NCBI GenBank assembly: GCA_050261115.1
Contig: JBLNCY010000006.1
Span: 32,001 to 96,000, forward strand
DNA from: Methanocella sp.
Lineage (GTDB): Archaea; Thermoproteota; Bathyarchaeia; Bathyarchaeales; Bathycorpusculaceae
DNA: 64,000 nucleotides
Reading direction: 5' to 3'
In this document: one piece after another, positions 1 to 64,000 of the stretch
Layout of the letters: each line of letters begins with the position of its first letter
How positions within the stretch are numbered: position 1 is the stretch's first letter
Made by a program: the position numbers and the translations under genes
Notes under the pieces: generated by a model
What the model was told of the DNA's origin: nothing
What the model saw: the letters and a program-made list of their open reading frames with translations, nothing else
Databases searched by the model: none

Positions 1-112
1 GCTCCATACAGGTTATGCCTCTTTTATGCATAAAGCTTTTTGCTATAACAGGCGTTAGTTATACTTTAAATATTAAGAATTTATGAATTGTGACAGTTAG
101 GGTGATTGATGG

Positions 113-544
113 GTGCTTCATGAAAAGTCATGCGGTGCAGTGGTTTATGTTAACAATCAAGAGAAAACAAGGTATTTGCTACTGCACTATGCAGCGGGGC
201 ATTGGGATTTTGTGAAGGGCAATGTGGAGCTGGGCGAAACAGAGAAGCAGACTGTAACCCGAGAGTTGCAAGAGGAAACAACAATCACTCAAGCTCAGTT
301 CATTGACGGCTTTCGGGAATCCATCAATTACTTCTATCGTCGTCAGGGTTTAACTATCAATAAAGAAGTGGTTTTTTTCATAATTGAGTCCCAGACTGAT
401 AAGGTAGAGGTGTCCTTTGAGCACGTCGGCTTTGTCTGGCTTGATTATCAGCATGCCATGGACAAATTAACGTTTAGAAGCTCAAGGGATGTGCTGCAGA
501 AAGCACACGATTACCTACTAAAGAAAAGTTTAGTTAGAGATTAA
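113..544 (+). CDS. NUDIX hydrolase (Ap4A hydrolase-like)
   Basis: Nudix box GNVELGETEKQTVTRELQEET; HEKSCGAVV N-terminus; HWDFVKG. Confidence 0.85.
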   Translation: MLHEKSCGAVVYVNNQEKTRYLLLHYAAGHWDFVKGNVELGETEKQTVTRELQEETTITQAQFIDGFRESINYFYRRQGLTINKEVVFFIIESQTDKVEVSFEHVGFVWLDYQHAMDKLTFRSSRDVLQKAHDYLLKKSLVRD

Positions 545-557
545 AAGAAGAGATTGT

Positions 558-1805
558 TTATTTTACTATGCCGTATCCGATGAGTCTCCATCGGGCAGTG
601 ATTTTTCTGCTGATAGCAACCCGGCTACCGGGTAAGGCACAGATAGGTCTTGTTAGCTTAACCTTGACTTGGTTTTGTTTGATGTTTATGACTTTGCCGA
701 CGTTGACTGCTGCGCCTATGTGAAGTAAAAGAGCTTCATCGGGGTTGATTTTCTCTACCTTAAGTTGCTCTTTAGTCCCAACTACGCGTTCTAGCACATG
801 AGTTTCCATGGTGATCTCGTTTACGGTGGGAGGTAGTTTGCCGGTTTTTCCCACTACGCTGCCTGTTAGGCCGTCTGCTTTGGAGTATGATGGGTCAAGA
901 AGTGTGCCAACACCAATTAGGCCGCCGCATGTAGCTTCTTTAACTTGCTGGGCACCTGAATGTAAGCTTACAATTTCGCTAATGAGTGGGTCATAGACTG
1001 TTTTGCCTTCACGTTCGACCATGATGCCGGGGCGGATCTCGATTTCGTCACCAACGGCGAATTTGCCTTGAACAATGGTGCCGCCGATGATACCGCCTTC
1101 GAGGTCATCGATTGTTGTGCCTGGCTTGTTGATGTCAAAGGAGCGGATGATGTACATGAGTGGCGCAAGGTCAGGGTCGCGGTGGGGAGTGGGGATGAAG
1201 GTTTGGATGGCGTCTAGTAGGACATCGATGTTGATCATGCGTTGTGCAGAGATGGGGATTATTGGCGCGTTTTCTGCTACGGTGCCTTTGACGAAAGCTT
1301 TGATTTCTTTGTAGCTTTCGAGTGCGCGTTTCTGGTCGACGATATCGACTTTGTTTTGTACAATGATTATGTTTTTTACGCCTGATACTTCGGCTGCTGC
1401 GAGGTGCTCACGGGTTTGGGGTTGCGGGCAGGGCTCATCTGCTGCGATGACAAGAATGGCGCCGTCCATGATAGCTGCGCCGCTTAGCATGGTTGCCATT
1501 AAAGCTTCATGGCCAGGCGCGTCTACAAAGCTGATGGCTCGGACAAACTCTGCGGGGCTATCGCAGGCTTGGCAGACGGGGTAGATGGTATAGTTTCTGG
1601 GCGGGGGGCATTTGGGGCATTTGTAGATAGGCATGTCTGCGTAGCCTAGTTTGATGGTGATGCCGCGTTTTAGTTCTTCGCTGTGGCGTGAGGCCCATGT
1701 GCCGGTTAATGCTTGGACAAGGGTGGTTTTGCCGTGGTCAACATGACCTATGGTGCCTATGTTGACTTCTGGCTGTTTTGGTAGAGCCTTAATAGCGTTA
1801 CTCAT
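558..1805 (-). CDS. eif2g: Translation initiation factor aIF2 gamma subunit
   Basis: GHVDHGKTT, RGITIKLGY, zinc knuckle, DAPGHE, NKVD, C-terminal WRLIGYG. Confidence 0.97.
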   Translation of the reverse strand: MSNAIKALPKQPEVNIGTIGHVDHGKTTLVQALTGTWASRHSEELKRGITIKLGYADMPIYKCPKCPPPRNYTIYPVCQACDSPAEFVRAISFVDAPGHEALMATMLSGAAIMDGAILVIAADEPCPQPQTREHLAAAEVSGVKNIIIVQNKVDIVDQKRALESYKEIKAFVKGTVAENAPIIPISAQRMINIDVLLDAIQTFIPTPHRDPDLAPLMYIIRSFDINKPGTTIDDLEGGIIGGTIVQGKFAVGDEIEIRPGIMVEREGKTVYDPLISEIVSLHSGAQQVKEATCGGLIGVGTLLDPSYSKADGLTGSVVGKTGKLPPTVNEITMETHVLERVVGTKEQLKVEKINPDEALLLHIGAAVNVGKVINIKQNQVKVKLTRPICALPGSRVAISRKITARWRLIGYGIVK

Positions 1806-1896
1806 AGTATCTCTTCTTTGTGTGATAAGTACTTGGAGTGATAAAAGGAATTAATTATGGAGTTTATAAGTTTTAAGCATGCTCAGAGCTTAAAAA

Positions 1897-2307
1897 TTAA
1901 GCTTCTGCAGCAGCTTCTTCTTGCTTAGCAGCGGGTTTGGCTAATGGAGCGGCTCCAGCGGGTCTTTCCACGATTTTTAAGTTAATCTGGACGATCTCGT
2001 CTGTAATGATGTCGCCGCGGACGACTTTACGTTTGCGTTGGCCCTTCCTTTTGGGTTTGAAGCCTGTGCCGCCGCTTAGAACTACTGCTCTTCGGACACC
2101 GCCATGGACGTTTGATCTCATGGGGATGCCGTCTTTGTCAGATCCGCCTGTTACTTGGATTTTGTGAGCTGGTAAGTCAACTATTGCGCCGTCTAGGGTT
2201 TCGCCTATTTTTTTGCCGATGAATGGGCCTGCGCGTGCCTCTTCGAGCTCTACTACTTTGGATGCTCCCGATTGTGGATCGGAAACTATGACTTTGAACT
2301 TTGCCAT
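1897..2307 (-). CDS. rps6e: 30S ribosomal protein S6e
   Basis: TGGSDKDGIPM and RKRKVVRG motifs; adjacent to eif2g. Confidence 0.95.
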   Translation of the reverse strand: MAKFKVIVSDPQSGASKVVELEEARAGPFIGKKIGETLDGAIVDLPAHKIQVTGGSDKDGIPMRSNVHGGVRRAVVLSGGTGFKPKRKGQRKRKVVRGDIITDEIVQINLKIVERPAGAAPLAKPAAKQEEAAAEA

Positions 2308-2460
2308 TGAATCTTATCTCCAGCGCATATGAAGTTAAAAATCTCTCTATTAAGGATTTAGCCCGAAAACGATTTCAATCATCTTTTGAGGTGGTTTTCG
2401 GAATCACTTGACACCATCAGGGGTTAGTTCTGTTTTTACGTCTGCGCTTGTGACGATAGC

Positions 2461-2530
2461 GGCTTCTGTTGCTTTGCCATAGACTCCCCTCCCTTATATA
2501 TAGAACCAACCTTAGGTTGAACTCTACTTG
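2461..2530 (-). repeat. Dispersed intergenic element, copy A
   Basis: Minus strand reads TCAACCTAAGGTTGGTTCTATATATAAGGGAGGGGAGTCTATGGCAAAGCAACAGAAGCC; matches copies at ~22.2, 31.1 and 63.2 kb. Confidence 0.8.
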
Positions 2531-2651
2531 AGAAACGCACGCAGAATCCGCTATTCAGAGCAATGCTCCTAGCGTATAACAACTTTCAAGGCAGCACTCA
2601 TATAAAAAACAAAAGAAAGAGGGTAGCGAGGCGGGGCTCGCGTCTCTTGGT

Positions 2652-4091
2652 TTATTCGGTGTGGACTCGGTATAGGTCGATGTCTTCGCGCATTGTCGGT
2701 GTCAATTCGAGGAAGTCTCTGACTGCACGTTCAATGTCTTTGCTCTGTGTGACGTATCTGCCGACGATGAGGATGTCTGCGCCTTTCTCGAGTGCTTCTT
2801 TGGCTGTTTCTGGAACGATGCCGCCTGCGACTGCGATTAGGAATTTCTTGTTGGGGAACGCTTCACGGATGAGTTTTATGCGTTCAAGTCCGCTGCTTCG
2901 GCCGGTTTCTTGGTCGATGCCTCTGTGGAGTATGACGATGTCGGGTAACTCTTTAATTGACCTAAGTTTCGCCAAGACGTCGTCTACGTTTAGCATGTCG
3001 ACGACTGCGTAGATACCGAGGCGTCGGGCTTCTTGTATGGTTGCATCCAGGGTTTCTGCGGGGCCGATGCCTGCTGCTACAACTGCATCAGCGGTGTCTT
3101 CGTATGCTATGTCAACTTCGACTTTGCCTACATCGAGGGTTTTAAGGTCTGCGATGACGAATTTGTCTTTGGCCATGGCGCGGATGTCGTTTATAACGCG
3201 TGTACCATAGCGTTTGATCATTGGGGTACCGACTTCAAGGATGATTCGGTCGCTCCCAGGCAAGTTCTCGATGACTTTCTTTGCACCTTCAAGCGATGGT
3301 GCATCCAAGGCGATCTGGAGGTAAGGGGGTCGCCATAGGCGCGGAACTTTAAAGCCCATAATCGGGTGCTTTGCGCGGTCCTTGTCGTAGTTGACTTTGT
3401 CTATTGGCGGGTACTTCTTGATTGCACGTTGGAGCGCCATCTTGGTTGCGCCGTAGTTGTATTGGTAGATTTTACGGTAATCAGTTGCTTGAGGATGAAT
3501 GAACACGCTGGCGATGATTACCCATTCGTCGAGTTTTGCCGCTGGGATGACGCCTTCTTCGGCTGCATCGGCGATCGCTTTGGCGACTGCTGCCTGTGCG
3601 GGGCCAAAGATTTTGCCTGTATCCTCCATGTTTTTAACGGTTACTTTTGGCACGATTAAGGTGTGTGGCTTAGGCGGCAAGTTAGGACGCACAACGGCTA
3701 GCAGGGGGGTGTGTCCTGCGGATAGAGTGGTCAAGCCCATAGCGAATGCTTGACCGACTGGGCCGTTTTTGTCGCCTACCATGAGGTCAACATGGGCTAC
3801 CTCGTTACCTTCACCCACCAGGGATTCGCCGATGAGGTAAGTTGGGCTTGAAGCCTCGTTTGCGTCGTCAGTGGCTGTCGGCATTTTATCGACGATTTCT
3901 TTGAAGTCGACATTAAACTCTTTTAGCCACGAATAAAGTGTGTCTCTGTGAATATCCATTTCTTTTGCGGTACCGATGATTGTCGGTTTTGTCGGCTTAC
4001 CTTTTGAGCCGACCTCTTTTTTAGCCGCTTCTGTGAGCATTTTTATAAATTCTTCGCGTGAGACTGGTTTTTTAGCATCCATACCCGACAT
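2652..4091 (-). CDS. fae-hps: Bifunctional formaldehyde-activating enzyme / 3-hexulose-6-phosphate synthase with extra N-terminal HTH
   Basis: Fae motifs [34 protein letters not shown]; Hps motifs [26 protein letters not shown]; about 80 aa N-terminal extension with [19 protein letters not shown]. Confidence 0.9.
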
Positions 4092-4115
4092 ATATTAATC
4101 CTCAGTCGGTCCTTG

Positions 4116-4134
4116 TATCAGCGCTGATATATAA
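4116..4134 (-). promoter_or_regulatory. fae-hps promoter: TATA-like box plus 14-bp palindrome
   Basis: TATCAGCGCTGATA (4116-4129) is a perfect palindrome overlapping a minus-strand TTATATAT about 35-40 bp upstream of the ATG. Confidence 0.5.
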
Positions 4135-4296
4135 GACTGTCGGATGCCCAGTGGGAATATGTGTTAAGTACCTGCCATGTTTACGCGGATTTGTCGATTT
4201 AGCGTCTTTTTGTTTAGCGGGGTTCAGCAGAGCATGTTTGCTCTAAATCTTTATATCCCAATGGCCCGCATTGAATGCTAACTCACAGGGATCACC

Positions 4297-4527
4297 ATGT
4301 CAAAAATTGATTTGTTACTAGTCGCAGCGTTCATTTCAGGTCTTCTGCTTTTCCTCTACGGCGCCAACATATACAACGCCGTGGTGGGCTACAGCGGCAT
4401 CTATCTCTGCATTGGAGCCGTCGCCACATATATCATCATATACATCTACAAAGAACTCAAAAAAAGAGAATCCTGTGAGGTTCCCGCGCCAGCTCCAGAG
4501 CCAGCGTCACCTCAGACACAAGTTTAG
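4297..4527 (+). CDS. Small two-TM membrane protein
   Basis: Two hydrophobic helices and Pro-rich tail; TATA-like TTTATAT upstream. Confidence 0.65.
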   Translation: MSKIDLLLVAAFISGLLLFLYGANIYNAVVGYSGIYLCIGAVATYIIIYIYKELKKRESCEVPAPAPEPASPQTQV

Positions 4528-6107
4528 AAACCATAGAAGCTACTGTACTTCGTGTTTAAGTACCGAATAAACGGCGCCGAATCCAATTCTGATCCTGTTG
4601 CCTGCTTGATGAGGTCTTGGGGATCATAGAGGTTGCCTTTGAGGTGTATGTTCTCTTTTAGCCACAAATTAATCGCGGCTAGGTTTCCCTCTGCGAGTTG
4701 ACTGCGCCAATCCGGCAACGCCCCAGCCAATGCATCAATTATCATGCCATCATAGATGTTTCCCAATGCATAGCTGGGGAAGTAACCGTAGAGTCCACTT
4801 GCCCAATGCGTATCCTGCATAACACCCTCCGAATCGTCTTTAACTTCTACACCAAGGTACTCTTGGTATTTCTGGTTCCAAACCTGCGGCAACTCATCGA
4901 TTCCGATTCTGCCGGCAAATAGGTCGCGTTCAAGCTCGAAGCGTATGATTATGTGGATACTGTAGGTAACTTCGTCGGCTGCTATGCGGATTTTCGAGCG
5001 CCCAACCCGATTAATAGCCCTAACAAACGTGTTTAAGTCGAGGTTTGATAGGCTTGGCGCGATCTGCTGGGCCTTGGGTAGGAACCTGCCCCAGAACTCG
5101 GAGGAGCGTCCGATGATATTTTCGTAGAATCGGGATTGCGATTCGTGGACGCCGTAGCTGGCGGGGCTGCCCACGGGTTGATACATCCAGGCAGGGTTGA
5201 GGTTTTGCTCATAGATGGCATGCCCGGTCTCGTGTAGCACAGAGAAGATGGAGCTGGTGCAGTCTTGGGGGTAGTAGTGGGTGGTTATTCGTACGTCTTG
5301 GTAGTAGCCGCTTGTGAAGGGATGCTCAGTTTCATCCACTCGCCCCGCCGCGTCGGATGAGTTGGCGTCATAACCCAATGTTTGAGTAATTAGCTGGGTG
5401 AGTCTGCGTTGCTCCTCAACGGGGGCACAGGGCGGTTTTTTTGTTTGCGGCGGCTGAACTTTCTCGATTTTCTCAACAAGCGGCCTCAAACCCGCCAAGA
5501 GCTGTGTGAAGGTGGCGGTTATGGTTTGGGCAGACATTTGGGGTTCATAGTTGTCGATGAGCGCTTCATAGGGCGTCTTGGTCTGCTTGATTTTCATTAG
5601 GACCTCGGCTGCTTCCACAGTGAGGTCAAAGAGTTTTTGCAGGTCGGGTTTGAAGAGGCTATAATCTTTCTTTGCCTTGGCCTTTTTCCAGGCATCCACA
5701 GTTATGGCTTCCTGTTTAGCTAAGTCGCCCACGAGTTTCTCAGGTAGGGCGGTTTGCTCTAGATAGCTTTTGTTGATGAGGTAGATGTTGCGTTTCTCTA
5801 CTTGCCCCAGTACGGGGTACTCTGGGCTAGCCTGGATGGTTTGGAGAAGCTGGCCTATTTGGGGGTTTGTGGCCAGTTTATGGTTAAGGCGGCTCAGTAG
5901 GGCTAGTTGTTCGCTGCGTTGGTTTACCGCTCGAGGCGGCATCATGGTTTCCATGTCCCAGTGGAGGATACCCTGTGCCGTGGAGAGCACGATGGTTTCT
6001 TTGGTTTTTGCTAAAAGTTCCCTGTAAACTTGAGTTATGTCTGCTGTCAAGTGCTGTTCATCCCAGTTCTCAGAAGAATAGTCTGCTTTATTTACATTAA
6101 GTGCCAT
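4524..6107 (-). CDS. Carboxypeptidase, M32 (Taq) family
   Basis: HPF, DVRITT, HETGH zinc motif, HESQS, QDTHW, GYFPSYALG; true start may be slightly downstream. Confidence 0.93.
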   Translation of the reverse strand: MALNVNKADYSSENWDEQHLTADITQVYRELLAKTKETIVLSTAQGILHWDMETMMPPRAVNQRSEQLALLSRLNHKLATNPQIGQLLQTIQASPEYPVLGQVEKRNIYLINKSYLEQTALPEKLVGDLAKQEAITVDAWKKAKAKKDYSLFKPDLQKLFDLTVEAAEVLMKIKQTKTPYEALIDNYEPQMSAQTITATFTQLLAGLRPLVEKIEKVQPPQTKKPPCAPVEEQRRLTQLITQTLGYDANSSDAAGRVDETEHPFTSGYYQDVRITTHYYPQDCTSSIFSVLHETGHAIYEQNLNPAWMYQPVGSPASYGVHESQSRFYENIIGRSSEFWGRFLPKAQQIAPSLSNLDLNTFVRAINRVGRSKIRIAADEVTYSIHIIIRFELERDLFAGRIGIDELPQVWNQKYQEYLGVEVKDDSEGVMQDTHWASGLYGYFPSYALGNIYDGMIIDALAGALPDWRSQLAEGNLAAINLWLKENIHLKGNLYDPQDLIKQATGSELDSAPFIRYLNTKYSSFYGF

Positions 6108-6202
6108 AGCAGCGCTTTACTGTTACTGGGACAACGGAGGTACCTATGAGTTAGTGATGGCTTGCTTGCAAAACCTTTTATTCTCCTACCACTGAATTTC
6201 AG

Positions 6203-6892
6203 TTGAGGACTTTTGAATTGAGTTCTAATGCAGATACAAGTAAAATGATAGCGGCAATCGGCGCATTACTTCTATTCCTAACCATCATACCAGGAGCAGG
6301 CATAATTGGCATCATCCTACTTTTCATCGGGCTCAAAGGCTTATCAGACTACTACAGTGATCAAAGCATCGTTGGAAACGCATTCAAAGGCTTAATCTTT
6401 GGCATAATCGGCTCCATCGCAGCTACAGCGTTATCAGCAACAACCATATTCGGATTATTCACCATCGCCCCAGTTACTAACGGCATCTTGGCATTCTTGG
6501 GCACCATCGCATTAACCATCGTGATCTTGATTGTGGCATTCATATTCTACGTATTAATGGCCATGAACTTCAGACGAGCATTCAACACATTAGCCCAGCG
6601 TTCAGGCGAAAACATGTTCCGCACAGCAGGAACCCTCCTCTGGTGGGGAGCAATCCTAACAATCATATTCGTCGGCATAATTCTAGTCTGGATAGCCTGG
6701 CTAATCCTAGCGATCGCCTTCTTCTCAATGAAACTAGCGCCCACACAAGCCTACACACCACCATACCAAGCCCCTCCGCCACCACCCTCAGGCACAGCAG
6801 CAGCGACAAGATACTGCCCCAACTGCGGCGCCCCCGTAGACGCAAACGCCACCTTCTGCCCAAACTGCGGAAAACCGCTTCCGCCACCCTAA
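6203..6892 (+). CDS. DUF996-like membrane protein with C-terminal zinc ribbon
   Basis: Multiple TM helices, GLKGLSDYY, FRTAG; CPNCG...CPNCG; paralog at 48808-49419. Confidence 0.75.
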   Translation: MRTFELSSNADTSKMIAAIGALLLFLTIIPGAGIIGIILLFIGLKGLSDYYSDQSIVGNAFKGLIFGIIGSIAATALSATTIFGLFTIAPVTNGILAFLGTIALTIVILIVAFIFYVLMAMNFRRAFNTLAQRSGENMFRTAGTLLWWGAILTIIFVGIILVWIAWLILAIAFFSMKLAPTQAYTPPYQAPPPPPSGTAAATRYCPNCGAPVDANATFCPNCGKPLPPP

Positions 6893-7058
6893 CCTTTTCT
6901 TTTTATTTTTTGTAGCTACTCACCAGTAACCACATAGATTTATGAACAAAACAAACAGGCATTAAGTTGAAGTGTAAACCATGAACACCACACCATTTTT
7001 TCCCTGCAGATCAAATCCCCCCCGGGCACCCCCAGTCCCAAAAGAACCACTAGATACG

Positions 7059-7181
7059 ATGCCTAGGAGTAATCTTGTCTGTGAAATATGCGGAAAAGTC
7101 TTCAAGGTACATAGCGAGCTTGACAGACATAAAGAGAACGCTCACGGAACACCCGAGAAAACACACCTCACACGCCACTAA
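7059..7181 (+). CDS. Small C2H2 zinc-finger protein (~40 aa)
   Basis: MPRSNLVCEICGKVFKVHSELDRHKENAH fits C-x2-C-x3-F-x5-L-x2-H-x4-H. Confidence 0.6.
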   Translation: MPRSNLVCEICGKVFKVHSELDRHKENAHGTPEKTHLTRH

Positions 7182-7211
7182 ACACAACAAAATTTGTATA
7201 AAGGAGAGTAG

Positions 7212-7286
7212 TGCTCCGGCCGGGATTCGGACCCGGGTCACCGACTCGAAAGGCCGGTATACTTGACCGGACTATACTACCGGAGC
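7212..7286 (-). tRNA. tRNA-Glu (TTC)
   Basis: Acceptor GCTCCGG/CCGGAGC, anticodon arm CCGGC-CTTTCGA-GTCGG, T arm CCGGG-TCCGAAT-CCCGG; no intron, CCA not encoded. Confidence 0.93.
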
Positions 7287-7356
7287 ATGCAATAGTCCGA
7301 GGCACAAGCAAAATACAAACTCTTATGAATAAACCTTGCTCTTCCAGAGACAAAAA

Positions 7357-7896
7357 TTAGCTTTCAAGTTTCCTCTGCTTACCTTTTTTGGCGACCGTTT
7401 TGGGGGCAAACAGATGGCCCGTAATCTGGTCTACAAGCTTGGATTGGTTATTATAGGTCTCTTCAAGCTTCGCAACCCGCCTCTCTAGGTCGCTTGATAG
7501 GATACGGCCCTCGATGCGGTTTGAGCTACGAAACATTAGCATCATCTTGAAAATCTCTGAAATTGCCTTATCCTGATCTTGAGCTGAAGCAGGCTTGATG
7601 CCCGCGACGATGGAGAGCAAGTCGATGTAGTGCTCCTTGATTTTAAGCTCAGCAGTTAGGGAAGGATCGTTTGGGAACGCGATATTTAGGGGGGTTTTCT
7701 TTGCAAGCTCCGCTGCCGTGGGAAACCTTATAATAATGTCGCCGCGAATCCATGAGGAGACGAATTCATGCACAAACTGGCGGACCTGCTCCTTTGAGTA
7801 AAGCGCTGACGGCCCGGCTGGCTGTTGGGGTTCTTGCTTTCGCTTGATCCGCACGTTAATTATTTTTTTGTCATCTGCATTCACTGGATTAGACAT
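7357..7896 (-). CDS. Hypothetical protein
   Basis: 179 aa ORF with GAGGGGG RBS and C-terminal coiled coil; no family recognised. Confidence 0.65.
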   Translation of the reverse strand: MSNPVNADDKKIINVRIKRKQEPQQPAGPSALYSKEQVRQFVHEFVSSWIRGDIIIRFPTAAELAKKTPLNIAFPNDPSLTAELKIKEHYIDLLSIVAGIKPASAQDQDKAISEIFKMMLMFRSSNRIEGRILSSDLERRVAKLEETYNNQSKLVDQITGHLFAPKTVAKKGKQRKLES

Positions 7897-7971
7897 AATT
7901 CCCCCTCATGTACTTCTCTTATGTATATTCACCTAATCAAGCACTAGTATATAAAAAACACATGCCCTTGT

Positions 7972-9252
7972 CTAGAAAGAGATTTTTTCTGTGGAAGGTA
8001 TCTTTCCTAGCACTTTTGAGGTGGCTTTCTCGACTCTTGTGCGGTTCTCCGCATCTGTGTAGACGCGCAGTATGTTCATGAAGCCTTTAAGGGTCTCAAA
8101 AATCTTGGAGCTTTCACTTAACCGTTGAAGCTTCTTCTCCCCAGCGGGGCTCCGTGTAAAGACGGGAAGCTCAGTTGAACCCATCAAAACCGCATGATGG
8201 TAAGGCACAGAGGGCACCGTGGGCACATCGATAATAACAGCATCCAAACCAACGCCTGCCGCCTTAGCGATTTCCCCGCGGATCTTGTTGCGGTAGGATT
8301 CTTGCCTAAAAAGCTCAGAAATCATATCATCCTTTTCATAAAAGGTACGCTCATAGGCGCATTTGAGCATACGGCGGTTCTCAAGGTTATTTATGATTTC
8401 ATTGGAGGCACGGCACTTCCGCAGGGCACCCCAAATCGTGTAGTCATCTATTGCTAGATACTCCTCGGGAGTTTTGAATGAGGTTAAACGGAGTTCTTCA
8501 TTGGCTTTTTCCATGGCAGTAGAGAGCATAATCTGGGCAGCTCTCCCGACACGGTGGAAGTAGATACTCTTGAAAGACTCAATGCGGGCGATCACGAAGG
8601 CCTCAAGCGCCGACAAAGCCCCAAGCTCCACCGCAAGGTTTTCTCCCAAAAGGTCAAGGGCATGAATGAGCCGGTAAACATCGATGAAACCGTACTCGGC
8701 GCCAGTATGATACGTGTCACGGACGATGAAATCCATTTTGTCCACGTCTACAGCGCTGCTAATGATTTGGTCTAGGAACGCTCGGTCTTTGCGGTCGAGT
8801 TTTCCAACGGCTAGGGCAGCGATTTCTTTGGGGTTGTAGCCCATTTTTGCGAGTATGTCGGCGACTTCGCTTTTCTCTATTAGCCAGGATGTGATGTCTT
8901 CATGGGTCTTGTGTAATTCTTTTTGGAGTAGGTGCTCAAACACATGAGAGAAGGGTCCATGTCCGCAGTCATGCAGAAGCGCTGATATGCGGCACATATC
9001 GACTTCTTCACTACTGGCTACTTGGGAGATGTTAGGGTTTATGAGAACCTGCCCGGCCAAGTACATGACGCCTAGGCTGTGCTCAAAGCGGGTGTGATTG
9101 GCGCCGGGGTAGACGTATTCTGAGCCTGCCAATTGCCGTAGCCTTCGGAGGCGCTGCATGGGGTAGGTGTCGATTATGGCTTTTTCGTCCTCAGTAATGT
9201 ACACATAGCCGTGTACGGGATCTTTGATTTCTCCCCAGTAAACTTTAGGCAA
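7972..9252 (-). CDS. HD-domain phosphohydrolase (SAMHD1-like dNTPase family)
   Basis: DPVHG, QRLRRLRQL, HTRFEHSLG, LLHDCGHGPFSH, DVDKMD. Confidence 0.9.
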   Translation of the reverse strand: MPKVYWGEIKDPVHGYVYITEDEKAIIDTYPMQRLRRLRQLAGSEYVYPGANHTRFEHSLGVMYLAGQVLINPNISQVASSEEVDMCRISALLHDCGHGPFSHVFEHLLQKELHKTHEDITSWLIEKSEVADILAKMGYNPKEIAALAVGKLDRKDRAFLDQIISSAVDVDKMDFIVRDTYHTGAEYGFIDVYRLIHALDLLGENLAVELGALSALEAFVIARIESFKSIYFHRVGRAAQIMLSTAMEKANEELRLTSFKTPEEYLAIDDYTIWGALRKCRASNEIINNLENRRMLKCAYERTFYEKDDMISELFRQESYRNKIRGEIAKAAGVGLDAVIIDVPTVPSVPYHHAVLMGSTELPVFTRSPAGEKKLQRLSESSKIFETLKGFMNILRVYTDAENRTRVEKATSKVLGKIPSTEKISF

Positions 9253-9332
9253 GAGGCATCACCGTTTGGATGGTTTATTATTTAGGTAAGTCCCTATAAT
9301 GTGTAGCGCTAAGCACACTTGGCTGTGATTGT

Positions 9333-9941
9333 ATGATAAAAAAGGGACTATTTATTGTGATTGAAGGGTTAGATGGCAGCGGCAAAACCACACAGGCAGC
9401 ACTCATAGCAGAAAAACTCGCGAAAAACCATAACGTTCTCTTAACAGCTGAGCCTAGCAAAGGCAAAACGGGGACCTTTATCCGCGAATGCTGCCTCTAT
9501 GGCGATAAGCGTTTGCCTATCGAAGCCGAAGCACTACTGTTCGCGGCAGACCGCATCGAGCACATGTACAGCGAAGTAAAACCCGCGCTAGACGAGGGAA
9601 AAATTGTTATCTGTGACCGCTACATCTACTCTTCATTGGCCTATCAGGGCAATTCGGGGCTAAGTTTGGATTGGATAAAGACCATTAACGCCCGCGCGTT
9701 GCAGCCTGATATCTGCCTTTTTATCGATGTGCCGCCTGAAAAAGTCATTAAGCGACTGCAGCGTAAGAGGTCAGTTATGGAGACGCTGGAGACTCAGCGG
9801 AAGGTCAGGGAGGTCTACTTGAAGTATGTGGAGAAGGGCGAGCTTGTTAGGGTTGATGGAGATAAAGCAGTGGAGCTGGTCGCTGAGGAGCTGTTTAGGG
9901 TTGTTTGGGGTTTGATTGAAGCAGCCCAAAAATATGTCTAA
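9333..9941 (+). CDS. tmk: Thymidylate kinase
   Basis: IEGLDGSGKTT, LLFAADR, CDRYIYSSLAYQ. Confidence 0.95.
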   Translation: MIKKGLFIVIEGLDGSGKTTQAALIAEKLAKNHNVLLTAEPSKGKTGTFIRECCLYGDKRLPIEAEALLFAADRIEHMYSEVKPALDEGKIVICDRYIYSSLAYQGNSGLSLDWIKTINARALQPDICLFIDVPPEKVIKRLQRKRSVMETLETQRKVREVYLKYVEKGELVRVDGDKAVELVAEELFRVVWGLIEAAQKYV

Positions 9942-10035
9942 AAAGGGAAGTTGATGGGCTTTGTTAGACCAATACTGAATGTAGGATTGACGGCTACCTA
10001 TTTGCTTAAAAATAAAAATTAAAAGCAGAGGTTGG

Positions 10036-10368
10036 CTAATCCTTTAGCCCCATCATGGACATGGGATCATCGTGATCATGTTCATGCTCGCTTTCTTCGC
10101 TGATGTGATGTGCCACATGGAATCCTAACCCTGTTGAAGCACCTGCGGCTAACCCAACCAGCAGATAAGTTAACCAGTTATAGCCAAAAACCAAGCCGAC
10201 CACAGCTAACACGTCAAAAACAATTGCCATGGCAAGATAACCAGCACACCAGGTCTTCATGCTCATCCCACGGGGCTTGTTGATGCCGATGATGCCGAGA
10301 TAACCAAACATGATGATGAAACCGAGTAGGGCTATTATCAAGTTTATTGTGTTTGCATCTAGATCCAA
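10036..10368 (-). CDS. Small three-TM membrane protein with His/acid-rich tail
   Basis: Probable TTG start at 10368 after GGTGAAGG; tail HVAHHISEESEHEHDHDD. Confidence 0.65.
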   Translation of the reverse strand: MDLDANTINLIIALLGFIIMFGYLGIIGINKPRGMSMKTWCAGYLAMAIVFDVLAVVGLVFGYNWLTYLLVGLAAGASTGLGFHVAHHISEESEHEHDHDDPMSMMGLKD

Positions 10369-10523
10369 ACCTTCACCCTCATAGCTGGCTATGTCCCGCT
10401 TGAGCTTAATTAGTCTATTGGGAAAAGCATCAAACATCGCAGAAACAGTAAGTTAAGCGATTAAATCTTTGCTAGCCTTTTTTAGTATCAACCTGTTGTT
10501 TATTGCCCTTAAGGCGTGGATGC

Positions 10524-12644
10524 ATGAACTTTGACGTTAGGCACTGCCATAAATGGGCACAACTTCTAAACGAACGCAAAGCCAAACTAAACCAAGCATT
10601 AGAAGCGATTGAGAACCGAGAATTCCAAGCGGCTAAGTCCCTTGTCGCCCAGATCTTCGGTGGAGCCGCGGCAAAAGGGTCTGACCCCGGCATGGGAGGC
10701 TCCCTCCTCTACCACATGGCTATGGTAAGCAAGATGGAGTCCGAAACCCAAGTGCTACTTGACGAGTTGCACGTAAAGCAGCCAGACGTCTCAGCAGGTC
10801 TCAACCGGATATACGGCGACTTCTACGCCGACGCCCAAGAATTAACCAAAGAATTCATGCACTTAAACTACAGTGCCGATGTGATCGCCAAAACCAAGCG
10901 TCTTGATAGCGAAGAAAAAATCGCCCTATTTACCAAACTCAGAGAAGCACAGATACAGATCGAAAACCAGCTAACCAATAAGGATCCCAAGGCAGCCCGA
11001 GCCCTAGAGAAACTCTTTGACGACTGGGCGCAGCAAGTGGTGCTTATGAGGTTTATCCAAGAATATGAGACCATCAAAGGTCTCCTTACCCTTACCGAAC
11101 TGGTAAAGACCCATGGATATGAAACTGTTGAAACCGCCATGAAAAAGGTAAAAGACGAGTTCGGCCAAAAAACCGTCAGCATCGCATTAGAAGTTACGCT
11201 TCGAGTTGGCATGCGCCGCGAAAGACTCCAATCAGTCATGCTAGCAGACCACTGGATCAACATGGCCATGGATGGCTCCACGCTTGACGGTAGGATGGAG
11301 TTTCTCAACTGCCCCATCCACGGCGGCCACCACTACGCCCAAGAAAAATATGGCATAGACCCCAAAGTTTCAACCTTGTTCTGTAACAATTTCTGTTTTG
11401 CACACGCCAAAGCCATGCTTGACATAGTCCTCCCGTTCCCGTTCACGCTTTGGCAGCCTAAATTGATGGCTAAAGACGGCGTATGCGAATACTACCTTAA
11501 ACTCGCCTATTCACCCCAAGCACAAACCCAAGAACGCTATGTCCCACTTGTAATGTCCTATAACGTCACACGCGAATGCAACCTGAAATGCAGCCACTGC
11601 TACATTAACGCCACCGACAAAAAAGCAACCGACGAATTAACCACAAAAGAAGCCAAGGAAGTCATTGACCAAATCTATCAAGTCAGCAGCCCCCTGCTCA
11701 TCTTAAGCGGCGGCGAACCACTCCTACGACCAGACATCTTTGAACTCATCGAATATGGCTCCAAGAAAGGCCTAAAGATAGGTTTAGGAAGCAACGGCTA
11801 CTTGATTGATGATGCTTGCGCAAAGAGACTCAAAGAGGCAGGCATAGCCACCGTCTCAATCAGCATAGACTCAAGCATACCCCAGCAGCATGATGAGTTC
11901 CGGGGAGTAAAGGGCGCATGGGAAAGAGCAGTCAACGCCTGCAAAGCCCTACGAAAGCACGGCGTACTAGTTCAAGTTAACACCACCCTAACCCATGACA
12001 ACTATAACCAAATAAACGACATCATGACCCTCGCAGAGTCGGTCGGGGTTGAAAACTTCCACCTCTTCTTCTTAGTACCAACGGGTCGAGGCGTCAAGTT
12101 AACTGACATTTCACCGCAAAAATACGAAGACATGATAACCAACACCTTCGCAAAAGTGCATAAACACAGATTAAATGTCCGCCCCAGTTGTGCGCCTCAG
12201 TTCATGCGTATTGCGCAGGGCATGGGCTTGGATATGAGGCAATGGATGCGTGGTTGCCTTGCAGGTATGCATTACTGCCGCATCTACCCCAACGGCGACA
12301 TAACCCCCTGCCCCTATCTGCCAATCAAGCTGGGCAACGTAAAGGAGCAGAGCTTCAAAGACATCTGGTTTAACTCAGAAGTGTTCAAGAACCTCCGCAA
12401 CCCAGAGTGCCTTAAAGGCAAATGCGGCAAATGCAATTACAAAGTAATCTGCGGCGGCTGTAGAGCACGAGCGTATGGCCTCTCCCATGACTTCATCGAC
12501 TACTGCGGAGACCTAAACGTGCCCGGAGTTCAAACTAAAGACTACATGGCTGAGGACCCATGGTGTGTCCATAAACCAAACGCCGAACCAAACAAAGCAA
12601 AAAAGGACGCTTTGAACAGAAAGGAGTCGCTAAAATCAGCCTAA
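10524..12644 (+). CDS. Radical SAM/SPASM protein (AhbD/NirJ-like) with large N-terminal extension
   Basis: CNLKCSHC, SGGEPL, SPASM GCLAG...PCPYL...CGKCNYKVICGGCRARAY; about 330 aa N-terminal region including CPIH/FCNNFC/C motif. Confidence 0.85.
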   Translation: MNFDVRHCHKWAQLLNERKAKLNQALEAIENREFQAAKSLVAQIFGGAAAKGSDPGMGGSLLYHMAMVSKMESETQVLLDELHVKQPDVSAGLNRIYGDFYADAQELTKEFMHLNYSADVIAKTKRLDSEEKIALFTKLREAQIQIENQLTNKDPKAARALEKLFDDWAQQVVLMRFIQEYETIKGLLTLTELVKTHGYETVETAMKKVKDEFGQKTVSIALEVTLRVGMRRERLQSVMLADHWINMAMDGSTLDGRMEFLNCPIHGGHHYAQEKYGIDPKVSTLFCNNFCFAHAKAMLDIVLPFPFTLWQPKLMAKDGVCEYYLKLAYSPQAQTQERYVPLVMSYNVTRECNLKCSHCYINATDKKATDELTTKEAKEVIDQIYQVSSPLLILSGGEPLLRPDIFELIEYGSKKGLKIGLGSNGYLIDDACAKRLKEAGIATVSISIDSSIPQQHDEFRGVKGAWERAVNACKALRKHGVLVQVNTTLTHDNYNQINDIMTLAESVGVENFHLFFLVPTGRGVKLTDISPQKYEDMITNTFAKVHKHRLNVRPSCAPQFMRIAQGMGLDMRQWMRGCLAGMHYCRIYPNGDITPCPYLPIKLGNVKEQSFKDIWFNSEVFKNLRNPECLKGKCGKCNYKVICGGCRARAYGLSHDFIDYCGDLNVPGVQTKDYMAEDPWCVHKPNAEPNKAKKDALNRKESLKSA

Positions 12645-12743
12645 GTCATCCCTAGCTTTTTATAATGCTTATTTTGGATTCATCAACAATATAAAGCCAT
12701 AAGCAAGCTATAAGGGGTATAGTAGGGTACCCTACGGTGCACG

Positions 12744-13107
12744 ATGGGTGAGAAAAAAAACTTGCATGCCCAAGCGCTTCCTGCAACAAAACAATCACAA
12801 GACTGATCAAAACATTGAATTTGCAGGATAATCTACCTGAACCATATTACGCCTGCCCTTTCTACCTAACAAAGATAGAAACAGCTGAACTAAACAGCCC
12901 ATAGCATCAAGCTCCGCAGCGTTACCGCCAAAAGAGGAAATTAAACAGGAAGAAAAAATATCAAGAAGCGGCGATATGCCCGGGTCTTGTCCTTATCATT
13001 TGAGTTACTTGAGTGAACAGACGTAGAAGGATATACCTGAAGGCTGCATAGTATGCATGGATATTGTTTCTTGTATGCTCAAGAAAATGCGGGAAGCACA
13101 GGGCTGA
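12744..13107 (+). pseudogene. Disrupted Cys-rich (double zinc-binding) small protein gene
   Basis: Joins as MGEKK/LACPSASCNKT...YYACPFYLTKIE.../...CPYHLSYLSEQT*KDIPEGCIVCMDIVSCMLKKMREAQG with two frameshifts and an internal TAG. Confidence 0.6.
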
Positions 13108-13188
13108 CAAGCGGCGTCACCTATGTGAAGGTACTTAACGTTAAAAAGTAGAGAAAGGAAAATTTTTTGGGAAAAAAAGAAAAAATGC

Positions 13189-13530
13189 TTATTTCTTCTT
13201 CTTTGCAGATTCTTCGGTGGCTTCTTCGGATGCAGACGCTGGTTCTTTCTTGTCTTCGATTTCAGTTGTGATCTCTTCGATTGGCTTTGGCGGGGGGGTC
13301 GTTGCCATTGTCCAGCCGATCCATGCGCCGATGAAGAGTATAGCAACAAAGGCGACTAATACAGGTGCAGCGACAAGCCAATAGCTAACTGTTTCTGGCT
13401 CTAGTATTTTTAGTGCGGGCACCTGTTGGATAAGCCATGAATAACCGAACATTCCGACCAAGTAAAGAATAGCGACGACTGTACATACGACTAGAATAGC
13501 TCCACCGATTGCTTGATCTTTGCTAACCAT
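13189..13530 (-). CDS. Conserved small membrane protein
   Basis: SKDQAIG, two TM helices, WIGWTMATTPPPKPIEEI, charged tail. Confidence 0.8.
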   Translation of the reverse strand: MVSKDQAIGGAILVVCTVVAILYLVGMFGYSWLIQQVPALKILEPETVSYWLVAAPVLVAFVAILFIGAWIGWTMATTPPPKPIEEITTEIEDKKEPASASEEATEESAKKKK

Positions 13531-13612
13531 TCAGTAATTCACCACGATAGTTAGTAGCCATGTATTCGCTTAATAGATTTAAAGTTTGTCATAATAGACA
13601 AATAATGGGTTG

Positions 13613-14869
13613 TTAGGTAGTGCCCATTTCCCATGTGGACAGGTACCGTTTCTGCTCCTCAGTTAATACGTCGATAGCGATGCCCATGCTCTGCAGTTTC
13701 AACTCAGCGATCTTTTCATCGATGTCTTTGGGAACAACGTAAACTTTGGTTTCAAGCTTCTCTGATTTGGCGACGAATTCACTGCAAAGAGCCTGATTAG
13801 CAAAGGACATGTCCATGACTTCAGAGGGGTGACCTTCGGCTGCAGCGAGGTTAACTAATCGGCCTTCGCCTAGAAGATAGAGATGGCGATTATCGTGGGT
13901 TGTGTATTCATCCATGTTGGGGCGCATGGTTCGCTTGGATTTGCTTATGGATTCAAGGTCCGGGATGTTTATTTCGACGTTAAAGTGACCGCTGTTGCAC
14001 ATTATGGCGCCGTCCTTCATCTTCTCGAAGTGCTCTTTGCGGATGACATTTATGTCGCCAGTGGCTGTGACGAATATATCACCTATTGGAGCAGCCTCAG
14101 CCATAGTCATAACCCGGAAACCGTTCATAACAGCTTCAAGTGCGCGAGTTGGCTGTACCTCGGTGACGATGACGTTTGCGCCTAAGCCCTGTGCGCGCAT
14201 AGCTATGCCTCTGCTACACCAGCCATATCCGCCGACGACGAAGTTTTTGCCCGCCAGAAGCACGCTGGTTGCGCGTAGAATGCCGTCGATAGTGCTTTGG
14301 CCGGTGCCATAGCGGTTGTCAAAGAGGTATTTGGTAAGGGCTTCGTTTACAGCTATGATGGGATATTTGAGGCTGCCGTCTTGCTCCATGGCTTTTAGTC
14401 GAACCACGCCTGTGGTGGTTTCTTCGGTTCCGCCCTTGATGTTTTCTATAAGGTCGGTGCGTTTGCTGTGAATCATGCCGACGACGTCTGCGCCGTCATC
14501 CATGGTGATGGTGGGTTTGTATTCGAGGACGTTTTCAATGCATTTGTAGTAGTCCTCGGTGTTTTGACCCCGCCAAGCGTAGACATGAACGCCGCTATCT
14601 GCAAGCGCTGCAGCTACGTCATCTTGTGTTGAAAGCGGGTTTGAGCCACATAAGGCTACTTTGGCGCCTCCAGCTATGAGTACTTTGATAAGTACTGCGG
14701 TTTCTTTGGTTACATGGAGGCAGGCTGCGAGGGTTTGGCCTTCGAGCGGTTTTTCTTTCTCAAACCTTTGTTTGATAATGTTTAGTACGGGCATATGTTT
14801 GGCTGCCCATTCAATCTGTAAATGACCTTGTGGTGCTAGCTTTATGTCTTTAACTTGGTAGTCTTCCAT
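13613..14869 (-). CDS. ahcY: Adenosylhomocysteinase
   Basis: [45 protein letters not shown]. Confidence 0.97.
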
Positions 14870-15020
14870 GAAGAGTTCCTTCTTTTAAAAGACAGTTGGG
14901 GGGTCTCCTTATTTAGAATTTACCTACGTTTCATAAGGTGTAAGGTATGGCGAGCGGTGGCTTGCACAGAAAAAGTTAAAGTACACCCCTACCCAAGCTA
15001 ACCGTGAAGGGAAATACCGC

Positions 15021-15626
15021 GTGAGTGAGCCTTTTGAAGCCTTCATAGAAGCCAACATAGAACCCAACACACTGTTGATTACCTGTGGATTACCTGCCAG
15101 CTACAAGACTGGAATCGCCCAGGAAATCTCCAAACGGAAAGGGTATCCTATTCTGCGAAGTGACCTCATACGGCTAGAAGTGCTAAAAGACCAAGACATC
15201 TTTGACACTAAAGTAGCCGGCAACATGGATAAGCGTCTATCGGTCTATGAGGAAATGTTTAGACGCGCCGACGAGTTAGCCTCAAGAGGCCAAAGAGACA
15301 TAATTCTGGATGCGACATTTGTCACTGAAGACCTCAGGCTCCAGGCAGCAGAGATAGCAGCAAAGCACAACATGTCCTTTGTAATCGTGGAAACAAGCTG
15401 CCCCCAGGAGGTTGCGCTGGAAAGAATAAAGAAACGCACCAAAGAAAAATATGAATCCAACGCCCTAACCGAAGAAGCCTACTGGGCAAACAAGAAAAAA
15501 TACCAACCAGTTAACGTGGATGAGATCAAAAAAAGGTTCCCAACCCTCAATGTAATGCACATAACCGTAGACACCTGCCAATACGGCATGGCTAACTGGC
15601 GCATAGTAAAAGTCGAAAAGAGGTAA
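15021..15626 (+). CDS. P-loop kinase, AAA_33/COG0645-like
   Basis: CGLPASYKT Walker A variant, RSDLIR, ILDATF. Confidence 0.75.
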   Translation: MSEPFEAFIEANIEPNTLLITCGLPASYKTGIAQEISKRKGYPILRSDLIRLEVLKDQDIFDTKVAGNMDKRLSVYEEMFRRADELASRGQRDIILDATFVTEDLRLQAAEIAAKHNMSFVIVETSCPQEVALERIKKRTKEKYESNALTEEAYWANKKKYQPVNVDEIKKRFPTLNVMHITVDTCQYGMANWRIVKVEKR

Positions 15627-15634
15627 AAGTCCAA

Positions 15635-16510
15635 TTGGCAATCGACTTACATATTCACTCAAGCGCATCTGACGGCAAACTATCCCCCCAAGAACTAATC
15701 AACCAAGCCAAAGCCCGTCAGGTTGCTTTTATGTCAATCACAGACCACGACAACATCAGTTGCCAAGAAGCCGCAATAAATGCAGCTAAAGCCGCAGGCA
15801 TAGATTACGTGACCGGCGTTGAACTTAACGTCACCTTCGCAAACCTCAAATATAAAGAGGGCAAACCGTTCTCGCTGGATTTTCTGGGCTACCAATTCAA
15901 CCCAGAAGACAAAGCGCTGGAGAAAAAGCTTGGCTTGATGGTGAAGTACCGTGAAGAACGCGCCGCCAAAATCCTTGCCAACCTCAACGCTGAATTCAGA
16001 AAAGAAAACATTTCCCCGCTAACCCCCCAAGATCTGTACAGGATTCAAGAGAATGTTGAGGGCAGTTTGGGGCGACCTCATATCGCTGACTACCTTGTCC
16101 AGAAGGGGATAGTGGCAGACCGCATGGAAGCCTTCGAAAAGTACCTCGTCAAATGTGACGTTCCCAAGTACCCGCTGCACCTCGAAGAGGCCTCCAAACT
16201 GGTCAGAGACGCAGGCGGAAAACTGGTTTTGGCGCATCCCTGTGATGCATGCGGCATTTCGCTTTTGCCAATAACCAAGGGGCTAGCAGAACAAACCCAG
16301 ATAATCCAAGAAACCATGCTACCCTACATCGACGGCATTGAGTGCTGGCACCCAAGCCATACCCCAGAATCAACACGCCATTACGTAGACTTCGCCAAGA
16401 AGCATGGGTTACTCATGACCGGCGGCAGCGACTGCCACCAAAAACCCATCATAATCGGCACCACAGAGGTACCGGGCTGGGTTGCTAAGCAGTTTAGGAA
16501 ATGGAATTAG
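15635..16510 (+). CDS. PHP-domain phosphoesterase (YciV/TrpH-like)
   Basis: DLHIHSSASDG, ITDHD, GRPHIA, LAHP, TGGSDCH. Confidence 0.9.
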   Translation: MAIDLHIHSSASDGKLSPQELINQAKARQVAFMSITDHDNISCQEAAINAAKAAGIDYVTGVELNVTFANLKYKEGKPFSLDFLGYQFNPEDKALEKKLGLMVKYREERAAKILANLNAEFRKENISPLTPQDLYRIQENVEGSLGRPHIADYLVQKGIVADRMEAFEKYLVKCDVPKYPLHLEEASKLVRDAGGKLVLAHPCDACGISLLPITKGLAEQTQIIQETMLPYIDGIECWHPSHTPESTRHYVDFAKKHGLLMTGGSDCHQKPIIIGTTEVPGWVAKQFRKWN

Positions 16511-17514
16511 AGGTTTTTTGCGTACTGCAATGCTAGCTTGAAGTATGCTTGGGCATCTTTTGTTGCGGCTTGCTTGTCTTGGGCGGTTATGTTTGGGTCG
16601 TCGAGTCGGAAGCTTATAACTTTGCCTCTGACGTAGGCGCGGTAGCACTTGTAGAATGGCAACAGCGTCTTTAGCTGGGCGTCTTTTGAGTACTGTAGGT
16701 ATTGGTTGATGAAGTAGTGGGCTAAATCGGCGCGGTTTTGATAGTCGAGGTCCATGGCTAGGAAGGCTACGTCTGCGGCGACGTCGCTGTAGCGGAAGCG
16801 GTCGTTGAATTCTATGGCGTCAAAAATGCAGATCTGGGGGGTTATGAATATGTTGCCTGAGTGAAGGTCGCCATGGCAGTCGCGAATCTGCCCCTCAGCC
16901 ATGCGTGCCTCAAAAAGCGCATGGTTTGCTTCCATGAAGGTGTTGATTTGGGTTTGTATAAACTCGTAGTCCTCGCTGCTTAGGGTTTGCCCTATGTATT
17001 TGGTTGTTTGGGCAAAGTTTTCTTCCCAGTTAAACCGGGTTGCTTTGATGCCGCCGATTTCGGTTATCTCGGCGTTTGTTTGGGCCGCGGCGTGGAATTT
17101 GGAGACGATGGCGGCTATATCGTCGATAGTTTTCTTGTCGACTTTGCCCTCTTGGAGGAGTTGGGTCATGATGCAATCTTTGGGTAAGCGCTTCATTTTC
17201 AGCGCGTACTCGACGACTTCGCCGGAACCGCCTATTTTTAGGTGGTCTGATTTGTTTATGGAGACGACTCCGAGGTATATCTCGGGGCAGAGGCGCCTGT
17301 TTAGTTGGAGTTCTTTTTCACAATAGTGTTTTCTTTTTTCGAGGGTGGAGAAGTCTAGGAAGCCAAAGTTAACGGGTTTTTTGATTTTGTAAACGTAGTT
17401 TTCTGTTAGGAAGATAAAGGAGATGTGGGTTTGGATTAGGTCAATTTTTTCGGTTTCTTCGGGATATGTTTGGGGATTGAGCATCGCAGTGACTAGGGGG
17501 TTTTGGGTTTGCAT
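16507..17514 (-). CDS. Aminoglycoside-phosphotransferase-like kinase (COG2187-like)
   Basis: QTHIS, YKIKKPVNFGFLDFS, ELQLNRRL, CHGDLHSGNI, FDAIEFN, YRAYVRGKV. Confidence 0.85.
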   Translation of the reverse strand: MQTQNPLVTAMLNPQTYPEETEKIDLIQTHISFIFLTENYVYKIKKPVNFGFLDFSTLEKRKHYCEKELQLNRRLCPEIYLGVVSINKSDHLKIGGSGEVVEYALKMKRLPKDCIMTQLLQEGKVDKKTIDDIAAIVSKFHAAAQTNAEITEIGGIKATRFNWEENFAQTTKYIGQTLSSEDYEFIQTQINTFMEANHALFEARMAEGQIRDCHGDLHSGNIFITPQICIFDAIEFNDRFRYSDVAADVAFLAMDLDYQNRADLAHYFINQYLQYSKDAQLKTLLPFYKCYRAYVRGKVISFRLDDPNITAQDKQAATKDAQAYFKLALQYAKNL

Positions 17515-17747
17515 GCTTGTGCATCCTTTTGGTATATTTGGGGTGGCTAGTCAATAAAGGTGCTTGTGTTTATGTGTACAACGGTTCTAAGTTCAATCGG
17601 CATAACGCCGACATGATAGCTTTATATTTTTGATAGAATTTTTCATTTGATTAATAATGAGTAAAAAGCGTTTGAGGTATTAAGGAAAAAACTACTGGAT
17701 AGTGGCTATTCAGACGAGTTAGCCGCAAAAATCGTCAACTGTTACGC

Positions 17748-18362
17748 TCAATTCTTGAATCCTTGAACGTAATCTAGAACTTTGTTTGCTTCCTCCTCAG
17801 ATATATGCTTGCTCGTCTCCAACGAGTGAACAATATCAGTGATTTTTGCTAGAGCATGGATTTTGTAGCCGAGTTGCTCGAGTTTCTCTTTGCCGCCCTG
17901 CTCACGGTTAACGACCACAAGCATATGTTTCACATTAGCACCCAGCTCCGTTAAGGGTTTTATACCCTCGATCTTTGAGAGACCTTCGCTGATAACATCA
18001 TCAAAGAAAAGCACATTATCACCTTTGGCTATGTCTGCGCCGGCGATGCGGCCAGTAACCCCGTAGGCTTTCTCTTCTTTACGGACGATAACACAGGGTA
18101 AGTTGAGTTTAATGCCGATGCTGGGTATGATTAGGGCGCCTTTTAGTTCGATGGAAGCTAGCTTGTTGATTGGGTCGGGGATTTCCCTGATTTTTTGTGC
18201 TGCTACTTCTGCGAGTATGTCTAGCTGTTTGGGTGCGGCTAGTACGCGGGCCATGTCGATGTAGTAGGGGCTGATGGCTCCAGATTTGATTTTGAAGCTG
18301 CCGAACTTTATGCAGCCGGATTGGTATAGTGCGTTTGCGACTTTGTCGGTTGTTGTGGACAT
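17748..18362 (-). CDS. pyrE: Orotate phosphoribosyltransferase
   Basis: KFGSFKIKSG-SPYYID, RKEEKAYG, PRPP loop FDDVISEG. Confidence 0.88.
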   Translation of the reverse strand: MSTTTDKVANALYQSGCIKFGSFKIKSGAISPYYIDMARVLAAPKQLDILAEVAAQKIREIPDPINKLASIELKGALIIPSIGIKLNLPCVIVRKEEKAYGVTGRIAGADIAKGDNVLFFDDVISEGLSKIEGIKPLTELGANVKHMLVVVNREQGGKEKLEQLGYKIHALAKITDIVHSLETSKHISEEEANKVLDYVQGFKN

Positions 18363-18550
18363 AGAGTGTTCCCCTATGTGAATGGGTAGCTAGGAATTTA
18401 ACCCTTTAGCAGATATGTAAACTGCAGCGCAACTGACCCAGCGTAAAAAGATACTTTTCGGTTGTCTGGGAAGTAAGGACAAAAGCTATTGAAATATAGT
18501 AGAGTCAGCGTAAAATATCTAAAGGAAAATAAAATTAGGGAAGGATTGGT

Positions 18551-18946
18551 TTACTTTAGCGGTACATACATCGAAGACCGTGACGCACCGATACCTGGAG
18601 TACCATGTCTAACTGGTTTGTTAGTTATGGCAAACTCGCCAAGGTAGTGGCCGATCATGTCAGGTTTTATGTCAACTTCGACGAATTCTTTACCGTTGTG
18701 TATACCGATTTTTGTGCCAACCATTTCTGGCAGGACAATAAGGTCGCGTACGTGAGTTTTGATTGCGGTGCCAGCTTTGGCTTCTTTTGCTTTGCGTAGC
18801 TTCTCTAGCAGAGTGCGTTGTTCAGTTGTGAGGCCACGTTGTAGGCTTCTGCGTTGGCGTGAAGGTAGTATGTTGATGAATTCGTCCATAGACATAGCTG
18901 AGAGGCTTTCGAGGCTGTGCCCACGGTAACTAAATTCTTTCGGCAT
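18551..18946 (-). CDS. rps19: 30S ribosomal protein uS19
   Basis: [34 protein letters not shown]. Confidence 0.96.
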
Positions 18947-18967
18947 CTATCATATTCTCCTTTAATT

Positions 18968-19711
18968 TTATCCTCTGATTGCGCGTTTCTTCTTCTGTCC
19001 GGGGCCACGTGCAGCGATGAGACCGACTTTCTGTCCTGGCGGTGCACCGTGACTTGTGGTTGTGGTTCTACGTGCGCTACGTTTGCTGCTACCATAGGGA
19101 TGGACAGCGGGAACCATTTTACGACCGCTAGTACGTGGGTACTTGTGACCTTTAGCTTTCATCAGGTGATATTTCTCGCCTGCTTTAAGGAACGGTTTCT
19201 CGATGCGACCTGAACCGGAGACAACTCCGACGGTTGCTAAACAGTAGTCGTTAACATAGCGGGTTCGTCCGGAAGGTAATCTAATCATGGTGCCTTGGGG
19301 TGTGTGACCAACAACGGTTGCGTATGCGCCTGAGCTGCGAGCCATTTTTCCTCCGTCACCAGGGCGAAGTTCAAGACCGCAAACTATGGTTCCTTCAGGC
19401 ATTTTACCCAAGGGCAAAATGTTGCCGATTTCTGCGGTTGCTTTGCCGCCAAAGAGAATCTGCTGACCAAGATATACGCCTTCAGGAGTGATGTTGTACA
19501 TGTTGGTGCCGTCTTCGAATTCAACCAATGAAAGCGGCGAACCTCGGCCGGGATCGTGAATCAAGTCCACGACTACGCCGCTAAGTTCAGCTTCAAATGA
19601 TTCTTTTGGTGCAAAAGCGGGATATTTTGCTGGAGCGATACGTTTGTGAGTTGAGGCGCGGAAGTTTTGGCCGCCACGACCTCTTCTTTGTACACGGATA
19701 CGTTTTCCCAT
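18968..19711 (-). CDS. rpl2: 50S ribosomal protein uL2
   Basis: MGKRIRVQRRG, HDPGRG, ARSSG, PPGQKVGLIAAR. Confidence 0.97.
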   Translation of the reverse strand: MGKRIRVQRRGRGGQNFRASTHKRIAPAKYPAFAPKESFEAELSGVVVDLIHDPGRGSPLSLVEFEDGTNMYNITPEGVYLGQQILFGGKATAEIGNILPLGKMPEGTIVCGLELRPGDGGKMARSSGAYATVVGHTPQGTMIRLPSGRTRYVNDYCLATVGVVSGSGRIEKPFLKAGEKYHLMKAKGHKYPRTSGRKMVPAVHPYGSSKRSARRTTTTSHGAPPGQKVGLIAARGPGQKKKRAIRG

Positions 19712-19730
19712 AAGTCAAGCCTTCTATATG

Positions 19731-19991
19731 TTAGAGGATACCTAGTTTGATTGCTACGTCGGAAGCGCGGTATTCTGGCTTTAGCTTCACGAATGCTTTC
19801 TTTAAGCCCTGTGGAGTGATCAGTGTTGTGACGTCTGCAACTTTAACTTCATACATGATTTCTACGGCACGTTTGATGTCTGCTTTGCCAGCCTTTGTGT
19901 TAACAACAAAGAGTAGCTTGTTGTCTTTCTCCACCATTATGCTGGCTGATTCAGTCATCAGAGGATAGGTAATTATTTCGTCTGGTTTCAT
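19731..19991 (-). CDS. rpl23: 50S ribosomal protein uL23
   Basis: PLMTESA, KADIKRAVE, KKAFVKL. Confidence 0.95.
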   Translation of the reverse strand: MKPDEIITYPLMTESASIMVEKDNKLLFVVNTKAGKADIKRAVEIMYEVKVADVTTLITPQGLKKAFVKLKPEYRASDVAIKLGIL

Positions 19992-20773
19992 TATGCGCTC
20001 TCTCCATATAGGGCGGATAGTTTCTCGATAGCACCGTTAGTCCAAACTGTGAGTCTGCCTGGGTGTGTACCAGGTGCGAGCATCTCTGTGTTTAGGTTGG
20101 TTACGGTGGTAACTTGGACACCTGGAAGGTTGCCGGCTGCTGCGACGAGGCCGTTTTCCTCAGCCACTACGATAAGTGGACCTACGGCTTGCTTCATTTT
20201 ACGACCTCGATGCTTGCCTTTTCCTGCGCGGACTTTACGGCTCTCTTTTACACGAGTAAATTCTTCAGCAAATCCAAGTTTTGCAAAGGCATCTTCAACT
20301 TCCTGTGCCTTGGTTAAACCTTCAAATGTGTTGTCGACGATGAGTGGGATGGCTGGAACTGTATCGATTCTGTGTCCCCGGTCTGCAACGTAGGCTTTTT
20401 CTGCGGTTGCTGCGATAGCGGAAGTTAATGCAAGCTTTGCTTCTTTTTTGTTAATTTCTTTTACAATCTTTTTCTCGGCGCGTGGTGGGTGTGTTTGGCG
20501 GCCTTTTACGGTGAATGGTGCGAGTGCTGCGCGTCCTGCGCCTTTCATGCGTGGGACTCTTGAGATGCCGCTGCCTGTTCCGCGTGATTCTGCGGTAGTT
20601 TTCTTGCCAGCCATTGGGTCTCTGCCTTGCGGCTGGATTCTGCTTGATTGGATTGCTAAGACTGCACGTTTAATGACGTCTGGTCTTATGGGCGTGTCAA
20701 AAACAGCTGGAAGGGCGATTTTTCCAGTTGCTTTGCCCTGTAAGTCAAAGATTTCTACGGTTTTCTGTGCCAT
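19991..20773 (-). CDS. rpl4: 50S ribosomal protein uL4
   Basis: RPDVIKRAV, AESRGTG, RAGKGK, LAPGTHPGRLT. Confidence 0.96.
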   Translation of the reverse strand: MAQKTVEIFDLQGKATGKIALPAVFDTPIRPDVIKRAVLAIQSSRIQPQGRDPMAGKKTTAESRGTGSGISRVPRMKGAGRAALAPFTVKGRQTHPPRAEKKIVKEINKKEAKLALTSAIAATAEKAYVADRGHRIDTVPAIPLIVDNTFEGLTKAQEVEDAFAKLGFAEEFTRVKESRKVRAGKGKHRGRKMKQAVGPLIVVAEENGLVAAAGNLPGVQVTTVTNLNTEMLAPGTHPGRLTVWTNGAIEKLSALYGESA

Positions 20774-20783
20774 GGTGAATCAA

Positions 20784-21797
20784 CTACTTTCCTTGTGGAC
20801 TCTCCAGTGAGATATATGTTACTTGCGGCGGGGTTTCTGGAACTTCAGTTGGCGGACGGGCTGGAACTCGGAGGCGAATTAGCCGTTTTTCGGGGCCTGG
20901 GAGGCTGCCTGAGATGATCATGTAGGGGCCGTTGATTTCGCCGTATCGGATAAAGCCGCCTTTTACGGTGACGTCTTTGCCGTCTTTGCCGATTTTGAGG
21001 ATACGCTTGTTGAATTCGATGCGTTGGTGATAGCCCATTTGGCCTGATCGTGGAACACTGTACATTATGTGGTGTGGGTTCCATGGGCCGTTGGTGGCGA
21101 TGCCGCGGGTCTTTTTGCGGCTTTTATGCTGGAGTTTTGTTACACCCCAACGTTTCACTACACCTTGGGTGCCTTTGCCGACGGTTACGCCTGCAACGTC
21201 AATGTATTGACCTTCTTTGAAGACCTCCTCAGGCGTAACGGTTTTGCCCAAGAGTTGTTTAGCATAATCGAATTGTTGCTGGATGTCTCCGCCGCCGATT
21301 TGGATTTCAAGCATCTCGGGTTTCTTTTTGGGTAGACTGGTTTGTGAGGGCTGTGTAGCTACTATTACTCTTATGGCGTCGGTTGATTGGATGGTTTGCT
21401 GTATTTTTTCCAGCATTGCATCGGTGTCAAATGTGTCTGGCAAAACCAGTAATCTGTCTAGGCTTGCTGGGGGTTCTTTCATCCATGCCTCGGTTACGTT
21501 TTTGAGGCCATAGGGTGTTTTTTGATATGTTCTTATGCCACAAACCAAGATTGGTGGCGTTTCTAGGATGGTTGCGGCTCGCATGACTTCTTTACCAAAG
21601 TTCGGAGAACGCTTTCGGTCTTCGATAGTAAAGATGTAGGTCATGCCTGCTTTGTAGGATGTGAATCCTAAAAGTCTAGGTGAAGCTGACTCTATCTTTG
21701 GCCAGTATCGAATTCGTGCACTGGGTTTCTTGGCACGTTGCCTAGGTAAATAAGCTAGTGAACCATGTTTTGGAGCATGATGTTTTCGATGTCCCAT
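20784..21797 (-). CDS. rpl3: 50S ribosomal protein uL3
   Basis: MGHRKHHAPKHGSL, YKAGMT, GKGTQGVVKRWG, GQMGYHQR. Confidence 0.96.
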   Translation of the reverse strand: MGHRKHHAPKHGSLAYLPRQRAKKPSARIRYWPKIESASPRLLGFTSYKAGMTYIFTIEDRKRSPNFGKEVMRAATILETPPILVCGIRTYQKTPYGLKNVTEAWMKEPPASLDRLLVLPDTFDTDAMLEKIQQTIQSTDAIRVIVATQPSQTSLPKKKPEMLEIQIGGGDIQQQFDYAKQLLGKTVTPEEVFKEGQYIDVAGVTVGKGTQGVVKRWGVTKLQHKSRKKTRGIATNGPWNPHHIMYSVPRSGQMGYHQRIEFNKRILKIGKDGKDVTVKGGFIRYGEINGPYMIISGSLPGPEKRLIRLRVPARPPTEVPETPPQVTYISLESPQGK

Positions 21798-22221
21798 AGT
21801 ACTTCCGCTTCGCGCCTTTAGCAAATATATTCTGTAGTTATAAATGTTACCGTCTAGAACGCAAAAGGCTGCGGATGCTGCATAGAAATCAATTTAGCGG
21901 CATCCTGAGCCATCTAGATGCGTTAAACGTGTGTAGTGTCCCCCTATCGTTTGCAACGCTACGCAGCCACAGCCATATCACTTGCTAGACAACCCAAACA
22001 GTAACCACCCATATAACCACAACACCCAAAAACAACCAAAAAGACACAAACACTCACCGCATATATCAATTCAGAACTTCCTGATTAGCAGCGACCTATG
22101 GCAGAACGATTTCAACCAAAAACAGCTGTGCAGCCAACAACCAACCCAGCAGGCATCCACTCAGCGCCCTCCGTATGGAACTAACAAACACCCAAACCCA
22201 CACCACCTCCATCCTGCGGTT

Positions 22222-22272
22222 GCTGAGTCTATATACAGGGGAGGGATTCTCGGCAAAGCAACAGACGTCGAC
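22222..22272 (+). repeat. Dispersed intergenic element, copy C
   Basis: GCTGAGTCTATATACAGGGGAGGGATTCTCGGCAAAGCAACAGACGTCGAC. Confidence 0.75.
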
Positions 22273-22273
22273 C

Positions 22274-23209
22274 CTAACAGAGGGCCCGAACGAACTCCTC
22301 TACAGCGCCAATCGTCTTCAAGTTCATAACTGCCCGCGTATTCTGAGTAGTCTTGAAATCTTTAAGCATCCAGAAAACATGCTCCCTAACCTCCTGCGCA
22401 GAACCCCGACGCTCATACTTGCGGTATAACTCGATGAACCGTAGAATCTGTTTTTTTATCCCCCGGTTATCAATCTTGGCTTTTTGTGGGTCAAATATCC
22501 ATGGGCGATCTCTTGAGCCTCGGCCCACCATCACCAAGTCGCAGCCCGTCTTCTCCAGCAACGCAAGCCCCTGCGCATAGTTTGTGACGTCTCCGTTTGC
22601 AATCACGGGAATGCAAAGTTTTTCTTTGATCTGCTTGATGCTGGTCCAGTTTACTTTCCCCGCAAGTTTCTGGTCAGCGGTTCGTCCATGCACACAGAGA
22701 GCAGCTATACCAGCGCTTTCTAGGCATTGGGCAATTCGCACACCGATGATTTTCTGGTTCTCCAACCCAATGCGCATTTTCACCGTGACTGGCCTCTCAG
22801 TAGCCGCCACCATCTTACGCACAAGACTTTCTAACCTAGCAGGGTCTGCAAGCAAGTAGGCGCCGTAGCCTCGCTCAAGAAACTCTTTTTCGCTACAACC
22901 AACGTTGAGGTCGATTATGTCGGCATACTCCTCCACAAGCTTCACACTGTTAACTAGGTCCTCTTCGTTGTTGCCGATTAACTGGACGCTTACAGGGCGC
23001 TCACAGTCCTGTATGTTTAGGATTTCTTTTACGTCGCTTGGTTTTCTGTTTTTGAGGATATCGGTTTCTATCATCTGCGTATAGATTAGCGCCGCATGGT
23101 TCTCTTTGCAGAGCATTCGAAAAGCGGTGCAGTTGACAGCAGCCATTGGTGCAAGAACAAACTGGCCACGGAGAGCTATGGATCCGATGTTCATGAGATT
23201 CTCTTCCAC
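22274..23209 (-). CDS. tRNA-dihydrouridine synthase family protein
   Basis: LAPMA, IDLNVGC, PVTVKMRIG, VHGRT, IANGDV, VMVGRG. Confidence 0.88.
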   Translation of the reverse strand: MEENLMNIGSIALRGQFVLAPMAAVNCTAFRMLCKENHAALIYTQMIETDILKNRKPSDVKEILNIQDCERPVSVQLIGNNEEDLVNSVKLVEEYADIIDLNVGCSEKEFLERGYGAYLLADPARLESLVRKMVAATERPVTVKMRIGLENQKIIGVRIAQCLESAGIAALCVHGRTADQKLAGKVNWTSIKQIKEKLCIPVIANGDVTNYAQGLALLEKTGCDLVMVGRGSRDRPWIFDPQKAKIDNRGIKKQILRFIELYRKYERRGSAQEVREHVFWMLKDFKTTQNTRAVMNLKTIGAVEEFVRALC

Positions 23210-23299
23210 AGAACTTAGTTATCGCATATTAAGGTTAACACCCACAAAACTTGCAATACAACAAGCCGCGGGCACCCAGAACGCAACCTCCAAAGGAAA

Positions 23300-23803
23300 T
23301 CAGTACACTGAAACTTTGGCAACGCCTGGAATCTTTAGCAACTCAGGAATGAGTTCACCGGGAATCTTTCTATCCACAATCAACGTACACTTCGGCTCAG
23401 GCGACAATTCAGGGTCATCAACAATAGCTTGGCGTATGCCCAACCCCGCCTTGAACAGAACTTGGGTGGAATTGGCCAGAATGCCTCGCATTTGGGCGCT
23501 ATCGGGGGTGATCTCAATAACGCCTAGGTCGAGGTGTTTTGCGATTTCTTTTAGGCTGTGACCTGCGGGGCGGATCGCCTCAAAAATCATGCGCAACTCT
23601 GCATTCTCGTGAATAGAGGCAAGAGTTTCGTTGACGGTCCGGCGGTCGACGCCTGCAACTCGCGCAATGCGGATAGGGGGAATTTCGATTTGGTTTAGGT
23701 AGATTTCGCCGTCTTTGATCGATAGGCCGTTTTCTATAAGGACACGGGCCACTTTGAGGCGTTCTGGATAGCTGTCGAGGGCTGTTTTAATTTTATTCCA
23801 CAT
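23300..23803 (-). CDS. trpY: ACT-domain regulator, TrpY/COG2150 family
   Basis: IARVAGVDRRTV HTH, GIRQAIVDDPELS ACT domain; divergent from trpB2 with TRP boxes between. Confidence 0.8.
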   Translation of the reverse strand: MWNKIKTALDSYPERLKVARVLIENGLSIKDGEIYLNQIEIPPIRIARVAGVDRRTVNETLASIHENAELRMIFEAIRPAGHSLKEIAKHLDLGVIEITPDSAQMRGILANSTQVLFKAGLGIRQAIVDDPELSPEPKCTLIVDRKIPGELIPELLKIPGVAKVSVY

Positions 23804-23815
23804 TTGGATCGCTTT

Positions 23816-23885
23816 TGTATATTTCTGTGCGTTTGAGTATAAATGTGTTGTTTACAAAACATGCTTCAATGCACATAAATGTACA
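23816..23885. promoter_or_regulatory. TRP-box operator pairs in trpY/trpB2 divergent promoter
   Basis: TGTATA-N4-TGTGCG (23816-23831) and TGCACA-N4-TGTACA (23870-23885); TGTACA is the TrpY box of Methanothermobacter. Confidence 0.7.
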
Positions 23886-23943
23886 CTAAAGCTTTAAATA
23901 AAACCTAAAAGAACAGTTCACTACCAAAGCAGGGCGAAAAAAC

Positions 23944-25365
23944 TTGCACGACAAAAAAATCCTACTCAAAGAAACAGACATACCAAAACAATGGTATAAC
24001 ATTGTCCCCGACCTGCCACACCCGCTTCCCCCCTTTATAGAGGCGGAAACCGGAAAACCAGGCGTCGGCATCGTCCCAAAAATTTTCCCTAAAGCAATAA
24101 TCGGTCAAGAAGTCAGCCAAGAACGCTGGATAGACATCCCCGACGAGGTCCGAGAAATCTACAAAATATGGAGACCCAGTCCACTCTTCCGCGCCTATGG
24201 CCTCGAGCAGGCACTAAAAACTCCCGCTAAAATCTACTACAAATACGAAGGTACCTCTCCTTCAGGCAGTCACAAAACCAACAGTGCCGTACCCCAAGCC
24301 TACTACAACATGAAAGAAGGCATCACCCGTGTCACCACCGAAACAGGCGCAGGACAATGGGGAAGCGCACTAAGCTTCGCAGCAAGCGTCTTTGGATTAG
24401 AAGCCACCGTCTACATGGTCCGCGCAAGCTTCGACCAGAAGCCCTATCGCAAAGCCATGATGAACGCATACGGCGCAACCGTCTACGCCAGCCCATCCAA
24501 CAACACACAAGCAGGCAGAAAAATCCTAGCCGAAGACCCACAAACCAAAGGCAGCCTCGGCATCGCAATCAGCGAAGCAATAGAAGACAGCTTAGAAAGC
24601 GAAAAAACAGGTAAAAAAGCAAACTATACCATCGGATCAGTCTTCAACCACGTCTGCCTACACCAAACCGTCGCCGGACTCGAGGCACAGAAACAATTTG
24701 CCATGATTGACGATTACCCTGATGAGATTTATGGATGCATCGGAGGCGGCAGCAGCTTTAGCGGATTGTTCTGGCCCTTCTACTATGATAAAGTCTCTAA
24801 GAAAGCGCCAAAAGAAACCAAGTTCTTTGCCGTTGAACCCACAGCATGCCCCAAAGTCACAAGGGGATACTACACCTATGATCACGGTGACACATCAAAA
24901 TTAACCCCGCTGGTACCGATGCACACCTTAGGCCATGACTTCATGCCTGCGCCTATCCATGCGGGCGGACTTCGCTACCACGGCATAGCCCCAACCATCA
25001 GCGTACTCGCGCAGGAAAACAAAATCAGCACTATAGCCGTCAACCAAGTTGACGCCTTTGACGCTGCAAAAATGTTCATACGAAGCGAAGGCATCATACC
25101 ATCACCCGAGTCAACGCACGCCATCAAAGCCGTATGTGACCAAGCACGAGCATGCGCACAAACTAATACGCCTAAAACTTTGCTGTTCGCTTTGACGGGT
25201 CATGGTTTCTTTGACATGACCGCTTACGAGGAATACTTTAGCGGTAGACTGCAGCCCTATGAGTATCCAGCTGAGAAAGTGGCTGAATCCATGGAGAAGC
25301 TCCGCAAACTCTACCCGTGGCTAAACGATGTCACAAAACAGTACATAACACCCTGCAAGCAGTAA
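23944..25365 (+). CDS. trpB2: Tryptophan synthase beta chain 2
   Basis: QWYNI, GSHKTNSA PLP lysine, TETGAGQWG, IHAGGLRYHG. Confidence 0.93.
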   Translation: MHDKKILLKETDIPKQWYNIVPDLPHPLPPFIEAETGKPGVGIVPKIFPKAIIGQEVSQERWIDIPDEVREIYKIWRPSPLFRAYGLEQALKTPAKIYYKYEGTSPSGSHKTNSAVPQAYYNMKEGITRVTTETGAGQWGSALSFAASVFGLEATVYMVRASFDQKPYRKAMMNAYGATVYASPSNNTQAGRKILAEDPQTKGSLGIAISEAIEDSLESEKTGKKANYTIGSVFNHVCLHQTVAGLEAQKQFAMIDDYPDEIYGCIGGGSSFSGLFWPFYYDKVSKKAPKETKFFAVEPTACPKVTRGYYTYDHGDTSKLTPLVPMHTLGHDFMPAPIHAGGLRYHGIAPTISVLAQENKISTIAVNQVDAFDAAKMFIRSEGIIPSPESTHAIKAVCDQARACAQTNTPKTLLFALTGHGFFDMTAYEEYFSGRLQPYEYPAEKVAESMEKLRKLYPWLNDVTKQYITPCKQ

Positions 25366-25720
25366 CTTGCAACCCCCCACTATTCTTTTCCTTTTTGCTC
25401 TTTTCTAGTCCAGCATTAAATGCTATGATTTATCTACGCTTAACGACTTTCTAACGTTAACACGTAGTGGAATTTCATAAATGATAAATTGCAATTCGCC
25501 TTAAGAGGTTTTTATGCCAGCTCAAGGTAAGCCATTTCTTGTTGAGAGAAGGCCTGTTTTGTGCCGTTTAGGTATTCATAGCTGGGGGGCGCCGCATGTG
25601 TATGAACCTAATCAATAAGAGTGTGGATGGTTGGGAGAAGAGTTGCCGCCATTGTAACGCGGTCAGGCGTTGGATGCGACGTAAGAGTTACACTTACAAA
25701 GAATATGGGTGTAGTGGAAT

Positions 25721-26692
25721 TTAGACTACAAGGTCAGCCATGTCTACACTGCGCTCATAAATTTGCCGCAGAAACTGAACCACAGCCAAAATCTGAGGCA
25801 ACAAATCCACCGAAGAATCCTTCACAGCCGCCTCAATTCGGGAACAGTTGTCATCGACCTTTCCCCTCATCTCACGAACATTTTCAGCTAGTGCGATATC
25901 CTTACATAAAAAGGCCTTGAACGCTTGCTCATTGGCATCTACACAGGTTGACTGCAACGCCAGCACCAGTCTCCTAAGTTCATCGGATAGCTTAGTGTTC
26001 TTGAGTTCAAGCGTGCTCTGCGCAATCTGAACGCAGGCGTCACCTATACCCTCAATAAAGCCCGCAATAAGACGGTAGTCCACGCATTCAATAGGAATGA
26101 TACCTAGCTTCTCGCTAAGTCGGGGGCTCTGCAAAATAGTACGCAGTATCCTAACAAGCAAAAAATAGAATTTGTTGTTCTCTACATCACGTTCGATAAC
26201 GTTCTTTGCTAAGTCCATATCAGAAGAGACAAAACTGCTAGCCGCATCACGGATCATCCGCACGGCGCTAGCCTGGTTACGCTGCAGGATTTTTCCCGGT
26301 GAAGTGAAGGGTTGCTGCATAAGGCACTGAAGCGTCATCATTGAGGGGGTTTCCTCAACAATCATAAGCCCAGCTAGCGAGTTCGCAGTGGATTTGATGA
26401 GGTTACGCATGTTTGAGTCGATGCGGTCTTTGGCTTCTATTTTTATGATATCATAACCTAAGAGGTAGCGGCCGATGATTTCGCGGCTCAAATAAGGATT
26501 AACCTTTAACGACACAGATTTAGGTTCGGGTTCAGAGGCGAATTGAGTGTCTACAAACAGTTTACCATCGCTGGTTACTTCGAGGTTAACTTGGGAGCCC
26601 TTCTGCAAGTTATGGCTCTTAGCCCATTCACGGGGTAAACAAACAAAAAACGTGCCAGTGGGAGTCTGCTGAATTTTACGCACTTCACTCAT
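25721..26692 (-). CDS. AbrB-PhoU phosphate uptake regulator
   Basis: RKIQQTPTGTFFVCLPREW AbrB domain followed by two PhoU-type helical repeats. Confidence 0.85.
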   Translation of the reverse strand: MSEVRKIQQTPTGTFFVCLPREWAKSHNLQKGSQVNLEVTSDGKLFVDTQFASEPEPKSVSLKVNPYLSREIIGRYLLGYDIIKIEAKDRIDSNMRNLIKSTANSLAGLMIVEETPSMMTLQCLMQQPFTSPGKILQRNQASAVRMIRDAASSFVSSDMDLAKNVIERDVENNKFYFLLVRILRTILQSPRLSEKLGIIPIECVDYRLIAGFIEGIGDACVQIAQSTLELKNTKLSDELRRLVLALQSTCVDANEQAFKAFLCKDIALAENVREMRGKVDDNCSRIEAAVKDSSVDLLPQILAVVQFLRQIYERSVDMADLVV

Positions 26693-26873
26693 AGAGACAC
26701 CAAGTTATAACACATCTAAACAAACCTGTCCCTATATAAATCGTAAGCATCAGGTTACGTCAACCCGGCTAGTAAGCCATACCAACAAGTGTTTTAGGGC
26801 AATGAAAAACAGTAAATAACTCTAAGCCATACTGCCTAACCATCGGAAACATAGTAATCGGGCAGAAGAATGC

Positions 26874-28496
26874 ATGAGTAGGCAAGAGAAACTCCAAAAA
26901 GCCATCGAGGCAGCCATCATTGCCGGCTACCAACTAAACAGCGAAGCTTTTGAGTTCCTTACCCAAAATGTGGACACAATGGACCCCGAAGCCGTAATGA
27001 ATCTAGCATTAATGCAGTTATCTGACTTAGAGGATAAGCCCATCTTCATCGACCGAGATAGACTCGTGTCAGTTATTCATCAATTAGCAGTTGCAGAAAT
27101 GCAACAAGCCTTAGAAAACCAAACCGAAACACAACCAACCAATGAACCCAATCCAGTTAACATATTCCCGGAAGCACAAAGCTACACCGAGCCAACCATA
27201 AACGCGGTCGATGCCAGCGACTACTTTTACCCCTACGCCAAAGACATATCCTCCGAGCTTATAATCATAGAAGACCCCACAGGTAAACTCACCTCAAACG
27301 GAACAATACAAGAATACACAGCGCTCTTCCAAGACCGCTTCAGACGGGTCGAAAAAATACTCCGCAACCGCATGGATGTCCGCTCAGCCACACCGCTAGC
27401 CGAAGCGGTCAAATCCCAACCGAAATCAAAACTCAAAGTCATCTGCATGCTAACAGAAAAACGCGACAGCAAAAACAACACCATCCTCTCAGTTGAAGAC
27501 CCAAACAGCAGCGCCACCATCGTCATCCCCCACAAGGCACCTGAAGAAGTAAAAAAGAAGGCACTAACACTATTGCCCGACACCGTCTTTTGTGCGGCAG
27601 TCATCAAAACCCGAACCAATCTGCTCATGGCAGAAGACATTATCCTCCCAGAAGTCGGCCGAAAAGCACCTAAACGGGCCCAAGAACCTGTCTATGCAGT
27701 GCTGACTTCAGATGTACATGTAGGTAGCAATAAATTTACCAAAGATGCATTTCGCCGTTTCATTCTTTGGCTAAGAGGTAAGTATGGCACCCCACAAATG
27801 CGTGAAGTCGCAGGCCGCGTCAAGTACCTCTTAATCGCAGGTGACATCGTCGACGGCGTAGGTATTTATCCCGGTCAACAAACAGAACTCACCATACGTG
27901 ATGTACGCAAGCAATACAACTTTGCCATCAAATATCTAGAAAAAATACCCAGCTACATAGAAATCGTGCTCTCACCAGGCAACCACGACGCCGCGCGTAA
28001 ATCCCAACCTCAGCCAGCCATCCCAGAAGGATACCTAACCGCAATCAAAGATAAACCAAACATTCACTCTGTTGGCAGCCCCTGCTACCTAAGCATACAT
28101 GGCGTTGAAGTCTTGATGTATCACGGTGTAAGCCTAAATGACATCATAGGGGTAGTGCCGGGGATGGATAATGATCATCCTGAGAAGTCCATGAGGCTAC
28201 TTATGCAGGATCGCCACTTGGCACCTATGTATGGCGGTAAAACCATGCTTTCGCCTGAGAACCGCGACTATATGGTTGTCGAGCGAGTCCCCGACATCTT
28301 TCATGCGGGTCACATTCACGTTTTAGGCTACTGTAACTATCGGGGGGTACTTGTAGTTAATTCGGGGGGCTGGCAACTGCAGACTGAGTATATGGAAAAG
28401 TTAGGGCTGATGCCTACGCCTGGGAAGGTTCCTGTAATCAACTTGCAAACAATGGAGATTACGGTTCTGGATTTCCTAAACCCCATTGAGAGTTAG
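26874..28496 (+). CDS. polB: DNA polymerase D small subunit DP1
   Basis: SDVHVGS, AGDIVDG, PGNHD, YHG, HAGHIH phosphoesterase motifs; OB fold. Confidence 0.94.
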   Translation: MSRQEKLQKAIEAAIIAGYQLNSEAFEFLTQNVDTMDPEAVMNLALMQLSDLEDKPIFIDRDRLVSVIHQLAVAEMQQALENQTETQPTNEPNPVNIFPEAQSYTEPTINAVDASDYFYPYAKDISSELIIIEDPTGKLTSNGTIQEYTALFQDRFRRVEKILRNRMDVRSATPLAEAVKSQPKSKLKVICMLTEKRDSKNNTILSVEDPNSSATIVIPHKAPEEVKKKALTLLPDTVFCAAVIKTRTNLLMAEDIILPEVGRKAPKRAQEPVYAVLTSDVHVGSNKFTKDAFRRFILWLRGKYGTPQMREVAGRVKYLLIAGDIVDGVGIYPGQQTELTIRDVRKQYNFAIKYLEKIPSYIEIVLSPGNHDAARKSQPQPAIPEGYLTAIKDKPNIHSVGSPCYLSIHGVEVLMYHGVSLNDIIGVVPGMDNDHPEKSMRLLMQDRHLAPMYGGKTMLSPENRDYMVVERVPDIFHAGHIHVLGYCNYRGVLVVNSGGWQLQTEYMEKLGLMPTPGKVPVINLQTMEITVLDFLNPIES

Positions 28497-29716
28497 GTTT
28501 TGTGGAGGCTTTTTGGCTGATAATTTAGCAGAGGGCCAAAACGTGCGTCTGTACCAAATACATCTTTTATTAAGCCACGGCTAATTTCAAGACGAATCTT
28601 CTTAGTTCGCCCATACCGGCCCATGCTAACAACTTTGGCGTTGACAAGCCCCATAGAATCAAGCTCGTTTACAAGCGTTCCGAGGCGTCGCTGGGTAAGT
28701 AATCCTGCGCCCATTTCGCCACAGAGTTCATTGTATATGTCATAGATTTCTCCTGTGGATGCACTGTGCTTGTTGAGGTGATATACGCTTAGCAGGACAA
28801 GTTTTGAGTGCAACGTCAAGTTTTTTAGAGCTTCGATTACACGGTTGTGTTCTATGTGTTTTTCAGCTTGGCGAACGTGTTCTTCTGTGATGGTGGTTGC
28901 ACCGTTCCGTTCGGCTACTTCACCGGCTACTCTGAGCAGGTCTAGAGCTCTTCTGGCATCGCCATGCTCTGCTGCGGCCAAGGCTGCGGATATGCTAAGT
29001 GCAGACTCAGTCAAAGCACCATCCATAAATGCAAGCTTTGATCGTTCAAACAAAATATTTCGGAGTTCGCTTGCATCGTAGGGTCGGAATACGAGTTCTT
29101 CTTCACTTAAGGAGCTGAATACACGGGGGTCTAGGAATTCTTTTAGGCGGAGGTCGTTTGATATGCCGATGATTGAGACTTTGCTTTTGTTGAGTGTTTC
29201 GTTGATGCGGGTGAGTTCGTACATGAAGGCGTCGCCTCGGTCTTTTATGAGGGCATCTACCTCGTCTAGTACGATGATGAATATAATGTAAGATTGGTCT
29301 AGGCCTGAGCGGAATCTATCGAAAACTTCGCCGACTGACAACCCAGTAAAGGGAATGGATAGCCCAACACTTTGGCTAAGGGCGGCAAAAACGCGGTATT
29401 CTGAACCGGTCATGCGGCAGTTTATGTAACAGAATTTTATTTGGGCCCCATACTCTTTGGCTTTTGATTCGAGGTGGCTAAGGACGTATTTGGCTACTGC
29501 GGTTTTTCCTGTGCCGGTTTTGCCGTAGATGAATATGTTTGAGCAGCGGGCATTTCTTAGTACAGGGGCTACTGTGGATCCTAGGAGTCGGATTTGTTCT
29601 TCTCGGTGGGGGAGCTTTTCTGGTAGATAGTCATGTCTTAGGACTTCGCGGTCTTTGAAGAGTCTTGGGCCTTTTACGAAATTGTCAAACACATCATCAA
29701 GTACAGAGTTTCCCAT
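28493..29716 (-). CDS. cdc6: Orc1/Cdc6 replication initiator
   Basis: LPHREEQI, GKTGTGKT, VLDEVD, HGDARRALDLLR, C-terminal wH GRYGRT. Confidence 0.96.
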   Translation of the reverse strand: MGNSVLDDVFDNFVKGPRLFKDREVLRHDYLPEKLPHREEQIRLLGSTVAPVLRNARCSNIFIYGKTGTGKTAVAKYVLSHLESKAKEYGAQIKFCYINCRMTGSEYRVFAALSQSVGLSIPFTGLSVGEVFDRFRSGLDQSYIIFIIVLDEVDALIKDRGDAFMYELTRINETLNKSKVSIIGISNDLRLKEFLDPRVFSSLSEEELVFRPYDASELRNILFERSKLAFMDGALTESALSISAALAAAEHGDARRALDLLRVAGEVAERNGATTITEEHVRQAEKHIEHNRVIEALKNLTLHSKLVLLSVYHLNKHSASTGEIYDIYNELCGEMGAGLLTQRRLGTLVNELDSMGLVNAKVVSMGRYGRTKKIRLEISRGLIKDVFGTDARFGPLLNYQPKSLHKT

Positions 29717-29747
29717 TGTTTGCCCACCCTATTTTTTTTCAGAGGTA

Positions 29748-30336
29748 CAACCGTTATTTCGAGTGGAACAGATAAAGGCTACAGTACAAAAAAATGGTTT
29801 TGAACAACAACATTCCTAAAAGAAGACAAAAACAGGCAGAAACAACCTATCAACCCAAGGATAGACTCACCCGTTGATTTCTACTGGAAAAATCAACTAA
29901 CTTTACACTAACCCATATTATAGTATAACATAATAATATACTCTGAGTTGTAAATTAGCTTTGAATATATTAATGATTGTTGTCCAAAAAAATAGATAGA
30001 CTCTCAGAAATTATTTTTCGACCGCTTCTCAACTTCTTTTTTCCCCTAAAACTCTCGAGAGGAAAAAGAGGGGTGCCTCTCTGATCTGAATTCCATGGAA
30101 GAAAGCTTGTAAGCTGTCCCTTTGCTTCAATATTTTGCCATGGCTTGCTTTGCTCCTTACCAAAGTTCGCCTAGTGACCTCTTGATTGCCAGGTTTGGGT
30201 GGCTTAGGGGTTCACAAAACTGTGAATACATGTGAAATAGCAATAAATCTGTAGCTTTATCAAGCTTCTTTTTCGGAGATTTACTTGTTTTCTGTCTGTT
30301 AACAGTGAATGTGGCACCCCTTGGCTTCTACTGGAG
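29748..30336. other. Replication origin oriC (ORBs plus AT-rich DUE)
   Basis: ORB-like boxes: 29748-29769(-) GTTCCACTCGAAATAACGG, 29868-29890(-) TTTCCAGTAGAAATCAACGGG, 30054-30074(+) CTCGAGAGGAAAAAGAGGGGT, 30316-30336(-) CTCCAGTAGAAGCCAAGGGGT; AT-rich 29891-30050 lies between an inverted pair; directly upstream of cdc6. Confidence 0.88.
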
Positions 30337-30530
30337 AACTCGATTTAAGCTGGAAAGATAAATCTTTTAACCGTTTGTTTTTCTGTGAAGCTTGTAATTC
30401 TAAAAACAATTATAAAATAAGTTATTTACTGAAAATAAGCTTGAATTGGGCTTTTTATTTTGGCTGTTTTCACCATCACAGTTATATGCTGTGAAGCTGT
30501 AGAGTTGTGAACAACCTAGGTGTCTAATTA

Positions 30531-30962
30531 GTGCCGACTCGCAAAATGCGCGTGGAGCTCTTTGACAATGAGGGCAATCGGTATACCATTGCCTTTGAGG
30601 GTCAAGTGACCCGCGACAAAGCTCTACGCCTGCTTGATCTTGTTGAATTGCTAGGCGGCACACCGAATGAAACATCAAATATAACAAGTCCAGCAGTACC
30701 CAGTCCTCGTCAACTGTCTCGTTTTGAGAAGGTTCAAGCAGTAATTCAGAAGAATTTCCCCTTAATCTGGTTCTCATCCAAAGACATTCAGGCAGTCTAT
30801 GAGCAGGAATTCAAAGAACCTGTCAGCCTAAGCACCATATCCACCTACCTCTCCAGAATGGCCTCAAAAGGCATGCTTATGCGCACTGGCACCTCCAACA
30901 ACCTCAAGTACAAGACTGCCCCAAACATTCCAGCGACAATCAAGCAGCGTATAATAAAGTAG
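30531..30962 (+). CDS. Origin-adjacent winged-helix DNA-binding protein
   Basis: C-terminal wHTH FSSKDIQAVYEQEFKEPVSLSTISTYLSRMASKG; small N-terminal beta domain. Confidence 0.75.
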   Translation: MPTRKMRVELFDNEGNRYTIAFEGQVTRDKALRLLDLVELLGGTPNETSNITSPAVPSPRQLSRFEKVQAVIQKNFPLIWFSSKDIQAVYEQEFKEPVSLSTISTYLSRMASKGMLMRTGTSNNLKYKTAPNIPATIKQRIIK

Positions 30963-30963
30963 C

Positions 30964-31009
30964 TTCACAAGCCCTTCACAACAGTTCACCACTGTTCACA
31001 GGGTTCACA
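30964..31009 (+). repeat. Helically phased TTCAC(A) direct-repeat array
   Basis: TTCAC at 30964, 30975, 30985, 30995, 31004. Confidence 0.8.
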
Positions 31010-31083
31010 ACATGCTTGTATTAGGTTGACGATTATTGGTAGCTGCCCATATTTTTTAGCATGCTATTTAGTTGAGTTGAGTT

Positions 31084-31155
31084 GCGTCTCTTGCTTTGCC
31101 AAGAGACCCCTCCTTATATATATAGAGTCAACCTCGGGTTGAACCTGGTCTTGAA
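31084..31155 (-). repeat. Dispersed intergenic element, copy B
   Basis: Minus strand reads TTCAACCCGAGGTTGACTCTATATATATAAGGAGGGGTCTCTTGGCAAAGCAAGAGACGC. Confidence 0.8.
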
Positions 31156-31243
31156 AGCATACCTGCAAAAATACTAGCCTCACGGAACCCTTTAGTAGTA
31201 AAGCCCAGGAGACTGTCTATTTTGCAGTGGAAAATAAATTCGG

Positions 31244-32125
31244 CTAGGTTACGGCTGGCGAAGGCTCTGTCTTCTGCAGCAGGGCCTCCATCTCCTTTTT
31301 AATTGTATATCGGAACGGAATCTTACCAGCCTCCCTCTCCACATAACCTTCCTCATAAATCCTTTTCATCAACCTAGCCGTATGCTCCCTGCTCAAGCCA
31401 AGACGCTCTTTAATTTCCGGTGCAGTCTTAGCGCCCTCCTTAGAGAGCATCTCCAGCACTGCAATCTCTGTCTCGGTCAACGCTGCAAGAGCCTTGTCAC
31501 GTTTGATAGGAACAACCGGAAGCGCCATTTCACTTCGAGCCTCTATTGGAGCCGGCGGGGCAGTAGCTAACTTTTGGAGTTGTTCTTCCAACATAGCAAT
31601 TTTTTGTTGCATGGCTTGCTGGGCATTTTGTGCCTCTTGGAGTTTTGCTTGGAGGGTTGCCATTTCGTTTGTGAGCTCTGATTTTAGGGTTGTATTGTTT
31701 TGTGTGATTTCTGCCAAGTTTGCTGTGACGTCCTGGGTTAGAGTTTGATGTATTTGGTTAAGGGCGATGATCTGGGTTTCCAAGGGGTCGATTAGGTTCT
31801 CTAGCCGTTCGGCCTTTCGGTAGCTGGCTTCTGCGGTGGAGTAGCTGCCCTCAACTCTTGTCACCATATTATCAAATTTTTCTGATTGACGTTTTAATTC
31901 ACGGTTAAAACTAAGCACTATATCGCCCAAGAAATCTTTGGCTTTAGCGTATTCTTGTAGGCTCTGTTCATATTGTAGATGAGTTTTTGCGTATTCCTGC
32001 TGGGTTAGCTCATATACTCGGTGAACTTTGCGGATTTGACGGTAGTATTCATATCCTGCTATTGCTGTGACAGCTAATAGCACGCCAAAGATTACTACTG
32101 TTAGGTCAACCGTGATGCTCTCCAC
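31244..32125 (-). CDS. Membrane-anchored coiled-coil protein with C-terminal winged HTH
   Basis: N-terminal TM (VVIFGVLLAVTAIAGY), about 160 aa heptad-rich region, LTETEIAVLEML...APEIKERLGLSREHTARLMKRIYEEGYV. Confidence 0.8.
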   Translation of the reverse strand: MESITVDLTVVIFGVLLAVTAIAGYEYYRQIRKVHRVYELTQQEYAKTHLQYEQSLQEYAKAKDFLGDIVLSFNRELKRQSEKFDNMVTRVEGSYSTAEASYRKAERLENLIDPLETQIIALNQIHQTLTQDVTANLAEITQNNTTLKSELTNEMATLQAKLQEAQNAQQAMQQKIAMLEEQLQKLATAPPAPIEARSEMALPVVPIKRDKALAALTETEIAVLEMLSKEGAKTAPEIKERLGLSREHTARLMKRIYEEGYVEREAGKIPFRYTIKKEMEALLQKTEPSPAVT

Positions 32126-32466
32126 CTGTGATTTTTTCGTGATTCAACCGTGATTGTCACGTGATTATGATGATTTGTGATGATTACATGTGACATTAAC
32201 AGTTGCGTCACATATCACAAGTATCTCCATGGAAATTTAAGCCTATCGGTGACATTTTTCCATGAATTCATGACGTCACACATCACGGAAAACCGAATTA
32301 ATGCTTCTGTGATATCTATCCTTGGTTAAAGAGGCTTAATTTAAGCTTATTTTGTCGAAATAACTGTTATATTGGAGCTTGTGTGATGTGTGATAAACTA
32401 CCCCAAAATAGTGCAAAAATAATGGAAAAATTCGTGATTTGTGACGTCACAAAGGCTCTTGTGATG
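32111..32466. repeat. Dense GTGAT/GTGAC motif cluster
   Basis: About 20 GTGAY/RTCAC copies in ~350 bp by manual count; GTGAT at 32128, 32139, 32150, 32161 (11-bp period). Confidence 0.85.
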
Positions 32467-32944
32467 GGCTAGAAAGCCGTTTTAGGCTTGTTTCGAGCTC
32501 ATTTCTGATGATTTCTATGACTTTTGCATGGTCTTTTAGTTCCTCTTCCTTGCTGGGTAGGTTAGAGTGTGCGTCGACATAATCGTGCAGTTTATTGGCT
32601 ATTTCTAAGTACGGGTCAAGAGTTGTGGTCTCAAAAACGCCCAAATAACCTAAAAGAAGTACTGTGTAAATGGATTTTATGACGTTTTCTCTGGACTGTT
32701 TTAAAGTCCTATTAAACGAACCGCGGCTTATTTTAGCCCTTGTTAGGCGTAAGGCTGCTTTTTCATCGTATTTTAGCTCTTTGCCTGCTATATTTTCCGA
32801 TAAAATGTCAATGAGTAGCGTTTCGAGCTGTGTTTTTGTTAATTGGCTGTTTTTAGCCAGTATTTGTACAATAGGGTCTTTTAATGCTCCGTTTAACCAT
32901 GCTGTAACGCCGTCTTTTAGCTTCAAATCTCGTGATTCCTCCAT
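32447..32944 (-). CDS. Putative HTH DNA-binding protein (Tfx/sigma-region-4-like pattern)
   Basis: LTKTQLETL...YDEKAALR...ISRGSFNRTLKQSRENV resembles a tri-helical HTH. Confidence 0.6.
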   Translation of the reverse strand: MEESRDLKLKDGVTAWLNGALKDPIVQILAKNSQLTKTQLETLLIDILSENIAGKELKYDEKAALRLTRAKISRGSFNRTLKQSRENVIKSIYTVLLLGYLGVFETTTLDPYLEIANKLHDYVDAHSNLPSKEEELKDHAKVIEIIRNELETSLKRLSSPSQEPL

Positions 32945-33288
32945 ACCTTAAATGGATACAGTTTTGTATACCCACTCGGGTTTTTATCCTTTCGAAGCCC
33001 TCCTGACCCCAAAAACCGCTTGTTAAAGCAGATAAATTAGCCGTAAAAATGCAAATAACGCCTAAAAATTGAATTATTATTAAAAACAACGCTAAATTGG
33101 TACAGTTAACATAATAACGACTAAATCCTCGGTAATTTTATCGCTAAAAATGCCTGAACTTTACACAAAAAATGCACTTTTGCAAACGCCCACAACCCGC
33201 TAACCTCACCAGTTTTAACATACTCAGCACAATTAAACACACTTTTCAACCCCTAATCTAGCACCAAAACACATTTTTAGAAACCCAG

Positions 33289-33406
33289 CTCACAGTTCAC
33301 AATCCCGAAAAACCACGTGATATCACCAAAAAATGCGTGATTTTAGCCTTAAACCACTTGATATCACAGCGTTGTGATGCACCTGTGATGCCCAAATACC
33401 CATGGA
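33289..33406. repeat. Second GTGA/TCAC motif cluster
   Basis: About 8 copies in ~100 bp including GTGATATCAC and TGATATCA palindromes, ending in CCATGGA. Confidence 0.75.
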
Positions 33407-33424
33407 GAACTTGTGGCATTCACT

Positions 33425-34258
33425 CTAAATCTGCTCAGACAACCGCCTTAGCTGGTCATAAAGCTCTGGGCGAAGGTCCCGTAAGGTCGGAATAAAGGTC
33501 TCAGCAGTACGCAAATCGCCAAAATCAACCTCACAAAACACAAAATCCTCCTCATCATACCTTGCCCTAGCTAAAACGTCCCCTGTTGGGCTCACAACGC
33601 GGCTTCCACCCCAAAACTGCAAGCCATCCTCAACGCCTGCAAGGTTAACGTAGGCTAAATAGCAAGTGTTTTCCAAGGCCCGTGCCGCGGTAAGAACCTC
33701 AAAGTAGCTTCTGCGTACCGCTGGCGAAGCAGAAATGCAAATTATGAGTTGAGCCCCCTTCAGTCGGGATAGCCGAAAGACTTCGGGGAAGAAAACATCA
33801 TAGCAGATGGTTAGGCCGATGTTGCCGAGTTCAGTTTGGAAGGCGGCTGGTTCATATCCGGGCCGAAAATAGCGTTTCTCCTCAAACACGCTATGCGTTG
33901 GAAGATACATCTTGCGGTACTTGCCAATAAAGCCGTTTGGTCCCACTAGGACGGCGGTATTATAGATTGTCGCTTGGGTCTTCTCGCTTAGCTCTGGTAA
34001 CCCAAAGACGATGTGTATGCCTGTTTTCTTAGCTATCTCTTCAACTTTCGCTGTGCTAGGTCCGGGGACTGGTTCGGCTAGCGTGTACACTTGGTCTCGC
34101 AGTACATAGCCGGTAAGGCACATTTCAGGGAAAACAGCCAAGTCCACGCCCTCGGCTTTTGCCCTCTGGGTTAATTCTTCGATTTTTGCTAGGTTTGCGT
34201 TTTTGTTTTCTCGTTGGGGTGCGATTTGGCAGAGGGCAAGCTTGATTCTGGCTTTCAT
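33425..34258 (-). CDS. Carbon-nitrogen hydrolase (nitrilase superfamily)
   Basis: VFPEM, YRKMYLP, ICYD catalytic E-K-C triad; start MKARIKLALCQ. Confidence 0.9.
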   Translation of the reverse strand: MKARIKLALCQIAPQRENKNANLAKIEELTQRAKAEGVDLAVFPEMCLTGYVLRDQVYTLAEPVPGPSTAKVEEIAKKTGIHIVFGLPELSEKTQATIYNTAVLVGPNGFIGKYRKMYLPTHSVFEEKRYFRPGYEPAAFQTELGNIGLTICYDVFFPEVFRLSRLKGAQLIICISASPAVRRSYFEVLTAARALENTCYLAYVNLAGVEDGLQFWGGSRVVSPTGDVLARARYDEEDFVFCEVDFGDLRTAETFIPTLRDLRPELYDQLRRLSEQI

Positions 34259-34268
34259 GCTATTCCCT

Positions 34269-35111
34269 TTAGTATGTGTGTCTGGGTAGCCTAAAATCGT
34301 TTCCCGGAGTTCTAAACCCCAGTTTAGGTGACAGCGGCGTGCGCCGTTTATGCTCGGTTGCAAGGATGCGGGCTTGGACGCGATCAACGATTGCCTGTTC
34401 TATGTTTAGTTGCTCAGCGATTTCTTGTGGTTTCATGAACCGTTCTAGGCCGTAGAGAATCAAATCCAGCGTTTCGTATTTGATTTCGAGTTCTCCCTCT
34501 GCGGTTTGGTTTGGCCAAAGCGAGGGGGTTGCGGGTTTGAGCGCGAGTTCCTTTGGAATTCCAACGTGCATGGCTAGCCGTCGGACTTGGGTTTTGTAGA
34601 GGTCGATGATGGGTGTGATGTCTGCTGCGGCGTCACCCCATTTGGTAAAGTAGCCCATGTAGGTCTCGGACTTGTCTGAGGTGCCCGCGACGATTCGGCT
34701 TTGGTTATTTGCGTAGTAGTAGAGAATTATCATGCGGGTGCGGGCTTTGATGTTTCCTTTGCAGAGCCGCTCAGTTGGGTTGAATTCTGGAATACCCTTG
34801 TAGAATTCCTCAAGGATACTGCTCATATTCACGGTTTGGGTTTGAAGGTGGAATAGGTCAGCTATGGTTTTTGCGTCGTCGAGGTCTTGCTGCCGAAAAG
34901 TTTCCTTCTCAGGCATTATGAGGGCTAGCACGTTTTCTCCTCCGATGGCAAGGCTTGAGAGTGCGGCTGTGACGGCGCTATCCACACCGCCTGAGAGACC
35001 CAGCACGATGCCTTTGGCGTCTGCGTTTTCTACGTATTCTTTGATAAAGCGGCAGATGCGGTTTTGCACTTCAGAGAAGTCGAGTTCCAATACTTGGGGG
35101 GTTAACTTCAA
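34269..35111 (-). CDS. nadE: NAD+ synthetase
   Basis: LGLSGGVDSA, GNIKARTRM, GYFTKWGD, DLYKTQV, TEHKR. Confidence 0.95.
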   Translation of the reverse strand: MKLTPQVLELDFSEVQNRICRFIKEYVENADAKGIVLGLSGGVDSAVTAALSSLAIGGENVLALIMPEKETFRQQDLDDAKTIADLFHLQTQTVNMSSILEEFYKGIPEFNPTERLCKGNIKARTRMIILYYYANNQSRIVAGTSDKSETYMGYFTKWGDAAADITPIIDLYKTQVRRLAMHVGIPKELALKPATPSLWPNQTAEGELEIKYETLDLILYGLERFMKPQEIAEQLNIEQAIVDRVQARILATEHKRRTPLSPKLGFRTPGNDFRLPRHTY

Positions 35112-35205
35112 GGTTTAGGCAGCCTCACTGTGAAGGTTAGTAGGCAAGTATTTAAGCAGAAGGATAAATATTAATGACTACATCCAAAACTATGAAGGAA
35201 AATTT

Positions 35206-35475
35206 ATGGGGCGAAGAAGGAAAAAAGTAGTTCATGTTCCAAAGAAAAAGTTACCAAAGTTCTTCTCTTGCCCTAGGTGTGGTAAAGCAACCGTCCGAGT
35301 AGAAATCAATCGTGAGGAAGGCGGACGGGCCGTTGCACAATGTAGTAGCTGCGGACTTAGGGAAGAATTCACAGTAAAATCCGCACAAGGCGAAGTTGAT
35401 GTTTACTGCATGCTAACGGATAGAGTCTACGCTAATTTAAAGCGGACTCCCATAACTAAGGCTAAAGAAGAATAA
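35206..35475 (+). CDS. elf1: Transcription elongation factor Elf1
   Basis: MGRRRKK, LPKFFSCPRC...CSSCG, EVDVY. Confidence 0.85.
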   Translation: MGRRRKKVVHVPKKKLPKFFSCPRCGKATVRVEINREEGGRAVAQCSSCGLREEFTVKSAQGEVDVYCMLTDRVYANLKRTPITKAKEE

Positions 35476-35490
35476 ACTGACGGATGCTCA

Positions 35491-36243
35491 ATGGCTGGGC
35501 CCATAGAACGGTACTTGCTCGACAAAATCAAGGTCGATGGCTCAATCCATATGACGCTCATTGACCCCGAAAAAGTAACCGCAGAGGAAGCAGCAAGTAT
35601 CGCCCAAAGCGCCAGCAACAGCGGAACCGCAGCCATAATGATTGGCGGCTCAACGGTATCCTCCCAGAAGCAACTCGATGAAGTAGTTCAAGCGATAAAA
35701 GCCGCGGTGGCGACGCCGACGATTCTTTTTCCAGGCAACGTCAACGGGATTAGCAGAAACGCTGACGCCATCTGGTTTATGTCGATGCTGAACTCCACCG
35801 ACCCCTACTTTTTGATGGGCGCCCAAATCATAGGCGCACCATACATAAAAAAATTCAACATCGAACCCCTATCAATGGGCTATATAATTGTGGGTGACGG
35901 CGGCACAGTGGGTAAAGTCGGTAAAGCCATCCCTATTTCGTATAGCAACCCTGAGCTAGCCGTGGCACATGCCCTTGCAGGTCAATACTTGGGCATGCGC
36001 TTTATCTATCTTGAAGGCGGCTCAGGCGTAAAGGTTCCTGTCCCCACAGATATGATTCGCGCGGTTAAGCAGACAATTGATATCCCCTTAATCGTCGGAG
36101 GCGGCATTCGTACCCCTGAGGCTGCAGCGGTCGCGGCTGATGCAGGAGCCGACATCATCGTCACAGGTAACCTCATCGAAACAAGCGAAGGCACCCAACG
36201 AGTGGCCCAGATAGTCAAGGCCATCAAACACAGACGCGCTTAA
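35491..36243 (+). CDS. Geranylgeranylglyceryl phosphate synthase
   Basis: LIDPEK, MIGGST, ILFPG, YLEGGSG, VGGGIR, IVTGN. Confidence 0.93.
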   Translation: MAGPIERYLLDKIKVDGSIHMTLIDPEKVTAEEAASIAQSASNSGTAAIMIGGSTVSSQKQLDEVVQAIKAAVATPTILFPGNVNGISRNADAIWFMSMLNSTDPYFLMGAQIIGAPYIKKFNIEPLSMGYIIVGDGGTVGKVGKAIPISYSNPELAVAHALAGQYLGMRFIYLEGGSGVKVPVPTDMIRAVKQTIDIPLIVGGGIRTPEAAAVAADAGADIIVTGNLIETSEGTQRVAQIVKAIKHRRA

Positions 36244-36315
36244 GTTCTTTTGTGATTTGTTTTCGAAAGCCCAAAATACCCTTTAGTCATTACTGTTGGG
36301 CAGTGACGCGGCAAC

Positions 36316-39300
36316 TTGAACATCAACCAGGGCATAAGTAAAAGCTACCGATCCTACGTCGAGGGCTTGGAGGCAGAACTCAAGCACCTCTATGAAATCA
36401 GCGACGCCGCCAGATCCCTAGGCTTAGACCCCGCCCTAAAAACCGAATGCTTGGTTGCACAGGACATAGCTGACCTCGTAGAGGGTCTAGTGGGACCCAC
36501 AGGCGTCGCAGTCAGCATCCGCGAACTCAGCAAAAAAATGCCCCGCGAAGAAATCGCCTTCTATGCCGCCAAAGAGATTGCAGAGGGCAAATTCGCCCAA
36601 ACCGACGAAGAGCGCCAACCTGAACAGCTAGCAGAGCAAGCTATTCGGACGGCACTGGCCATTTTTACCGAAGGCTTAACCGCCGCTCCCATCCAGGGCA
36701 TTGCGCATGTGAAGATTAAGAAGAACGCTGACCAGACACGATATTTAGCGGTTTACTTCGCAGGACCAATCCGCTCTGCTGGCGGAACAGACCAAGCCCT
36801 AACTCTGGTCGTTGCCGACTACGTAAGGCGCGCCTTGGGGTTGGATGTGTATAAGCCCACCGAAGAAGAAGTCTCCCGCTTCATAGAGGAGCTTCGACTC
36901 TACGAGCGCAGTGTAGGCCGCTTCCAGTACCACATTCCCGATGAGGAACTCCGCAAGGCACTCAACATCGTCCCCGTCGAATGCACGGGCACCGAATCCG
37001 ACCCCGTCGAAGTCTCCTCCTACCGCAACCTGGACCGCGTGGAAACTAACCGCGTCCGGGGCGGCGCCCTAAGAGTCATTAACGACGGCATTGTAGGCCG
37101 GGCCCAGAAAGTCTGGGTTGTCTGCGACAAAATCGGTTTTCATGAATGGGATTGGCTTAAGAATTTTAAAAAGAAGTCTGAGAAGAAATCCGCGGGCTTC
37201 ATGGATGATGTCATCGCTGGTCGCCCCATTTTCGCTTTTCCCTCCACCCGGGGCGGCTTTAGACTTCGATATGGCCGCTCACGCAACACAGGCCTCTCCG
37301 CGGTGGGTATCCACCCTGCCACTATGGCTGTTGTGGAGGGGTTTTTGGCTGCTGGAACACAGATGCGTCTAGAGTTGCCCGGCAAAGGCGGCGTCACCCT
37401 GCCAGTAGATTACATAGAAGAGCCCGTGGTGCTGCTCAAAGATAACTCTGTTGTCCGCGTCTCCCTAACAAAGCTGCCAGATGTCAAAGGCAAAATCGCA
37501 AAAATCCTCTTTCTAGGAGACATGCTTATCGACTTTGGCGACTTCCTCTACAGTAACAAAACCCTAATTCCCTCTGGCTATGTGGAGGAATGGTACTGCC
37601 AAGACCTCAACAACGCGGTACTGTCCCTCTTTGGCGGCGATTTAGAGAAGGCTGCGGAGGCTTGCGGCCTCTCATCTAAGCGCCTAGATGCCCTTATCCA
37701 TGACCCTTTCAAGAACAAACCCAACATCAAAGAGGCATCTGCGCTCTGTCGAGCCCTCGGCGTTCCACTGGCGCCTAACTGCCTACATTACTGGAGTAAT
37801 CTGGCAACCGTTGCAGAGGTTGAGTTGATGCGTAAGTGGCTAGCTAGCTGTGATGTCACCGAAGCAGACGACGTGGGTTGCAGGATCACAGGCGCCGCAG
37901 GCAACGATGTTGTTACGGCTCTGCGGAAGGCCTTCATACCTCACAAGTACCTCGAGGGCAAAGTTACTATCCAGGGTCAAGATGCTGCCTCGTTTGCGTT
38001 CACGCTTGGGTATGGATCGTCAGGGCTAACTGAGCCGTTCCAAGCAGAAACCGTGCTCGAATTGTTGTCCAAGACCTCTGGCGTAATGATCAAGGATAAG
38101 GCTCCAACGTATGTGGGTGGACGTATGGGGCGTCCTGAGAAAGCCAAGCACCGTGATATGCGTCCTTTGGTGCATGTGCTTTTTCCTGTGGGGCTTGCAG
38201 GTGGTAGTCACCGTGATCTCTGTGCTGCAGCTAAAAAAAGCGCCGTGTTTGTTGAGATGGTTAAACGCAAATGCCCCGAATGCAAAACTTACACTATAAA
38301 ACTCAAATGTGACGCTTGCGGTGTACCGACAATTCAGGAAAAAACTTGCCCCCGATGCGGCCGTTCTTTAAAGGATAGCTACTGCGGGTCATGTAAAGCT
38401 GACGCGGTTCTCTATCAGCGTCAACCCGTTAATTTTAAGCACCTCATCGATGGTGCATGCGCTACTCTTGGTTGTTCCCCGCCCAAGATGCTTAGAGGCG
38501 TAAAAGGCTTAACAAACCTTGACAAAACCCCCGAGATGCTCGAGAAAGGGATACTGCGCGCCAAGTACGGGGTTTCAACCTACAAAGATGGCACAACTCG
38601 CTTCGACGGTACCAACGCCCCCCTTACCCATATCACTCCTGAAGAAATCGGCGTCTCTGTTGAGAAGATGCATCAGATGGGCTACCACTATGACACGCAT
38701 GGCTTGCCATTAACTCACCCTTCTCAGGTTTGTGAACTTAAAATCCAAGACGTCGTCATCCCCCGAAAAGCAGGCGACTATCTCCTCCGCGTCGCAGGGT
38801 TTGTCGATGAGTTGCTTGAGAAAGTCTACAAGCTCCCACCCTACTACAAAGCCACCAAACCCGAAGACATGGTGGGTCAGCTTATCTTTGGGCTTGCCCC
38901 TCACACCTGCGCCTGCATCCTTGGCCGTATCGTAGGCTACACAGATCGCAACCTCATCTATGCGCATCCAGTTTGGCACTCTGCTAAACGCCGAGACTGC
39001 GACGGCGACGAAGACGCCATTATGCTAGCGTTAGATACGCTTTTGAATTTTTCAAAGGTTTTCTTACCTAGCCAAATCGGCGGTATCATGGATGCTCCTA
39101 TCCTTATGTTGCCTTTCTGCAATACCAGGGAGGTTCAGCGTCAGGCCCACGACTTTGACGTTAGCCAAATTTACCCAGTGGAGTTCTATCGTAAAACTTG
39201 GGAGAAAGGCGAATCCCGTACCGTAAGTGCCGTTATGGATGTAATTAGCCACCGTCTTGGTACTGAGGGCCAATTTGAGGGTTACCAGTTCACTGTGCCC

Positions 39301-39747
39301 ACCACCAACATCAACTTGGGTAACGCTAATAGTAGCTACAAAGAGTTCAAGTCCATGACCGATAAACTCAACATGCAGTTGGGGCTAGCTGAAAAGATTG
39401 AAGCCGTCGACGCTAGGCGCGTGGCGCTTAAGGTTCTCAACTGCCACCTGATGCGTGACATTGCTGGCAACATGCGCGCTTTTTCCACCCAAGGGTTCCG
39501 ATGCAAATCATGTAACGGGAAATACCGGCGTCTTCCCCTTGCGGGTAAATGTACTCGCTGCGGTGGAGAGTTGACATTGACTGTCTACCGGGGAAACATT
39601 GAGAAATACCTCAAAGCCGCCCACAACCTAGTCGATAAGTATGGCCTGCCAAACTATTACACGCAACGTATGGATCTTATTCAGGAGGAAATCACCCTTA
39701 TGTTTGATAACAAGAAGCCTAAACAAACCAAGCTTTTCGACTTTTAA
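36316..39747 (+). CDS. polC: DNA polymerase D large subunit DP2
   Basis: AGPIRSAGGT, GGFRLRYGR, GRMGRPEKA, KRRDCDGDED catalytic motif, zinc fingers; no intein evident. Confidence 0.97.
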   Translation: MNINQGISKSYRSYVEGLEAELKHLYEISDAARSLGLDPALKTECLVAQDIADLVEGLVGPTGVAVSIRELSKKMPREEIAFYAAKEIAEGKFAQTDEERQPEQLAEQAIRTALAIFTEGLTAAPIQGIAHVKIKKNADQTRYLAVYFAGPIRSAGGTDQALTLVVADYVRRALGLDVYKPTEEEVSRFIEELRLYERSVGRFQYHIPDEELRKALNIVPVECTGTESDPVEVSSYRNLDRVETNRVRGGALRVINDGIVGRAQKVWVVCDKIGFHEWDWLKNFKKKSEKKSAGFMDDVIAGRPIFAFPSTRGGFRLRYGRSRNTGLSAVGIHPATMAVVEGFLAAGTQMRLELPGKGGVTLPVDYIEEPVVLLKDNSVVRVSLTKLPDVKGKIAKILFLGDMLIDFGDFLYSNKTLIPSGYVEEWYCQDLNNAVLSLFGGDLEKAAEACGLSSKRLDALIHDPFKNKPNIKEASALCRALGVPLAPNCLHYWSNLATVAEVELMRKWLASCDVTEADDVGCRITGAAGNDVVTALRKAFIPHKYLEGKVTIQGQDAASFAFTLGYGSSGLTEPFQAETVLELLSKTSGVMIKDKAPTYVGGRMGRPEKAKHRDMRPLVHVLFPVGLAGGSHRDLCAAAKKSAVFVEMVKRKCPECKTYTIKLKCDACGVPTIQEKTCPRCGRSLKDSYCGSCKADAVLYQRQPVNFKHLIDGACATLGCSPPKMLRGVKGLTNLDKTPEMLEKGILRAKYGVSTYKDGTTRFDGTNAPLTHITPEEIGVSVEKMHQMGYHYDTHGLPLTHPSQVCELKIQDVVIPRKAGDYLLRVAGFVDELLEKVYKLPPYYKATKPEDMVGQLIFGLAPHTCACILGRIVGYTDRNLIYAHPVWHSAKRRDCDGDEDAIMLALDTLLNFSKVFLPSQIGGIMDAPILMLPFCNTREVQRQAHDFDVSQIYPVEFYRKTWEKGESRTVSAVMDVISHRLGTEGQFEGYQFTVPTTNINLGNANSSYKEFKSMTDKLNMQLGLAEKIEAVDARRVALKVLNCHLMRDIAGNMRAFSTQGFRCKSCNGKYRRLPLAGKCTRCGGELTLTVYRGNIEKYLKAAHNLVDKYGLPNYYTQRMDLIQEEITLMFDNKKPKQTKLFDF

Positions 39748-39798
39748 TGGCTAAACCTTTTCAATGATAACACACCTTAATCAGTTCGGTGACGTGGT

Positions 39799-40059
39799 AT
39801 CAGGCAAACTTGGCACCCCAACGCATACCTCAAAACAGTTCGTAACGTGCGTAGCGGTCTTGCTGCAAGAACTAAAATCCTGATGCTTCTTGACTTGCAG
39901 GGGTTGGGTGCAGGCAAAATCTCCAAGGAATCAAAGCTTAGTTACAAAGTAGTGATGTACCACTTGCGGCTGCTGAGGGCTGAGGGTACTGTGGAGCGCC
40001 ATGGCGATCGTCGCTATGTTTGGTTGTCGAGTGGGCTTGGGCAGACACGACTATCTTAG
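39799..40059 (+). CDS. Small ArsR-like winged-helix protein (start uncertain)
   Basis: RTKIL...ISKESKLSYKVVMYHLRLLRAEGTV; frame stays open upstream of GTG 39847 to an ATC at 39799 following GGTGA. Confidence 0.65.
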   Translation: MRQTWHPNAYLKTVRNVRSGLAARTKILMLLDLQGLGAGKISKESKLSYKVVMYHLRLLRAEGTVERHGDRRYVWLSSGLGQTRLS

Positions 40060-40352
40060 AATGTGCACTGGCAGGGTGCGCTTTGGCATTTAGGGCACCT
40101 GTTTGGGTACTTCGATAGAGCCGCTTTTTCGAGGTCTATGCCCATAATGTTGGCAAGCGACGCTAGCCACGCTAAGACATCGGCGAATTCTTTTTCTGTT
40201 GATTCTCTGTCGTTGCCCTTGAATTCCTGTCCGAGTTCGGCGACTTCTTCAAGGAGCCAGTTGTAGGTGCCGTCTAATCCGCGGGCGCGGTCTCGGTTGC
40301 CGTAGAGGCGGTTCATCATCTCCTGAAATTCACTTATATGCATATGATTCAT
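40056..40352 (-). CDS. MazG-like nucleotide pyrophosphohydrolase
   Basis: WLLEEVAEL, EFADVLAWLASLAN, C-terminal CPKC..PCQC. Confidence 0.85.
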   Translation of the reverse strand: MNHMHISEFQEMMNRLYGNRDRARGLDGTYNWLLEEVAELGQEFKGNDRESTEKEFADVLAWLASLANIMGIDLEKAALSKYPNRCPKCQSAPCQCTF

Positions 40353-40502
40353 CTGGAAAACTTTGGCTAGCCGCCATAATTAAAGGTTAAACCCTGGAAA
40401 AGTTTGTTTGGTTTATGCTTTTGTATACAGACGGTGATTTTAGCTAGCAAGCTGTAAACAACAGATAAATAATCACAGTCTTAAACCTACACTTGATAGA
40501 TT

Positions 40503-41000
40503 ATGTCAAGCAAATTGGCTCCCAAGTTTCAGGCCGCTGTGTTCTTTGTAGCCGATGTTGAACGCTCTAAGCATTTCTACCGCGACCTTTTAGGGCAGAA
40601 GGTAACCATGGATTTTGGTGCAAACGTTACCTTCGAAGGTGGCTTATCTATATGGGAAACAAACTACGCCCTAAACACCATCTTTAAACAAAAAGCTCAA
40701 CAGCTCTCTGTTGGAGCAAATAATGCTGAAATATACTTTGAGTGCAACGGAGTCGACGCTTTCTTTAATAAACTAACTTCTGAGGAACCCTCGCTCCGAG
40801 TTATTCATCCGGTTGTGGAGCATCCGTGGGGTCAACGGGGCTTTCGCATCTATGATCCAGATGGTCATATTGTCGAGTTCGGTGAACCAATGTCTGAGAC
40901 CGTTTTGCGGTTACATGAGGCTGGCCTAAGCCTTGATGAGGTTGCAGCTAAGTCTTTGATGCCCCTTGAATTTATCAAGATGGTTCTTCAAAATAAATAG
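40503..41000 (+). CDS. VOC/glyoxalase family protein
   Basis: VADVERSKHFY, EHPWGQRGFRIYDPDGHIVEFGE. Confidence 0.85.
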   Translation: MSSKLAPKFQAAVFFVADVERSKHFYRDLLGQKVTMDFGANVTFEGGLSIWETNYALNTIFKQKAQQLSVGANNAEIYFECNGVDAFFNKLTSEEPSLRVIHPVVEHPWGQRGFRIYDPDGHIVEFGEPMSETVLRLHEAGLSLDEVAAKSLMPLEFIKMVLQNK

Positions 41001-41194
41001 GTGAATTTTTCAAACGCTATGCATTTGGGTATGGTATTTATGTTGCAGTTATGGTGCTTATTGCAGTTAATCCATAGGGTATCAAGTGAGTGACTGTTTC
41101 AAACAAAACCTAAATAGCATTTTTTAATTTTGGGTACTTCCGCAAACAGTTTTATACCAAGACAGCCCTAACTATAAAATTAAGGTTTAATGAA

Positions 41195-41635
41195 ATGAAG
41201 AAAACTATCATAATTGCAGCAGTTGCAGTTGTAGCAATCATAGTGATTGCAGGTGCATATTTAGGATATAGTGGATTAGTTGCCCCGCCGGAACCAACTC
41301 CTACTCCAAGCCCTCCTCCTGAAGTCGCTACCCAAGAAGCAGTAAGAGATGCAGCAATGCAAAAGATTGCATCTGACCATTCAGATCTCAAGGACTTAAC
41401 AGAGAACCTACAATGGACGGGTGGAAGACAAGAAACAGGCGTGGTAGGCTCAGATACCTACATCTACATCGCTGGAAACTGGAACGTGACAATAACCAAT
41501 CCTGTTGTTCTAGATCCCGTCTACGCAATCAGCGCCATCTATACTGACACGGAAAGTGCCGTCACCATCGAATGGGAAGGCACATACCAAGATGAAGTCA
41601 TAACAGAAACAGGCTTCAACTATGTGGTGCCATAA
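41195..41635 (+). CDS. Secreted or membrane-anchored hypothetical protein
   Basis: Signal/anchor MKKTIIIAAVAVV, PTPTPSPP linker. Confidence 0.7.
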   Translation: MKKTIIIAAVAVVAIIVIAGAYLGYSGLVAPPEPTPTPSPPPEVATQEAVRDAAMQKIASDHSDLKDLTENLQWTGGRQETGVVGSDTYIYIAGNWNVTITNPVVLDPVYAISAIYTDTESAVTIEWEGTYQDEVITETGFNYVVP

Positions 41636-41673
41636 CTACCACTCTCTTTTTTCCTAACAAAAGCGTTGTTCAA

Positions 41674-42621
41674 TTAACTGCGTATACGGTTTTTTCTCTT
41701 TCTAAGCATAACAACCGCAATCAAAACAGCCATAACGGCAACTACAACCATAACTGCCCAAGATAAAGGAAACTCGGCTGGCGGTGCAGGCGGCTGGGCA
41801 GGGCTTTTGATAAGTGGAAACCGGTCGTAGTTTAGGACGTCGATTATGTAGGGTGCGTCGCCTATGCCGTCGCCGTCTGTGTCGGTGCCGTTATAGTCAC
41901 TCCAGTAGTTGCCTCGTCCATTGTAATCCCATGCGTGGGGTACCTCGCTAAAATTGTATACCTCGCATACGCAGCCGCTGAGTTGCATTTCGTTTTGGAC
42001 AAAGCTGTTTTGATTTATGATGATGTCTGCTGGGATGTTTAGGGCACTTCCGTTTATTTGTTCGAATCCAAAGAAGAGTCCCTGCCTGTTATTTGAAAGG
42101 TAATTAAAAGTGACGTTGTTATTGGAGCCGGATAGTAGCACACCAACGATGTTATCCGATGCCGAGTTGCCCCTTAAGGTGTTGTTTGTGGTTCGGATAT
42201 AGGCGCCGATGCTAAACGAGTGTATGTTGAGGTTCTGGATGATTACTCCACTCACATAGTCTTCGAAGTCTATGCCGATAATGTAGGGCACAGTTATGGT
42301 TGCGTTGGGTCCTATGCCTAGGATTTGCTCGGTTTGCTTCTGTGACTCATTAAGGGGCCCTATGAGGGCGTATCCTGCGCCGTCGATTATGATGTTGCTT
42401 TTTTGGACAAGAATAGGGTCGTAGACGTCGCCTGTGAAGGTGTAGGTGTCTTGGTTACGTTGAATCGGCACATTCGCAGGTTGGATTGAGCCGTCGGGTC
42501 GAATGAAAATTGTTGTCCGCGCAGTCTGGGCAACACCCAAATCAAGAGAGGTAAAGATTAACAGGCACAGCATAACCAGCGCTACTGAATAGATTTTTCT
42601 GCAAAACAAGACTTTCCCCAT
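41674..42621 (-). CDS. NosD/CASH beta-helix surface protein with C-terminal anchor
   Basis: Signal peptide, IRPDGSI, GNYWSDYNGTDTDGDGIGDAPY, PAEFP + TM + RKRK. Confidence 0.8.
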   Translation of the reverse strand: MGKVLFCRKIYSVALVMLCLLIFTSLDLGVAQTARTTIFIRPDGSIQPANVPIQRNQDTYTFTGDVYDPILVQKSNIIIDGAGYALIGPLNESQKQTEQILGIGPNATITVPYIIGIDFEDYVSGVIIQNLNIHSFSIGAYIRTTNNTLRGNSASDNIVGVLLSGSNNNVTFNYLSNNRQGLFFGFEQINGSALNIPADIIINQNSFVQNEMQLSGCVCEVYNFSEVPHAWDYNGRGNYWSDYNGTDTDGDGIGDAPYIIDVLNYDRFPLIKSPAQPPAPPAEFPLSWAVMVVVAVMAVLIAVVMLRKRKNRIRS

Positions 42622-42752
42622 TAAGCTATGATGGTGGAAGTATTTGAATCGTCACTGCCTGCATAACACCTCAAATCGATGGCAGCAAGTAACCCCAAAA
42701 AGGCTACCTGCCAACCCACTGTAAGATGGTGACCAAGAAGGCATGCAATATC

Positions 42753-43511
42753 CTAATGTGCTTTTGAGGAATCCCAGAGGAACTGGAAGTATTCACGGGC
42801 AAACCCCACCAACCCCACATGATTACTCCAAATCACAAGCGACGGCTTATCCTCCCCTAAAAACAGCATAGCCTCTTTACCATCCGCGATTATACCGCCG
42901 CCGAACATATGGTCTCGGATGCGGATTTCGCCTAATGCGCTGACCCTTTTGATAAACGCCCAGTCCTCTGCTTTGCCTGCAGCCATAAACTTGATTTGGA
43001 CACTCTTCTTAAGTCCGCTCCCATTGCCTAAAAGAGGCTCCGATAGGGCGATTACGGGTTTAGCGAATTCGGGTGCTGCCACTACGATTTCAACAGAAGC
43101 CTTCTTTAGCATATCCTCAAGCCTTGTTAGCACCGCCTGTTGCCCGCGTAGTATTATGATTTCGGGACGTTCAACTAGCTCTCGCTGTTCATAGAGGGGC
43201 TGGAGGGTCTGTGCTATGTGGCTCTCTAGGTTAGCGTATTTGTCTTCGAGGCGTAGTTTAGTTAGTCGGGTGGCTTCCAGGGGGGGCACGGGGTAGTATT
43301 TGAAGGGGCGACTTTCGGTGCTTTTGATCCAGCCTTTCTCTTTGAGGCTGTTTAGGACTTCGTACATTTTGCTGTAGGGTACGTTGGCTTGTTCGCTGAC
43401 TTCCATTGCGGTCATTTGGCCGCCGTTTAAGAGTACAAGGTAGGAGTCGATTTCGTAAGTGTTTAAGCCCATCTCGCGCAGTGCCGCTCGGGTTTCGTCG
43501 TCAGCCACCAT
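42753..43511 (-). CDS. TrmB-family transcriptional regulator
   Basis: GLNTYEIDSYLVLL, VPYSKMYEVLNSLKEKGWI, PLD-like effector domain. Confidence 0.88.
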   Translation of the reverse strand: MVADDETRAALREMGLNTYEIDSYLVLLNGGQMTAMEVSEQANVPYSKMYEVLNSLKEKGWIKSTESRPFKYYPVPPLEATRLTKLRLEDKYANLESHIAQTLQPLYEQRELVERPEIIILRGQQAVLTRLEDMLKKASVEIVVAAPEFAKPVIALSEPLLGNGSGLKKSVQIKFMAAGKAEDWAFIKRVSALGEIRIRDHMFGGGIIADGKEAMLFLGEDKPSLVIWSNHVGLVGFAREYFQFLWDSSKAH

Positions 43512-43616
43512 TTTTCCCCTCAATCACCGTTGGAAACAGTTGGAAACATTATTATCGCAACGTCGCCTCTTAAGCTCTTCGAAAGTAACGCTCACACGCT
43601 AGAAGGCAAAAAAATA

Positions 43617-45107
43617 ATGAAGGATATCAAACAAACTCAAAGCCTCTGCCCCGAATGCCTAAAACCCCTAGATGCAACCATCTACGAGGATCAAGGCAAA
43701 GTTTTCATCAAAAAAACCTGCCCCGAACACGGAGCATACATTGAACTATACTGGTCAGACTACGAGCAATACGTCCGAGCCGAAAAATACCGCAATGACG
43801 GCTCAGGTATGGAAAACCCCCGCACAGAGAAAAACAAGGGCTGCCCAGCTGACTGCGGCGTATGCCCCCAGCACAAAAGCCACACCGCATTGGCAATTAT
43901 CGATATAACCAACCGCTGTAACCTCAAATGCCCCGTATGCTTTGCCAACGCAAACTACGCAGGCTACGTCTATGAGCCTACCATGGAACAAGTCACAAGC
44001 ATGCTCGAGAACCTCCGAGCAACCAAACCTGTCCCGGCCCAGGCGCTTCAGTTCAGCGGCGGCGAACCCACTATCAGAAAAGAACTCCCTGCCATGGTGC
44101 GGAAAGCCAAAGAACTCGGCTTTAACCACGTTGAAGTAAACACCAACGGCTTACGCGTAAGCCAAAGCGTAGACTTCTGCAGAGAACTAAGAGCGGCAGG
44201 CGTCAGCACCATTTACCTGCAGTTCGACGGGTTAACAAGCGACGTCTACAAGTACATCCGGGGCGTCGATTTGCTTGACATAAAACTCAAGGCAATCGAG
44301 AACCTTCGTGCCGCCGGATGGAACAGCGTTGTCCTCGTCGTCACACTTGTTAAAGGCGTTAATGACAGCCAACTTGGCGACATAATCAACTTTGCAGCCA
44401 AAAACAGTGACGTCGTCCGATGCATAAACGTTCAACCTGTCTCGTTATGTGGACGTCTACCGGCAGATGAACGCGAAAAGATGCGTATAACCATCCCCGA
44501 CTTTATGCGTGAGGTAGAAAAACAGACCGAAGGCGTGATTAAACAAAGCGACTTCTACCCCGTTCCAGTGGTTGTTCCAGTCTCCAAGGCAGTCGGTGCC
44601 ATTAAAGACAAACACTATGTCGAATTCTCCGCGCACCCCCACTGCGGCATGGCCACGTTTGTCTTCATAGAAGACGGCAAAATCACCCCCATCACTCGCT
44701 ACGGAAACATTGACAAATTCGTCGCGACACTCCAAAGCGTCTACAACGACGCCGAAAAAGGCAACAAGAGCAAAGCTAAACTCCGCCTAGTTGGTGCAGG
44801 TCGCCACATCAAATTCGGTTTCCTCCGCAAATACGTGCTTAAGGTGTTGGTTAACGGCGACTACAAGTCTCTTGGGGACTTTGCCCGCTCCGCCGTGCTT
44901 ATTTCGTCGATGCACTTCATGGATCCCTACAACTTTGATCTTGAACGCGTTCAGCGCTGTGTTATCCATTATGCGGTTCCTGACGGTAGGATCATACCCT
45001 TCTGTACTATGAACTCCATTCACCGCGCTGAGGTAGAAAAGAAACTAGGCATTCCTATCAAAGAATGGCAAAACAAACATAAGGTTGAAATAAGCGAAAC
45101 CGTCTAG
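43617..45107 (+). CDS. tes: Tetraether lipid synthase (MJ0619/Tes-family radical SAM)
   Basis: TQSLCPEC...CPEHG, CPADCGVCPQH, TNRCNLKCPVC, HPHCG, MHFMDPYNFDLERVQRCVIHY...PFC. Confidence 0.85.
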   Translation: MKDIKQTQSLCPECLKPLDATIYEDQGKVFIKKTCPEHGAYIELYWSDYEQYVRAEKYRNDGSGMENPRTEKNKGCPADCGVCPQHKSHTALAIIDITNRCNLKCPVCFANANYAGYVYEPTMEQVTSMLENLRATKPVPAQALQFSGGEPTIRKELPAMVRKAKELGFNHVEVNTNGLRVSQSVDFCRELRAAGVSTIYLQFDGLTSDVYKYIRGVDLLDIKLKAIENLRAAGWNSVVLVVTLVKGVNDSQLGDIINFAAKNSDVVRCINVQPVSLCGRLPADEREKMRITIPDFMREVEKQTEGVIKQSDFYPVPVVVPVSKAVGAIKDKHYVEFSAHPHCGMATFVFIEDGKITPITRYGNIDKFVATLQSVYNDAEKGNKSKAKLRLVGAGRHIKFGFLRKYVLKVLVNGDYKSLGDFARSAVLISSMHFMDPYNFDLERVQRCVIHYAVPDGRIIPFCTMNSIHRAEVEKKLGIPIKEWQNKHKVEISETV

Positions 45108-45141
45108 ATGCTGGAATTAAAATAATCGGCAAGGTGAAAAC

Positions 45142-45465
45142 ATGGGTGGAAAAAAGAAGCTTGGCTTAAAGCAGATGGAAAAGCAGCAAGACGATAAAGC
45201 AACAGTCGAAGCAAAGAAGAAGGAAGAAAAGAAAGGTCCGCCACAGAAGAAAACCACAATCGGTGTCATCGCTCCAGACGCAAAAGACCCCAAAATCGTC
45301 GCTGAAATCAGCAAACTCGGTGTCCTAACACCATATGCAGTTGCAACACGATACGGCATACGCATAAGCGTAGCAAAAGACTTCCTTGAGCAGCTTGAAG
45401 CCGTCGGCGCAGTCCAGACTGTATCTGGCAGCCACAACCTAAAGATCTACAAACCAGCAGCTTAA
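45142..45465 (+). CDS. rps25e: 30S ribosomal protein S25e
   Basis: MGGKKK, LTPYAVATRYGIRISVAKDFL. Confidence 0.85.
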   Translation: MGGKKKLGLKQMEKQQDDKATVEAKKKEEKKGPPQKKTTIGVIAPDAKDPKIVAEISKLGVLTPYAVATRYGIRISVAKDFLEQLEAVGAVQTVSGSHNLKIYKPAA

Positions 45466-45525
45466 ACCCTGCTCCCTAACTACTTTTATTCAACTTTACC
45501 CTTTCTAATAACGGAGTGTACTATC

Positions 45526-45999
45526 TTGAGTTTCCCCGAAAAAGTATACACAGGCAAAGAGCTTAAAGAGGCACGGGCCCTAATAGAGCAAGGCTATAAG
45601 CATCAACTTAATGTTGAGGGCAAATCCGAGTTCACCCGAAAAGTCAAGGAAGCCATTGAACACATCAAAACTGCGGGCTACTACGATTACCTTACCACAT
45701 ATATCCGTAACATAACTGAAATCGACGGCATGACTCAGCTCCGTCAATCTGAAGTCGCCATATGGGCTAACAAATTCGCAGTAGACAACCCCGTGGACGC
45801 CGCCAGCCTCTTTATCCAGAAAGCCTTTAGCATGCAAGAATACTTGGCGGGCAAACTCTACTATGGCGGTGCAGCAGAAAAACGCTCCATCGCAAAACGC
45901 ATAATGTTTCTAGAGGCACTAAAACAGAAAACCACAGACGCCAGTATAAAAGAGGAATGCGACCGACTACTCGGTCTATGGAACGATAGTTCCCTCTAA
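45526..45999 (+). CDS. Hypothetical protein
   Basis: 157 aa ORF with GGAG RBS; no motif recognised. Confidence 0.65.
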   Translation: MSFPEKVYTGKELKEARALIEQGYKHQLNVEGKSEFTRKVKEAIEHIKTAGYYDYLTTYIRNITEIDGMTQLRQSEVAIWANKFAVDNPVDAASLFIQKAFSMQEYLAGKLYYGGAAEKRSIAKRIMFLEALKQKTTDASIKEECDRLLGLWNDSSL

Positions 46000-46010
46000 C
46001 CCACTTGTAG

Positions 46011-46397
46011 TTAAGAGGTGGCTAATTCAACACGAATTTTAGAGCCACTTTTTACTTGCCTAAAAATCTCTAGGTTATTGGTTATTTTACCCAGAATGCT
46101 CACTGGGCTGTAGGGTTGGGATTTCCCGTAGAATATGCATATGGCGCTGCTCATGGGCCAGTAGCCGATGGTGCCTTCTTCGACGGTACGTTTGGCTTTT
46201 TCTTCACCCATCTTTAGGGAGATTTCAAAGTAGACTTCTTCCTGCCAGAGTGCCGCTCTGCCCTCAAGGGGAAGCTTACGCACTATAGCGTCGATGGTTC
46301 TTGGTGCAAGGAAACGCACTAATTCGCCTTCAGCTTCACCTAATCCTTCTATGACAAACTTTACTTTTATACGAGAGACGCCTTCATCGTTACTCAA
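46011..46397 (-). CDS. Cyclophilin-like fold protein
   Basis: APRTIDAIVRKLP, WQEEVYF, GTIGYWP...ICIFYG. Confidence 0.8.
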   Translation of the reverse strand: MSNDEGVSRIKVKFVIEGLGEAEGELVRFLAPRTIDAIVRKLPLEGRAALWQEEVYFEISLKMGEEKAKRTVEEGTIGYWPMSSAICIFYGKSQPYSPVSILGKITNNLEIFRQVKSGSKIRVELATS

Positions 46398-46612
46398 ACT
46401 TCATGCCCCTTTAGAAAGCCCCTTTTATGTTTGGAATCAAAAGGATTATTGTGAAAGTGTAATTTAACTATTACAGTCACTGCCTGGATGGTATGCAGCA
46501 GCTTAAGCGTTATACTGTTTACTGGTTTGAGTGTTTACTGGAATGGTGCTACACCGTTACAGTCACATATGCATATGACCACGTGGGGCGTTGCTATTTT
46601 TGGAGATAACTT

Positions 46613-46999
46613 ATGGAATCTGAATTAATCGGTGAATTCAAAGGAAAAAATACTGTGTATCGTGTGCTTCCTGATGGCGTGATGGAAGTCACAGGGCAGG
46701 GAACGGGCAAGATCCTTGGGATAGATGCCATAGTGGCGTCTACCAGCATCGGTATCATGGACAACGGCCTGTTTAGCGGAGAGGTCAATGCAGCCATAAC
46801 AACCATGCAGGGAGACACGCTTTTGATGAGAGCGATCGCCATCGGCTATCCTTCGGAGAATGGCGGAATTAGCCGAGCCGCATCAGTGCAGACTACCAGC
46901 GCTGGGAAACTTTTGCAGCTAAATAAAGCCCTGCTGCTGCATGAGTACCAGACGGACAGGTCTGACAACTGGACAGGCAGACTTTGGCAGTGGAAGTAG
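46613..46999 (+). CDS. Hypothetical beta-rich protein
   Basis: 128 aa ORF with GGAG RBS, ends WQWK. Confidence 0.6.
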   Translation: MESELIGEFKGKNTVYRVLPDGVMEVTGQGTGKILGIDAIVASTSIGIMDNGLFSGEVNAAITTMQGDTLLMRAIAIGYPSENGGISRAASVQTTSAGKLLQLNKALLLHEYQTDRSDNWTGRLWQWK

Positions 47000-48136
47000 T
47001 CACTCTACAGTCATCTCGATAGTGGTTTTATAGTCAGATACCACGCGGACCCCTTGGGCCTTAAACATGCAGTCTAACTCGGGGTCGCCCGTGTCAACCC
47101 GCAGGCTCTTGAGTTTATCCAGCTTGCTCTTAGTCGAGATTACAATTATGTTTTCTAAACCGACTTGGCGGATGACTTTGCTGCTTATCTGTTGATTGCC
47201 TCTGCCAAAGATAAATCCTTGCCCACCGATAGGCGTCACGAGGATTTTTGCAGGTTTACCGCTTATCAGCTGGAGGATTTGTTTCTCGTTTACGTCTTTG
47301 GCAACAATTTTCTTGTTTAACACTAAATCTACGCCCAACAGCGTCTTTCTCTGGTCAAGCAGGTCTGTTACGGTGCGCATGGTTGTGCCTGGACCGATAA
47401 TGTAGTAGCTGTCTGGTTGCATCTCTTCGATAATATAGACGGCGATAGCTGCTAGATTCTCTAACTCGTTTTCTGACATGACGCTCTCTAACTTGCTACC
47501 CTGTACTAGGTGCGGCTCAAAAGGGCTAAGCATGTACCCATACAGTTCAGCCGAGAGATGTCCCTCACGGAAGGCTTTCTCGTCGATATCCATAACCTCC
47601 GCTTCCCTTAGCGGAAGCCCATTCCACAGAAACTGAATCGCCAACCTAGCCGCCGCCTGAGGGCTCACTGCAAACAAAGCACTATGCATCTTTACCCCCG
47701 TGGGCACGCCAATAACTGGCACCTTCAGGTCTATGGCCCGTTGGATGTCGCGGGTTGTGCCGTCGCCGCCGCAGTAAACAAGCAGATCTACCCCTTCTTT
47801 GACTATGCCCTCGGCGATGAGCTTTGTGTCTTGTGAGGTAGTCTCTGTTTTTGTTTCGCCTACGACCTTGCAGGTGTAGCCTTGTCTTTTTGCTTCTTCT
47901 TCCCCCATCCATCCAGCGCCCACTATCAGTTTGAGCTGGGGTTTTGCGGGTTCTAATTCGCGAAGAAAAATTTCTGCCCTTTGTGTAGCGATGGGTTTAG
48001 CGCCCAGTCCAATTGCTTGTTGTAGGATTTGTTGGCCGTCTGTGCCTTTGAGTCCGACGGCTCCGCCCATGCCTGCGATTGGGTTTACTATGAAGCCGAT
48101 GGTTTTGGTCGGTATGGAGGGTTTGTGTGCTGTCAA
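47000..48136 (-). CDS. ATP-NAD kinase family protein (COG3199-like)
   Basis: NPIAGMGG, GGDGTTRD, GVKMHS, TLLGVD, GRGNQQ. Confidence 0.85.
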   Translation of the reverse strand: MTAHKPSIPTKTIGFIVNPIAGMGGAVGLKGTDGQQILQQAIGLGAKPIATQRAEIFLRELEPAKPQLKLIVGAGWMGEEEAKRQGYTCKVVGETKTETTSQDTKLIAEGIVKEGVDLLVYCGGDGTTRDIQRAIDLKVPVIGVPTGVKMHSALFAVSPQAAARLAIQFLWNGLPLREAEVMDIDEKAFREGHLSAELYGYMLSPFEPHLVQGSKLESVMSENELENLAAIAVYIIEEMQPDSYYIIGPGTTMRTVTDLLDQRKTLLGVDLVLNKKIVAKDVNEKQILQLISGKPAKILVTPIGGQGFIFGRGNQQISSKVIRQVGLENIIVISTKSKLDKLKSLRVDTGDPELDCMFKAQGVRVVSDYKTTIEMTVE

Positions 48137-48209
48137 AGGATTTTAACCTATAGAGTAGACTAGGTGGAAGCTTATAAAAGAAAAACCGCTGCAGAGGCCT
48201 ACTTGGCAC

Positions 48210-48785
48210 TCAGACGGTTTGGTTGGGGTTTTGTCGGCGGCTAAGCCACCATACGACTGCGATTACCGCGGGGATAGCGAAGATAGTTGCTGCCCAGAGC
48301 AGGATAGTTACCATAGAGTCGACGACGTAGTCAAGGGTCCAGCTTGCGATGGGTTGATTCCAGTTTCCGTCGAGGTAGACTTTGATGGCAAACGCAATGA
48401 AGAGCAGCGGTGAGATGGCTCCACCCGCACGGCGGCTTTTGGATTTTTTACCTGTGCCTAAGCCAGCTTTTTCTGCTTCAGGAACATATTTCCACCACCG
48501 CCAGCCTGCTATGGCAGCTATGGCTACGGGGATGCCTACGGCGGCGAGTTCCCAAAGCACCAAGTATATCATGAATATGACCACGTGGTGCATGGACCAG
48601 AGGTTTAGTGTTTGAGGCACTAAACCGGTGGCTTGGGCTTCTGCAGTGAACCAAGTGAGGATATAGACTGCTGAGGCGGCGGCTGCGATGGCTACGGCTG
48701 TAAGAACCGCAAATACTATCCAGTGTCTACGTATGAAGCTTCTCCAGTTTGCTTCTACGTTCTGAGTTTGCATTGGTTGAGTCAT
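48210..48785 (-). CDS. Membrane protein
   Basis: Four hydrophobic segments; probable start MTQPMQ; co-oriented with DUF996 gene. Confidence 0.7.
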   Translation of the reverse strand: MTQPMQTQNVEANWRSFIRRHWIVFAVLTAVAIAAAASAVYILTWFTAEAQATGLVPQTLNLWSMHHVVIFMIYLVLWELAAVGIPVAIAAIAGWRWWKYVPEAEKAGLGTGKKSKSRRAGGAISPLLFIAFAIKVYLDGNWNQPIASWTLDYVVDSMVTILLWAATIFAIPAVIAVVWWLSRRQNPNQTV

Positions 48786-48807
48786 GCTATAGCCTCTATG
48801 TGATTGT

Positions 48808-49419
48808 TTATGGCTGGCTGGGTGGCTGTGTTTGGTAGCTGTAGCCGTTGTTGTTGGGGTATGGTTGGTATTCACGGGGCTTCATGGTGGAGAAACCGAC
48901 CGCCATAAAGATCCATGAGATCACTATCAAGATGACGCCGATGCCAATCACGGTTAAGATTGCGCCGATGAGCAGCAGAGTGCTTGCGGTGTTAAATGAT
49001 TGCTCACCTGTTTTCACTGCGAGGGTCTCGTATGCTTTTCTGAGGTTCAACGCTGCAAGCAGGTAGAAGGCGAACGCCACCACTAAGCCCGCAGCGACTG
49101 CCAGGATGCCCCCAACTATGCCTGTTGCAAAGCTAAAGGGTGTGCCTGAGAATAACCCTGCCGCTGTGAAGCTGGCTATGCCTATGCCTGTGCCGACGGC
49201 GAGCGCGATTAAGGCGATGATGTAGTATTTGAGTCCAGTCAATGAGTTCTTGTATATGCTTTCGTCTTGGTAGTAGTAGGTGAGTTCTTTTGCTGCTTTT
49301 AGGAGCAGGACTACACCAACTATGGCCAGTACCCATCCTATGGTTGGAATTACACCAAGTAGGAGCAGGATCGAGCCTTCGATGGCCAAGTTTTTGCTGT
49401 ATTGGAAGTTTACGTTCAT
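48808..49419 (-). CDS. DUF996-like membrane protein
   Basis: GGAGG RBS then MNVNF; paralogous to 6203-6892. Confidence 0.75.
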   Translation of the reverse strand: MNVNFQYSKNLAIEGSILLLLGVIPTIGWVLAIVGVVLLLKAAKELTYYYQDESIYKNSLTGLKYYIIALIALAVGTGIGIASFTAAGLFSGTPFSFATGIVGGILAVAAGLVVAFAFYLLAALNLRKAYETLAVKTGEQSFNTASTLLLIGAILTVIGIGVILIVISWIFMAVGFSTMKPREYQPYPNNNGYSYQTQPPSQP

Positions 49420-49636
49420 TTGGTTTTTCCTCCGAGTTTTTCGGTGAATGCCATATAGTGACGTTCGGGATATAGCCCTAACATTTAGAATGGGGCGTCT
49501 GGGGTTTAGACGTGTGACTCTAAGGGTTAGAGTCATAAACAGAAGACAAGTTAGCGACCAAAAAAAATTTATTTTTAGTTGTTTAGGGGGTTTAATTTAT
49601 TTGGAAGTGCTACAGATATGTGGCTGGGTTAAGCGG

Positions 49637-50107
49637 TTGGCTAAGTCACGTGGAATCAGCTCAGATATTCAGTCTCCAAGAACACGGTTACTCTACCTCA
49701 TCTACTCTGCTCCCAACAGCCGCATAAAAGCCGCTCCCGGAACCAAATCAAACATCGCCCAAGCCATTGGCTACAAATCCGACGGACACTTCCACTACGA
49801 TTGGAACTACCTCATCAGCGCCGGCATGATCGAGGAAAAACAGGGCTACTACCAAGTCACCGAAACTGGCAAAAAAGAATTCGCACTATACTCGACCCAA
49901 GCGATGAGTAACTGGATTATGGTTGTTATGGGTGTTGCGATTGTGTCGTTTACGGTGGGTATCCGGTTTGGGTTTCTACCTGTGGAGATCGCCGCCGCGT
50001 TTGGGGTTGCCTTGATTTTGGTTGGCGCCAGTTTCTTGTTTGTAGGCGGCAAGACTAAGCCAAAGCTGTCTGAGGAAGCAAAAGCGCTACTAAAAGAACT
50101 CAAATAA
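49637..50107 (+). CDS. Winged-helix protein with C-terminal TM hairpin
   Basis: KSNIAQAIGY...WNYLISAGMIEEKQGYYQVTETGK then two TM helices; probable TTG start. Confidence 0.6.
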   Translation: MAKSRGISSDIQSPRTRLLYLIYSAPNSRIKAAPGTKSNIAQAIGYKSDGHFHYDWNYLISAGMIEEKQGYYQVTETGKKEFALYSTQAMSNWIMVVMGVAIVSFTVGIRFGFLPVEIAAAFGVALILVGASFLFVGGKTKPKLSEEAKALLKELK

Positions 50108-50259
50108 GTTATAGCAACATACCCCTCCTTGTTATAGTTGATCGCTAGCGAATATTATCGGTGCACTAATCGCACGACATTTGCGGTTGCCTGTATAGCG
50201 CTATTCTCTACTTGAAAAAGCGAAAAAGAACGCAGCGGTAGAAAAGATAGGCTAGGCGG

Positions 50260-50763
50260 TTATTGTTTGTCGTATTTTACGTATTCGTTGTTCATTATGC
50301 AGAGTTCGATTCCTGCCTGCTTGAAAATCTCGATAGTGTCTTTGTCGGCGTGGTAGCGTTTCTCGCAGACAACCCGCTTGATGCCTGCGTTTACGATCAT
50401 CATGGCGCAGGTGCGGCACGGCGTCATCTTACAGTACAAAGTAGCGCCCTCAAGGGGGATGCCAAAACGCGCCGCCTGCAAAATCGCATTCTGCTCCGCA
50501 TGAAGTGTGCGTACGCAGTGCTGGGTAATCTGGCCTTCTTCGTTAATCATTTTACGAAGGTCATGTCCCGCTTCGTCGCAGTGCGGTAATCCCGCGGGTG
50601 CGCCGACGTAGCCAGTGGTCATGATGCGTTTGTCTTTAACGATGACTGAGCCACATTTGCCGCGGTCACAAGTGGCTCTTGCAGCTACCGCTTCACACAT
50701 GTCTAGGAAGTATCGGTCCCAGTTGGGTCGCGTTTTCTGGTTGTTGTTTTCCTCAATAGCCAT
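50260..50763 (-). CDS. dCMP deaminase family protein
   Basis: RPNWDRYF, HAEQNAI, PCRTC. Confidence 0.9.
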   Translation of the reverse strand: MAIEENNNQKTRPNWDRYFLDMCEAVAARATCDRGKCGSVIVKDKRIMTTGYVGAPAGLPHCDEAGHDLRKMINEEGQITQHCVRTLHAEQNAILQAARFGIPLEGATLYCKMTPCRTCAMMIVNAGIKRVVCEKRYHADKDTIEIFKQAGIELCIMNNEYVKYDKQ

Positions 50764-50828
50764 TTGGTACCCTCAAGGTTAGTAGACAGTCTGCCAATCA
50801 ACTTAATAAATTCTGCATCCTAGTTTTG

Positions 50829-52130
50829 CTACTTTTGGAGTATGTGGATTTCTCGTCCAATCTTGTGGCGTTCATCCATCTCCACCAAAATGGGCATGCT
50901 CATCAGCTTCTTGTGGTTTGGGGCTTGAGCGCTGAACATGGCATCGGTGAAAGCGTAGACCCGTTTGAATCCCAGTTCCTTGGCTTTTTCTTCTATAGGC
51001 ATTACCACGGCTTCTCTTGAGCGGGTGCGGATGTAGGGTGTTACCAGTACGAGTCTGCCGTTGGGGCGAAGGACCATGTAGGCTTGCTCAAGGAAATCCA
51101 TAAACAGCGGCTCGAGCTTGTCAATGATTTTCTGAGCGTAGGGGTTTGTGGGGGTTTCTTTTAATGCGGGGCCTAAGTCGGGTTCCGAGACCATACAGTC
51201 CACGCTCTCCACGCCGACTTTCTCGGCTAGGTGAGCTACGTCTCCAGGGATCACTCGGAAGTCGGCGTCTTGGAGGCGATACTCCCGCTCAATCCACTCT
51301 AGGTTTTCTGTGGCGGCTTTAACACACCATGGGTTCACATCAACCCCGATTATCATGGCGTGCTCAAGTAGCGCCTCTTGGAGTATGGTGCCTACTCCGC
51401 AGAAGGCATCAAGCAGCGTCTTGTCGCTTGTGCACTGCGAGAGGTTAACCATCATGCGTGCAAGGCGTGGCGGCATGCCAAAGATGGCTCGTTGGCGGGG
51501 TTTGTAGACGTCGCGTTTTTGGAATTCAAAGGGGTTATGTACAGCCACTGTGGTGGCGATCCATGTGTCGGTTTTGCCTATGCATAGTAGCAGCTCTGCC
51601 TGTTTTTGGGCCAGGTCTTTTTTGAGCACTTCTATGTGGCTGAGTTGGGCTTCGCTTCGATCTGCGCCGACACCCATAAAGCTGCTCTTCTTGCCCAGTA
51701 CCGATAGCTCTTCTTTGATTTGGCTGCCGATGTAGCGTTGGATGCTTCCCCCGAGTGGTTTTATGCTGTTGTCGGAGGTGTAGATGCTTATGCCAAACAG
51801 CAGTTTCCCCTCGTCGGATTGCGCCATGTTCTTTATGGCGTCGGTTGCAGTTAGGGCTTCTATGACTTGGTGCTGGGCTGATTTGGTTTTTTTAAGGAAC
51901 GCTTCCTTAATGGTTTCGGTGGGAACTTTGGTTTTTAGTTTGGCGATTTTTATGGTGCCGCCTAAGTCGTCGATGACTTTTGGGTCGAGGTCTTTTTGGA
52001 AGCTTAATGTGAAGAATTCGGTGGAGAAGTAGTCGATTTGGAACTCTACTTTATGTGCTTTGAAGTAAGCGGTAAGTTCTGCTAGCGAAAGTATCCAGTT
52101 TTTCCCTGAAATGAATAGATATGTTTGCAT
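50829..52130 (-). CDS. RNA methyltransferase, Trm11-like
   Basis: MPPRLARMMVNL, LDAFCGVGT, SEPDLG. Confidence 0.8.
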   Translation of the reverse strand: MQTYLFISGKNWILSLAELTAYFKAHKVEFQIDYFSTEFFTLSFQKDLDPKVIDDLGGTIKIAKLKTKVPTETIKEAFLKKTKSAQHQVIEALTATDAIKNMAQSDEGKLLFGISIYTSDNSIKPLGGSIQRYIGSQIKEELSVLGKKSSFMGVGADRSEAQLSHIEVLKKDLAQKQAELLLCIGKTDTWIATTVAVHNPFEFQKRDVYKPRQRAIFGMPPRLARMMVNLSQCTSDKTLLDAFCGVGTILQEALLEHAMIIGVDVNPWCVKAATENLEWIEREYRLQDADFRVIPGDVAHLAEKVGVESVDCMVSEPDLGPALKETPTNPYAQKIIDKLEPLFMDFLEQAYMVLRPNGRLVLVTPYIRTRSREAVVMPIEEKAKELGFKRVYAFTDAMFSAQAPNHKKLMSMPILVEMDERHKIGREIHILQK

Positions 52131-52312
52131 TATGGGAAAGAAAAGTAAACTAGCTATATAAGTTGATGAGCGGCAAGGGCCAATATTGGGCAAGAAAAGT
52201 AAACATTTAGAAATAGAAAAAACGCACGAGCACATCGCAGAATGTTTACAAATCGTTTAAATATGGCTTGACGAGAGAGTATGCTACCGAAAAAAATACG
52301 TCGTGACGTCGC

Positions 52313-52855
52313 ATGCATGCAAGAAACTATAGGCACGTAAAGAACCGCGCTTACACTAGAAAAGAATACGCTCATGGTTTTCCACCTCCAAAGATTGTAA
52401 AGTTCACCATGGGAGACACAAAGGCTGATTTCGAAATTGAAGGACAACTCCTAGCAACCGAGAGAGTCCAAATCCGCCACTGCGCCCTAGAAGCAGCACG
52501 CGTTGCAGCTAACCGTGTCTTAATGGACAAACTAATCAACGACTACTACATGAACGTTCATACCTATCCACACATCATCCTAAGAGAAAACAAGATGATT
52601 TTCGGCGCACACGCAGACCGACTTCAGCAGGGAATGAGGCGCTCCTTTGGATCCGCAGTCGGTACTGCCGCAAAAGTAGAAGTCAACCAGCCAATCATCA
52701 CCGTCAGAGTAAAGAAAGGTCAAGAGGCAATCGCCAGAGAATCACTCAAACGCGGTAGCGCAAAACTTCCCATCGCTTGCAAAATAGTCATCTCCAAGAG
52801 ACAGGCTTCCCCAGTAGCTCCTGAGAAAGCTGAACCGGAGACGGAGACTGCTTGA
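52313..52855 (+). CDS. rpl10e: 50S ribosomal protein uL16 (L10e)
   Basis: YTRKEY, ALEAARVAAN, ADRLQQGMRRSFG. Confidence 0.95.
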   Translation: MHARNYRHVKNRAYTRKEYAHGFPPPKIVKFTMGDTKADFEIEGQLLATERVQIRHCALEAARVAANRVLMDKLINDYYMNVHTYPHIILRENKMIFGAHADRLQQGMRRSFGSAVGTAAKVEVNQPIITVRVKKGQEAIARESLKRGSAKLPIACKIVISKRQASPVAPEKAEPETETA

Positions 52856-55278
52856 GCGTCAAACAAAACGAGCTTGTTTTGTGGTTTGACGCGCTAAGAA
52901 ATACTGATGTTAACCTTGTTGGCGGTAAAAACGCCAGCCTTGGCGAAATGATTCACGCCGGGCTACCTGTTCCTTTTGGTTTTGCAGTAACAGCCCACTC
53001 GTATGAACGCTACATCGTAGAGCGTAAACTTAGCGAGCAAATCTACAAAATTATTGAGGAAACAGTAACCAACCCAAATGATCCCAAACAGTATGATACA
53101 GCGTCAAAGCGCATCCGCGAATTGATGGAGAAGACCCCAATGCCAGAAGACATCGAGGCAGCCATCAAACTCGCATATGCAGACCTAAACAAGCGATTTG
53201 CACTAAAAGACACCTTTGTAGCTGTACGCTCAAGCGCCACGGCCGAAGACCTCCCAGACGCATCGTTTGCGGGCCAACAAGAAACTTATCTCAACGTAAA
53301 AGGTCCAGACGAATTAATCCAGAAAGTAATCAAATGCTGGAGCAGCCTCTTCACACCCAGAGCCATCTTTTACCGCAACGAGAAAGGCTTCCCACACGAG
53401 AAAGTCTTCATCAGCGTCGGCGTACAGAAAATGGTAAACAGCCGATGCGCAGGTGTCATGTTCACCATTAACCCCGTCACGGGCAACCGCGACGAAATCG
53501 TAATCGAAGGCAATTTTGGCTTAGGCGAAACCGTAGTTTCTGGTGCAGTAAACCCCGACGACTATGTCCTAGACAAGGCAACCGGAACAATTAAGGAACG
53601 ACGCATCGCCAAAAAAACAATCAAATACGTTCGCGATCCCAAAACAGGCAAAACCATACACCTCGATATCCCTGAAGAAGAGCAGAAGATTAGCTGCCTC
53701 TCAGATGTTGAGCTTGCAAAACTAGCTGAACTTGCTAAGCGAATCGAGAAGCACTACGGTAAACCCATGGATATTGAATGGGCAATAGATGCCGACCTTG
53801 AATTCCCCGAAAACATAATGTTGGTTCAAGCACGCCCAGAAACCATCTTCGGAACCAAAAACTTGGAAGGACAAAAAATGGAAGAAACCAAAGTTCAAGA
53901 GCAACTCAAAATCGTTGTACGTGGTATTTCCGCTGGAAGAAGAGGATACGGTGTAGGCAAAGCAGTTGTTGTCCTAAATCCAGATGACGCTCATAAAATG
54001 ATGAAGAAAGGCGACATCCTGGTCACAGGCATGACTGACCCTGACTTCGTGCCCTTCATGAAGATGGCCTCCGCTATCGTTACAGACAAAGGCGGTATCA
54101 CAAGCCATGCAGCTATCGTTAGCCGTGAACTAAACATTCCATGTGTCGTCGGTACCGAGACCGGTACACAAGTCATGAAGACTGGCGTTGAATACACCGT
54201 GGACTCAAGAAACGGCATCATCTACGAGGGCATTATGCAACAAGCAGTTGCTCCAGTTGCCAGCAACGGCGGCGCAGTCACCGTAGCAGCAGAATCCGCG
54301 CCAGTTACCGCTACAAAAATTTACATGAACCTCGGCACCCCCGAGATGATTGAGCAATACAAGAATCTGCCCTTTGAAGGCATAGGGCTCATGCGCACGG
54401 AATTCATAATGGCAAGCGCAATCGGCCAGCACCCCATGCTATTCGTCGAAAACAAGGAAGAACAGAAATTCATCGACATATTCGCAGAAAACGTCGCAAT
54501 AGTAGCACGCGCCATCCAGCCCCGACCTGTAGTAGTCCGCTTAAGCGACTTCAAAACCAACGAATACCGCGGACTCAAAGGCGGCGAAAAATACGAAATC
54601 AACGAAGAAAACCCCATGCTTGGCTGGAGAGGATGCAGCCGATACATCAGCAAATGGTACATCGACGCCTTCAAACTAGAATGCCGAGCCATCAAAAAAT
54701 GCCGCACCGAATGGGGCCTCAAAAACGTCTACGTCATGCTACCCATGGTTCGAACCCTCTGGGAAGCCAAACAAGTCCTAGAAATCATGAAAGAAGAAGG
54801 CCTAGAGCGCAGCAAAGACTTCAAAATCTGGTTTATGGCAGAAACACCCGCAATCGCCATCATGGCCGACGAATTCAGCAAACTAGTCGACGGCTTTAGC
54901 ATAGGCTCAAACGACATGACACAGGGCGTCTTAATGATTGATCGCGACAGCGAACGCCTAGGACAAATGGGCTACTTCGACGAACGCGACCCAGCAGTCA
55001 AACGCATCATCGCCCACTTAATCCGCGTAGCACACGAAAACGGATGCACCGTAAGCATCTGCGGCGAAGGCCCAAGCAACCTACCAGACTTCGCAGACTT
55101 CCTAGTCCGCGCAGGCATCGACAGCATCTCCGTAAACAACGACGCCGTAGTCCAGACCCGCAAAAACGTCGCACAAGTCGAGCAGAAAATTATTCTGGAG
55201 CGGCTAGCCGAGCAAGCAGCAATCGCAGCTGGTAAGCCACTCAAGAAGCCAACCCCCGAATGGGCTTGGCCATACTAA
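52852..55278 (+). CDS. ppsA: Phosphoenolpyruvate synthase
   Basis: GGKNASLGEM, RSSATAEDLPDASFAGQQ, TSHAAIVSRE, SIGSND. Confidence 0.95.
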   Translation: MSVKQNELVLWFDALRNTDVNLVGGKNASLGEMIHAGLPVPFGFAVTAHSYERYIVERKLSEQIYKIIEETVTNPNDPKQYDTASKRIRELMEKTPMPEDIEAAIKLAYADLNKRFALKDTFVAVRSSATAEDLPDASFAGQQETYLNVKGPDELIQKVIKCWSSLFTPRAIFYRNEKGFPHEKVFISVGVQKMVNSRCAGVMFTINPVTGNRDEIVIEGNFGLGETVVSGAVNPDDYVLDKATGTIKERRIAKKTIKYVRDPKTGKTIHLDIPEEEQKISCLSDVELAKLAELAKRIEKHYGKPMDIEWAIDADLEFPENIMLVQARPETIFGTKNLEGQKMEETKVQEQLKIVVRGISAGRRGYGVGKAVVVLNPDDAHKMMKKGDILVTGMTDPDFVPFMKMASAIVTDKGGITSHAAIVSRELNIPCVVGTETGTQVMKTGVEYTVDSRNGIIYEGIMQQAVAPVASNGGAVTVAAESAPVTATKIYMNLGTPEMIEQYKNLPFEGIGLMRTEFIMASAIGQHPMLFVENKEEQKFIDIFAENVAIVARAIQPRPVVVRLSDFKTNEYRGLKGGEKYEINEENPMLGWRGCSRYISKWYIDAFKLECRAIKKCRTEWGLKNVYVMLPMVRTLWEAKQVLEIMKEEGLERSKDFKIWFMAETPAIAIMADEFSKLVDGFSIGSNDMTQGVLMIDRDSERLGQMGYFDERDPAVKRIIAHLIRVAHENGCTVSICGEGPSNLPDFADFLVRAGIDSISVNNDAVVQTRKNVAQVEQKIILERLAEQAAIAAGKPLKKPTPEWAWPY

Positions 55279-55339
55279 ACCACCCCTTCTTCATTTTTGT
55301 TTAATCACTTTTAAGTATCCATGCGTCAGTGGATACCCT

Positions 55340-56341
55340 ATGCCAAGCTTTGATTTTGAAGAGCAACGCATTATAGAAGAAATTCGGCGGCTAAATGCCA
55401 AGCGGGTGTTGCTTCAGATGCCCCAGGGACTAAAACCCCAAGCAACCGGCCTAGCTCAAATAGTTGAAGAAGCTGGGGCAGTTGCAATAATCTCCTCAGA
55501 TCCATGTTATGGCGCATGTGACATCGCGTTGTTTGATGCAGAGGCGGTAGGGGCAGATTTGGTGGTGCATTTTGGGCACGCAAGAATGGTGCCTGACCAC
55601 AAGCCGCCCGCACTCTACATAGAGACTCATGCAAAAATACCTCTAGAACCTGCCCTCCAGCAGGCGCTTCCACTGCTAATACCTTACAAAACCGTTGGCT
55701 TAACAACATCCATACAGCATATCAACGCTATAGCAGAAGCCAAACAGTTCCTCACCAGCCAAGGAAAAACCGTCCACGTTGGCGATGCTGGGCAGCTTGC
55801 CCATGCTGGGCAGGTGATAGGCTGCAACTATAGCAACCCCAAAGCCGTCGCAGACCAAGTGGATGCCTTTTTGTTTATCGGTGGCGGCGTCTTCCATGCG
55901 CTAGGTATCGCCTTAGGCACGGGCAAACCCACCATCATCGCTGATCCCTACGACAACCGAGCCTACTCTATCACCGATGAAGCTCAGCGGCTCTTAAAAC
56001 AACGCTATGCAAGCATAACGGCGGCAAAAGACGCCCAAACTATTGGTGTACTTGTCGGCTTAAAGCCAGGTCAGAAGCACCTCGACCATGCATTTAAAGC
56101 CAAAGCCCTAGCCGAGAAAACCGGCCGCGCAGCCTACCTCTTAGCGGGGCGCGAAATCACCCCCGACGCATTGATGGAGTTCCCCCAAATCGACGCCTAC
56201 GTGAACACCGCCTGCCCACGCATCTCTCTGGATGCCCCCAGCAAATTCCAAAAACCCATCTTAACCGTTAACGAGTTTATGGTGCTCTGCGGAGAAGTTT
56301 CATGGAACGACATGATCAAAAAAGGCTTATTCGAAAACTAG
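55340..56341 (+). CDS. dph2: Diphthamide biosynthesis enzyme Dph2
   Basis: CYGACD, HFGH, GQVIGC, TACPRI. Confidence 0.93.
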   Translation: MPSFDFEEQRIIEEIRRLNAKRVLLQMPQGLKPQATGLAQIVEEAGAVAIISSDPCYGACDIALFDAEAVGADLVVHFGHARMVPDHKPPALYIETHAKIPLEPALQQALPLLIPYKTVGLTTSIQHINAIAEAKQFLTSQGKTVHVGDAGQLAHAGQVIGCNYSNPKAVADQVDAFLFIGGGVFHALGIALGTGKPTIIADPYDNRAYSITDEAQRLLKQRYASITAAKDAQTIGVLVGLKPGQKHLDHAFKAKALAEKTGRAAYLLAGREITPDALMEFPQIDAYVNTACPRISLDAPSKFQKPILTVNEFMVLCGEVSWNDMIKKGLFEN

Positions 56342-57003
56342 ACCTCGAACTCTTTCTCGGCGGATTAGAGGTTATGCCAAATCCCAAGTGGGAACTCGAA
56401 CAGTACACGACTCCCGAGCAGATAGCTGCCAACATCCTCTATATCGCAGCCTACACCCATGGTGACATTGTGGGGAAGCGGGTGCTGGATTTAGGATGCG
56501 GCACAGGACGGTTGGGGTTGGGCGCTGCTTTTCTGGGTGCAGAGCAAGTGGTCGGCGTCGACATTGACCCGCAAGCCATCGTGGTAGCACAGAAAAACGC
56601 CGAAAAAGCAGGTTTAACCGACAAAATCCAATTCCAAAACAGCGACGTATCTGTCGTCGAAGGGCACTTTGATACCGCTATTGAGAACCCACCTTTTGGA
56701 GTACAGAAACATCAAGCTGACCGCTCCTTTTTGGCAAAGGCACTGCAGTCAGCCCCCAAAGTCTATTCGTTACATAACCACCCCGAAGTTGACGAGCGCC
56801 TCATAAAAATCCTCAAAACCAGTGGGAGCTTTGTTCAGGTGCTGCCCTCTCCCTTCTTAGAGCGGTTCATAGCCAAATATGGTGGCCACGTTCAGGCAGT
56901 TTATGCCATGCTAATGACCATACCCAAAATGTTCGAGTTCCATAGCAAACTCAAGCATGACTTCGTTATCGACCTATACGTTATCCAAAAATGCCTGGGA
57001 TAA
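56302..57003 (+). CDS. METTL5-family RNA methyltransferase
   Basis: LEQYTTP, DLGCGTG, NPPFG. Confidence 0.88.
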   Translation: MERHDQKRLIRKLDLELFLGGLEVMPNPKWELEQYTTPEQIAANILYIAAYTHGDIVGKRVLDLGCGTGRLGLGAAFLGAEQVVGVDIDPQAIVVAQKNAEKAGLTDKIQFQNSDVSVVEGHFDTAIENPPFGVQKHQADRSFLAKALQSAPKVYSLHNHPEVDERLIKILKTSGSFVQVLPSPFLERFIAKYGGHVQAVYAMLMTIPKMFEFHSKLKHDFVIDLYVIQKCLG

Positions 57004-57012
57004 TCGACACCT

Positions 57013-57573
57013 TTAGACTCTTAAGATGCCACGGAAGCCTCTGTTGCTATAGAATGAGGGTGCGCTGTTATGGTACACAAACACGTGGCCGTAGCGTTTA
57101 TCGGCGAAGAGGGCGCCGTCGAGTTTTCGGATGTCGTCTGGCGTTTTTATCCAGCTTGAAGTTTTAGTATCGAATTCCCCGTGTCTCTGTAGCGCTCGGT
57201 ATTGATCTTCATTTAGTAGTTCGATGCCCATGGTGGCTGCCATATCCACGGCGTTGCCTGCTGGGTGCCCCCCGTGTTTTGCCCTTTCCTTTTGGCCTTC
57301 ACCATCATAGCAGATGTTTATGCGGCCTTTAGGCGTCTGCGGTGAGCAATCATAAAATATGTATTCACTTGTTTCTTTATCGTAACCAACAACGTCTGGT
57401 TCGCCGCCGCTCTTCTCCATTTCCCCAAGCGACCACCGTTTTGCAGGGTTAGCTTCAAGTTTTGCTTGAACATTAACCCATTCGAGGTCTGAGTGGCGGC
57501 TTGGGTTCTTCTCAAATCGAGTTTGTAGGGTTTGAAGTAATTTATCCTGTTGTTCTAGGGGCAGTTTATTCAA
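57013..57573 (-). CDS. DUF4256-like protein
   Basis: MEKSGGEPDV, DTKTSSWIKTP, VYHNSAPSFYSNRGFRG. Confidence 0.75.
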   Translation of the reverse strand: MNKLPLEQQDKLLQTLQTRFEKNPSRHSDLEWVNVQAKLEANPAKRWSLGEMEKSGGEPDVVGYDKETSEYIFYDCSPQTPKGRINICYDGEGQKERAKHGGHPAGNAVDMAATMGIELLNEDQYRALQRHGEFDTKTSSWIKTPDDIRKLDGALFADKRYGHVFVYHNSAPSFYSNRGFRGILRV

Positions 57574-58054
57574 ATCAGCTTCTCCTAAACAAAAAGCGAT
57601 TTACCGATCTAGCCTGCTTCCTATGCCTTGACCTTCTATCAACTCATTACAGACGTGGTATTTTAAGTATCTAGCCATAAAACGACCTCAACCGTGGAAG
57701 TGACAAAATGTCTAGACTGCCCAAGAATGGTAAAACTCGTCAGAAACGCCGTTTTCAAGCGTTTTCCGTGCATAATCCGCAGAATGCGTCTGTCTACTTG
57801 CAGAATCGTTATGCAACCAACAGCAGCTCAGCATAAACGCAGACAGCAAAACAGACGTTTCTGCCCAGCTCTAAGAAAAAGCTTCTATAAGCGGGTTCAC
57901 AGCAACTTCTAATATTAAAAAACGGTTAACCAAGGGCAATGGCGCGGCATCCTGTTCTTCTTTATTAATCAAAAGGTTTATTGCGGTGAGTGGAAACTAA
58001 ACCTATGCATTTATCAAATCAAGCTTACCATTTAACATTCAAAGATGAAAACCT

Positions 58055-58636
58055 ATGGCCATGAAAGCTCCTGAACAAAAAAGCGGTCACCTCGTTATGC
58101 CCGGTGAACGCCTCGGCGTCATTGAAGAATTTATCCCCGACAGCGGTACCTACGTAAAAGACGGCGTCATTTACTCAAAAATCATTGGGCACAGCCTCGT
58201 AGACTTACAGAACCGCCGAGTCCAAGTTTATCCCCTCACAAAGGGTGCAGTAACCCCCAAGGTCGGAACCATCGTCCTGGGCCAAATTGGAAACGCCCAA
58301 TCCGACAACACTCTTGTCAAAATCTTTAACGTTAGCAAGAAACAGATTTCCGGCAGCTTCGGTGGCATTCTACACGTTAGCGACGTCTCCGACCGCTACA
58401 TCGACCAGATGAGCGACGCAGTCAAACCCGGCGACATCATCCGCGCCAAAGTTATCAGCGAAAAAAACCAGATCTATCACTTATCCACCAACGACAAGAA
58501 CCTTGGTGTCTTGTACGCATTCTGCTCCCGTGACAGCACCCTGCTTGTCCAAGACCACTACAACCTGAAGTGCCCCAAATGCGGCAACATTGAACGCCGA
58601 AAGATTGCTCCAGATTACGGCAAAGACCCACTATAG
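58055..58636 (+). CDS. csl4: Exosome RNA-binding subunit Csl4
   Basis: VMPGERLGVIEE, GDIIRAKV, C-terminal zinc ribbon CPKCGNIERRK. Confidence 0.92.
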   Translation: MAMKAPEQKSGHLVMPGERLGVIEEFIPDSGTYVKDGVIYSKIIGHSLVDLQNRRVQVYPLTKGAVTPKVGTIVLGQIGNAQSDNTLVKIFNVSKKQISGSFGGILHVSDVSDRYIDQMSDAVKPGDIIRAKVISEKNQIYHLSTNDKNLGVLYAFCSRDSTLLVQDHYNLKCPKCGNIERRKIAPDYGKDPL

Positions 58637-58649
58637 GAGAGAAAAATTT

Positions 58650-58934
58650 ATGATAAAAGTCAACGTCCTAAAAAAAACTGACAACGAGCTAAAAATCGAA
58701 GTCGAAGGCTCCAGCCATGGCCTCTGCAACCTCATTCAGAAACGTCTATTGGAGGATAAACATGTCGATTTTGCGGGTTACGATGTACCGCACCCCTTGG
58801 CAAGCAACCCCATCATCTTTGTTAGGGTGAAGGGCAAAGCTAAACCAGAAGACGCCCTCCTAGCTACTGTAGAGAAAGTTCAAGAAGCTAACGAGGCCTT
58901 CGGTGAAGAACTCAACCGCGCCTTCAAAGCCTAA
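58650..58934 (+). CDS. rpoL: RNA polymerase subunit Rpo11 (L)
   Basis: EGSSHGLCNL, FAGYDVPHPL. Confidence 0.92.
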   Translation: MIKVNVLKKTDNELKIEVEGSSHGLCNLIQKRLLEDKHVDFAGYDVPHPLASNPIIFVRVKGKAKPEDALLATVEKVQEANEAFGEELNRAFKA

Positions 58935-58987
58935 CTCTATATTTATTTTCCAACTAAACCGTTTTTAACTTAGCGTGCATTAGGTGT

Positions 58988-59581
58988 GTGGGTGTATTGT
59001 TGGGCATCCACAAAGCGTTTGGGGTTATTAAACAGGAGATCCGTATTCTAGGTATAGACGACGGCAAATTCACACCCCACACCAAGGGTGACGTGTTGAT
59101 TGTTGGGGTGGTTTTTCGGGGCGGCTGCTCTCTAGATGGTGTTATGCATACTAAAGTAGCTATAGATGGTTTAGACGCCACCGACAAAATCGCTGCCATG
59201 ATTAATAGTTCTCCTCATAAGCCTCAACTCCGCGTAGTCATGCTTAACGGCATCACCGTTGCTGGCTTCAATCTAGTGGATATCCATAGGCTTCATTGTG
59301 ACACGGGGTTGCCTGTCATTTCTGTAACTCAGGATAAACCCGACTTAGACTCCATCCATGAGGCTTTGAAGAATTTGCCTGATACCGAGTTGCGTTGGCA
59401 GATTGTCCAGAATGCGGGGGGCGTCCGTGTGGTTCAGAATAAGGGTGCTAAGCTCTATGTGTGCTTGGCGGGTATTTCGGTGGATGATGCGTTGATTGTA
59501 TTGGATACAACGTCAACAAGGGGTAGCTTGCCTGAACCGCTCAGAGTGGCGCATTTAATCGCTTCAGGAATAACACCTTGA
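58988..59581 (+). CDS. DUF99 (endonuclease V-like) protein
   Basis: ILGIDDG, DGLDATD, GITVAGFN, PEPLRVAHLIA. Confidence 0.85.
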   Translation: MGVLLGIHKAFGVIKQEIRILGIDDGKFTPHTKGDVLIVGVVFRGGCSLDGVMHTKVAIDGLDATDKIAAMINSSPHKPQLRVVMLNGITVAGFNLVDIHRLHCDTGLPVISVTQDKPDLDSIHEALKNLPDTELRWQIVQNAGGVRVVQNKGAKLYVCLAGISVDDALIVLDTTSTRGSLPEPLRVAHLIASGITP

Positions 59582-59651
59582 AACGGGAAAATTAGAAAAA
59601 GTATAAAAGCTACTGCACCAAGGAAATCCCGCAAAGGGAAAGTGTAAGTCC

Positions 59652-60008
59652 ATGGAATTTTGCCCCAAATGCGGTTCTAGACTTGAGCCGAAAAAATCCA
59701 AGAGTGGAAAGGAAGCGACACTTGTTCTTGCCTGTGCAAAATGCGGTTATAAAAAGCCTGAAGAAGGCGAAAAGATAGAGCAGAAAGTGGCGCCCAAAGT
59801 TATCCAACACAGCCCCCAACAATTCGTGGCAGTAATCGGTAAAGAGGAGCAGAAACTCAGCACCCTTCCCACTGTACGTATCGAATGCCCCAAATGCGGC
59901 AACAACACTGCCTACGTGTGGCAAGTGCAGACCCGTGGTGCAGACGAGTCTTCAACTCAGTTTTTACGTTGCACCAAATGCAACTATACGTTTAGAGAAT
60001 ACAGCTAA
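59652..60008 (+). CDS. tfs: Transcription factor S (TFS)
   Basis: FCPKCG N-terminal ribbon; QTRGADESST, C-terminal ribbon. Confidence 0.92.
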   Translation: MEFCPKCGSRLEPKKSKSGKEATLVLACAKCGYKKPEEGEKIEQKVAPKVIQHSPQQFVAVIGKEEQKLSTLPTVRIECPKCGNNTAYVWQVQTRGADESSTQFLRCTKCNYTFREYS

Positions 60009-60048
60009 ACGTCCCTCTTCTCTTATGTTTGATTAGCGGCACCGCTAG

Positions 60049-61143
60049 TTGCAGTTTTTTATCTATGTTTTTAAGGTTCCGGATGAACTATTTTTGTGTG
60101 TATTTGGCTTGATTGTAGGTGTATCTCAGAAGGCCGCCAAGTATAGGGCTTTTTTGCTCAAGATGCTACCGCTAGCTGCGTTTGCCGTGCCTTTGGCGAT
60201 ACTGTATGTGGCTAACCCTTTTGATGTAAGCCTAAACGTTTCTGCGCAGGCGTCTTTTGAGTTAATGTGGAAAGGTCGCACTTTCCAGTTATTCTTTATC
60301 TGGCTAATCGCACTCGAACTCATCTTAAGCTGGGAAGGGCTCGCTACTAACTTCAGAAATCACTCGAGGCTGGCAGCGTGCCTTGTGGCTTTGTTGCTTC
60401 CCTCGGTCTATCTGCTGCTGGCGTTTATGGGCTTAAATGACACCATAGCGGCGGCGTCAAGCCAAATGGGTGTTGCTTTCTCTGAGTCTATGCCGCTTGC
60501 CCTCGAGTACCTGGTTTTTGCAGCGTTCTTCTGCATAATCGCCTTTATTTGGTTTGGAAAAAAAGGTCTCACAGAATTCCTTTTGCCCACGCTATTTTTG
60601 CTGCTAGTAGGTTCACTCTACATCATCGATAACATCTTTCCCTACGGGCAATTCACTCCCTTTCAGCTACTTGTACCTACCACTGCGTCTCTATCTGAAG
60701 GTGTGCTTCGCTTCATGGGCTATGCCACCGTTTCCGGTGTGGAATTCGCTTCAGGGATGCCTACGCTTACTGTGTCGGGCCCAGTGGGAAATGCAACCTT
60801 TGCCATCGCATGGCCCTGCGCAGGCATAGAGAGCCTGCTCATATTCACCGCAGTCGCCCTACTATTCCTCAAAAGAATGCGCCTCTCCTGGAAAGCCAAA
60901 ATTGGGTTCTTTGCCCTCGGAGCCGCTGTAACCTACTTCATAAACATACTCCGCATCGCGCAGATCTTCATTTTAGGGATGCAGTATGGCGAATACTCTG
61001 CTGAGGTAAACGCTTTCCACTTCTATTATGGACCGCTCTATGCCATGGTCTGGATAGTTAGCTATCCACTAATCATAGTTGCCGCTAATCTGGTCTTGGA
61101 AAAGTTTAGGAAACCTCAACCGCCACCGCCAGCCCCTGCTTAA
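60049..61143 (+). CDS. Exosortase/archaeosortase family protein
   Basis: Multi-TM; WPCAG Cys, NILRI Arg, FH His; WKGR motif; start uncertain. Confidence 0.8.
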   Translation: MQFFIYVFKVPDELFLCVFGLIVGVSQKAAKYRAFLLKMLPLAAFAVPLAILYVANPFDVSLNVSAQASFELMWKGRTFQLFFIWLIALELILSWEGLATNFRNHSRLAACLVALLLPSVYLLLAFMGLNDTIAAASSQMGVAFSESMPLALEYLVFAAFFCIIAFIWFGKKGLTEFLLPTLFLLLVGSLYIIDNIFPYGQFTPFQLLVPTTASLSEGVLRFMGYATVSGVEFASGMPTLTVSGPVGNATFAIAWPCAGIESLLIFTAVALLFLKRMRLSWKAKIGFFALGAAVTYFINILRIAQIFILGMQYGEYSAEVNAFHFYYGPLYAMVWIVSYPLIIVAANLVLEKFRKPQPPPPAPA

Positions 61144-61735
61144 TCAGGATCTGCGCGTTTAGGGCAGGCAGCGTTGCCACGTCTTCGGCGTTGAATGGCC
61201 CGTAGGATTTCAGGTCTGCGCCCATAATTGCGGGGATGCTTTTGATGAATCGTAGCGTTAGGCGTTTATGGGTTACGTGTGTTTGGGGTTTGAGTTCGGG
61301 TTTTGCTGTTGGCGTTTGTGGGGTTGGGGTGGCTTGGGTCAGGGTTGGCTGGGTGATGGTGACTGTTATTTGGGTTTGTTGGCCTTGCATGAGGTTTTTG
61401 GCAAATTCCGTGTAGGCGTTCTCGAAGCTCACAAGGTTTTGACACATCTTAGCTTCTTCAGTGGTTAAGAGCTCGATGGGCGCTCGGTGCATGCGGGTTA
61501 TGGTTTTGAGGATTTTTCGGTACCGCATTGACAGGAGTTCTTCAAGCATCCGCTCCACGTTGCGGGCTTCATGCTCAAGCAACTTAACTTTAACTGACTT
61601 GTTATCCAAAGCGCCCTTGTCTTCTTTAATGTGGGCAAGGTATTCTGTTAGTCTAACGTAGAAGTCAGGCTCTAACCCCCCTAGGGTGGGGTCTTCGATT
61701 TCCCTTTTCCAAGCTGCAAAAAGCTGATCATACAT
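61106..61735 (-). CDS. gins51: GINS subunit (Gins51/Gins15 type)
   Basis: Helical A domain (L-PDFY, R--KI, LTTEE), linker, C-terminal B domain IPAIMGADLKSYGPF; downstream of priS. Confidence 0.82.
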   Translation of the reverse strand: MYDQLFAAWKREIEDPTLGGLEPDFYVRLTEYLAHIKEDKGALDNKSVKVKLLEHEARNVERMLEELLSMRYRKILKTITRMHRAPIELLTTEEAKMCQNLVSFENAYTEFAKNLMQGQQTQITVTITQPTLTQATPTPQTPTAKPELKPQTHVTHKRLTLRFIKSIPAIMGADLKSYGPFNAEDVATLPALNAQILIKQGLAVAVEVS

Positions 61736-62977
61736 CTATAGTACCACCTCAGCCCTTCGTTTACACATAAGCAGCACTGCAGCAGCGGTTGGCAACTCAA
61801 CCGTTTGATTCTTATATGGCCCCAAGGTCTCCCCACACATCCTAAACTCTGGCGCATCAGACACCAACACTTTCACTTCACCCTTTTTAAAAGCTACCGC
61901 TCCGCTAAACGGATCAAAATCAAGGATGTCTTTAGCTGGGAACTCGACTTTTTTAAGTCCCGTTTTGCCGTGAAGGGTGCCGTTCATGCGGATAAGGCGG
62001 TGGATGTCGGTGGTGACGACAGTGTCAATTTTAGCCGCTTGTTCCTCGTGGATGTGCTCGGCTAGTTTTAGCCATGTTGCTTCGCTGACTCCATGGACGG
62101 CTTCCCACCTGCCCTCCTGTATGGCACGTTTGATGGCTGTGTCCCTGTTTTCTAACAGAGATTTGTTACGTAAGCCGATTTCTTTAAAGTCCTCTGGGCT
62201 GGCTTTTTCAAGGAAGTGTTGCATGCCGACTTTGAGGCGTCGATTCCAACCGTAATTGTGTAAAATGAACTTTTTGGCGCCTCCCCTTTTTTTTCGCTTA
62301 GCCGCTTCTTCCTTACCTTCTCTATCCAGGATCCCTAAGCCTAGCCCCGTTACATAATCCACGATTTCTTTGCGGGCCATAGCATCCAAAGAGCGCACGG
62401 CTTCGCTTTCAAGGTGTAAGTGGTAACCGCGGTGCCCTGAAAAGAATGTGCGAACCTCATGCTGTGCAAACCCAAAATCCTTATCCAACATATCCAGCAG
62501 CTTAACAACTTCGTCACGGGCGGATTCAATGCATTGGTCGCATGCCCAAATGCGGGTTTCGAACTTGGTCGCTTCACAGCAGGGGCAAGACTCGGGGGTT
62601 ATGCCTCGGCCTTGAAAGCCGCATTTTACGCATCGGAATTCGTCATGGATTTTGTTGCATTTGGTTGGGATGTGGTCGGCGTCGATATCGAAGACTATGT
62701 CGCTTCCTATCCAGCCCTTCTTGTCCATGTCAAAATCGGGGTTCTCATAATAGGCGCAACTGTGGTAGACGTCGGAGGGGGTGGTTTGGGCTAACAGTTT
62801 TCTGAAGTCATTTATGTTGATAAACCGTCGGTGGCGAACCATAAATTTCTCTTTAAACGTGAGGTAGCCGAATTCACGTTGCTGAGGCAGCGGCGGCGAG
62901 GGAACAGCATTAGCTGGGTCACGGTAGAACTCGCTAAACTTTTGGAATAAGTATTCCCTAGAAGCCTCGGCACCCAT
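61736..62977 (-). CDS. priS: DNA primase small subunit
   Basis: REFG, VFDIDAD, FSGHRGYH, IDTVVTTDIHRLIR; zinc insert. Confidence 0.94.
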   Translation of the reverse strand: MGAEASREYLFQKFSEFYRDPANAVPSPPLPQQREFGYLTFKEKFMVRHRRFININDFRKLLAQTTPSDVYHSCAYYENPDFDMDKKGWIGSDIVFDIDADHIPTKCNKIHDEFRCVKCGFQGRGITPESCPCCEATKFETRIWACDQCIESARDEVVKLLDMLDKDFGFAQHEVRTFFSGHRGYHLHLESEAVRSLDAMARKEIVDYVTGLGLGILDREGKEEAAKRKKRGGAKKFILHNYGWNRRLKVGMQHFLEKASPEDFKEIGLRNKSLLENRDTAIKRAIQEGRWEAVHGVSEATWLKLAEHIHEEQAAKIDTVVTTDIHRLIRMNGTLHGKTGLKKVEFPAKDILDFDPFSGAVAFKKGEVKVLVSDAPEFRMCGETLGPYKNQTVELPTAAAVLLMCKRRAEVVL

Positions 62978-63205
62978 ATCGTTCCCTCTCGGTTGGAGTT
63001 ATTTGTGGGTTCCAACATTTAACCCTAACCGACGCTATAGCCCGATTATAGAGCAATCAAGGGCAGAAGTATTCAGCTGGAGGTTTATGCACAGCTTACG
63101 CCGATACAAATATGCAGCTAAAAAGTGTGCCCTGTCTACAACCATGTAAGTATTCCACCAAAAAACCAACAAACATACAGAAAGGCCTGACTGTTGCTTA
63201 CAGTC

Positions 63206-63258
63206 GCTGAGTCTATATATGGGGGAGGGGGTCTCTGGGCAAAGCAACAGACGCCGAC
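63206..63258 (+). repeat. Dispersed intergenic element, copy D
   Basis: GCTGAGTCTATATATGGGGGAGGGGGTCTCTGGGCAAAGCAACAGACGCCGAC. Confidence 0.8.
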
Positions 63259-63411
63259 AAAAAACAAACGCAAAAACCCATCATAGCTGCTAACAGAAAT
63301 GTATTGACTCTTTAGAAGCATCTTTGAGGTCTGCAGTGGACTAAATTTATAAGGTCTAAGTGTAATGATAACCTATTATAATCCTAATACTTGAGTGAGA
63401 GAGGTTTAGAC

Positions 63412-64000
63412 ATGTTCAAGCTTAAAGTTTCAGACGCTAAATTGCTGCGGGATATGTGCACCGCCATCTCGATTCTAGTTGACGAAGCTACCTTCAAAAT
63501 TGAACCTGACGGACTAAAACTCCGCGCCATGGACCCATCCAGAGTCGCCATGATTGACTTCGAATGGCCAAAAACCATCTTCCAAGAATACACCTGCACA
63601 GAACCCACAAAAATATGCCTAAACATCTCTGAACTCCTAAAACTCCTCAAGCGTGCAGGCAAAGAGGAATCCGTCGAGCTATCAATCGACGAAAAAACTG
63701 GCAGACTCCTAATCACCATCCAGGGCAAATACGCACGCAACTTCAATATGCCCACCCTGGAAGCAAGCGATGAAGAAGTCCCGACACCAAAAATCAGCTT
63801 CAACGTTAAAGCTAAAACCACAACCAACGGCCTAAGCCAAGCAATCGAAGACGCCCAACTCGTAAGCGACCACGTCAGAATCGAAGCCGAACCCGAGAAA
63901 TTGACCCTCAGCGCCAGCGGCGACCTCATGGGCGCAACCATAACCCTCCAAAAAGGCAGCGACACACTCCTCGAACTCGACGTCAAAGAAAACGCCAAAG
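63412..64000 (+). CDS. pcn: PCNA sliding clamp (truncated by window end; absent from ORF track)
   Basis: ATG 63412: MFKLKVSDAKLLRDMCTAISILVDEATF...LRAMDPSRVAMIDF. Confidence 0.93.
   Translation, partial: MFKLKVSDAKLLRDMCTAISILVDEATFKIEPDGLKLRAMDPSRVAMIDFEWPKTIFQEYTCTEPTKICLNISELLKLLKRAGKEESVELSIDEKTGRLLITIQGKYARNFNMPTLEASDEEVPTPKISFNVKAKTTTNGLSQAIEDAQLVSDHVRIEAEPEKLTLSASGDLMGATITLQKGSDTLLELDVKENAK

Follow-up and report, generated by a model that had tools for sequence, protein, structure and literature searches.

The window, that is, the whole stretch of 64,000 nucleotides analyzed, carries four copies of a core of ~44 nt, composed of a TATA box, a G-run, and AGCAACA, which is the best-kept part of a larger modular repeat. 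The most probable reading is that this repeat is a small parasitic DNA element; an RNA gene or a component of the replication origin is less probable. We give about even chances to its being a lineage-restricted, non-coding, non-autonomous dispersed mosaic repeat, devoid of terminal inverted repeats (TIRs), of one branch of Bathyarchaeia. The four dispersed copies had been listed by a sequence-only reading, and re-inspection of the window recovered all of them with the same positions and strands. A gapped 23-base pattern matches them at 2469–2503 (-), 22229–22261 (+), 31091–31125 (-), and 63213–63247 (+), and is matched in none of 100 shuffled windows. The cores score 41–51 bits with leave-one-out PWMs, the next-best site of the window reaching 6 bits with the full model. 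They are 80–86% identical in pairs, and the 60 nt downstream of them 57–63%, as compared with 53% for random 60-mers (95th percentile 60%). The neighboring genes attributed to the four copies agree with Pfam and NCBIfam; one correction concerns pcn, which lies on the + strand, divergent from priS. The 22.2 kb core ends 9 nt away from the stop codon of dus, which is convergent.

Table 1. Repeat-derived features of the window
Feature	Position	Strand	Context	Score
Core, 'start-type' copy	2465..2508	-	between fae-hps and rps6e	MAG-only HMM E 6.9e-5
Palindromic module, GTTCAAC-N5-GTTG type	2507..2522	-	upstream of core; common to the 31.1 kb copy	
AC-rich array of phased boxes	22117..22223	+	upstream of core	box PWM 17.7 bits
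Core, 'end-type' copy	22224..22265	+	upstream of rpl3, adjoining convergent dus	
Core, 'start-type' copy	31087..31130	-	between two convergent oriC-adjacent genes	MAG-only HMM E 0.004
Palindromic module, GTTCAAC-N5-GTTG type	31129..31144	-	upstream of the 31.1 kb core	
Decayed unit, sister module ('family 2')	57792..57923	+	between DUF4256 and csl4	MAG-only sister HMM E 8.6e-7
AC-rich array of phased boxes	63105..63207	+	upstream of core	box PWM 7.9 bits
Core, 'end-type' copy	63208..63251	+	between divergent priS and pcn	

A strict-pattern scan of 185,579 GTDB species returned 14 loci. A single related archaeal MAG accounts for 12 of them, and the other 2 are about as many as chance would give. 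These two (L003 and L004, on bacterial contigs) are treated as chance matches: the pattern is expected ~1.2 times under uniform base composition, and their scores are 18 and 27 bits versus 44–54 for the window copies, which belong to the training set. Since most degenerate copies escape the strict pattern, the element may be more widely distributed. The cores of the MAG form same-orientation arrays that reach ~500 nt, with a period of ~178 nt. Each unit is laid out as up to three boxes 31–32 nt apart, ~39 nt, TATA, G-run, and AGCAACA. The spacings of 31–32, 31, and 38–39 nt are kept in all nine aligned units and are also seen in an ungapped TATA-anchored listing; the allele L013+1023, which has lost ~9 nt from the interval separating boxes 1 and 2, was excluded from this count as a strain duplicate. 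The units occur singly or head-to-tail, and their upstream and downstream modules are exchangeable, giving mosaic combinations. Unrelated MAG loci show 69–88% homology over 200–330 nt; the closest identity between loci over 200 nt is ~88%, and there are no young identical copies. The L010/L013 pair, 96–97% identical with homology running through the genes, looks like a strain duplicate. Altogether, 273 kb yielded 32 cores of at least 17 bits; every one of them lies between annotated genes and is overlapped by shadow ORFs at most. None of the four window sites has homologues of its flanking genes in the MAG loci or a strict-pattern counterpart in the MAG. Two units searched by blastn gave no match in phage and plasmid collections, and a literature search that included the exact motif, with subscription papers and supplements outside its scope, found no description of the repeat, the motif itself bringing up three unrelated mammalian papers.

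The element is longer than the sequence-only reading had it, extending over 22117–22265 and 63105–63251. An HMM trained only on MAG sequences lengthens the 22.2 and 63.2 kb copies upstream by ~105 nt, with E values of 9.1e-10 and 7.5e-13 over these two intervals. The scores of the corresponding box arrays have p values of 0.0006 and 0.0017 against intergenic positions, and of 0.005 and 0.012 against AC-rich positions, respectively. At the end of the decayed sister-module unit stands a degenerate TATA/G/AGCAAC motif; the best E value in the reversed-window control is 1.3. The AC-rich box arrays, this fifth unit, and the modular repeat that contains the core had been overlooked by the sequence-only reading.

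The mobile character of the repeat is suggested by its restricted distribution (one MAG accounts for 12 of the 14 strict loci), the positional turnover of the four window sites, the multi-hundred-nt homology across unrelated MAG loci combined with mosaic module combinations, the constant box spacing, the sharp 3' edge of 15 terminal copies, and the gene-independent orientation of 20 clusters. To these are added a 141-nt core-bearing direct repeat that brackets a Fic/DUF4258 segment at L005, and an analogy with IS607-family ends, which are portrayed in PMC6188088 as lacking TIRs and target duplications and carrying helically phased direct motifs. The phased boxes would be binding sites, arranged on one helical face, for a recombinase or transposase acting in trans, which would leave neither TIRs nor target duplications by an IS607-like serine or IS91-like HUH logic, while the core would be the melting or crossover end. 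Exchange at or beside the core could produce tandem arrays, shuffled modules, and sometimes bracketed accessory genes. The window copies would be units eroded with age that still keep their cores, perhaps through a present use, for example as TBP sites. The motif types that bound the units are direct, with no shared inverted ends, and no transposase, recombinase, or reverse transcriptase was found among the 57 window ORFs or among all 263 MAG ORFs screened (at least 70 aa, ~0.2 Mb, Pfam E<=1e-8). A search for target duplications in the 15 terminal copies gave scattered 5–7 nt matches at inconsistent offsets; the 5' ends are ragged and the copies old. The sharp 3' boundary ends in AGCAACAR, not GG, and the following sequence is at background information content. 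What counts against mobility, for which insertion has to be presumed, is that these ORFs include no such enzyme and that young identical copies are missing; moreover, cores of 80–86% identity with near-random downstream flanks would also fit a selected host function.

The main rival, compatible with the mobile repeat as a second role, is a promoter cassette, which we hold to be possible but rather doubtful. The core would be a TBP/TFB promoter, with the boxes and upstream palindromes as activator or operator sites, driving short non-coding or antisense transcripts from AGCAAC, and the cassette may spread through that RNA. TATAWATA is indeed nearly invariant in the cores, the distance from TATA to AGCA is 26–31 nt (29 nt in 12 of 28 copies), in keeping with archaeal TATA-to-start spacing, and a pyrimidine–purine start is predicted from the sequence alone ~30 nt from TATA. 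Such a dinucleotide is the start preference of archaea according to PMC7289017. Palindromes of the GTTCAAC type lie directly upstream, L005 has four perfect ATCCGATA-N8-TATCGGAT palindromic sites upstream, and the Neisseria REP2 is a promoter-bearing repeat without TIRs (PMC3184786). However, the 6 nt before TATA read T-(G/T)-A-N-(T/C)-C, unlike an A-rich BRE, no conserved transcript follows the terminal copies, and the orientation with respect to genes shows no consistency: of 20 clusters, 12 head into the end of a gene, with a stop codon 3–11 nt away in four cases, 8 point at a gene start, and none is less than 150 nt from a downstream start. The element occurs in either orientation, outside genes and the regions directly upstream of them. 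A stronger version, in which the element carries its promoter along and propagates itself in a way not described for archaea, seems quite unlikely. The transcript from one core would cross the spacer, the boxes, and the next core, both RNA ends being AGCAAC, and would thereby carry the promoter for its next copy, as in LTR- or HeT-A-like logic. RNA copying or core recombination could generate sharp 3' ends, head-to-tail arrays, and 5'-truncated solo units such as those at 22.1 and 63.1 kb; if so, unit pairs could bracket defence or toxin-antitoxin genes and move them as cassettes.

Host sites for chromosome organization or replication, that is, dispersed nucleoprotein assembly sites bound by a host protein, are unlikely. 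The phased boxes, the AT-rich melting patch, and the G-run would together make up the assembly site, read possibly by the winged-helix proteins beside oriC, or else the copies would act as auxiliary origins. Conservation at the DNA level with helical phasing, an orientation independent of genes, cores that outlast their flanks, and the presence of one copy inside the oriC-adjacent module are consistent with such a role, and the DNA site read by a protein that the sequence-only reading had considered probably stands as far as recognition at the DNA level is concerned. Its tie to the oriC module was not confirmed: the MAG loci have no homologues of cdc6, DP1, winged-helix, rpl3, rps6e, priS, or pcn, and no cdc6, DP1, or oriC-module homologue lies within 10 kb of the strict MAG copies, a comparison that would miss degenerate copies at the oriC of the MAG. 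The module proteins fall in Bathyarchaeota-wide clusters, whereas the strict motif is found in one of the 185,579 species. TGTGA/TCACA arrays belonging to the module itself lie at 30.2–33.4 kb, and, about 1.2 kb from the 31.1 kb copy, there are separate sites at 29758–29889 that we take to be ORB-like. The copies read -, + on one flank of oriC and -, + on the other, which leaves no polarity and rules out a KOPS-like one. A density near oriC of four copies per 64 kb, about twice the unanchored density of the MAG (6 clusters in ~198 kb), amounts to no marked enrichment. Nor does the element seem to account for the oriC module. A structured small-RNA family, the other proposal of the sequence-only reading, is highly improbable despite a TATA box at a plausible distance and the 10-pair hairpin that ends the sister module in seven MAG copies. 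Conservation resides in primary sequence and spacing, not in an RNA fold: RNAalifold gives 0 consensus pairs over 28 cores, with no shared structure; the mean folding z is -0.45, with values below -2 in 5 of 30 copies; and the nine full units aligned yield 9 pairs with 0 compensatory changes. The two-sided changes in the sister module come solely from the decayed window copy, most of whose stem is broken, and the spacer is 70% A+C. Conservation ends at most 8 nt from the A of AGCA in the 15 terminal copies, so the expected transcript would be almost unconserved there. Hairpins noticed by eye differ between copies and were discarded. The window and seven MAG loci gave only tRNAs with Rfam at gathering level, the best E value for two element regions was 0.89 in E-value mode, and ARAGORN placed no tRNA at the elements. 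A family of tiny-peptide genes, with GGAGG as a Shine-Dalgarno sequence followed by xAKQQ, is extremely improbable. ATG, GTG, or TTG stands 6–8 nt after GGAGG in 11 of 32 copies, but the other 21 have TCG (9), CCC (5), CTG (2), or others (5), the frame length varies from 1 to 59 codons, and single-base indels separate units that are otherwise nearly identical. The codon does vary among the four window copies (ATG, TCG, TTG, and TGG), for which reason a peptide gene had rightly been called unlikely; with neither a peptide nor an Rfam match, the element is non-coding and unrecognized, as first described.

Known repeats offer partial parallels to the mobile repeat proposed here, and its layout resembles, by analogy, that of STAR and of the NIME/BOX repeats. 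STAR of Staphylococcus aureus (PMC3532100) is an intergenic direct-repeat motif with recurring spacers, usually present as one or a few motifs at a locus, at sites that differ between species, and with a patchy distribution; its function and mode of spread are described there as not established. The STAR motif is 14 bp, GC-rich, and bacterial (PMC3532100), while the core is ~44 nt and archaeal, with a TATA box, a G-run, and phased boxes in a ~178-nt period; by inspection, the two share no consensus. Pneumococcal BOX, for which non-autonomous mobility has been proposed, neisserial NIME, and enterobacterial BIME likewise consist of exchangeable intergenic modules in variable combinations (PMC3184786). 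In contrast to REP/BIME, the present repeat forms no stable GC-rich palindromic stem-loop, its units are head-to-tail rather than palindromic as in BOX, NIME, and BIME, and no cognate transposase was found in the screened ORFs. REP2 (120–150 bp) shares the absence of TIRs and the promoter-like and RBS-like sequences, but it is located directly upstream of ORFs and supplies their ATG (PMC3184786), whereas ATG occurs here in 1 of 32 copies, and downstream starts are never closer than 150 nt to a cluster. IS607-family ends, similar in the absence of TIRs and of consistent target duplications and in the helically phased direct motifs, have motifs ~10–11 bp apart and GG termini (PMC6188088); here, the spacing of the boxes is ~31 bp, CAACAR forms the sharp end, and no TnpA/TnpB lies nearby. 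As in the IS91/ISCR rolling-circle elements (PMC13181058), which make no target duplication, one end is fixed and no consistent duplication was seen, and their type of adjacent-DNA capture would account for the bracketed cargo and ragged 5' ends. No constant target of the CTTG/GTTC type (PMC13181058) was seen here beyond that end, the main core has no conserved subterminal palindrome, and no HUH transposase was found in the screened ORFs. Prokaryotic MITEs (PMC10969869) are similarly below 500 bp, non-coding, multicopy, and intergenic, with decayed partial copies, but the repeat differs from them in having no TIRs, no consistent target duplications, and no stable transcript fold.

Most of the small dispersed repeats known from archaea are MITEs with TIRs. 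A TIR-less modular repeat with helically phased boxes and a conserved TATA would be an archaeal counterpart to STAR, BOX, and NIME. It predicts a DNA-binding mobiliser or host factor in Bathyarchaeia, an abundant and mostly uncultured lineage, for which the unit would be a precise DNA bait. Should the copies prove to be active promoters or cassette ends, they could be a source of antisense transcription and a vehicle for accessory genes.

Two further arrangements were considered. Inward-facing pairs of copies were rejected as the two ends of 3–10 kb transposons: the genes they enclose include housekeeping ones such as thermosome, argS, gap, and tfb, no transposase is among them, and the contig with copies near both of its ends is a near-duplicate of L010. 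The upstream motifs described as shared by pairs of window copies are present, but the sequence-only reading had labeled the copies A to D out of step with their listed order: the copies at 2.5 and 31.1 kb carry the CAACC-N3-GGTTG inverted repeat, while those at 22.2 and 63.2 kb carry GCTGAG. The GTTCAAC-N5-GTTG module presumably recalls integron attC/attI sites, a likeness that was set aside given its presence in a minority of copies and its non-palindromic spacer. The same module is also found in MAG copies of L002, L005, L010, and L012.

The four window copies of the conserved core (~44 nt, with a TATA box, a G-run and AGCAACA) have the positions, strands and neighbour genes reported in the sequence-only reading. 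A gapped pattern with 23 specified bases matches only these four places in the window and is absent from 100 dinucleotide shuffles. With a three-block weight matrix, left-out copies score 41–51 bits each, and the next-best window site reaches 6 bits in the full weight-matrix model. Pairwise identity is 80–86% for the four cores and 57–63% for the 60 nt downstream, versus 53% for random sequence (95th percentile, 60%).

Screening 185,579 GTDB species with the strict pattern yielded 14 loci, 12 of them from one related archaeal genome (hereafter MAG; CAWALK01 contigs), or 11 sites after collapsing a near-duplicate contig (96–97% identical to locus L010). In two blocks syntenic with the window, the MAG shows 74–84% DNA and 62–96% protein identity. 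Loci L003 and L004 are bacterial and score 18 and 27 bits, respectively, the chance expectation for the strict pattern being ~1.2 matches by our own arithmetic. The L004 match (609–659, minus strand), the strongest outside archaea, is part of a hairpin flanked by convergent genes; it is borderline and probably due to chance. Six extra clusters were found in ~198 kb of MAG flanks; the strict pattern thus catches only part of the family, and the narrow range applies to this consensus only, as diverged relatives would escape.

An iterated matrix detected 32 cores of at least 17 bits in 273 kb, 4 in the window and 28 in the MAG, with a top score of 11 bits in five shuffled sets. The TATA-to-AGCA spacing is 26–31 nt (29 nt in 12 of 28 copies). 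MAG cores form same-orientation clusters, mostly 171–190 nt apart, with some 46- and 111-nt duplications. Between cores, the spacer (70% A+C) contains three boxes at steps of 31–32 and 31 nt, the last box lying 38–39 nt ahead of the next TATA in 9/9 aligned units; this count leaves out, as a strain duplicate, one allele with a ~9-nt deletion between boxes 1 and 2. Several different modules precede the first cores. A sister module of ~140 nt, whose terminal degenerate core is enclosed by a GTTGTTG/CAACAAC inverted repeat, stands alone or comes after some first cores. The 3′ edge is sharp, with information content at background 8 nt past the A of AGCA (15 terminal copies), and the 5′ ends are variable. 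Three MAG clusters (L001, L009 and L011; e.g. L009 9937–9990) carry an extra short module with GAGGTAGGTAG after a truncated TATA/G-run duplicate. A 29-nt intergenic stretch of the window (40402–40430), possibly another small repeat, is 90% identical to L006 7237–7265, which adjoins a sister-module copy.

The two pairs of window copies proposed earlier are real, with their labels reassigned: the copies at 2.5 and 31.1 kb are the ones with the inverted repeat, and GCTGAG is found in those at 22.2 and 63.2 kb. HMMs trained on MAG sequence alone match only the cores of the former pair and most of the end module in the latter (best E in the reversed window, 1.3), which equates the two subclasses with the start-type and end-type modules seen in MAG arrays.

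Features of the window and of MAG loci
Location	Feature	Detail
2.5 kb copy	Neighbours	rps6e/eIF2-gamma and fae-hps
22.2 kb copy	Neighbours	rpl3 and dus
31.1 kb copy	cdc6/DP1 region	MarR/TrmB-like winged-helix gene and 143-aa ORF
63.2 kb copy	Neighbours	priS and pcn (pcn on + strand)
22117–22265	Most of end module	MAG-only HMM, E 9.1e-10
63105–63251	Most of end module	MAG-only HMM, E 7.5e-13
57792–57923	Fifth, decayed unit	MAG-only HMM, E 8.6e-7
Window 29758–29889 and 30326	ORB-like sites (presumed)	Upstream of cdc6, around AT-rich stretch; one with flanking 8-bp inverted repeat
Window 30200–33400	TGTGA/TCACA arrays	10, 4, 13, 7 per kb in 30–33 kb bins vs 0–4 elsewhere
L005 7750–7815 and 10070–10134	Four perfect ATCCGATA-N8-TATCGGAT palindromes	Different spacers; two per direct repeat
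L008 5919–9635 (MAG)	Complete Lamassu defence system (LmuA-Cap4 nuclease, LmuC, LmuB)	360 nt upstream of core

The small-RNA family suggested from sequence is not supported by a conserved fold: RNAalifold gave no consensus pairs on 28 cores, the 9 pairs that it predicted for 9 full units show no compensatory change, and Rfam returned tRNAs only (window and the 7/12 MAG loci scanned whole). Single-copy folding had a mean z of -0.45, with 5/30 below -2 and differing structures, and covariation is unconvincing for the 10-pair stem found in seven MAG copies of the sister module. A peptide gene, already considered unlikely, was rejected, the AKQQ frame being preceded by ATG, GTG or TTG in just 11/32 copies. 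According to hand-curated gene calls, 12/20 clusters run into a gene end, four of them 3–11 nt from the stop codon, and the other eight face a gene start, always at least 150 nt off. A comparison of 62 window ORFs with the MAG loci (pcn retested on the correct strand) found no homologue of cdc6, DP1 or the genes flanking window copies. Strict copies therefore occupy different sites in each species, although degenerate ones could still be present there. The proposed link to the oriC module (the genes near cdc6/DP1) is not supported.

The patchy range, site turnover, long homology across unrelated loci, module shuffling and single sharp end point towards an element that is dispersed and non-autonomous. 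Spacing kept at three helical turns, without an RNA fold, suggests recognition as double-stranded DNA. From these sequence features we infer a mechanism in which a trans-acting mobiliser would bind the phased boxes and act at the core. Published work describes IS607-family ends, whose phased direct motifs can work without TIR or TSD (PMC6188088), and IS91-type elements, with a fixed end, no TSD and adjacent-DNA capture (PMC13181058); the sharp end bears no IS607 terminal signature, and no IS91-type one is seen after it in 15 terminal copies. Several points stand against mobility: neither a transposase nor a recombinase nor a reverse transcriptase turned up among 57 window and 263 MAG ORFs, no empty site and no young identical copies were seen at the loci compared, and cores outlast their flanks. 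This persistence would suit a promoter cassette, which is a live alternative: TATA and spacing agree with those of an archaeal promoter, the A-rich BRE (PMC7289017) being absent. It would also suit a host chromatin or replication site, a less favoured explanation.

The repeat is real and belongs, as a variant, with the intergenic mosaic repeats. In layout it most resembles STAR elements of staphylococci (PMC3532100), as well as REP2 and the modular BOX/NIME/BIME repeats (PMC3184786); unlike a MITE, it lacks terminal inverted repeats, the defining feature of that class (PMC10969869). It is apparently undescribed: titles and abstract starts, besides the papers cited, offered no account of it. 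Two units had no match in phage or plasmid collections, and 'Bathyarchae' does not occur in the main text of a survey of archaeal transposons (PMC13343696).

L005 contains a pair of 141-nt direct repeats, 79% identical to each other, on either side of a toxin-antitoxin-like Fic/DUF4258 segment. Both repeats carry a core plus two palindromes with perfect 8-bp arms, which may be operators or sites of lox-like recombination. Many other copies lie beside housekeeping genes, so that no enrichment at accessory genes is established. L010 9929–16770 and L014 75–11763 are one locus assembled twice (96–97% identity), one version having a ~4.9-kb accessory-gene insertion. A Terminase large subunit-like gene (Terminase_6N) of the MAG, at L009 15154–16632, is a possible provirus remnant.

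TGTGA/TCACA arrays of its own occur in the oriC region, together with sites that we take to be ORB-like. The arrays surround three Bathyarchaeota-wide genes adjoining oriC (143-aa ORF, coiled-coil plus winged helix, and 165-aa ORF). Distinct from the repeat, they resemble iterons or the centromere-like sites of a candidate module for segregation or origin control. The 143-aa ORF has no Pfam match, and Penicillinase_R occurs in 11–18% of members of its Atlas look-alikes; the clusters of two oriC-module proteins are dominated by Candidatus Bathyarchaeota, on which the taxonomic placement of the window rests. Elsewhere in the window, a Radical SAM/SPASM protein (10503–12644) carries an N-terminal extension of ~340 aa without a recognised domain.

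Follow-up and report, generated by a model that had tools for sequence, protein, structure and literature searches.

Do three DNA-binding-type genes (g1, g2 and g3) that adjoin cdc6 and a predicted ORB/DUE origin in a genome of 2.15 Mb link the origin region to the cell membrane, or are they ordinary regulators of their own neighborhood? An earlier note had read them, from the window alone (the whole 64,000-nt stretch analyzed), as a candidate origin-tethering or segregation module of three DNA-binding genes, one of them membrane-anchored. Our analysis partly supports this interpretation. All three ORFs are present where they had been placed (Table 1), and both their folds and the membrane helix of g2 were confirmed.

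Table 1. Coordinates of the features discussed, as window positions
Feature	Position	Strand	Description
orc1/cdc6 initiator gene	28493..29716	-	Divergent from g1 across the origin; Pfam match
Predicted oriC	29717..30530	.	ORB-like boxes and AT-rich stretch; cdc6-g1 gap, 814 nt
TGTGAA sites in cdc6-g1 gap	30212..30512	.	From sequence reading and hexamer counts in orthologous gaps
g1, 143 aa	30531..30962	+	Beta-beta-alpha N-domain, variable linker, C-terminal winged helix
Five tandem GTGAA-core repeats (four full TTCACA)	30965..31010	-	9–11 bp spacing, straight after g1 stop
g2, 293 aa	31244..32125	-	Membrane helix, juxtamembrane helix, coiled coil, MarR/TrmB winged helix
Array 1	32128..32450	.	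g2 leader and promoter, reaching the g3 stop codon
g3, 165 aa	32447..32944	-	All-helical; sigma-70 region 4/LuxR/Tfx-type HTH and helical hairpin
TATA-like box GTATACAAAA	32962..32971	-	18–27 nt upstream of g3 ATG; leaderless-type promoter; read from sequence
Array 2	33290..33389	.	GTGA-core repeats ~350–440 nt upstream of g3, by nitrilase 3′ end

The predicted origin

The initiator gene matches Cdc6_lid (7.1e-24), Cdc6_C (7.3e-24) and AAA domains in Pfam, and is covered by RNA contigs. The cdc6-g1 gap holds two 27-nt direct repeats (D2) that are 81% alike, at 29868–29894 and 30315–30341, and an inverted partner at 30053–30077 (inverted pair I3), all three of which we take to be ORB boxes from their consensus. 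An AT-rich stretch at about 29900–30010 (GC 0.36) is the candidate unwinding element. The ORB-like core CTACTGGA / CCAGTAGA was found in 14/19 orthologous gaps, and relatives have the same predicted layout. A turn in the cumulative GC skew of the contig (C6) lies at about 54 kb, which is 8 kb away from this gap, a weak signal.

Folds and relatives of the three proteins

The model of g1 (pLDDT 66.8) shows an N-terminal beta-beta-alpha domain (residues 4–41) and a winged helix (residues 57–135) which superposes on the Fur DNA-binding domain (Z 10.8, rmsd 2.4, 70 residues aligned); the comparison with MecI gives Z 8.4. The g1 alignment was built from 29 orthologues, and a profile match was obtained to the BlaI/CopY-type regulator 2k4b (E 0.012). 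Pfam wHTH families matched below threshold only (Penicillinase_R, 0.005, 17.6 bits for a cut-off of 22.6). Transcripts of g1 were seen in 4/4 RNA runs, with contigs starting at 30525–30553.

Residues 216–275 of g2 match MarR (1.6e-7) and TrmB (3.1e-7) in Pfam, both passing cut-offs, and residues 40–190 give coiled-coil-type matches. The most hydrophobic 19-mer begins at residue 4 (KD 2.44), placing the membrane helix at about residues 8–25. Aligned orthologues share an invariant SREHTARLMKK..Y..GY.ER, a juxtamembrane helix that is conserved and a coiled coil whose length varies; linkers of distant relatives range from ~50 to 180 residues. The build of anchor, rod and DNA-binding head proposed for g2 was borne out, as the membrane helix is present in 20/20 orthologues and 9/12 distant relatives, and was not found in the ORF read of the other 3/12. 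About 10 residues at most lie outside the membrane, which leaves no room for an outside sensor domain. None of 3088 relatives has a curated function. RNA contigs of g2 span 31292–32180; three of them, from three runs, end at 32178–32180 inside array 1, a weak hint of the transcript start.

The model of g3 (pLDDT 81.5) is strandless, with an HTH (residues 33–99) and a C-terminal helical hairpin (residues 103–158). No match to g3 was found in Pfam or NCBIfam. Compared with LuxR, sigma-r4 and Tfx HTH domains, residues 33–99 score Z 6.5–7.3 (EsrB, Z 7.3), and EnfR (8hno) aligns with Z 6.7, rmsd 1.3 and 29% identity over 51 residues. Its 2875 relatives are unnamed or “hypothetical” save for a few automatic labels. 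Conservation is higher than for g1 or g2, g3 being present in 120/151 genomes of the class, and GTATACAA recurs in 17/20 orthologous gaps upstream of it. The proposal that g1 and g3 coat centromere-like arrays is left unsupported; g3 is retained at loci without any array.

Two classes of repeats at the locus

Between 29867 and 33420 we counted 58 GTGA/TCAC cores, for a genome mean of 5.5 per kb: 11 in the 814 nt of the cdc6-g1 gap, 6 in the 281-nt g1-g2 gap, 17 in the 321-nt g2-g3 gap (53 per kb) and 10 in the 480-nt g3-nit gap. When the whole genome was divided into 42,800 bins of 150 nt, the five richest (7–11 cores) all fell here, as did 7/8 bins with at least three TGTGAT and 6/6 with at least three TGTGAA. 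A triple GTGAT repeat with 5–7-nt gaps, a pattern that captures the 11-bp-phased run, occurs in the genome only at this locus, and 4/9 of its heptad pairs GTGAYNYGTGA fall within the g2-g3 gap. Because dense bins are confined to this locus, the proteins that bind them would have no regulon elsewhere. The earlier note had described every gap as packed with GTGA-core motifs. These are indeed the densest clusters of the genome, but in the g1-g2 gap of the window the motifs are confined to the first 50 nt, and two classes exist instead of one: TGTGAA around g1 and among the origin boxes, and GTGAT/GTGAC in two arrays around g2 and g3, with spacings of 7, 11 and 6 bp.

Upstream of g1, the dyad TTCACAaaacTGTGAA and a third TGTGAA copy lie at 30212–30237. 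Single sites at 30305 and 30385 stand on either side of the ORB box 30315–30341, and these flanking positions are conserved in the relatives shown. A pair at 30491 and 30507 falls just past a TATA-like TTATAT, over the likely g1 transcript start. Among 19 cdc6-g1 gaps, TGTGAA is the top non-A-rich hexamer, with 112 copies and 19/19 gaps represented. The repeats of the g1-g2 gap vary, at least two TGTGAA/TTCACA being present in 6/12 short (no-insert) gaps shown, window included. The most likely binder of the TGTGAA sites, which lie both over the g1 promoter and interleaved with the right-hand ORB box, is g1.

Array 1 comprises four GTGATT repeats in 11-bp phase (32128–32166), the heptad pairs TCACAnATCAC (32208, 32276) and GTGATnTGTGA (32383, 32434), a central TCCATGGA at 32226 and the palindrome TGTGACGTCACA at 32440, a layout conserved in the 10 relatives shown. 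The four phased repeats may lie in the transcribed leader and might then have a role at the RNA level. Array 2 carries the palindrome GTGATATCAC at 33317 and two 17-nt direct repeats at 33310 and 33351. At this position relatives have a TCAC-core run followed by a GTGA-core run, separated in two of them (L031 and L017) by a central TCCATGG-like element (ttccatg/ttccatgg); L031 has as many as 12 TGTGAT in 150 nt. The spacing distribution over 21 g2-g3 gaps has maxima at 7 nt (56 cases) and at 11 nt (25) for same-strand neighbors, and at 6 nt (23) and 18 nt (13) for opposite strands. The unwinding element is ~2.2 kb from array 1 and ~3.4 kb from array 2. The C-terminal MarR/TrmB winged helix of g2 is the most likely binder of the GTGAT/GTGAC repeats.

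Conservation and loss

The order polD-cdc6-g1-g2-g3 is found in 20/20 loci of the genus and order, and cdc6-g1-g2-g3 is seen again elsewhere in the class and in further classes of the phylum. Synteny with cdc6, raised by the earlier note as a check, extends beyond the order: 15/20 class-level loci have cdc6 no more than 8 kb from g3, and the same order is present in 7/16 loci of other classes, where cdc6 identity falls to 39%; in 9/16 of these no cdc6 was found at that distance from g3. In the g2-g3 gap, the GTGA cluster was likewise kept in 20/20 order-level loci (25–55 per kb, background 5–9.5), and in other classes arrays are small or not evident.

TGTGAA clusters occur at 26/34 loci with g1 and 0/7 without it, all 26 at 322 nt or less from g1, and TGTGAT clusters at 29/34 loci with g2 and 1/7 without it, counts that overstate independence as the genomes compared are kin. 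The co-loss of TGTGAT clusters and g2 is what points to g2, rather than g3 or both, as the probable partner of TGTGAT. The locus does stand beside oriC, as had been stressed, but its arrays follow g1 and g2 individually and not the origin. Six of 20 class-level loci fetched are missing g2 and the arrays, and a genome-wide search did not find g2 in 5/5 genomes (94–98% complete) that lack it at the locus. Loss from several lineages implies that the function is dispensable there.

Possible roles: anchor, regulators or centromere

Our best reading of these patterns is that g1, g2 and g3 are site-specific DNA-binding proteins of one old module, which flanks oriC and would have its recognition sites only here. 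We tentatively favor, at somewhat less than even confidence, an autoregulated anchor of the origin region, in which g2 also holds origin-proximal DNA at the membrane. In the mechanism that we infer, from the pairing of proteins with motifs to repression, membrane tethering and its purpose, g1 would occupy the TGTGAA sites at its own promoter and the right-hand ORB box. g2 would sit in the membrane through its N-terminal helix, extend its coiled-coil stalk into the cytoplasm and place its winged helix on the GTGAT/GTGAC repeats of both arrays. It would repress itself through array 1, which lies over the g2 promoter and leader, and, being unable to leave the membrane, would hold origin-proximal DNA there. 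The third regulator of this neighborhood would be g3, which is more widespread. As a candidate connection of the origin region to the cell membrane, the locus can be put to the test. Against an anchor, all of the sites fall in a stretch of 1.3 kb on the promoters of the genes themselves, the usual picture of autoregulators.

A strong rival, to which we give somewhat less weight than to the anchor, is that these are ordinary local transcription factors that repress one another's promoters as well as their own, with perhaps some tuning of cdc6 or polD expression. The arrays would then be strong cooperative operators, and the membrane helix would sequester g2 or release it upon a signal instead of holding DNA. 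At g1 and g2, sites overlap the TATA and transcript-start regions, dyads such as TTCACAaaacTGTGAA, GTGATATCAC and TGTGACGTCACA are typical of dimer operators, and MarR/TrmB, BlaI-like and Tfx-like are regulator folds; EnfR, whose HTH is the solved one closest to that of g3, acts as a repressor according to the available part of its description (PMC10570040). That g2 and the arrays can be lost also fits. However, sites at high density solely at the genes themselves leave nothing else to regulate, and g2 has no outside domain for sensing. Array 2, near the 3′ end of another gene, is far from the g3 start for a promoter operator, and the order next to oriC has been kept across classes, far longer than is usual for unrelated regulators. 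The earlier note would have given up its proposal had the proteins acted only as ordinary autoregulators; since the arrays overlap the genes' own promoters, autoregulation probably accounts for at least some of the picture, also for the anchor that we favor.

Improbable, in our view, is a chromosomal centromere bound by g2 and/or g3, with a motor encoded elsewhere in the genome, either ParA/SegA-type or, as in relatives, HerA/FtsK-type. The system had been called apparently ATPase-free, a label that our analysis does not establish. No ParA-type gene was found in the window or on its contig, but this genome has four ParA/MinD-family genes above the AAA_31 cut-off. A ParA-like gene (AAA_31, 4.6e-50) directly adjoins g3 in L059, with ParB_N and RHH genes nearby, another (37% identical) lies ~120 nt from g3 in L050 and a third 4 kb off in L052. 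Such adjacency concerns 2/56 fetched loci, or 3 within 4 kb, and by our rough estimate chance would give about 1.5 such cases within a 16-kb window. A HerA-like ATPase with a 339-aa partner separates g1 and g2 in 8/20 order-level loci; this cassette, not found in the present genome or in class-level loci, resembles a mobile insert. Phased direct repeats over par promoters are typical of plasmid centromeres in the part of PMC9499535 available, but Pfam detects neither ParB_N nor RHH domains in g1, g2 or g3.

We give still less credit to control of initiation, in which g1 near the ORB box 30315–30341 would help or hinder Orc1/Cdc6 loading and g2 would, SeqA-like, sequester the newly replicated origin region at the membrane and delay re-initiation: TGTGAA sites flank that box, and g1 is absent from all three class-level loci without cdc6 in which g2 and g3 adjoin polD (L036, L039, L046), but in L040 and L052, with 3.3 kb between g1 and cdc6, the TGTGAA cluster stays by g1, g1 occurs without a nearby cdc6 in L059, L065 and L068, and the profile comparison of g1 with Cdc6 was not significant.

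Comparison with known systems

ToxR and CadC are membrane-bound one-component regulators that act from the membrane through a winged-helix DNA-binding domain on a single transmembrane helix. g2 shares this tie; they have an N-terminal DNA-binding domain and a periplasmic sensor, whereas g2 has a long coiled coil inside. In Bacillus subtilis, RacA, together with ram sites and DivIVA, uses an HTH head on a coiled-coil rod to fasten DNA near the origin to the membrane at a single position in the cell. Unlike g2, RacA has no membrane helix of its own and reaches the membrane via DivIVA; it is sporulation-specific and its sites are dispersed around the origin.

The anchor that we favor would work like RacA or like RicO of Staphylococcus aureus, in which a DNA-binding domain is combined with a coiled coil and a membrane helix and which binds origin-proximal sites (ricS) and anchors origins, as the available part of a preprint describes (10.64898/2026.03.06.710092). 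Both RicO and g2 join sequence-specific DNA binding (predicted for g2), a coiled coil and a membrane-binding element in one polypeptide; sites are near the origin, and no dedicated ATPase would be needed. RicO is bacterial, however, its parts are in reversed order, its helix is amphipathic and not transmembrane, and it has nine single 18-bp sites over ~700 kb, compared with two dense arrays within 1.3 kb here.

SegAB of Sulfolobales is likewise archaeal and chromosomal, with a small site-specific DNA-binding protein and sites beside its own operon, but in the portions of the sources available it is defined by the ParA-type ATPase SegA next to segB (PMC8682754, PMC12284271, PMC12139799). The HTH of g3 (residues 33–94) superposes on EnfR 5–55, both resembling sigma-70 region 4; EnfR, in the part of its description available, continues with an alpha+beta “note-head” domain, whereas g3 ends in its hairpin (PMC10570040). 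No sequence-level match was found between g3 and EnfR/Tfx.

In pSM19035, repeat arrays serve as operator and centromere at once for Omega (ParB)/parS, again from the available part of PMC9499535. Short repeats in both orientations, with core WATCACW, lie over promoters of the genes concerned, and their 7-bp heptads equal the commonest spacing at our locus. Omega is a ribbon-helix-helix protein with a ParA ATPase, whereas g1–g3 are HTH or winged-helix proteins, and parS needs at least four contiguous heptads, whereas here most heptads are paired and stand among 11-bp phased repeats and palindromes. The WATCACW core common to both is most likely a coincidence.

Gene order and predicted origin

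According to our in silico analysis, the three candidate DNA-binding genes g1, g2 and g3 of this uncultured archaeon lie beside a predicted replication origin, which occupies the gap between orc1/cdc6 and g1. Like archaeal origins, this gap combines ORB-like repeats, an AT-rich putative unwinding element between them and an adjacent initiator gene. The repeats comprise a direct pair (29868-29894 and 30315-30341; 81% alike) and an inverted partner at 30053-30077, and the AT-rich stretch that they flank covers about 29900-30010. Judged by the ORB consensus, these repeats are putative ORB boxes. The cumulative GC skew of the window's contig (C6) turns about 8 kb from the gap, which gives weak support for an origin. 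A second orc1/cdc6 paralogue, 31% identical to that of the window, occurs elsewhere in the genome (G000:C47:25348-26490), and a genome scan showed no GTGA-rich bin there.

Features of the cdc6/oriC neighbourhood, in window coordinates
Feature	Coordinates	Strand	Remarks
PhoU-like gene	25721-26692	minus	
PolD small subunit	26874-28496	plus	
orc1/cdc6	28493-29716	minus	
cdc6-g1 gap			predicted oriC; 814 nt between orc1/cdc6 and g1
TGTGAA dyad and third copy	30212-30237		right half of origin gap
TGTGAA single sites			one on each side of the ORB box at 30315
TGTGAA pair			directly after TATA-like TTATAT, before g1
g1	30531-30962	plus	
TGTGAA, five tandem copies			GTGAA cores; after g1 stop codon
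g2	31244-32125	minus	
Array 1	32128-32450		GTGAT/GTGAC; four GTGATT repeats in 11-bp phase, heptad pairs, palindrome TGTGACGTCACA
g3	32447-32944	minus	
Array 2	33290-33389		GTGAT/GTGAC
Nitrilase-type hydrolase, NAD synthetase, Elf1, GGGP synthase			right of g3, in this order
PolD large subunit	36316-39747		right of GGGP synthase

Motif arrays around the three genes

Between 29867 and 33420 we counted 58 GTGA/TCAC cores, 44 of them inside the four gaps. The gap between g2 and g3 holds 53 cores per kb, compared with 5.5 per kb for the genome, and when the genome is cut into 42,800 bins, the top five for these cores all fall at this locus. Two motif classes can be told apart, TGTGAA and GTGAT/GTGAC, and clusters of both are essentially unique to this locus genome-wide. 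Arrays 1 and 2, the putative binding sites of g2, are 2.2-3.4 kb away from the predicted unwinding element and have no counterpart elsewhere in the genome. Across 21 orthologous g2-g3 gaps, the spacing of neighbouring motifs shows sharp peaks, at 7 and 11 nt for motifs that share a strand and at 6 and 18 nt for those that do not. The array 1 palindrome TGTGACGTCACA overlaps the stop codon of g3. Other GTGA-rich bins (on contigs C27, C18, C66 and C23) were taken, by eye, as chance clusters in unrelated sequence, and a known RNA family was rejected as an explanation of the gaps, as Rfam (E up to 1) and a tRNA scan of 29500-33600 were empty.

A further palindrome, TCCATGGA, occupies the centre of array 1 (32226-32233) and is also listed at 30092-30099. 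A TCCATGG-like element is likewise central in array 2 of two relatives shown (L031 and L017). TCCATGG/CCATGGA is present in 11 of the 21 g2-g3 gaps, at 2.7 per kb over all of them vs 0.17 per kb in the genome, and the element is one base off the ORB core TCCACTGGA. The spacer from the g3 promoter to array 2 (32990-33290) has a strongly G-poor plus strand, with a GC skew down to -0.38, an AT skew of +0.22 and a GC content of 0.37.

Conservation of the trio and co-occurrence with its motifs

On the reading of the earlier note, the trio should be linked to cdc6 and its motif clusters conserved, and both expectations largely held in related genomes. In the 20 fetched loci of the genus and order, the genes follow one another as phoU-polD-cdc6-g1-g2-g3-nit-nadE-elf1-ggps-polD as far as each contig extends, g2 and g3 are always adjacent, and the gap between them always carries 25-55 GTGA cores per kb in a recognisably similar layout. 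The g2 gene is present in 35 of 41 genomes at this level. Of 20 loci at class level, 15 have cdc6 no more than 8 kb from g3, 14 contain g1 and 13 contain g2; g3 itself is single-copy in 120 of 151 class genomes (87 of the 95 high-quality ones), and 100 of 201 phylum-level genomes carry it. Sixteen loci came from other classes: cdc6 is nearby in seven, g3 and g2 overlap as same-strand genes in four, and the full polD-cdc6-g1-g2-g3 order appears in two complete genomes of one family. In the two complete genomes of another class that retain cdc6-g1-g2-g3, the cdc6-g1 gaps (L061:6159-6558 and L062:9749-10217) have ORB boxes that are easily recognised, but judged by eye GTTAAC is abundant there in place of TGTGAA; the site of g1 may thus differ between lineages.

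We compared the presence of genes and motifs in the window and 40 loci, defining a cluster as at least 3 motif copies in 150 nt. TGTGAT clusters occur in 29 of 34 loci with g2 vs one of seven without it, and TGTGAA clusters in 26 of 34 loci with g1, never more than 322 nt from the gene, vs none of seven without it; as the genomes are kin, these counts are not independent events. A genome-wide search of five genomes (94-98% complete) that lack g2 at the locus gave no credible g2 match in any of them. At these five loci, g3 persists without any array, and where an insert splits the g1-cdc6 pair, the TGTGAA cluster stays with g1. The comparison points to g1 as the probable reader of TGTGAA and g2 as that of GTGAT/GTGAC.

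Predicted folds of g1, g2 and g3

Residues 216-275 of g2 exceed the profile cut-offs of MarR (31.5 bits; cut-off 24.6), TrmB (30.6; 25.6) and MarR_2 (28.3; 27). Residues 40-190 match coiled-coil-type profiles, and the extreme N-terminus is the strongest hydrophobic segment, followed by basic residues. The protein unites a winged helix-turn-helix (wHTH) with a coiled coil and a predicted membrane helix. In this it resembles origin-membrane anchors of the RicO/RacA kind, a functional class and no homology family, in which one protein joins a specific DNA-binding domain to a coiled coil and has some means of reaching the membrane. The membrane helix is found in 20/20 orthologues and 9/12 distant relatives, with almost no residues outside the membrane; the stalk varies from about 50 to 180 residues, and the winged helix is nearly invariant. 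The window's g2 also carries a 21-residue insertion past the membrane helix (residues ~35-56; window 31960-32025), which repeats the next QEYAKAK segment and is missing from all 14 aligned orthologues.

For g1, all wHTH profile matches stay below threshold (Penicillinase_R 17.6 bits, cut-off 22.6; CopY 13.4, cut-off 121.95), and its match to the 2k4b profile has an E of 0.012. Its model (29 orthologues; pLDDT 66.8) begins with a beta-beta-alpha domain, continues through a disordered linker and ends in a winged helix that superposes on the DNA-binding domains of Fur, Zur and MecI (Z 8.4-10.8), the value of 8.4 for MecI being no better than for many other winged helices. The extra domain of g1 is N-terminal, whereas BlaI/MecI/CopY repressors have a C-terminal dimerisation helix bundle.

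The g3 model (36 sequences; pLDDT 81.5) is all-helical, with no strand. Its residues 33-99 align structurally with LuxR/NarL, with region 4 of sigma-70 and with the Tfx-type archaeal regulator EnfR (Z 6.5-7.3; for EnfR, Z 6.7, rmsd 1.3 and 29% identity). The HTH assignment of the model is reasonable but not strong, because these Z values fall in the tool's "common" range. Profile searches of g3 against Pfam and NCBIfam gave no family match, Foldseek against the PDB no match under E 0.001, and PDB sequence profiles coiled-coil noise only; an Atlas search returned unnamed Bathyarchaeota clusters only, with Sigma70_r4 as a weak lead (14% of one cluster, score 0.78). Tfx/EnfR proteins have a C-terminal alpha+beta domain, unlike the all-helical g3 model, and no sequence match places g3 in that family.

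The folds of g1 and g3, the g2 profiles and the hydrophobic N-terminus of g2 together bear out the earlier description of three DNA-binding proteins, one of them membrane-anchored. By tblastn, none of the three has a paralogue in the genome. Profile comparisons of g1 with g2 (probability 3.6%) and with Cdc6 (0.8%) were not significant, which led us to reject both a duplication linking g1 to g2 and a derivation of g1 from the winged helix of Cdc6. Nor do PADLOC and PHROGs point to a defence or viral source: g1 and g3 had no match in either, and g2 matched wHTH or coiled-coil-type entries only.

Expression and promoters

RNA contigs cover cdc6, g1 and g2 in four metatranscriptome runs from three studies, and g3 in two of the four. 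The stretches 29907-30524, 32181-32489 and 32898-33390 have no RNA contig cover in these runs, where absence of cover proves nothing. The first positions of the g1 contigs (30525-30553) coincide with the start codon of the gene. For g2, three contigs end 53-55 nt upstream of the start codon, at 32178-32180, which hints weakly at a transcript start; in that case the leader would contain the phased GTGATT repeats, and a heptad pair would occupy the TATA position. Upstream of g3, a conserved TATA-like GTATACAAAA is located 18-27 nt before the ATG. Autoregulation of the trio is likely, because the arrays overlap the promoters.

A candidate membrane anchor for the origin region

To our knowledge, chromosome positioning and separation in archaea beyond Sulfolobales and haloarchaea are largely unknown, and we know of no archaeal protein that ties the origin region to the membrane. 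With some reserve, we lean towards reading the locus as an autoregulated membrane anchor of the origin region. The membrane helix of g2 is conserved, next to nothing lies outside the membrane, stalk length is free, the winged helix is near-invariant and the sites occur only beside oriC; for these reasons, the holding of specific DNA at the membrane fits g2 better than a signal-responsive regulator. As a single-pass membrane protein, g2 would fasten the oriC neighbourhood to the envelope through a coiled-coil stalk and a winged-helix head. More tentatively, membrane or cell growth would then separate replicated origins, or the origins would be positioned for the division machinery, with no dedicated partition ATPase, and g1 would link anchoring to initiation by binding among the ORB boxes. 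In this more tentative proposal, the g2 anchor and its GTGAT/GTGAC arrays would be ancestral to Bathyarchaeia and several other classes of the phylum.

Three findings count against the anchor: all the sites are located at the promoters of the three genes or close to them, several lineages have lost g2 and the arrays and, outside the class, cdc6 does not adjoin the cluster in every case. It is possible, if somewhat doubtful, that the three proteins are plain local regulators. The likely autoregulation suits them. With MarR/TrmB regulators, which are soluble dimers with an effector part, g2 shares only the DNA-binding domain; in g2 a membrane helix and coiled coil take the place of the effector domain.

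The RicO preprint on S. aureus (10.64898/2026.03.06.710092) shows that an anchoring device of this type exists and works without an ATPase of its own; the ricS sites described there are spread over hundreds of kb, unlike arrays 1 and 2. In pSM19035 (PMC9499535), promoter-overlapping repeat arrays serve as operator and centromere at once. The WATCACW core of pSM19035 also occurs in the arrays here, a likeness that is most likely coincidence.

Comparison with partition systems

The locus had been called apparently ATPase-free, a description that fits the window as regards ParA-type genes but is doubtful for the genome. We found no ParA-type gene in the window or on contig C6, so the pairing of ParA/SegA with its binder seen in ParABS and SegAB is missing here. 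Elsewhere in the genome, PF13614 and PF01656 match on C31, C20, C52, C54, C17 and C8, and with a ParA-like protein of another locus (L059) as query, tblastn matched no contigs other than C31 and C20 (25-26% identity). ParABS and SegAB have clusters of repeated sites next to the operon, and arrays 1 and 2 resemble them in this. The binders of those systems are ParB_N or ribbon-helix-helix (RHH) proteins; in contrast, g1-g3 match neither at E up to 1, and their models show HTH and winged-helix folds. A ParA-like gene stands directly beside g3 in two unrelated lineages (L059:5021-10270 and L050:6977-7795), the former cluster also encoding proteins of the ParB_N and RHH types and containing a 115-aa ORF. 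In a third locus (L052:3173-3917), such a gene, apparently broken into two pieces, lies 4 kb from g3. Proximity in 2-3 of 56 fetched loci is suggestive at most, and a partition complex whose motor is encoded elsewhere seems to us unlikely. Control of initiation, for which TGTGAA sites on both sides of an ORB box could speak, is the least probable reading.

A different ATPase accompanies the trio in part of the order. In 8 of 20 order-level loci (L014, at 4979-7514, L015, L019, L020, L021, L022, L028 and L030), a two-gene cassette between g1 and g2 codes for a protein of 339 aa that matches no family and for a HerA-like ATPase of 515 aa (DUF87 5.3e-8; PADLOC HerA 3.5e-11). The cassette is missing from the window's genome.

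Novelty of the families

The 3088 relatives of g2 bear automatic labels only (MarR regulator and, spuriously, chromosome segregation ATPase), and the 2875 relatives of g3 are unnamed. In a search of the main texts of largely open-access literature, we found no publication on the g1-g2-g3 trio; arCOG tables in supplements (e.g. of PMC11188069) may list the families. The PolD-cdc6-oriC island is among the most conserved gene neighbourhoods of Bathyarchaeia, and the locus offers a concrete, widely conserved candidate for an origin-membrane link, with defined cis sites that make it directly testable. Should the anchor reading be true, it would be a non-homologous archaeal version of a known type of device; should the plain regulators be right, the oriC island would hold three new unannotated regulator families with their likely operators.

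A dispersed element in the g1-g2 gap

An element of about 55 nt, with a C-rich stretch, TTATATATA, GAGTCAACC..GGGTTGAAC and GCTTGAAA, is located at 31096-31165 in the g1-g2 gap. The genome has 31 copies of it, counting this one, and it looks like a strong promoter joined to the conserved start of an undescribed transcript or small mobile element. An RNA contig (30958-31172) overlaps the copy in the gap.

Follow-up and report, generated by a model that had tools for sequence, protein, structure and literature searches.

A GTGAT/GTGAC repeat array conserved beside a probable replication origin of Bathyarchaeia is a candidate operator for a putative membrane-anchored winged-helix protein

Several described systems resemble, each in part, the locus reported here. 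The winged-helix protein PhoB is described as binding 11-bp direct repeats, the pho box consisting of two such repeats in which a core is conserved and the rest varies (PMC2648988). ToxR, a membrane-anchored, transmembrane winged-helix factor, is reported to bind in tandem and inverted arrays, with several sites of both kinds near the transcription start (PMC10629549). The parC site of plasmid R1 is described as 11-bp iterons in two groups of five that surround the par promoter, at which ParR both represses and partitions (PMC2241845). For archaea, the TrmBL1/Tgr operator (TGM) of the Thermococcales is given as TATCAC-N5-GTGATA, and sites downstream of the TATA box are said to go with repression and upstream sites with activation (PMC4158304); archaeal origins are described with inverted ORBs, whose core is TTCC...GAA, around AT-rich DNA (PMC1904270). 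Our literature search found no paper on a bathyarchaeal origin recognition box and none on a membrane winged-helix transcription factor of Bathyarchaeia, and the matches listed, judged by title and by the start of the abstract, included no relevant membrane-anchored archaeal segregation protein.

The locus lies in a 64-kb stretch of a Bathyarchaeia chromosome (the window), in the gap between the gene for a 165-aa orphan protein, P0241 (32447..32944, minus strand), and that for a 293-aa protein, P0242 (31244..32125, minus strand). An initial annotation had noticed about 20 GTGAT/GTGAC sites in some 350 bp, with one or two expected by chance. Exactly 20 GTGAY/RTCAC sites, in both orientations, were counted within 32112-32465, and the 203 sites of the whole 64-kb window give an expectation of about 1.1 per 355 bp. 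When a 355-bp interval was slid along the window in 1-bp steps, the array was the maximum at 20 sites; the runner-up outside 31700-32900 held 6 and coincides with a sister cluster at 33317-33389. Among 200 shuffled sequences that preserve the dinucleotide composition, the richest 355-bp interval contained 5.5 sites on average and 8 at most. The spaced pattern GTGAY-N6-GTGAY has four matches in the window where 0.27 would be expected, three in the array and one in the sister cluster, and the four exact copies of the 12-mer GTGAYNTGTGAY in the window are all inside the array. Two of the 20 sites fall within coding sequence: that at 32461, inside the P0241 gene, is unconserved among relatives, and that at 32112, at the start of the P0242 gene, is kept.

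For comparison we used 80 related loci of 2.5-12.5 kb, all from one clade (P0241 identity 81-93%) and so not independent samples; the motif scan covered the 64 kb and about 0.95 Mb of these loci. The array and the sister cluster were each aligned over 37 sequences, namely the window and 36 related loci. The GTGAY blocks do not vary in these alignments, in which mean column identity is 64% for the array and 58% for the sister cluster, and the DNA between the motifs differs among relatives in sequence and in length. Since the intervening sequence has diverged, the motifs appear to be under selection.

The half-site is about 6 bp (TGTGAT or ATCACA), and two half-sites 7 bp apart make a double site. 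Three double sites, A(-), B(+) and C(+), are fixed in 78/80 loci, with A and B separated by 146-175 bp and B and C by 67-71 bp. Site A (32434..32451, minus strand) reads TGTGACGTCACAAATCAC on the minus, gene-sense strand, contains the palindrome GTGACGTCAC (32441-32450) and includes the TGA stop codon of the P0241 gene; it is an invariant block in 37/37 aligned sequences, and the 12-mer occurs at this place in 80/80 loci. Site B (32271..32287, minus strand; CGTGATGTGTGACGTCA on that strand), which contains the palindrome TGACGTCACA (32271-32280), is likewise invariant in the alignment and was found in 78/80 loci. Together, A and B form a 17-nt inverted repeat (I5) with arms 94% complementary and 145 nt apart. 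The AT-rich spacer between them holds an extra double site, GTGATGTGTGAT (32383..32394, plus strand), with an equivalent, near 6551-6570, in six relatives only (L001, L002, L006, L010, L012 and L015). It also holds a first TATA-like element, AAAATAAGCTTAAATTAAGC (32334..32353, minus strand), which corresponds to a conserved AAAATAAGCnTAAAT block (alignment A1, columns ~145-165) and may act as a promoter element.

Downstream of site B in the sense of the P0242 gene, a single GTGAC site, ATGTCACCGATAG, is followed by a second TATA-like element, GCTTAAATTT (together 32233..32255, minus strand), and by CCATGG at 32228-32233; in alignment A1 this part forms the conserved block rTCACCGATAACCTTAAA...CCATGG. 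Site B lies about 30 bp upstream of this conserved TATA-like box and site C between the box and the P0242 gene, and from this bracketed position 32233..32255 is likely the core promoter of that gene. Site C (32203..32219, minus strand; TGTGATATGTGACGCAA on that strand) lies directly downstream of the second TATA-like element, where the transcription start would be expected. It is an invariant TGTGATGTGTGATGCAAC block present in 80/80 loci, at the spacing given above where B occurs.

A run of AATCAC-type units follows (32128..32194, minus strand), with plus-strand GTGAT/GTGAC at 32128, 32139, 32150, 32161, 32177 and 32190 and GTCAC at 32156. The first four starts are the exact 11-bp phased run that had been claimed at first reading, and the palindrome GTCACGTGAT (32156-32165) is present as described there, as are the two within sites B and A. 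An 11-bp pair at this run is kept in 78/80 loci. The number of units varies from 2 to ~7 among relatives (alignment A1, columns 309-378), and the long run is, judged from the alignment, a lineage-specific expansion. This expansion, the sister cluster and the fixed arrangement of three double sites around promoter-like elements had gone unnoticed in the initial annotation. Tandem Repeats Finder returned three tiny rows and did not report the 11-bp run, because the repeated part is the 5-6 bp core only. The units, spaced 10-11 bp, extend through the leader to the ribosome-binding site and start codon of the P0242 gene, whose 5' end (32105..32127, minus strand) comprises the Shine-Dalgarno-like AGGTGGAG, the conserved ATCACGGTTGAC, one further ATCAC site and a probable ACG start codon at 32113-32111. 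The start position reads ACG in 33/37 sequences, ATG in three (L014, L024 and L027) and GCG in one (L038).

The spacing of the sites is consistent with the suggestion that they face one side of the helix. Among the 80 loci, direct GTGAY pairs at 11 bp gave 264 matches, spread over 80/80 loci and with 260 inside the two clusters, and pairs at 10 bp gave 77; at 12 bp there were 37, about half of them at an unrelated coding site, and at 13 bp there were 4. Such a preference for 10-11 bp fits binding on one helix face. The 12-mer GTGAYNTGTGAY was found in 80/80 loci, always within the array or the sister cluster. That motifs, order and spacing are kept in 78-80 of the 80 related genomes while the intervening DNA has diverged bears out two further claims of the initial annotation, that the locus is a protein-binding array, for a still putative binder, and that it is not a CRISPR. 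The locus is chromosomal and conserved in 80 species; it has no DNA similarity to plasmids or phages, and plasmids gave no match to P0241.

The sister cluster (33317..33389, minus strand) comprises six GTGAY sites in the arrangements ATCACA-N5-ATCACA, TGTGATATCAAGTG, AAATCACG and GGTGATATCAC. It lies 36-108 bp past the stop of a CN-hydrolase gene and ~370-445 bp upstream of the P0241 start, so that the P0241 gene is bracketed by two GTGAY clusters 0.9 kb apart. Its blocks are invariant in 37/37 sequences, and its 11-bp pair is kept in 80/80 loci.

The gene downstream of the array encodes P0242 in 77/80 loci, and P0242 is both the candidate regulated product and a candidate binder. Its sequence reads as a hydrophobic N-terminal helix followed by basic residues, a long helix, a Pro-rich linker and a C-terminal winged helix-turn-helix of MarR/TrmB type, and the protein is probably membrane-anchored. 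Pfam models PF01047 (MarR, 31.5 bits, cut-off 24.6) and PF01978 (TrmB, 30.6 bits, cut-off 25.6) match the same stretch, so the winged helix is not TrmB-specific; its nearest solved relative is a MarR (E = 0.004), which is not a close one. In the AlphaFold2 model, residues 2-188 form a single helix with pLDDT mostly above 90, of which ~165 residues would lie between membrane anchor and DNA domain as a predicted rod of ~25 nm. For the winged helix itself (residues 190-293) confidence was low (pLDDT 33-64), and this part of the model was too poor to support a fold search. Over 15 homologues the winged helix is nearly invariant and the helical rod varies, a pattern that, at the level of sequence, matches the invariance of the DNA motif. 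Candidate DNA targets for winged-helix dimers of P0242 are TGTGATGTGTGAT and an 11-bp pair.

Compared with the described systems, the array repeats a core of ~6 bp at 11 bp in the manner of the pho box, with P0242 as its candidate binder, and, as for ToxR, sites in both orientations stand beside the gene for a probably membrane-anchored winged-helix protein. The P0242 winged helix differs in matching MarR/TrmB models, and an OmpR/PhoB-type effector domain was absent among the 17 Pfam families matching P0242 at E up to 0.01. The order of parts is reversed, the protein starting with the hydrophobic helix and ending with the DNA-binding domain; the long helix separates the two, a receiver domain is absent and there is hardly any external part, and the protein is archaeal, so that TBP/TFB-based promoter logic applies. 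With TrmBL1/Tgr the array shares GTGAT/ATCAC within the half-site and the TrmB winged-helix match of P0242, and the placing of site B upstream and site C downstream of the TATA-like box parallels the activation and repression positions described for that system (PMC4158304). The TGM palindrome TATCAC-N5-GTGATA itself, however, gave no match in the 64-kb window at up to two mismatches; here 14-20 half-sites form arrays with 7-bp and 10-11-bp direct spacing. Unlike TrmB, P0242 gave no Pfam match to the C-terminal sugar-binding effector domain and has a hydrophobic helix and long rod instead.

We therefore consider the array, tentatively and with a confidence somewhat short of even, to be a cooperative operator on one helix face, laid over the P0242 promoter and leader and most probably bound by P0242, which would then set its own level. 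Dimers of the binder would first occupy the double sites A, B and C, and further copies would be added cooperatively along one face of the helix. The bound protein would cover the transcription start and leader, repressing the P0242 gene. The sister cluster, 0.9 kb off across the P0241 gene, could bridge to the array and so loop P0241 out. A simple operator model fails to explain this cluster, since the next start codon downstream is ~370-445 bp away.

The array may instead be a putative binding array whose binder is another protein of the neighbourhood, an assignment that we regard as rather unlikely. P0241 is one such protein. This all-alpha orphan is very conserved (81-93% identity over 80 species, with 2875 database matches; more distant relatives have 30-60%), its stop codon is overlapped by site A and the sister cluster lies upstream of its gene. 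Its best-conserved block, SRGAFNRTLxQARxN, opens a 27-residue helix after a 10-residue loop, which is not a classic helix-turn-helix. With Foldseek, sigma region 4 (3vep_A, intermediate probability) and, somewhat less probable, an archaeal transcription factor (8hnp_B) were matched weakly and in part, none with E < 1, and nothing significant was found in Pfam, NCBIfam, the PDB sequence profile or Foldseek against the PDB. ESM Atlas returned only Bathyarchaeota hypothetical proteins, with one fairly high-scoring lead, a cluster with Sigma70_r4 in 14% of its members; longer relatives of P0241 carry no informative domains. Against P0241 as binder also stands its own proximal promoter, which bears a different invariant palindrome, ATACAAAACTGTAT. 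The other protein, a 143-aa winged-helix-like product encoded at 30531-30962, shares 77% identity with its counterpart in L026, but its winged-helix score of 17.6 bits is below the Pfam cut-off of 22.6. Separately, P0255 was considered as a P0241-P0242 fusion and ruled out.

The surroundings of the array bring replication into view. A probable chromosomal replication origin (29717..30400, no strand assigned) lies upstream of cdc6 and is distinct from the GTGAY array: ORB-like elements are found at 29757-29768, 29878-29889 and 30325-30336, with an AT-rich stretch at ~29900-29980. These elements are 1.7-2.4 kb from the array, and the two GTGAT clusters are 1.7-3.7 kb from oriC. Genes for PolD DP1 and DP2 are also nearby. 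Two genes and the ORB region separate the array from the cdc6 start, 2.4 kb away. In 67/80 loci a Cdc6 Walker-A pattern follows downstream at 2.45-3.05 kb, on the same strand, and in 72/80 it falls within the 6-kb flank.

This conserved neighbourhood of cdc6 and oriC invites the proposal, an extension of the centromere-like reading in the initial annotation, that the GTGAT clusters bracketing P0241 form a centromere-like or membrane-tether site, at which membrane-bound P0242 would fix the origin-proximal DNA of Bathyarchaeia to the envelope for positioning or segregation, with P0241 as a partner of unknown fold. The hydrophobic N-terminus with its basic residues and the long helix predicted with high confidence would suit such a role, and the 12-mer GTGAYNTGTGAY is confined to the locus in all DNA scanned. 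By analogy, the R1 parC iterons are described as serving both repression and partition through ParR (PMC2241845), and ToxR, a membrane-bound winged helix with multiple sites, is described as tethering DNA to the membrane (PMC10629549). Autoregulation would then be a side effect, as in parC/ParR, the array doubling as operator. We judge this improbable: a Pfam scan of the 16 ORFs from 23944 to 42621 gave no ParA, ParM, TubZ or SegA-type NTPase, and the sites bracket a probable promoter, for which an ordinary operator needs fewer assumptions. The resemblance to R1 parC, in which phased 11-bp repeats flank the inferred promoter of the downstream gene, is also partial. ParR is a ribbon-helix-helix protein, not a winged helix; a motor gene of actin-like or ParA-like type is absent near the GTGAT array, the locus lies on a chromosome and lacks plasmid similarity, and a 5-6 bp core alone is repeated, in both orientations. 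If true, a P0242 tether would amount to an archaeal origin-anchoring or centromere-like system of a kind not described before.

Less probable again, and in our view decidedly doubtful, is an action of the repeats in RNA, where leader AAUCAC and site C GUGAU would form alternative hairpins or meet an RNA-binding protein and so control translation at the unusual start codon. The AATCAC run does lie between the promoter-like box and the ribosome-binding site, the probable ACG start suggests regulated or weak initiation, and in the RNAalifold structure the first AATCAC unit is paired to site C. However, covariation contributes -0.37 kcal/mol to the total of -19.29 kcal/mol, nearly all of the predicted pairs being invariant, and the consensus fold of the sister region reaches only -4.88 kcal/mol, with no covariation. 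Rfam, searched over 31900-33500 with E up to 1, gave no matches, and at the gathering threshold only a tRNA elsewhere. The sites, moreover, occur in both orientations, and further ones are found at A, between A and B and in the sister cluster, which belongs to no obvious leader. A scan for promoters and terminators found no more than in shuffles, with bacterial models that are not applicable to archaea.

Very little probability remains for the array as part of the replication origin itself, with ORB-like Orc1/Cdc6 sites or plasmid-type iterons and with A and B flanking an AT-rich unwinding element. Such a reading could draw on the short-repeat cluster near cdc6 and on the inverted pair around 145 bp of AT-rich DNA, an arrangement like that of inverted ORBs in archaeal origins (PMC1904270). 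The GTGAY motif is, however, unrelated to the ORB core described there, which is absent from the array: a search with TTCCAGTAGAAR at up to two mismatches gave 12 matches in the window, 3 of them upstream of cdc6 and none in 32111-32466. An ORB-like TTGCAGTGGAAA at 31222 was not conserved in an exact-pattern search. A separate probable origin with ORB and AT-rich elements lies upstream of cdc6 in the window, and L004 and L026 have equivalents; the array is not directly beside cdc6. In L004 the cdc6 block is inverted and the array unchanged, so that the region upstream of cdc6 is ~5.2 kb from the array. The iteron reading of the initial annotation, taken as replication iterons, does not hold. 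Plasmid-type iterons are near-identical direct repeats of 17-22 bp with an adjacent Rep initiator gene; the array repeats a 5-6 bp core, and no Rep family was found in the Pfam scan of the 16 ORFs.

Finally, an invertible promoter switch, in which A and B as inverted repeats would flip the first TATA-like element between the flanking genes, can be set aside as hardly credible, since in spite of the 17-nt inverted repeat around a 145-bp segment with a conserved promoter-like box, the inner AAAATAAGCnTAAAT box points the same way in 37/37 aligned genomes, the Pfam scan of neighbouring ORFs gave no recombinase, and the motif also occurs at many non-flanking positions.

Bathyarchaeia are abundant and largely uncultured, and their gene regulation and chromosome biology are almost unknown. 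The locus provides a sharply defined, testable cis-element, with a 6-bp half-site, three fixed double sites and phased runs, and a short list of candidate binders sits with it beside the origin and replication genes. It also draws attention to two conserved uncharacterised proteins and to a probable non-AUG start. Should the array prove to be only an autoregulated operator, it would still be a clade-wide regulatory motif; if P0242 is the binder, the locus would be an entry point to the positioning or regulation of the origin region in an archaeon outside the model groups.

The initial annotation described about 20 GTGAY/RTCAC sites in 350 bp, and a count on both strands bore this out, with exactly 20 of the 203 GTGAY sites in the window falling within the array, at 32112–32465. 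GTGAT starts at 32128, 32139, 32150 and 32161, as originally listed, and the three palindromes quoted are all present. For the 64 kb as a whole, the total of 203 is close to the shuffle expectation of 189 ± 12. A sliding count across the 64-kb window (355 bp, 1-bp step) placed its maximum of 20 at the array, the best position outside 31700–32900 holding 6 sites, while in 200 dinucleotide shuffles the top 355-bp window held a mean of 5.5 sites and a maximum of 8. The runner-up, absent from the initial annotation, is a group of 6 sites at 33317–33389 (the sister cluster), 0.9 kb from the array. Furthermore, the window has four GTGAY-N6-GTGAY matches for an expectation of 0.27, three in the array and one at 33374.

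The array fills the gap between two minus-strand genes, encoding P0241 upstream (32447–32944, 165 aa) and P0242 downstream (31244–32125, 293 aa), whose homologues in database searches bear Bathyarchaeota or Bathyarchaeia names. Pfam analysis of the window ORFs indicated an archaeal chromosome, with the PolD small subunit (26874–28496, plus strand), Orc1/Cdc6 (28493–29716, minus), CN-hydrolase (33425–34387, minus), NAD synthase (34269–35111, minus), PcrB (35491–36243, plus) and the PolD large subunit (36316–39747, plus). A conserved 143-aa protein (30531–30962, plus strand; 77% identity to the copy in L026, a related locus) lies between P0242 and the origin region, and its winged-helix matches, Penicillinase_R and CopY, score under cut-off.

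A one-genome-per-species scan yielded 80 loci with P0241, all from one clade. The array was aligned for the window and 36 loci, picked in list order from those in which P0241 matched over its full length at the standard position (n = 37). All 37 sequences share the same elements in one fixed order on the gene-sense strand: double site A, TGTGAYGTCACAAATCAC, which includes the P0241 stop codon; a weakly conserved AT-rich spacer with one conserved promoter-like box, AAAATAAGCnTAAAT; double site B, TGTGATGTGTGAYGTCAT; a lone rTCACCG site; a second TATA-like box (CCTTAAA...) with CCATGG after it; double site C, TGTGATGTGTGATGCAAC; a series of AATCAC units; a ribosome-binding site rich in G; and, at the P0242 5′ end, a conserved ATCACGGTTGAC. 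Column identity averages just 64% and the inter-motif DNA differs in sequence and length, which argues that the motifs are under selection. The AATCAC unit occurs twice in many relatives (e.g. L013, L019 and L025) against about seven times in the window, L001 and L002; the long 11-bp run is thus a lineage-specific expansion of a conserved two-unit core with 11-bp spacing.

In the window, the 12-mer GTGAYNTGTGAY has four exact copies, all in the array, with one-mismatch copies elsewhere at 9606 and 15737. It was found in all 80 loci; site A lies on the minus strand and sites B and C on the plus strand in 78 of them (exact B is missing in L047 and L056), with A–B distances of 146–175 bp and B–C distances of 67–71 bp, and the remaining matches all fall within the array or sister cluster. 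Direct GTGAY pairs at 11 bp gave 264 matches across 80/80 loci, 260 of them within the two clusters and four stray (L001, L018, L049 and L078). Pairs at 10 bp gave 77 matches in 51 loci, those at 12 bp 37 in 34 loci (about half from one unrelated coding site, ∼2720–2790) and those at 13 bp four in four loci. The 11-bp pair is retained in the array in 78/80 loci (exceptions L017 and L023) and in the sister cluster in all 80. The sister cluster has an invariant layout of its own, ATCACA-N5-ATCACA, TGTGATATCAAGTGAT, AAATCAC(n)GTGATTT and GTGAYGTCAC, and in the 12.5-kb locus L004 the two clusters together hold 24 of 52 GTGAY sites.

The array thus described combines a half-site of ∼6 bp, three fixed double sites whose half-sites are 7 bp apart, and 10–11-bp runs, in both orientations, placed around promoter-like boxes and across the P0242 leader and gene start. 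That some protein binds it as a cis-regulatory element is quite likely. P0242 itself is the most likely and most economical binder, since it carries the sole confident DNA-binding domain at the locus. Its C-terminal domain scored above cut-off in Pfam with the winged-helix models of both MarR and TrmB, behind a predicted single helix (residues 2–188) and a Pro-rich linker; the N-terminus reads as hydrophobic, with basic residues after it, and P0242 is probably inserted in the membrane. Among homologues the winged helix hardly changes and the rod varies, in keeping with the invariant motif, and its recognition-helix pattern follows the array in 77/80 loci (of the three loci without it, two are truncated contigs). 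Precedents fit as well: the winged-helix protein PhoB binds 11-bp direct repeats (PMC2648988), membrane-bound ToxR binds tandem and inverted multi-site arrays (PMC10629549), and archaeal regulator sites 3′ of the TATA box tend towards repression and those 5′ towards activation (PMC4158304). A dimeric, sequence-specific protein would fill the double sites first and then spread cooperatively on one helix face over the transcription start and leader, and such coverage would repress the P0242 gene. The full reading, a cooperative operator array through which P0242 represses its own gene, is tentative, at somewhat short of an even chance.

Translation of P0242 seems to begin at a codon other than AUG. 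The triplet preceding the conserved GTT GAC (32111–32113, minus strand; alignment columns 403–405) is ACG in 33/37 sequences, ATG in 3/37 (L014, L024 and L027) and GCG in 1/37 (L038), with the G-rich ribosome-binding site ∼6 nt upstream. In L004, the sequence from the in-frame stop to this putative start contains no ATG, GTG or TTG. Database gene calls for the family have ragged N-termini, some beginning within the hydrophobic helix and one running through the repeats.

A different binder, P0241 or the 143-aa protein, is unlikely. P0241 is 81–93% identical across the 80 species, and its confident model (pLDDT 89.8) is all-alpha with seven helices; it has no family in Pfam or NCBIfam and no PDB neighbour at E < 1. 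This orphan family forms 232 representative clusters at 50% identity, is conserved far above its neighbours and has its strongest block at SRGAFNRTLxQARxN. A 362-aa relative, P0255, joins a P0241-like N-terminal part to a hydrophobic helix and a tail that resembles a coiled coil and has no similarity to P0242; it may be a real fusion that attaches membrane and rod modules to the P0241 fold, or a gene-call artefact. Just 5′ of the P0241 start, after TATA-like AAAGGATAAAAAC, the palindrome ATACAAAACTGTAT (32956–32969) is kept in 37/37, and a related palindrome, TTCACAAAACTGTGAA (30211–30226), lies in the origin region and also in L004; a second factor may bind at both. Between the P0241 promoter and the sister cluster are two strongly conserved blocks, GTTTGCAAAAGTGCATTTTTTGTGTAAAGTTCAGG and TTAGCCTTTATTATGTTAAC (∼33153–33187 and 33100–33135, minus strand). 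They have no Rfam match, folding of the P0241-sense strand gave no conserved RNA structure, and the window's ORF list has no ORF >42 aa wholly inside the gap.

A tether or centromere role, compatible with autoregulation by P0242, has a small chance. R1 parC carries its 11-bp iterons in two sets of five around its promoter (PMC2241845). An RNA-level role of the repeats, some of which lie in the leader, is improbable: the array region has no Rfam match, and the RNAalifold pairings in the array and sister alignments run only from motif to motif, the covariation term being negligible. Database comparison rejected mobile DNA, and a Thermococcales glycolytic motif (TGM) operator was rejected likewise, TATCAC-N5-GTGATA being absent from the window at up to two mismatches.

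The array is a neighbour of the origin, though distinct from an origin recognition box (ORB) origin. The Cdc6 Walker-A pattern was found in 72/80 loci, in 67 of them on the same strand 2.45–3.05 kb downstream. The probable chromosomal replication origin is the region upstream of cdc6 (29717–30400), where TTCCAGTAGAA-type ORB-like elements and an AT-rich stretch (∼29900–29980) lie within 29757–30336, TTCCAGTAGAAA being exact at 29878–29889 with variants at 29757 and 30325. These elements match the published ORB core TTCC...GAA (PMC1904270), and L004 and L026 have equivalents, there with G-strings, upstream of their own cdc6. That the array is itself the origin is very improbable, and as an ORB origin it was rejected, since none of these elements lies in it. 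One further ORB-like element, TTGCAGTGGAAA (31222–31233, plus strand), sits just past the P0242 stop and points the other way from the origin ORBs; an exact-pattern search gave no counterpart at this place in other loci. In L004 the PhoU-DP1-cdc6 block (7820–11988) is inverted relative to the window and most other loci, shifting the origin to ∼5.2 kb from the array; the GTGAY clusters and P0241/P0242 pair are unaltered. Among readings of the array, an invertible switch is the faintest prospect.

Further systems of this general kind include RacA/ram, Noc, SegAB, ArnR and Sso10a. The closest analogues are the PhoB and ToxR-type winged-helix arrays, R1 parC/ParR, the TrmBL1 TGM and ORB arrays, and each of these families has one or more defining features that the locus lacks. 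No earlier description of it was found in the literature searched, which left most subscription journals outside its coverage. The locus is best called an operator-type array, unusual both in its architecture and in its neighbouring protein.
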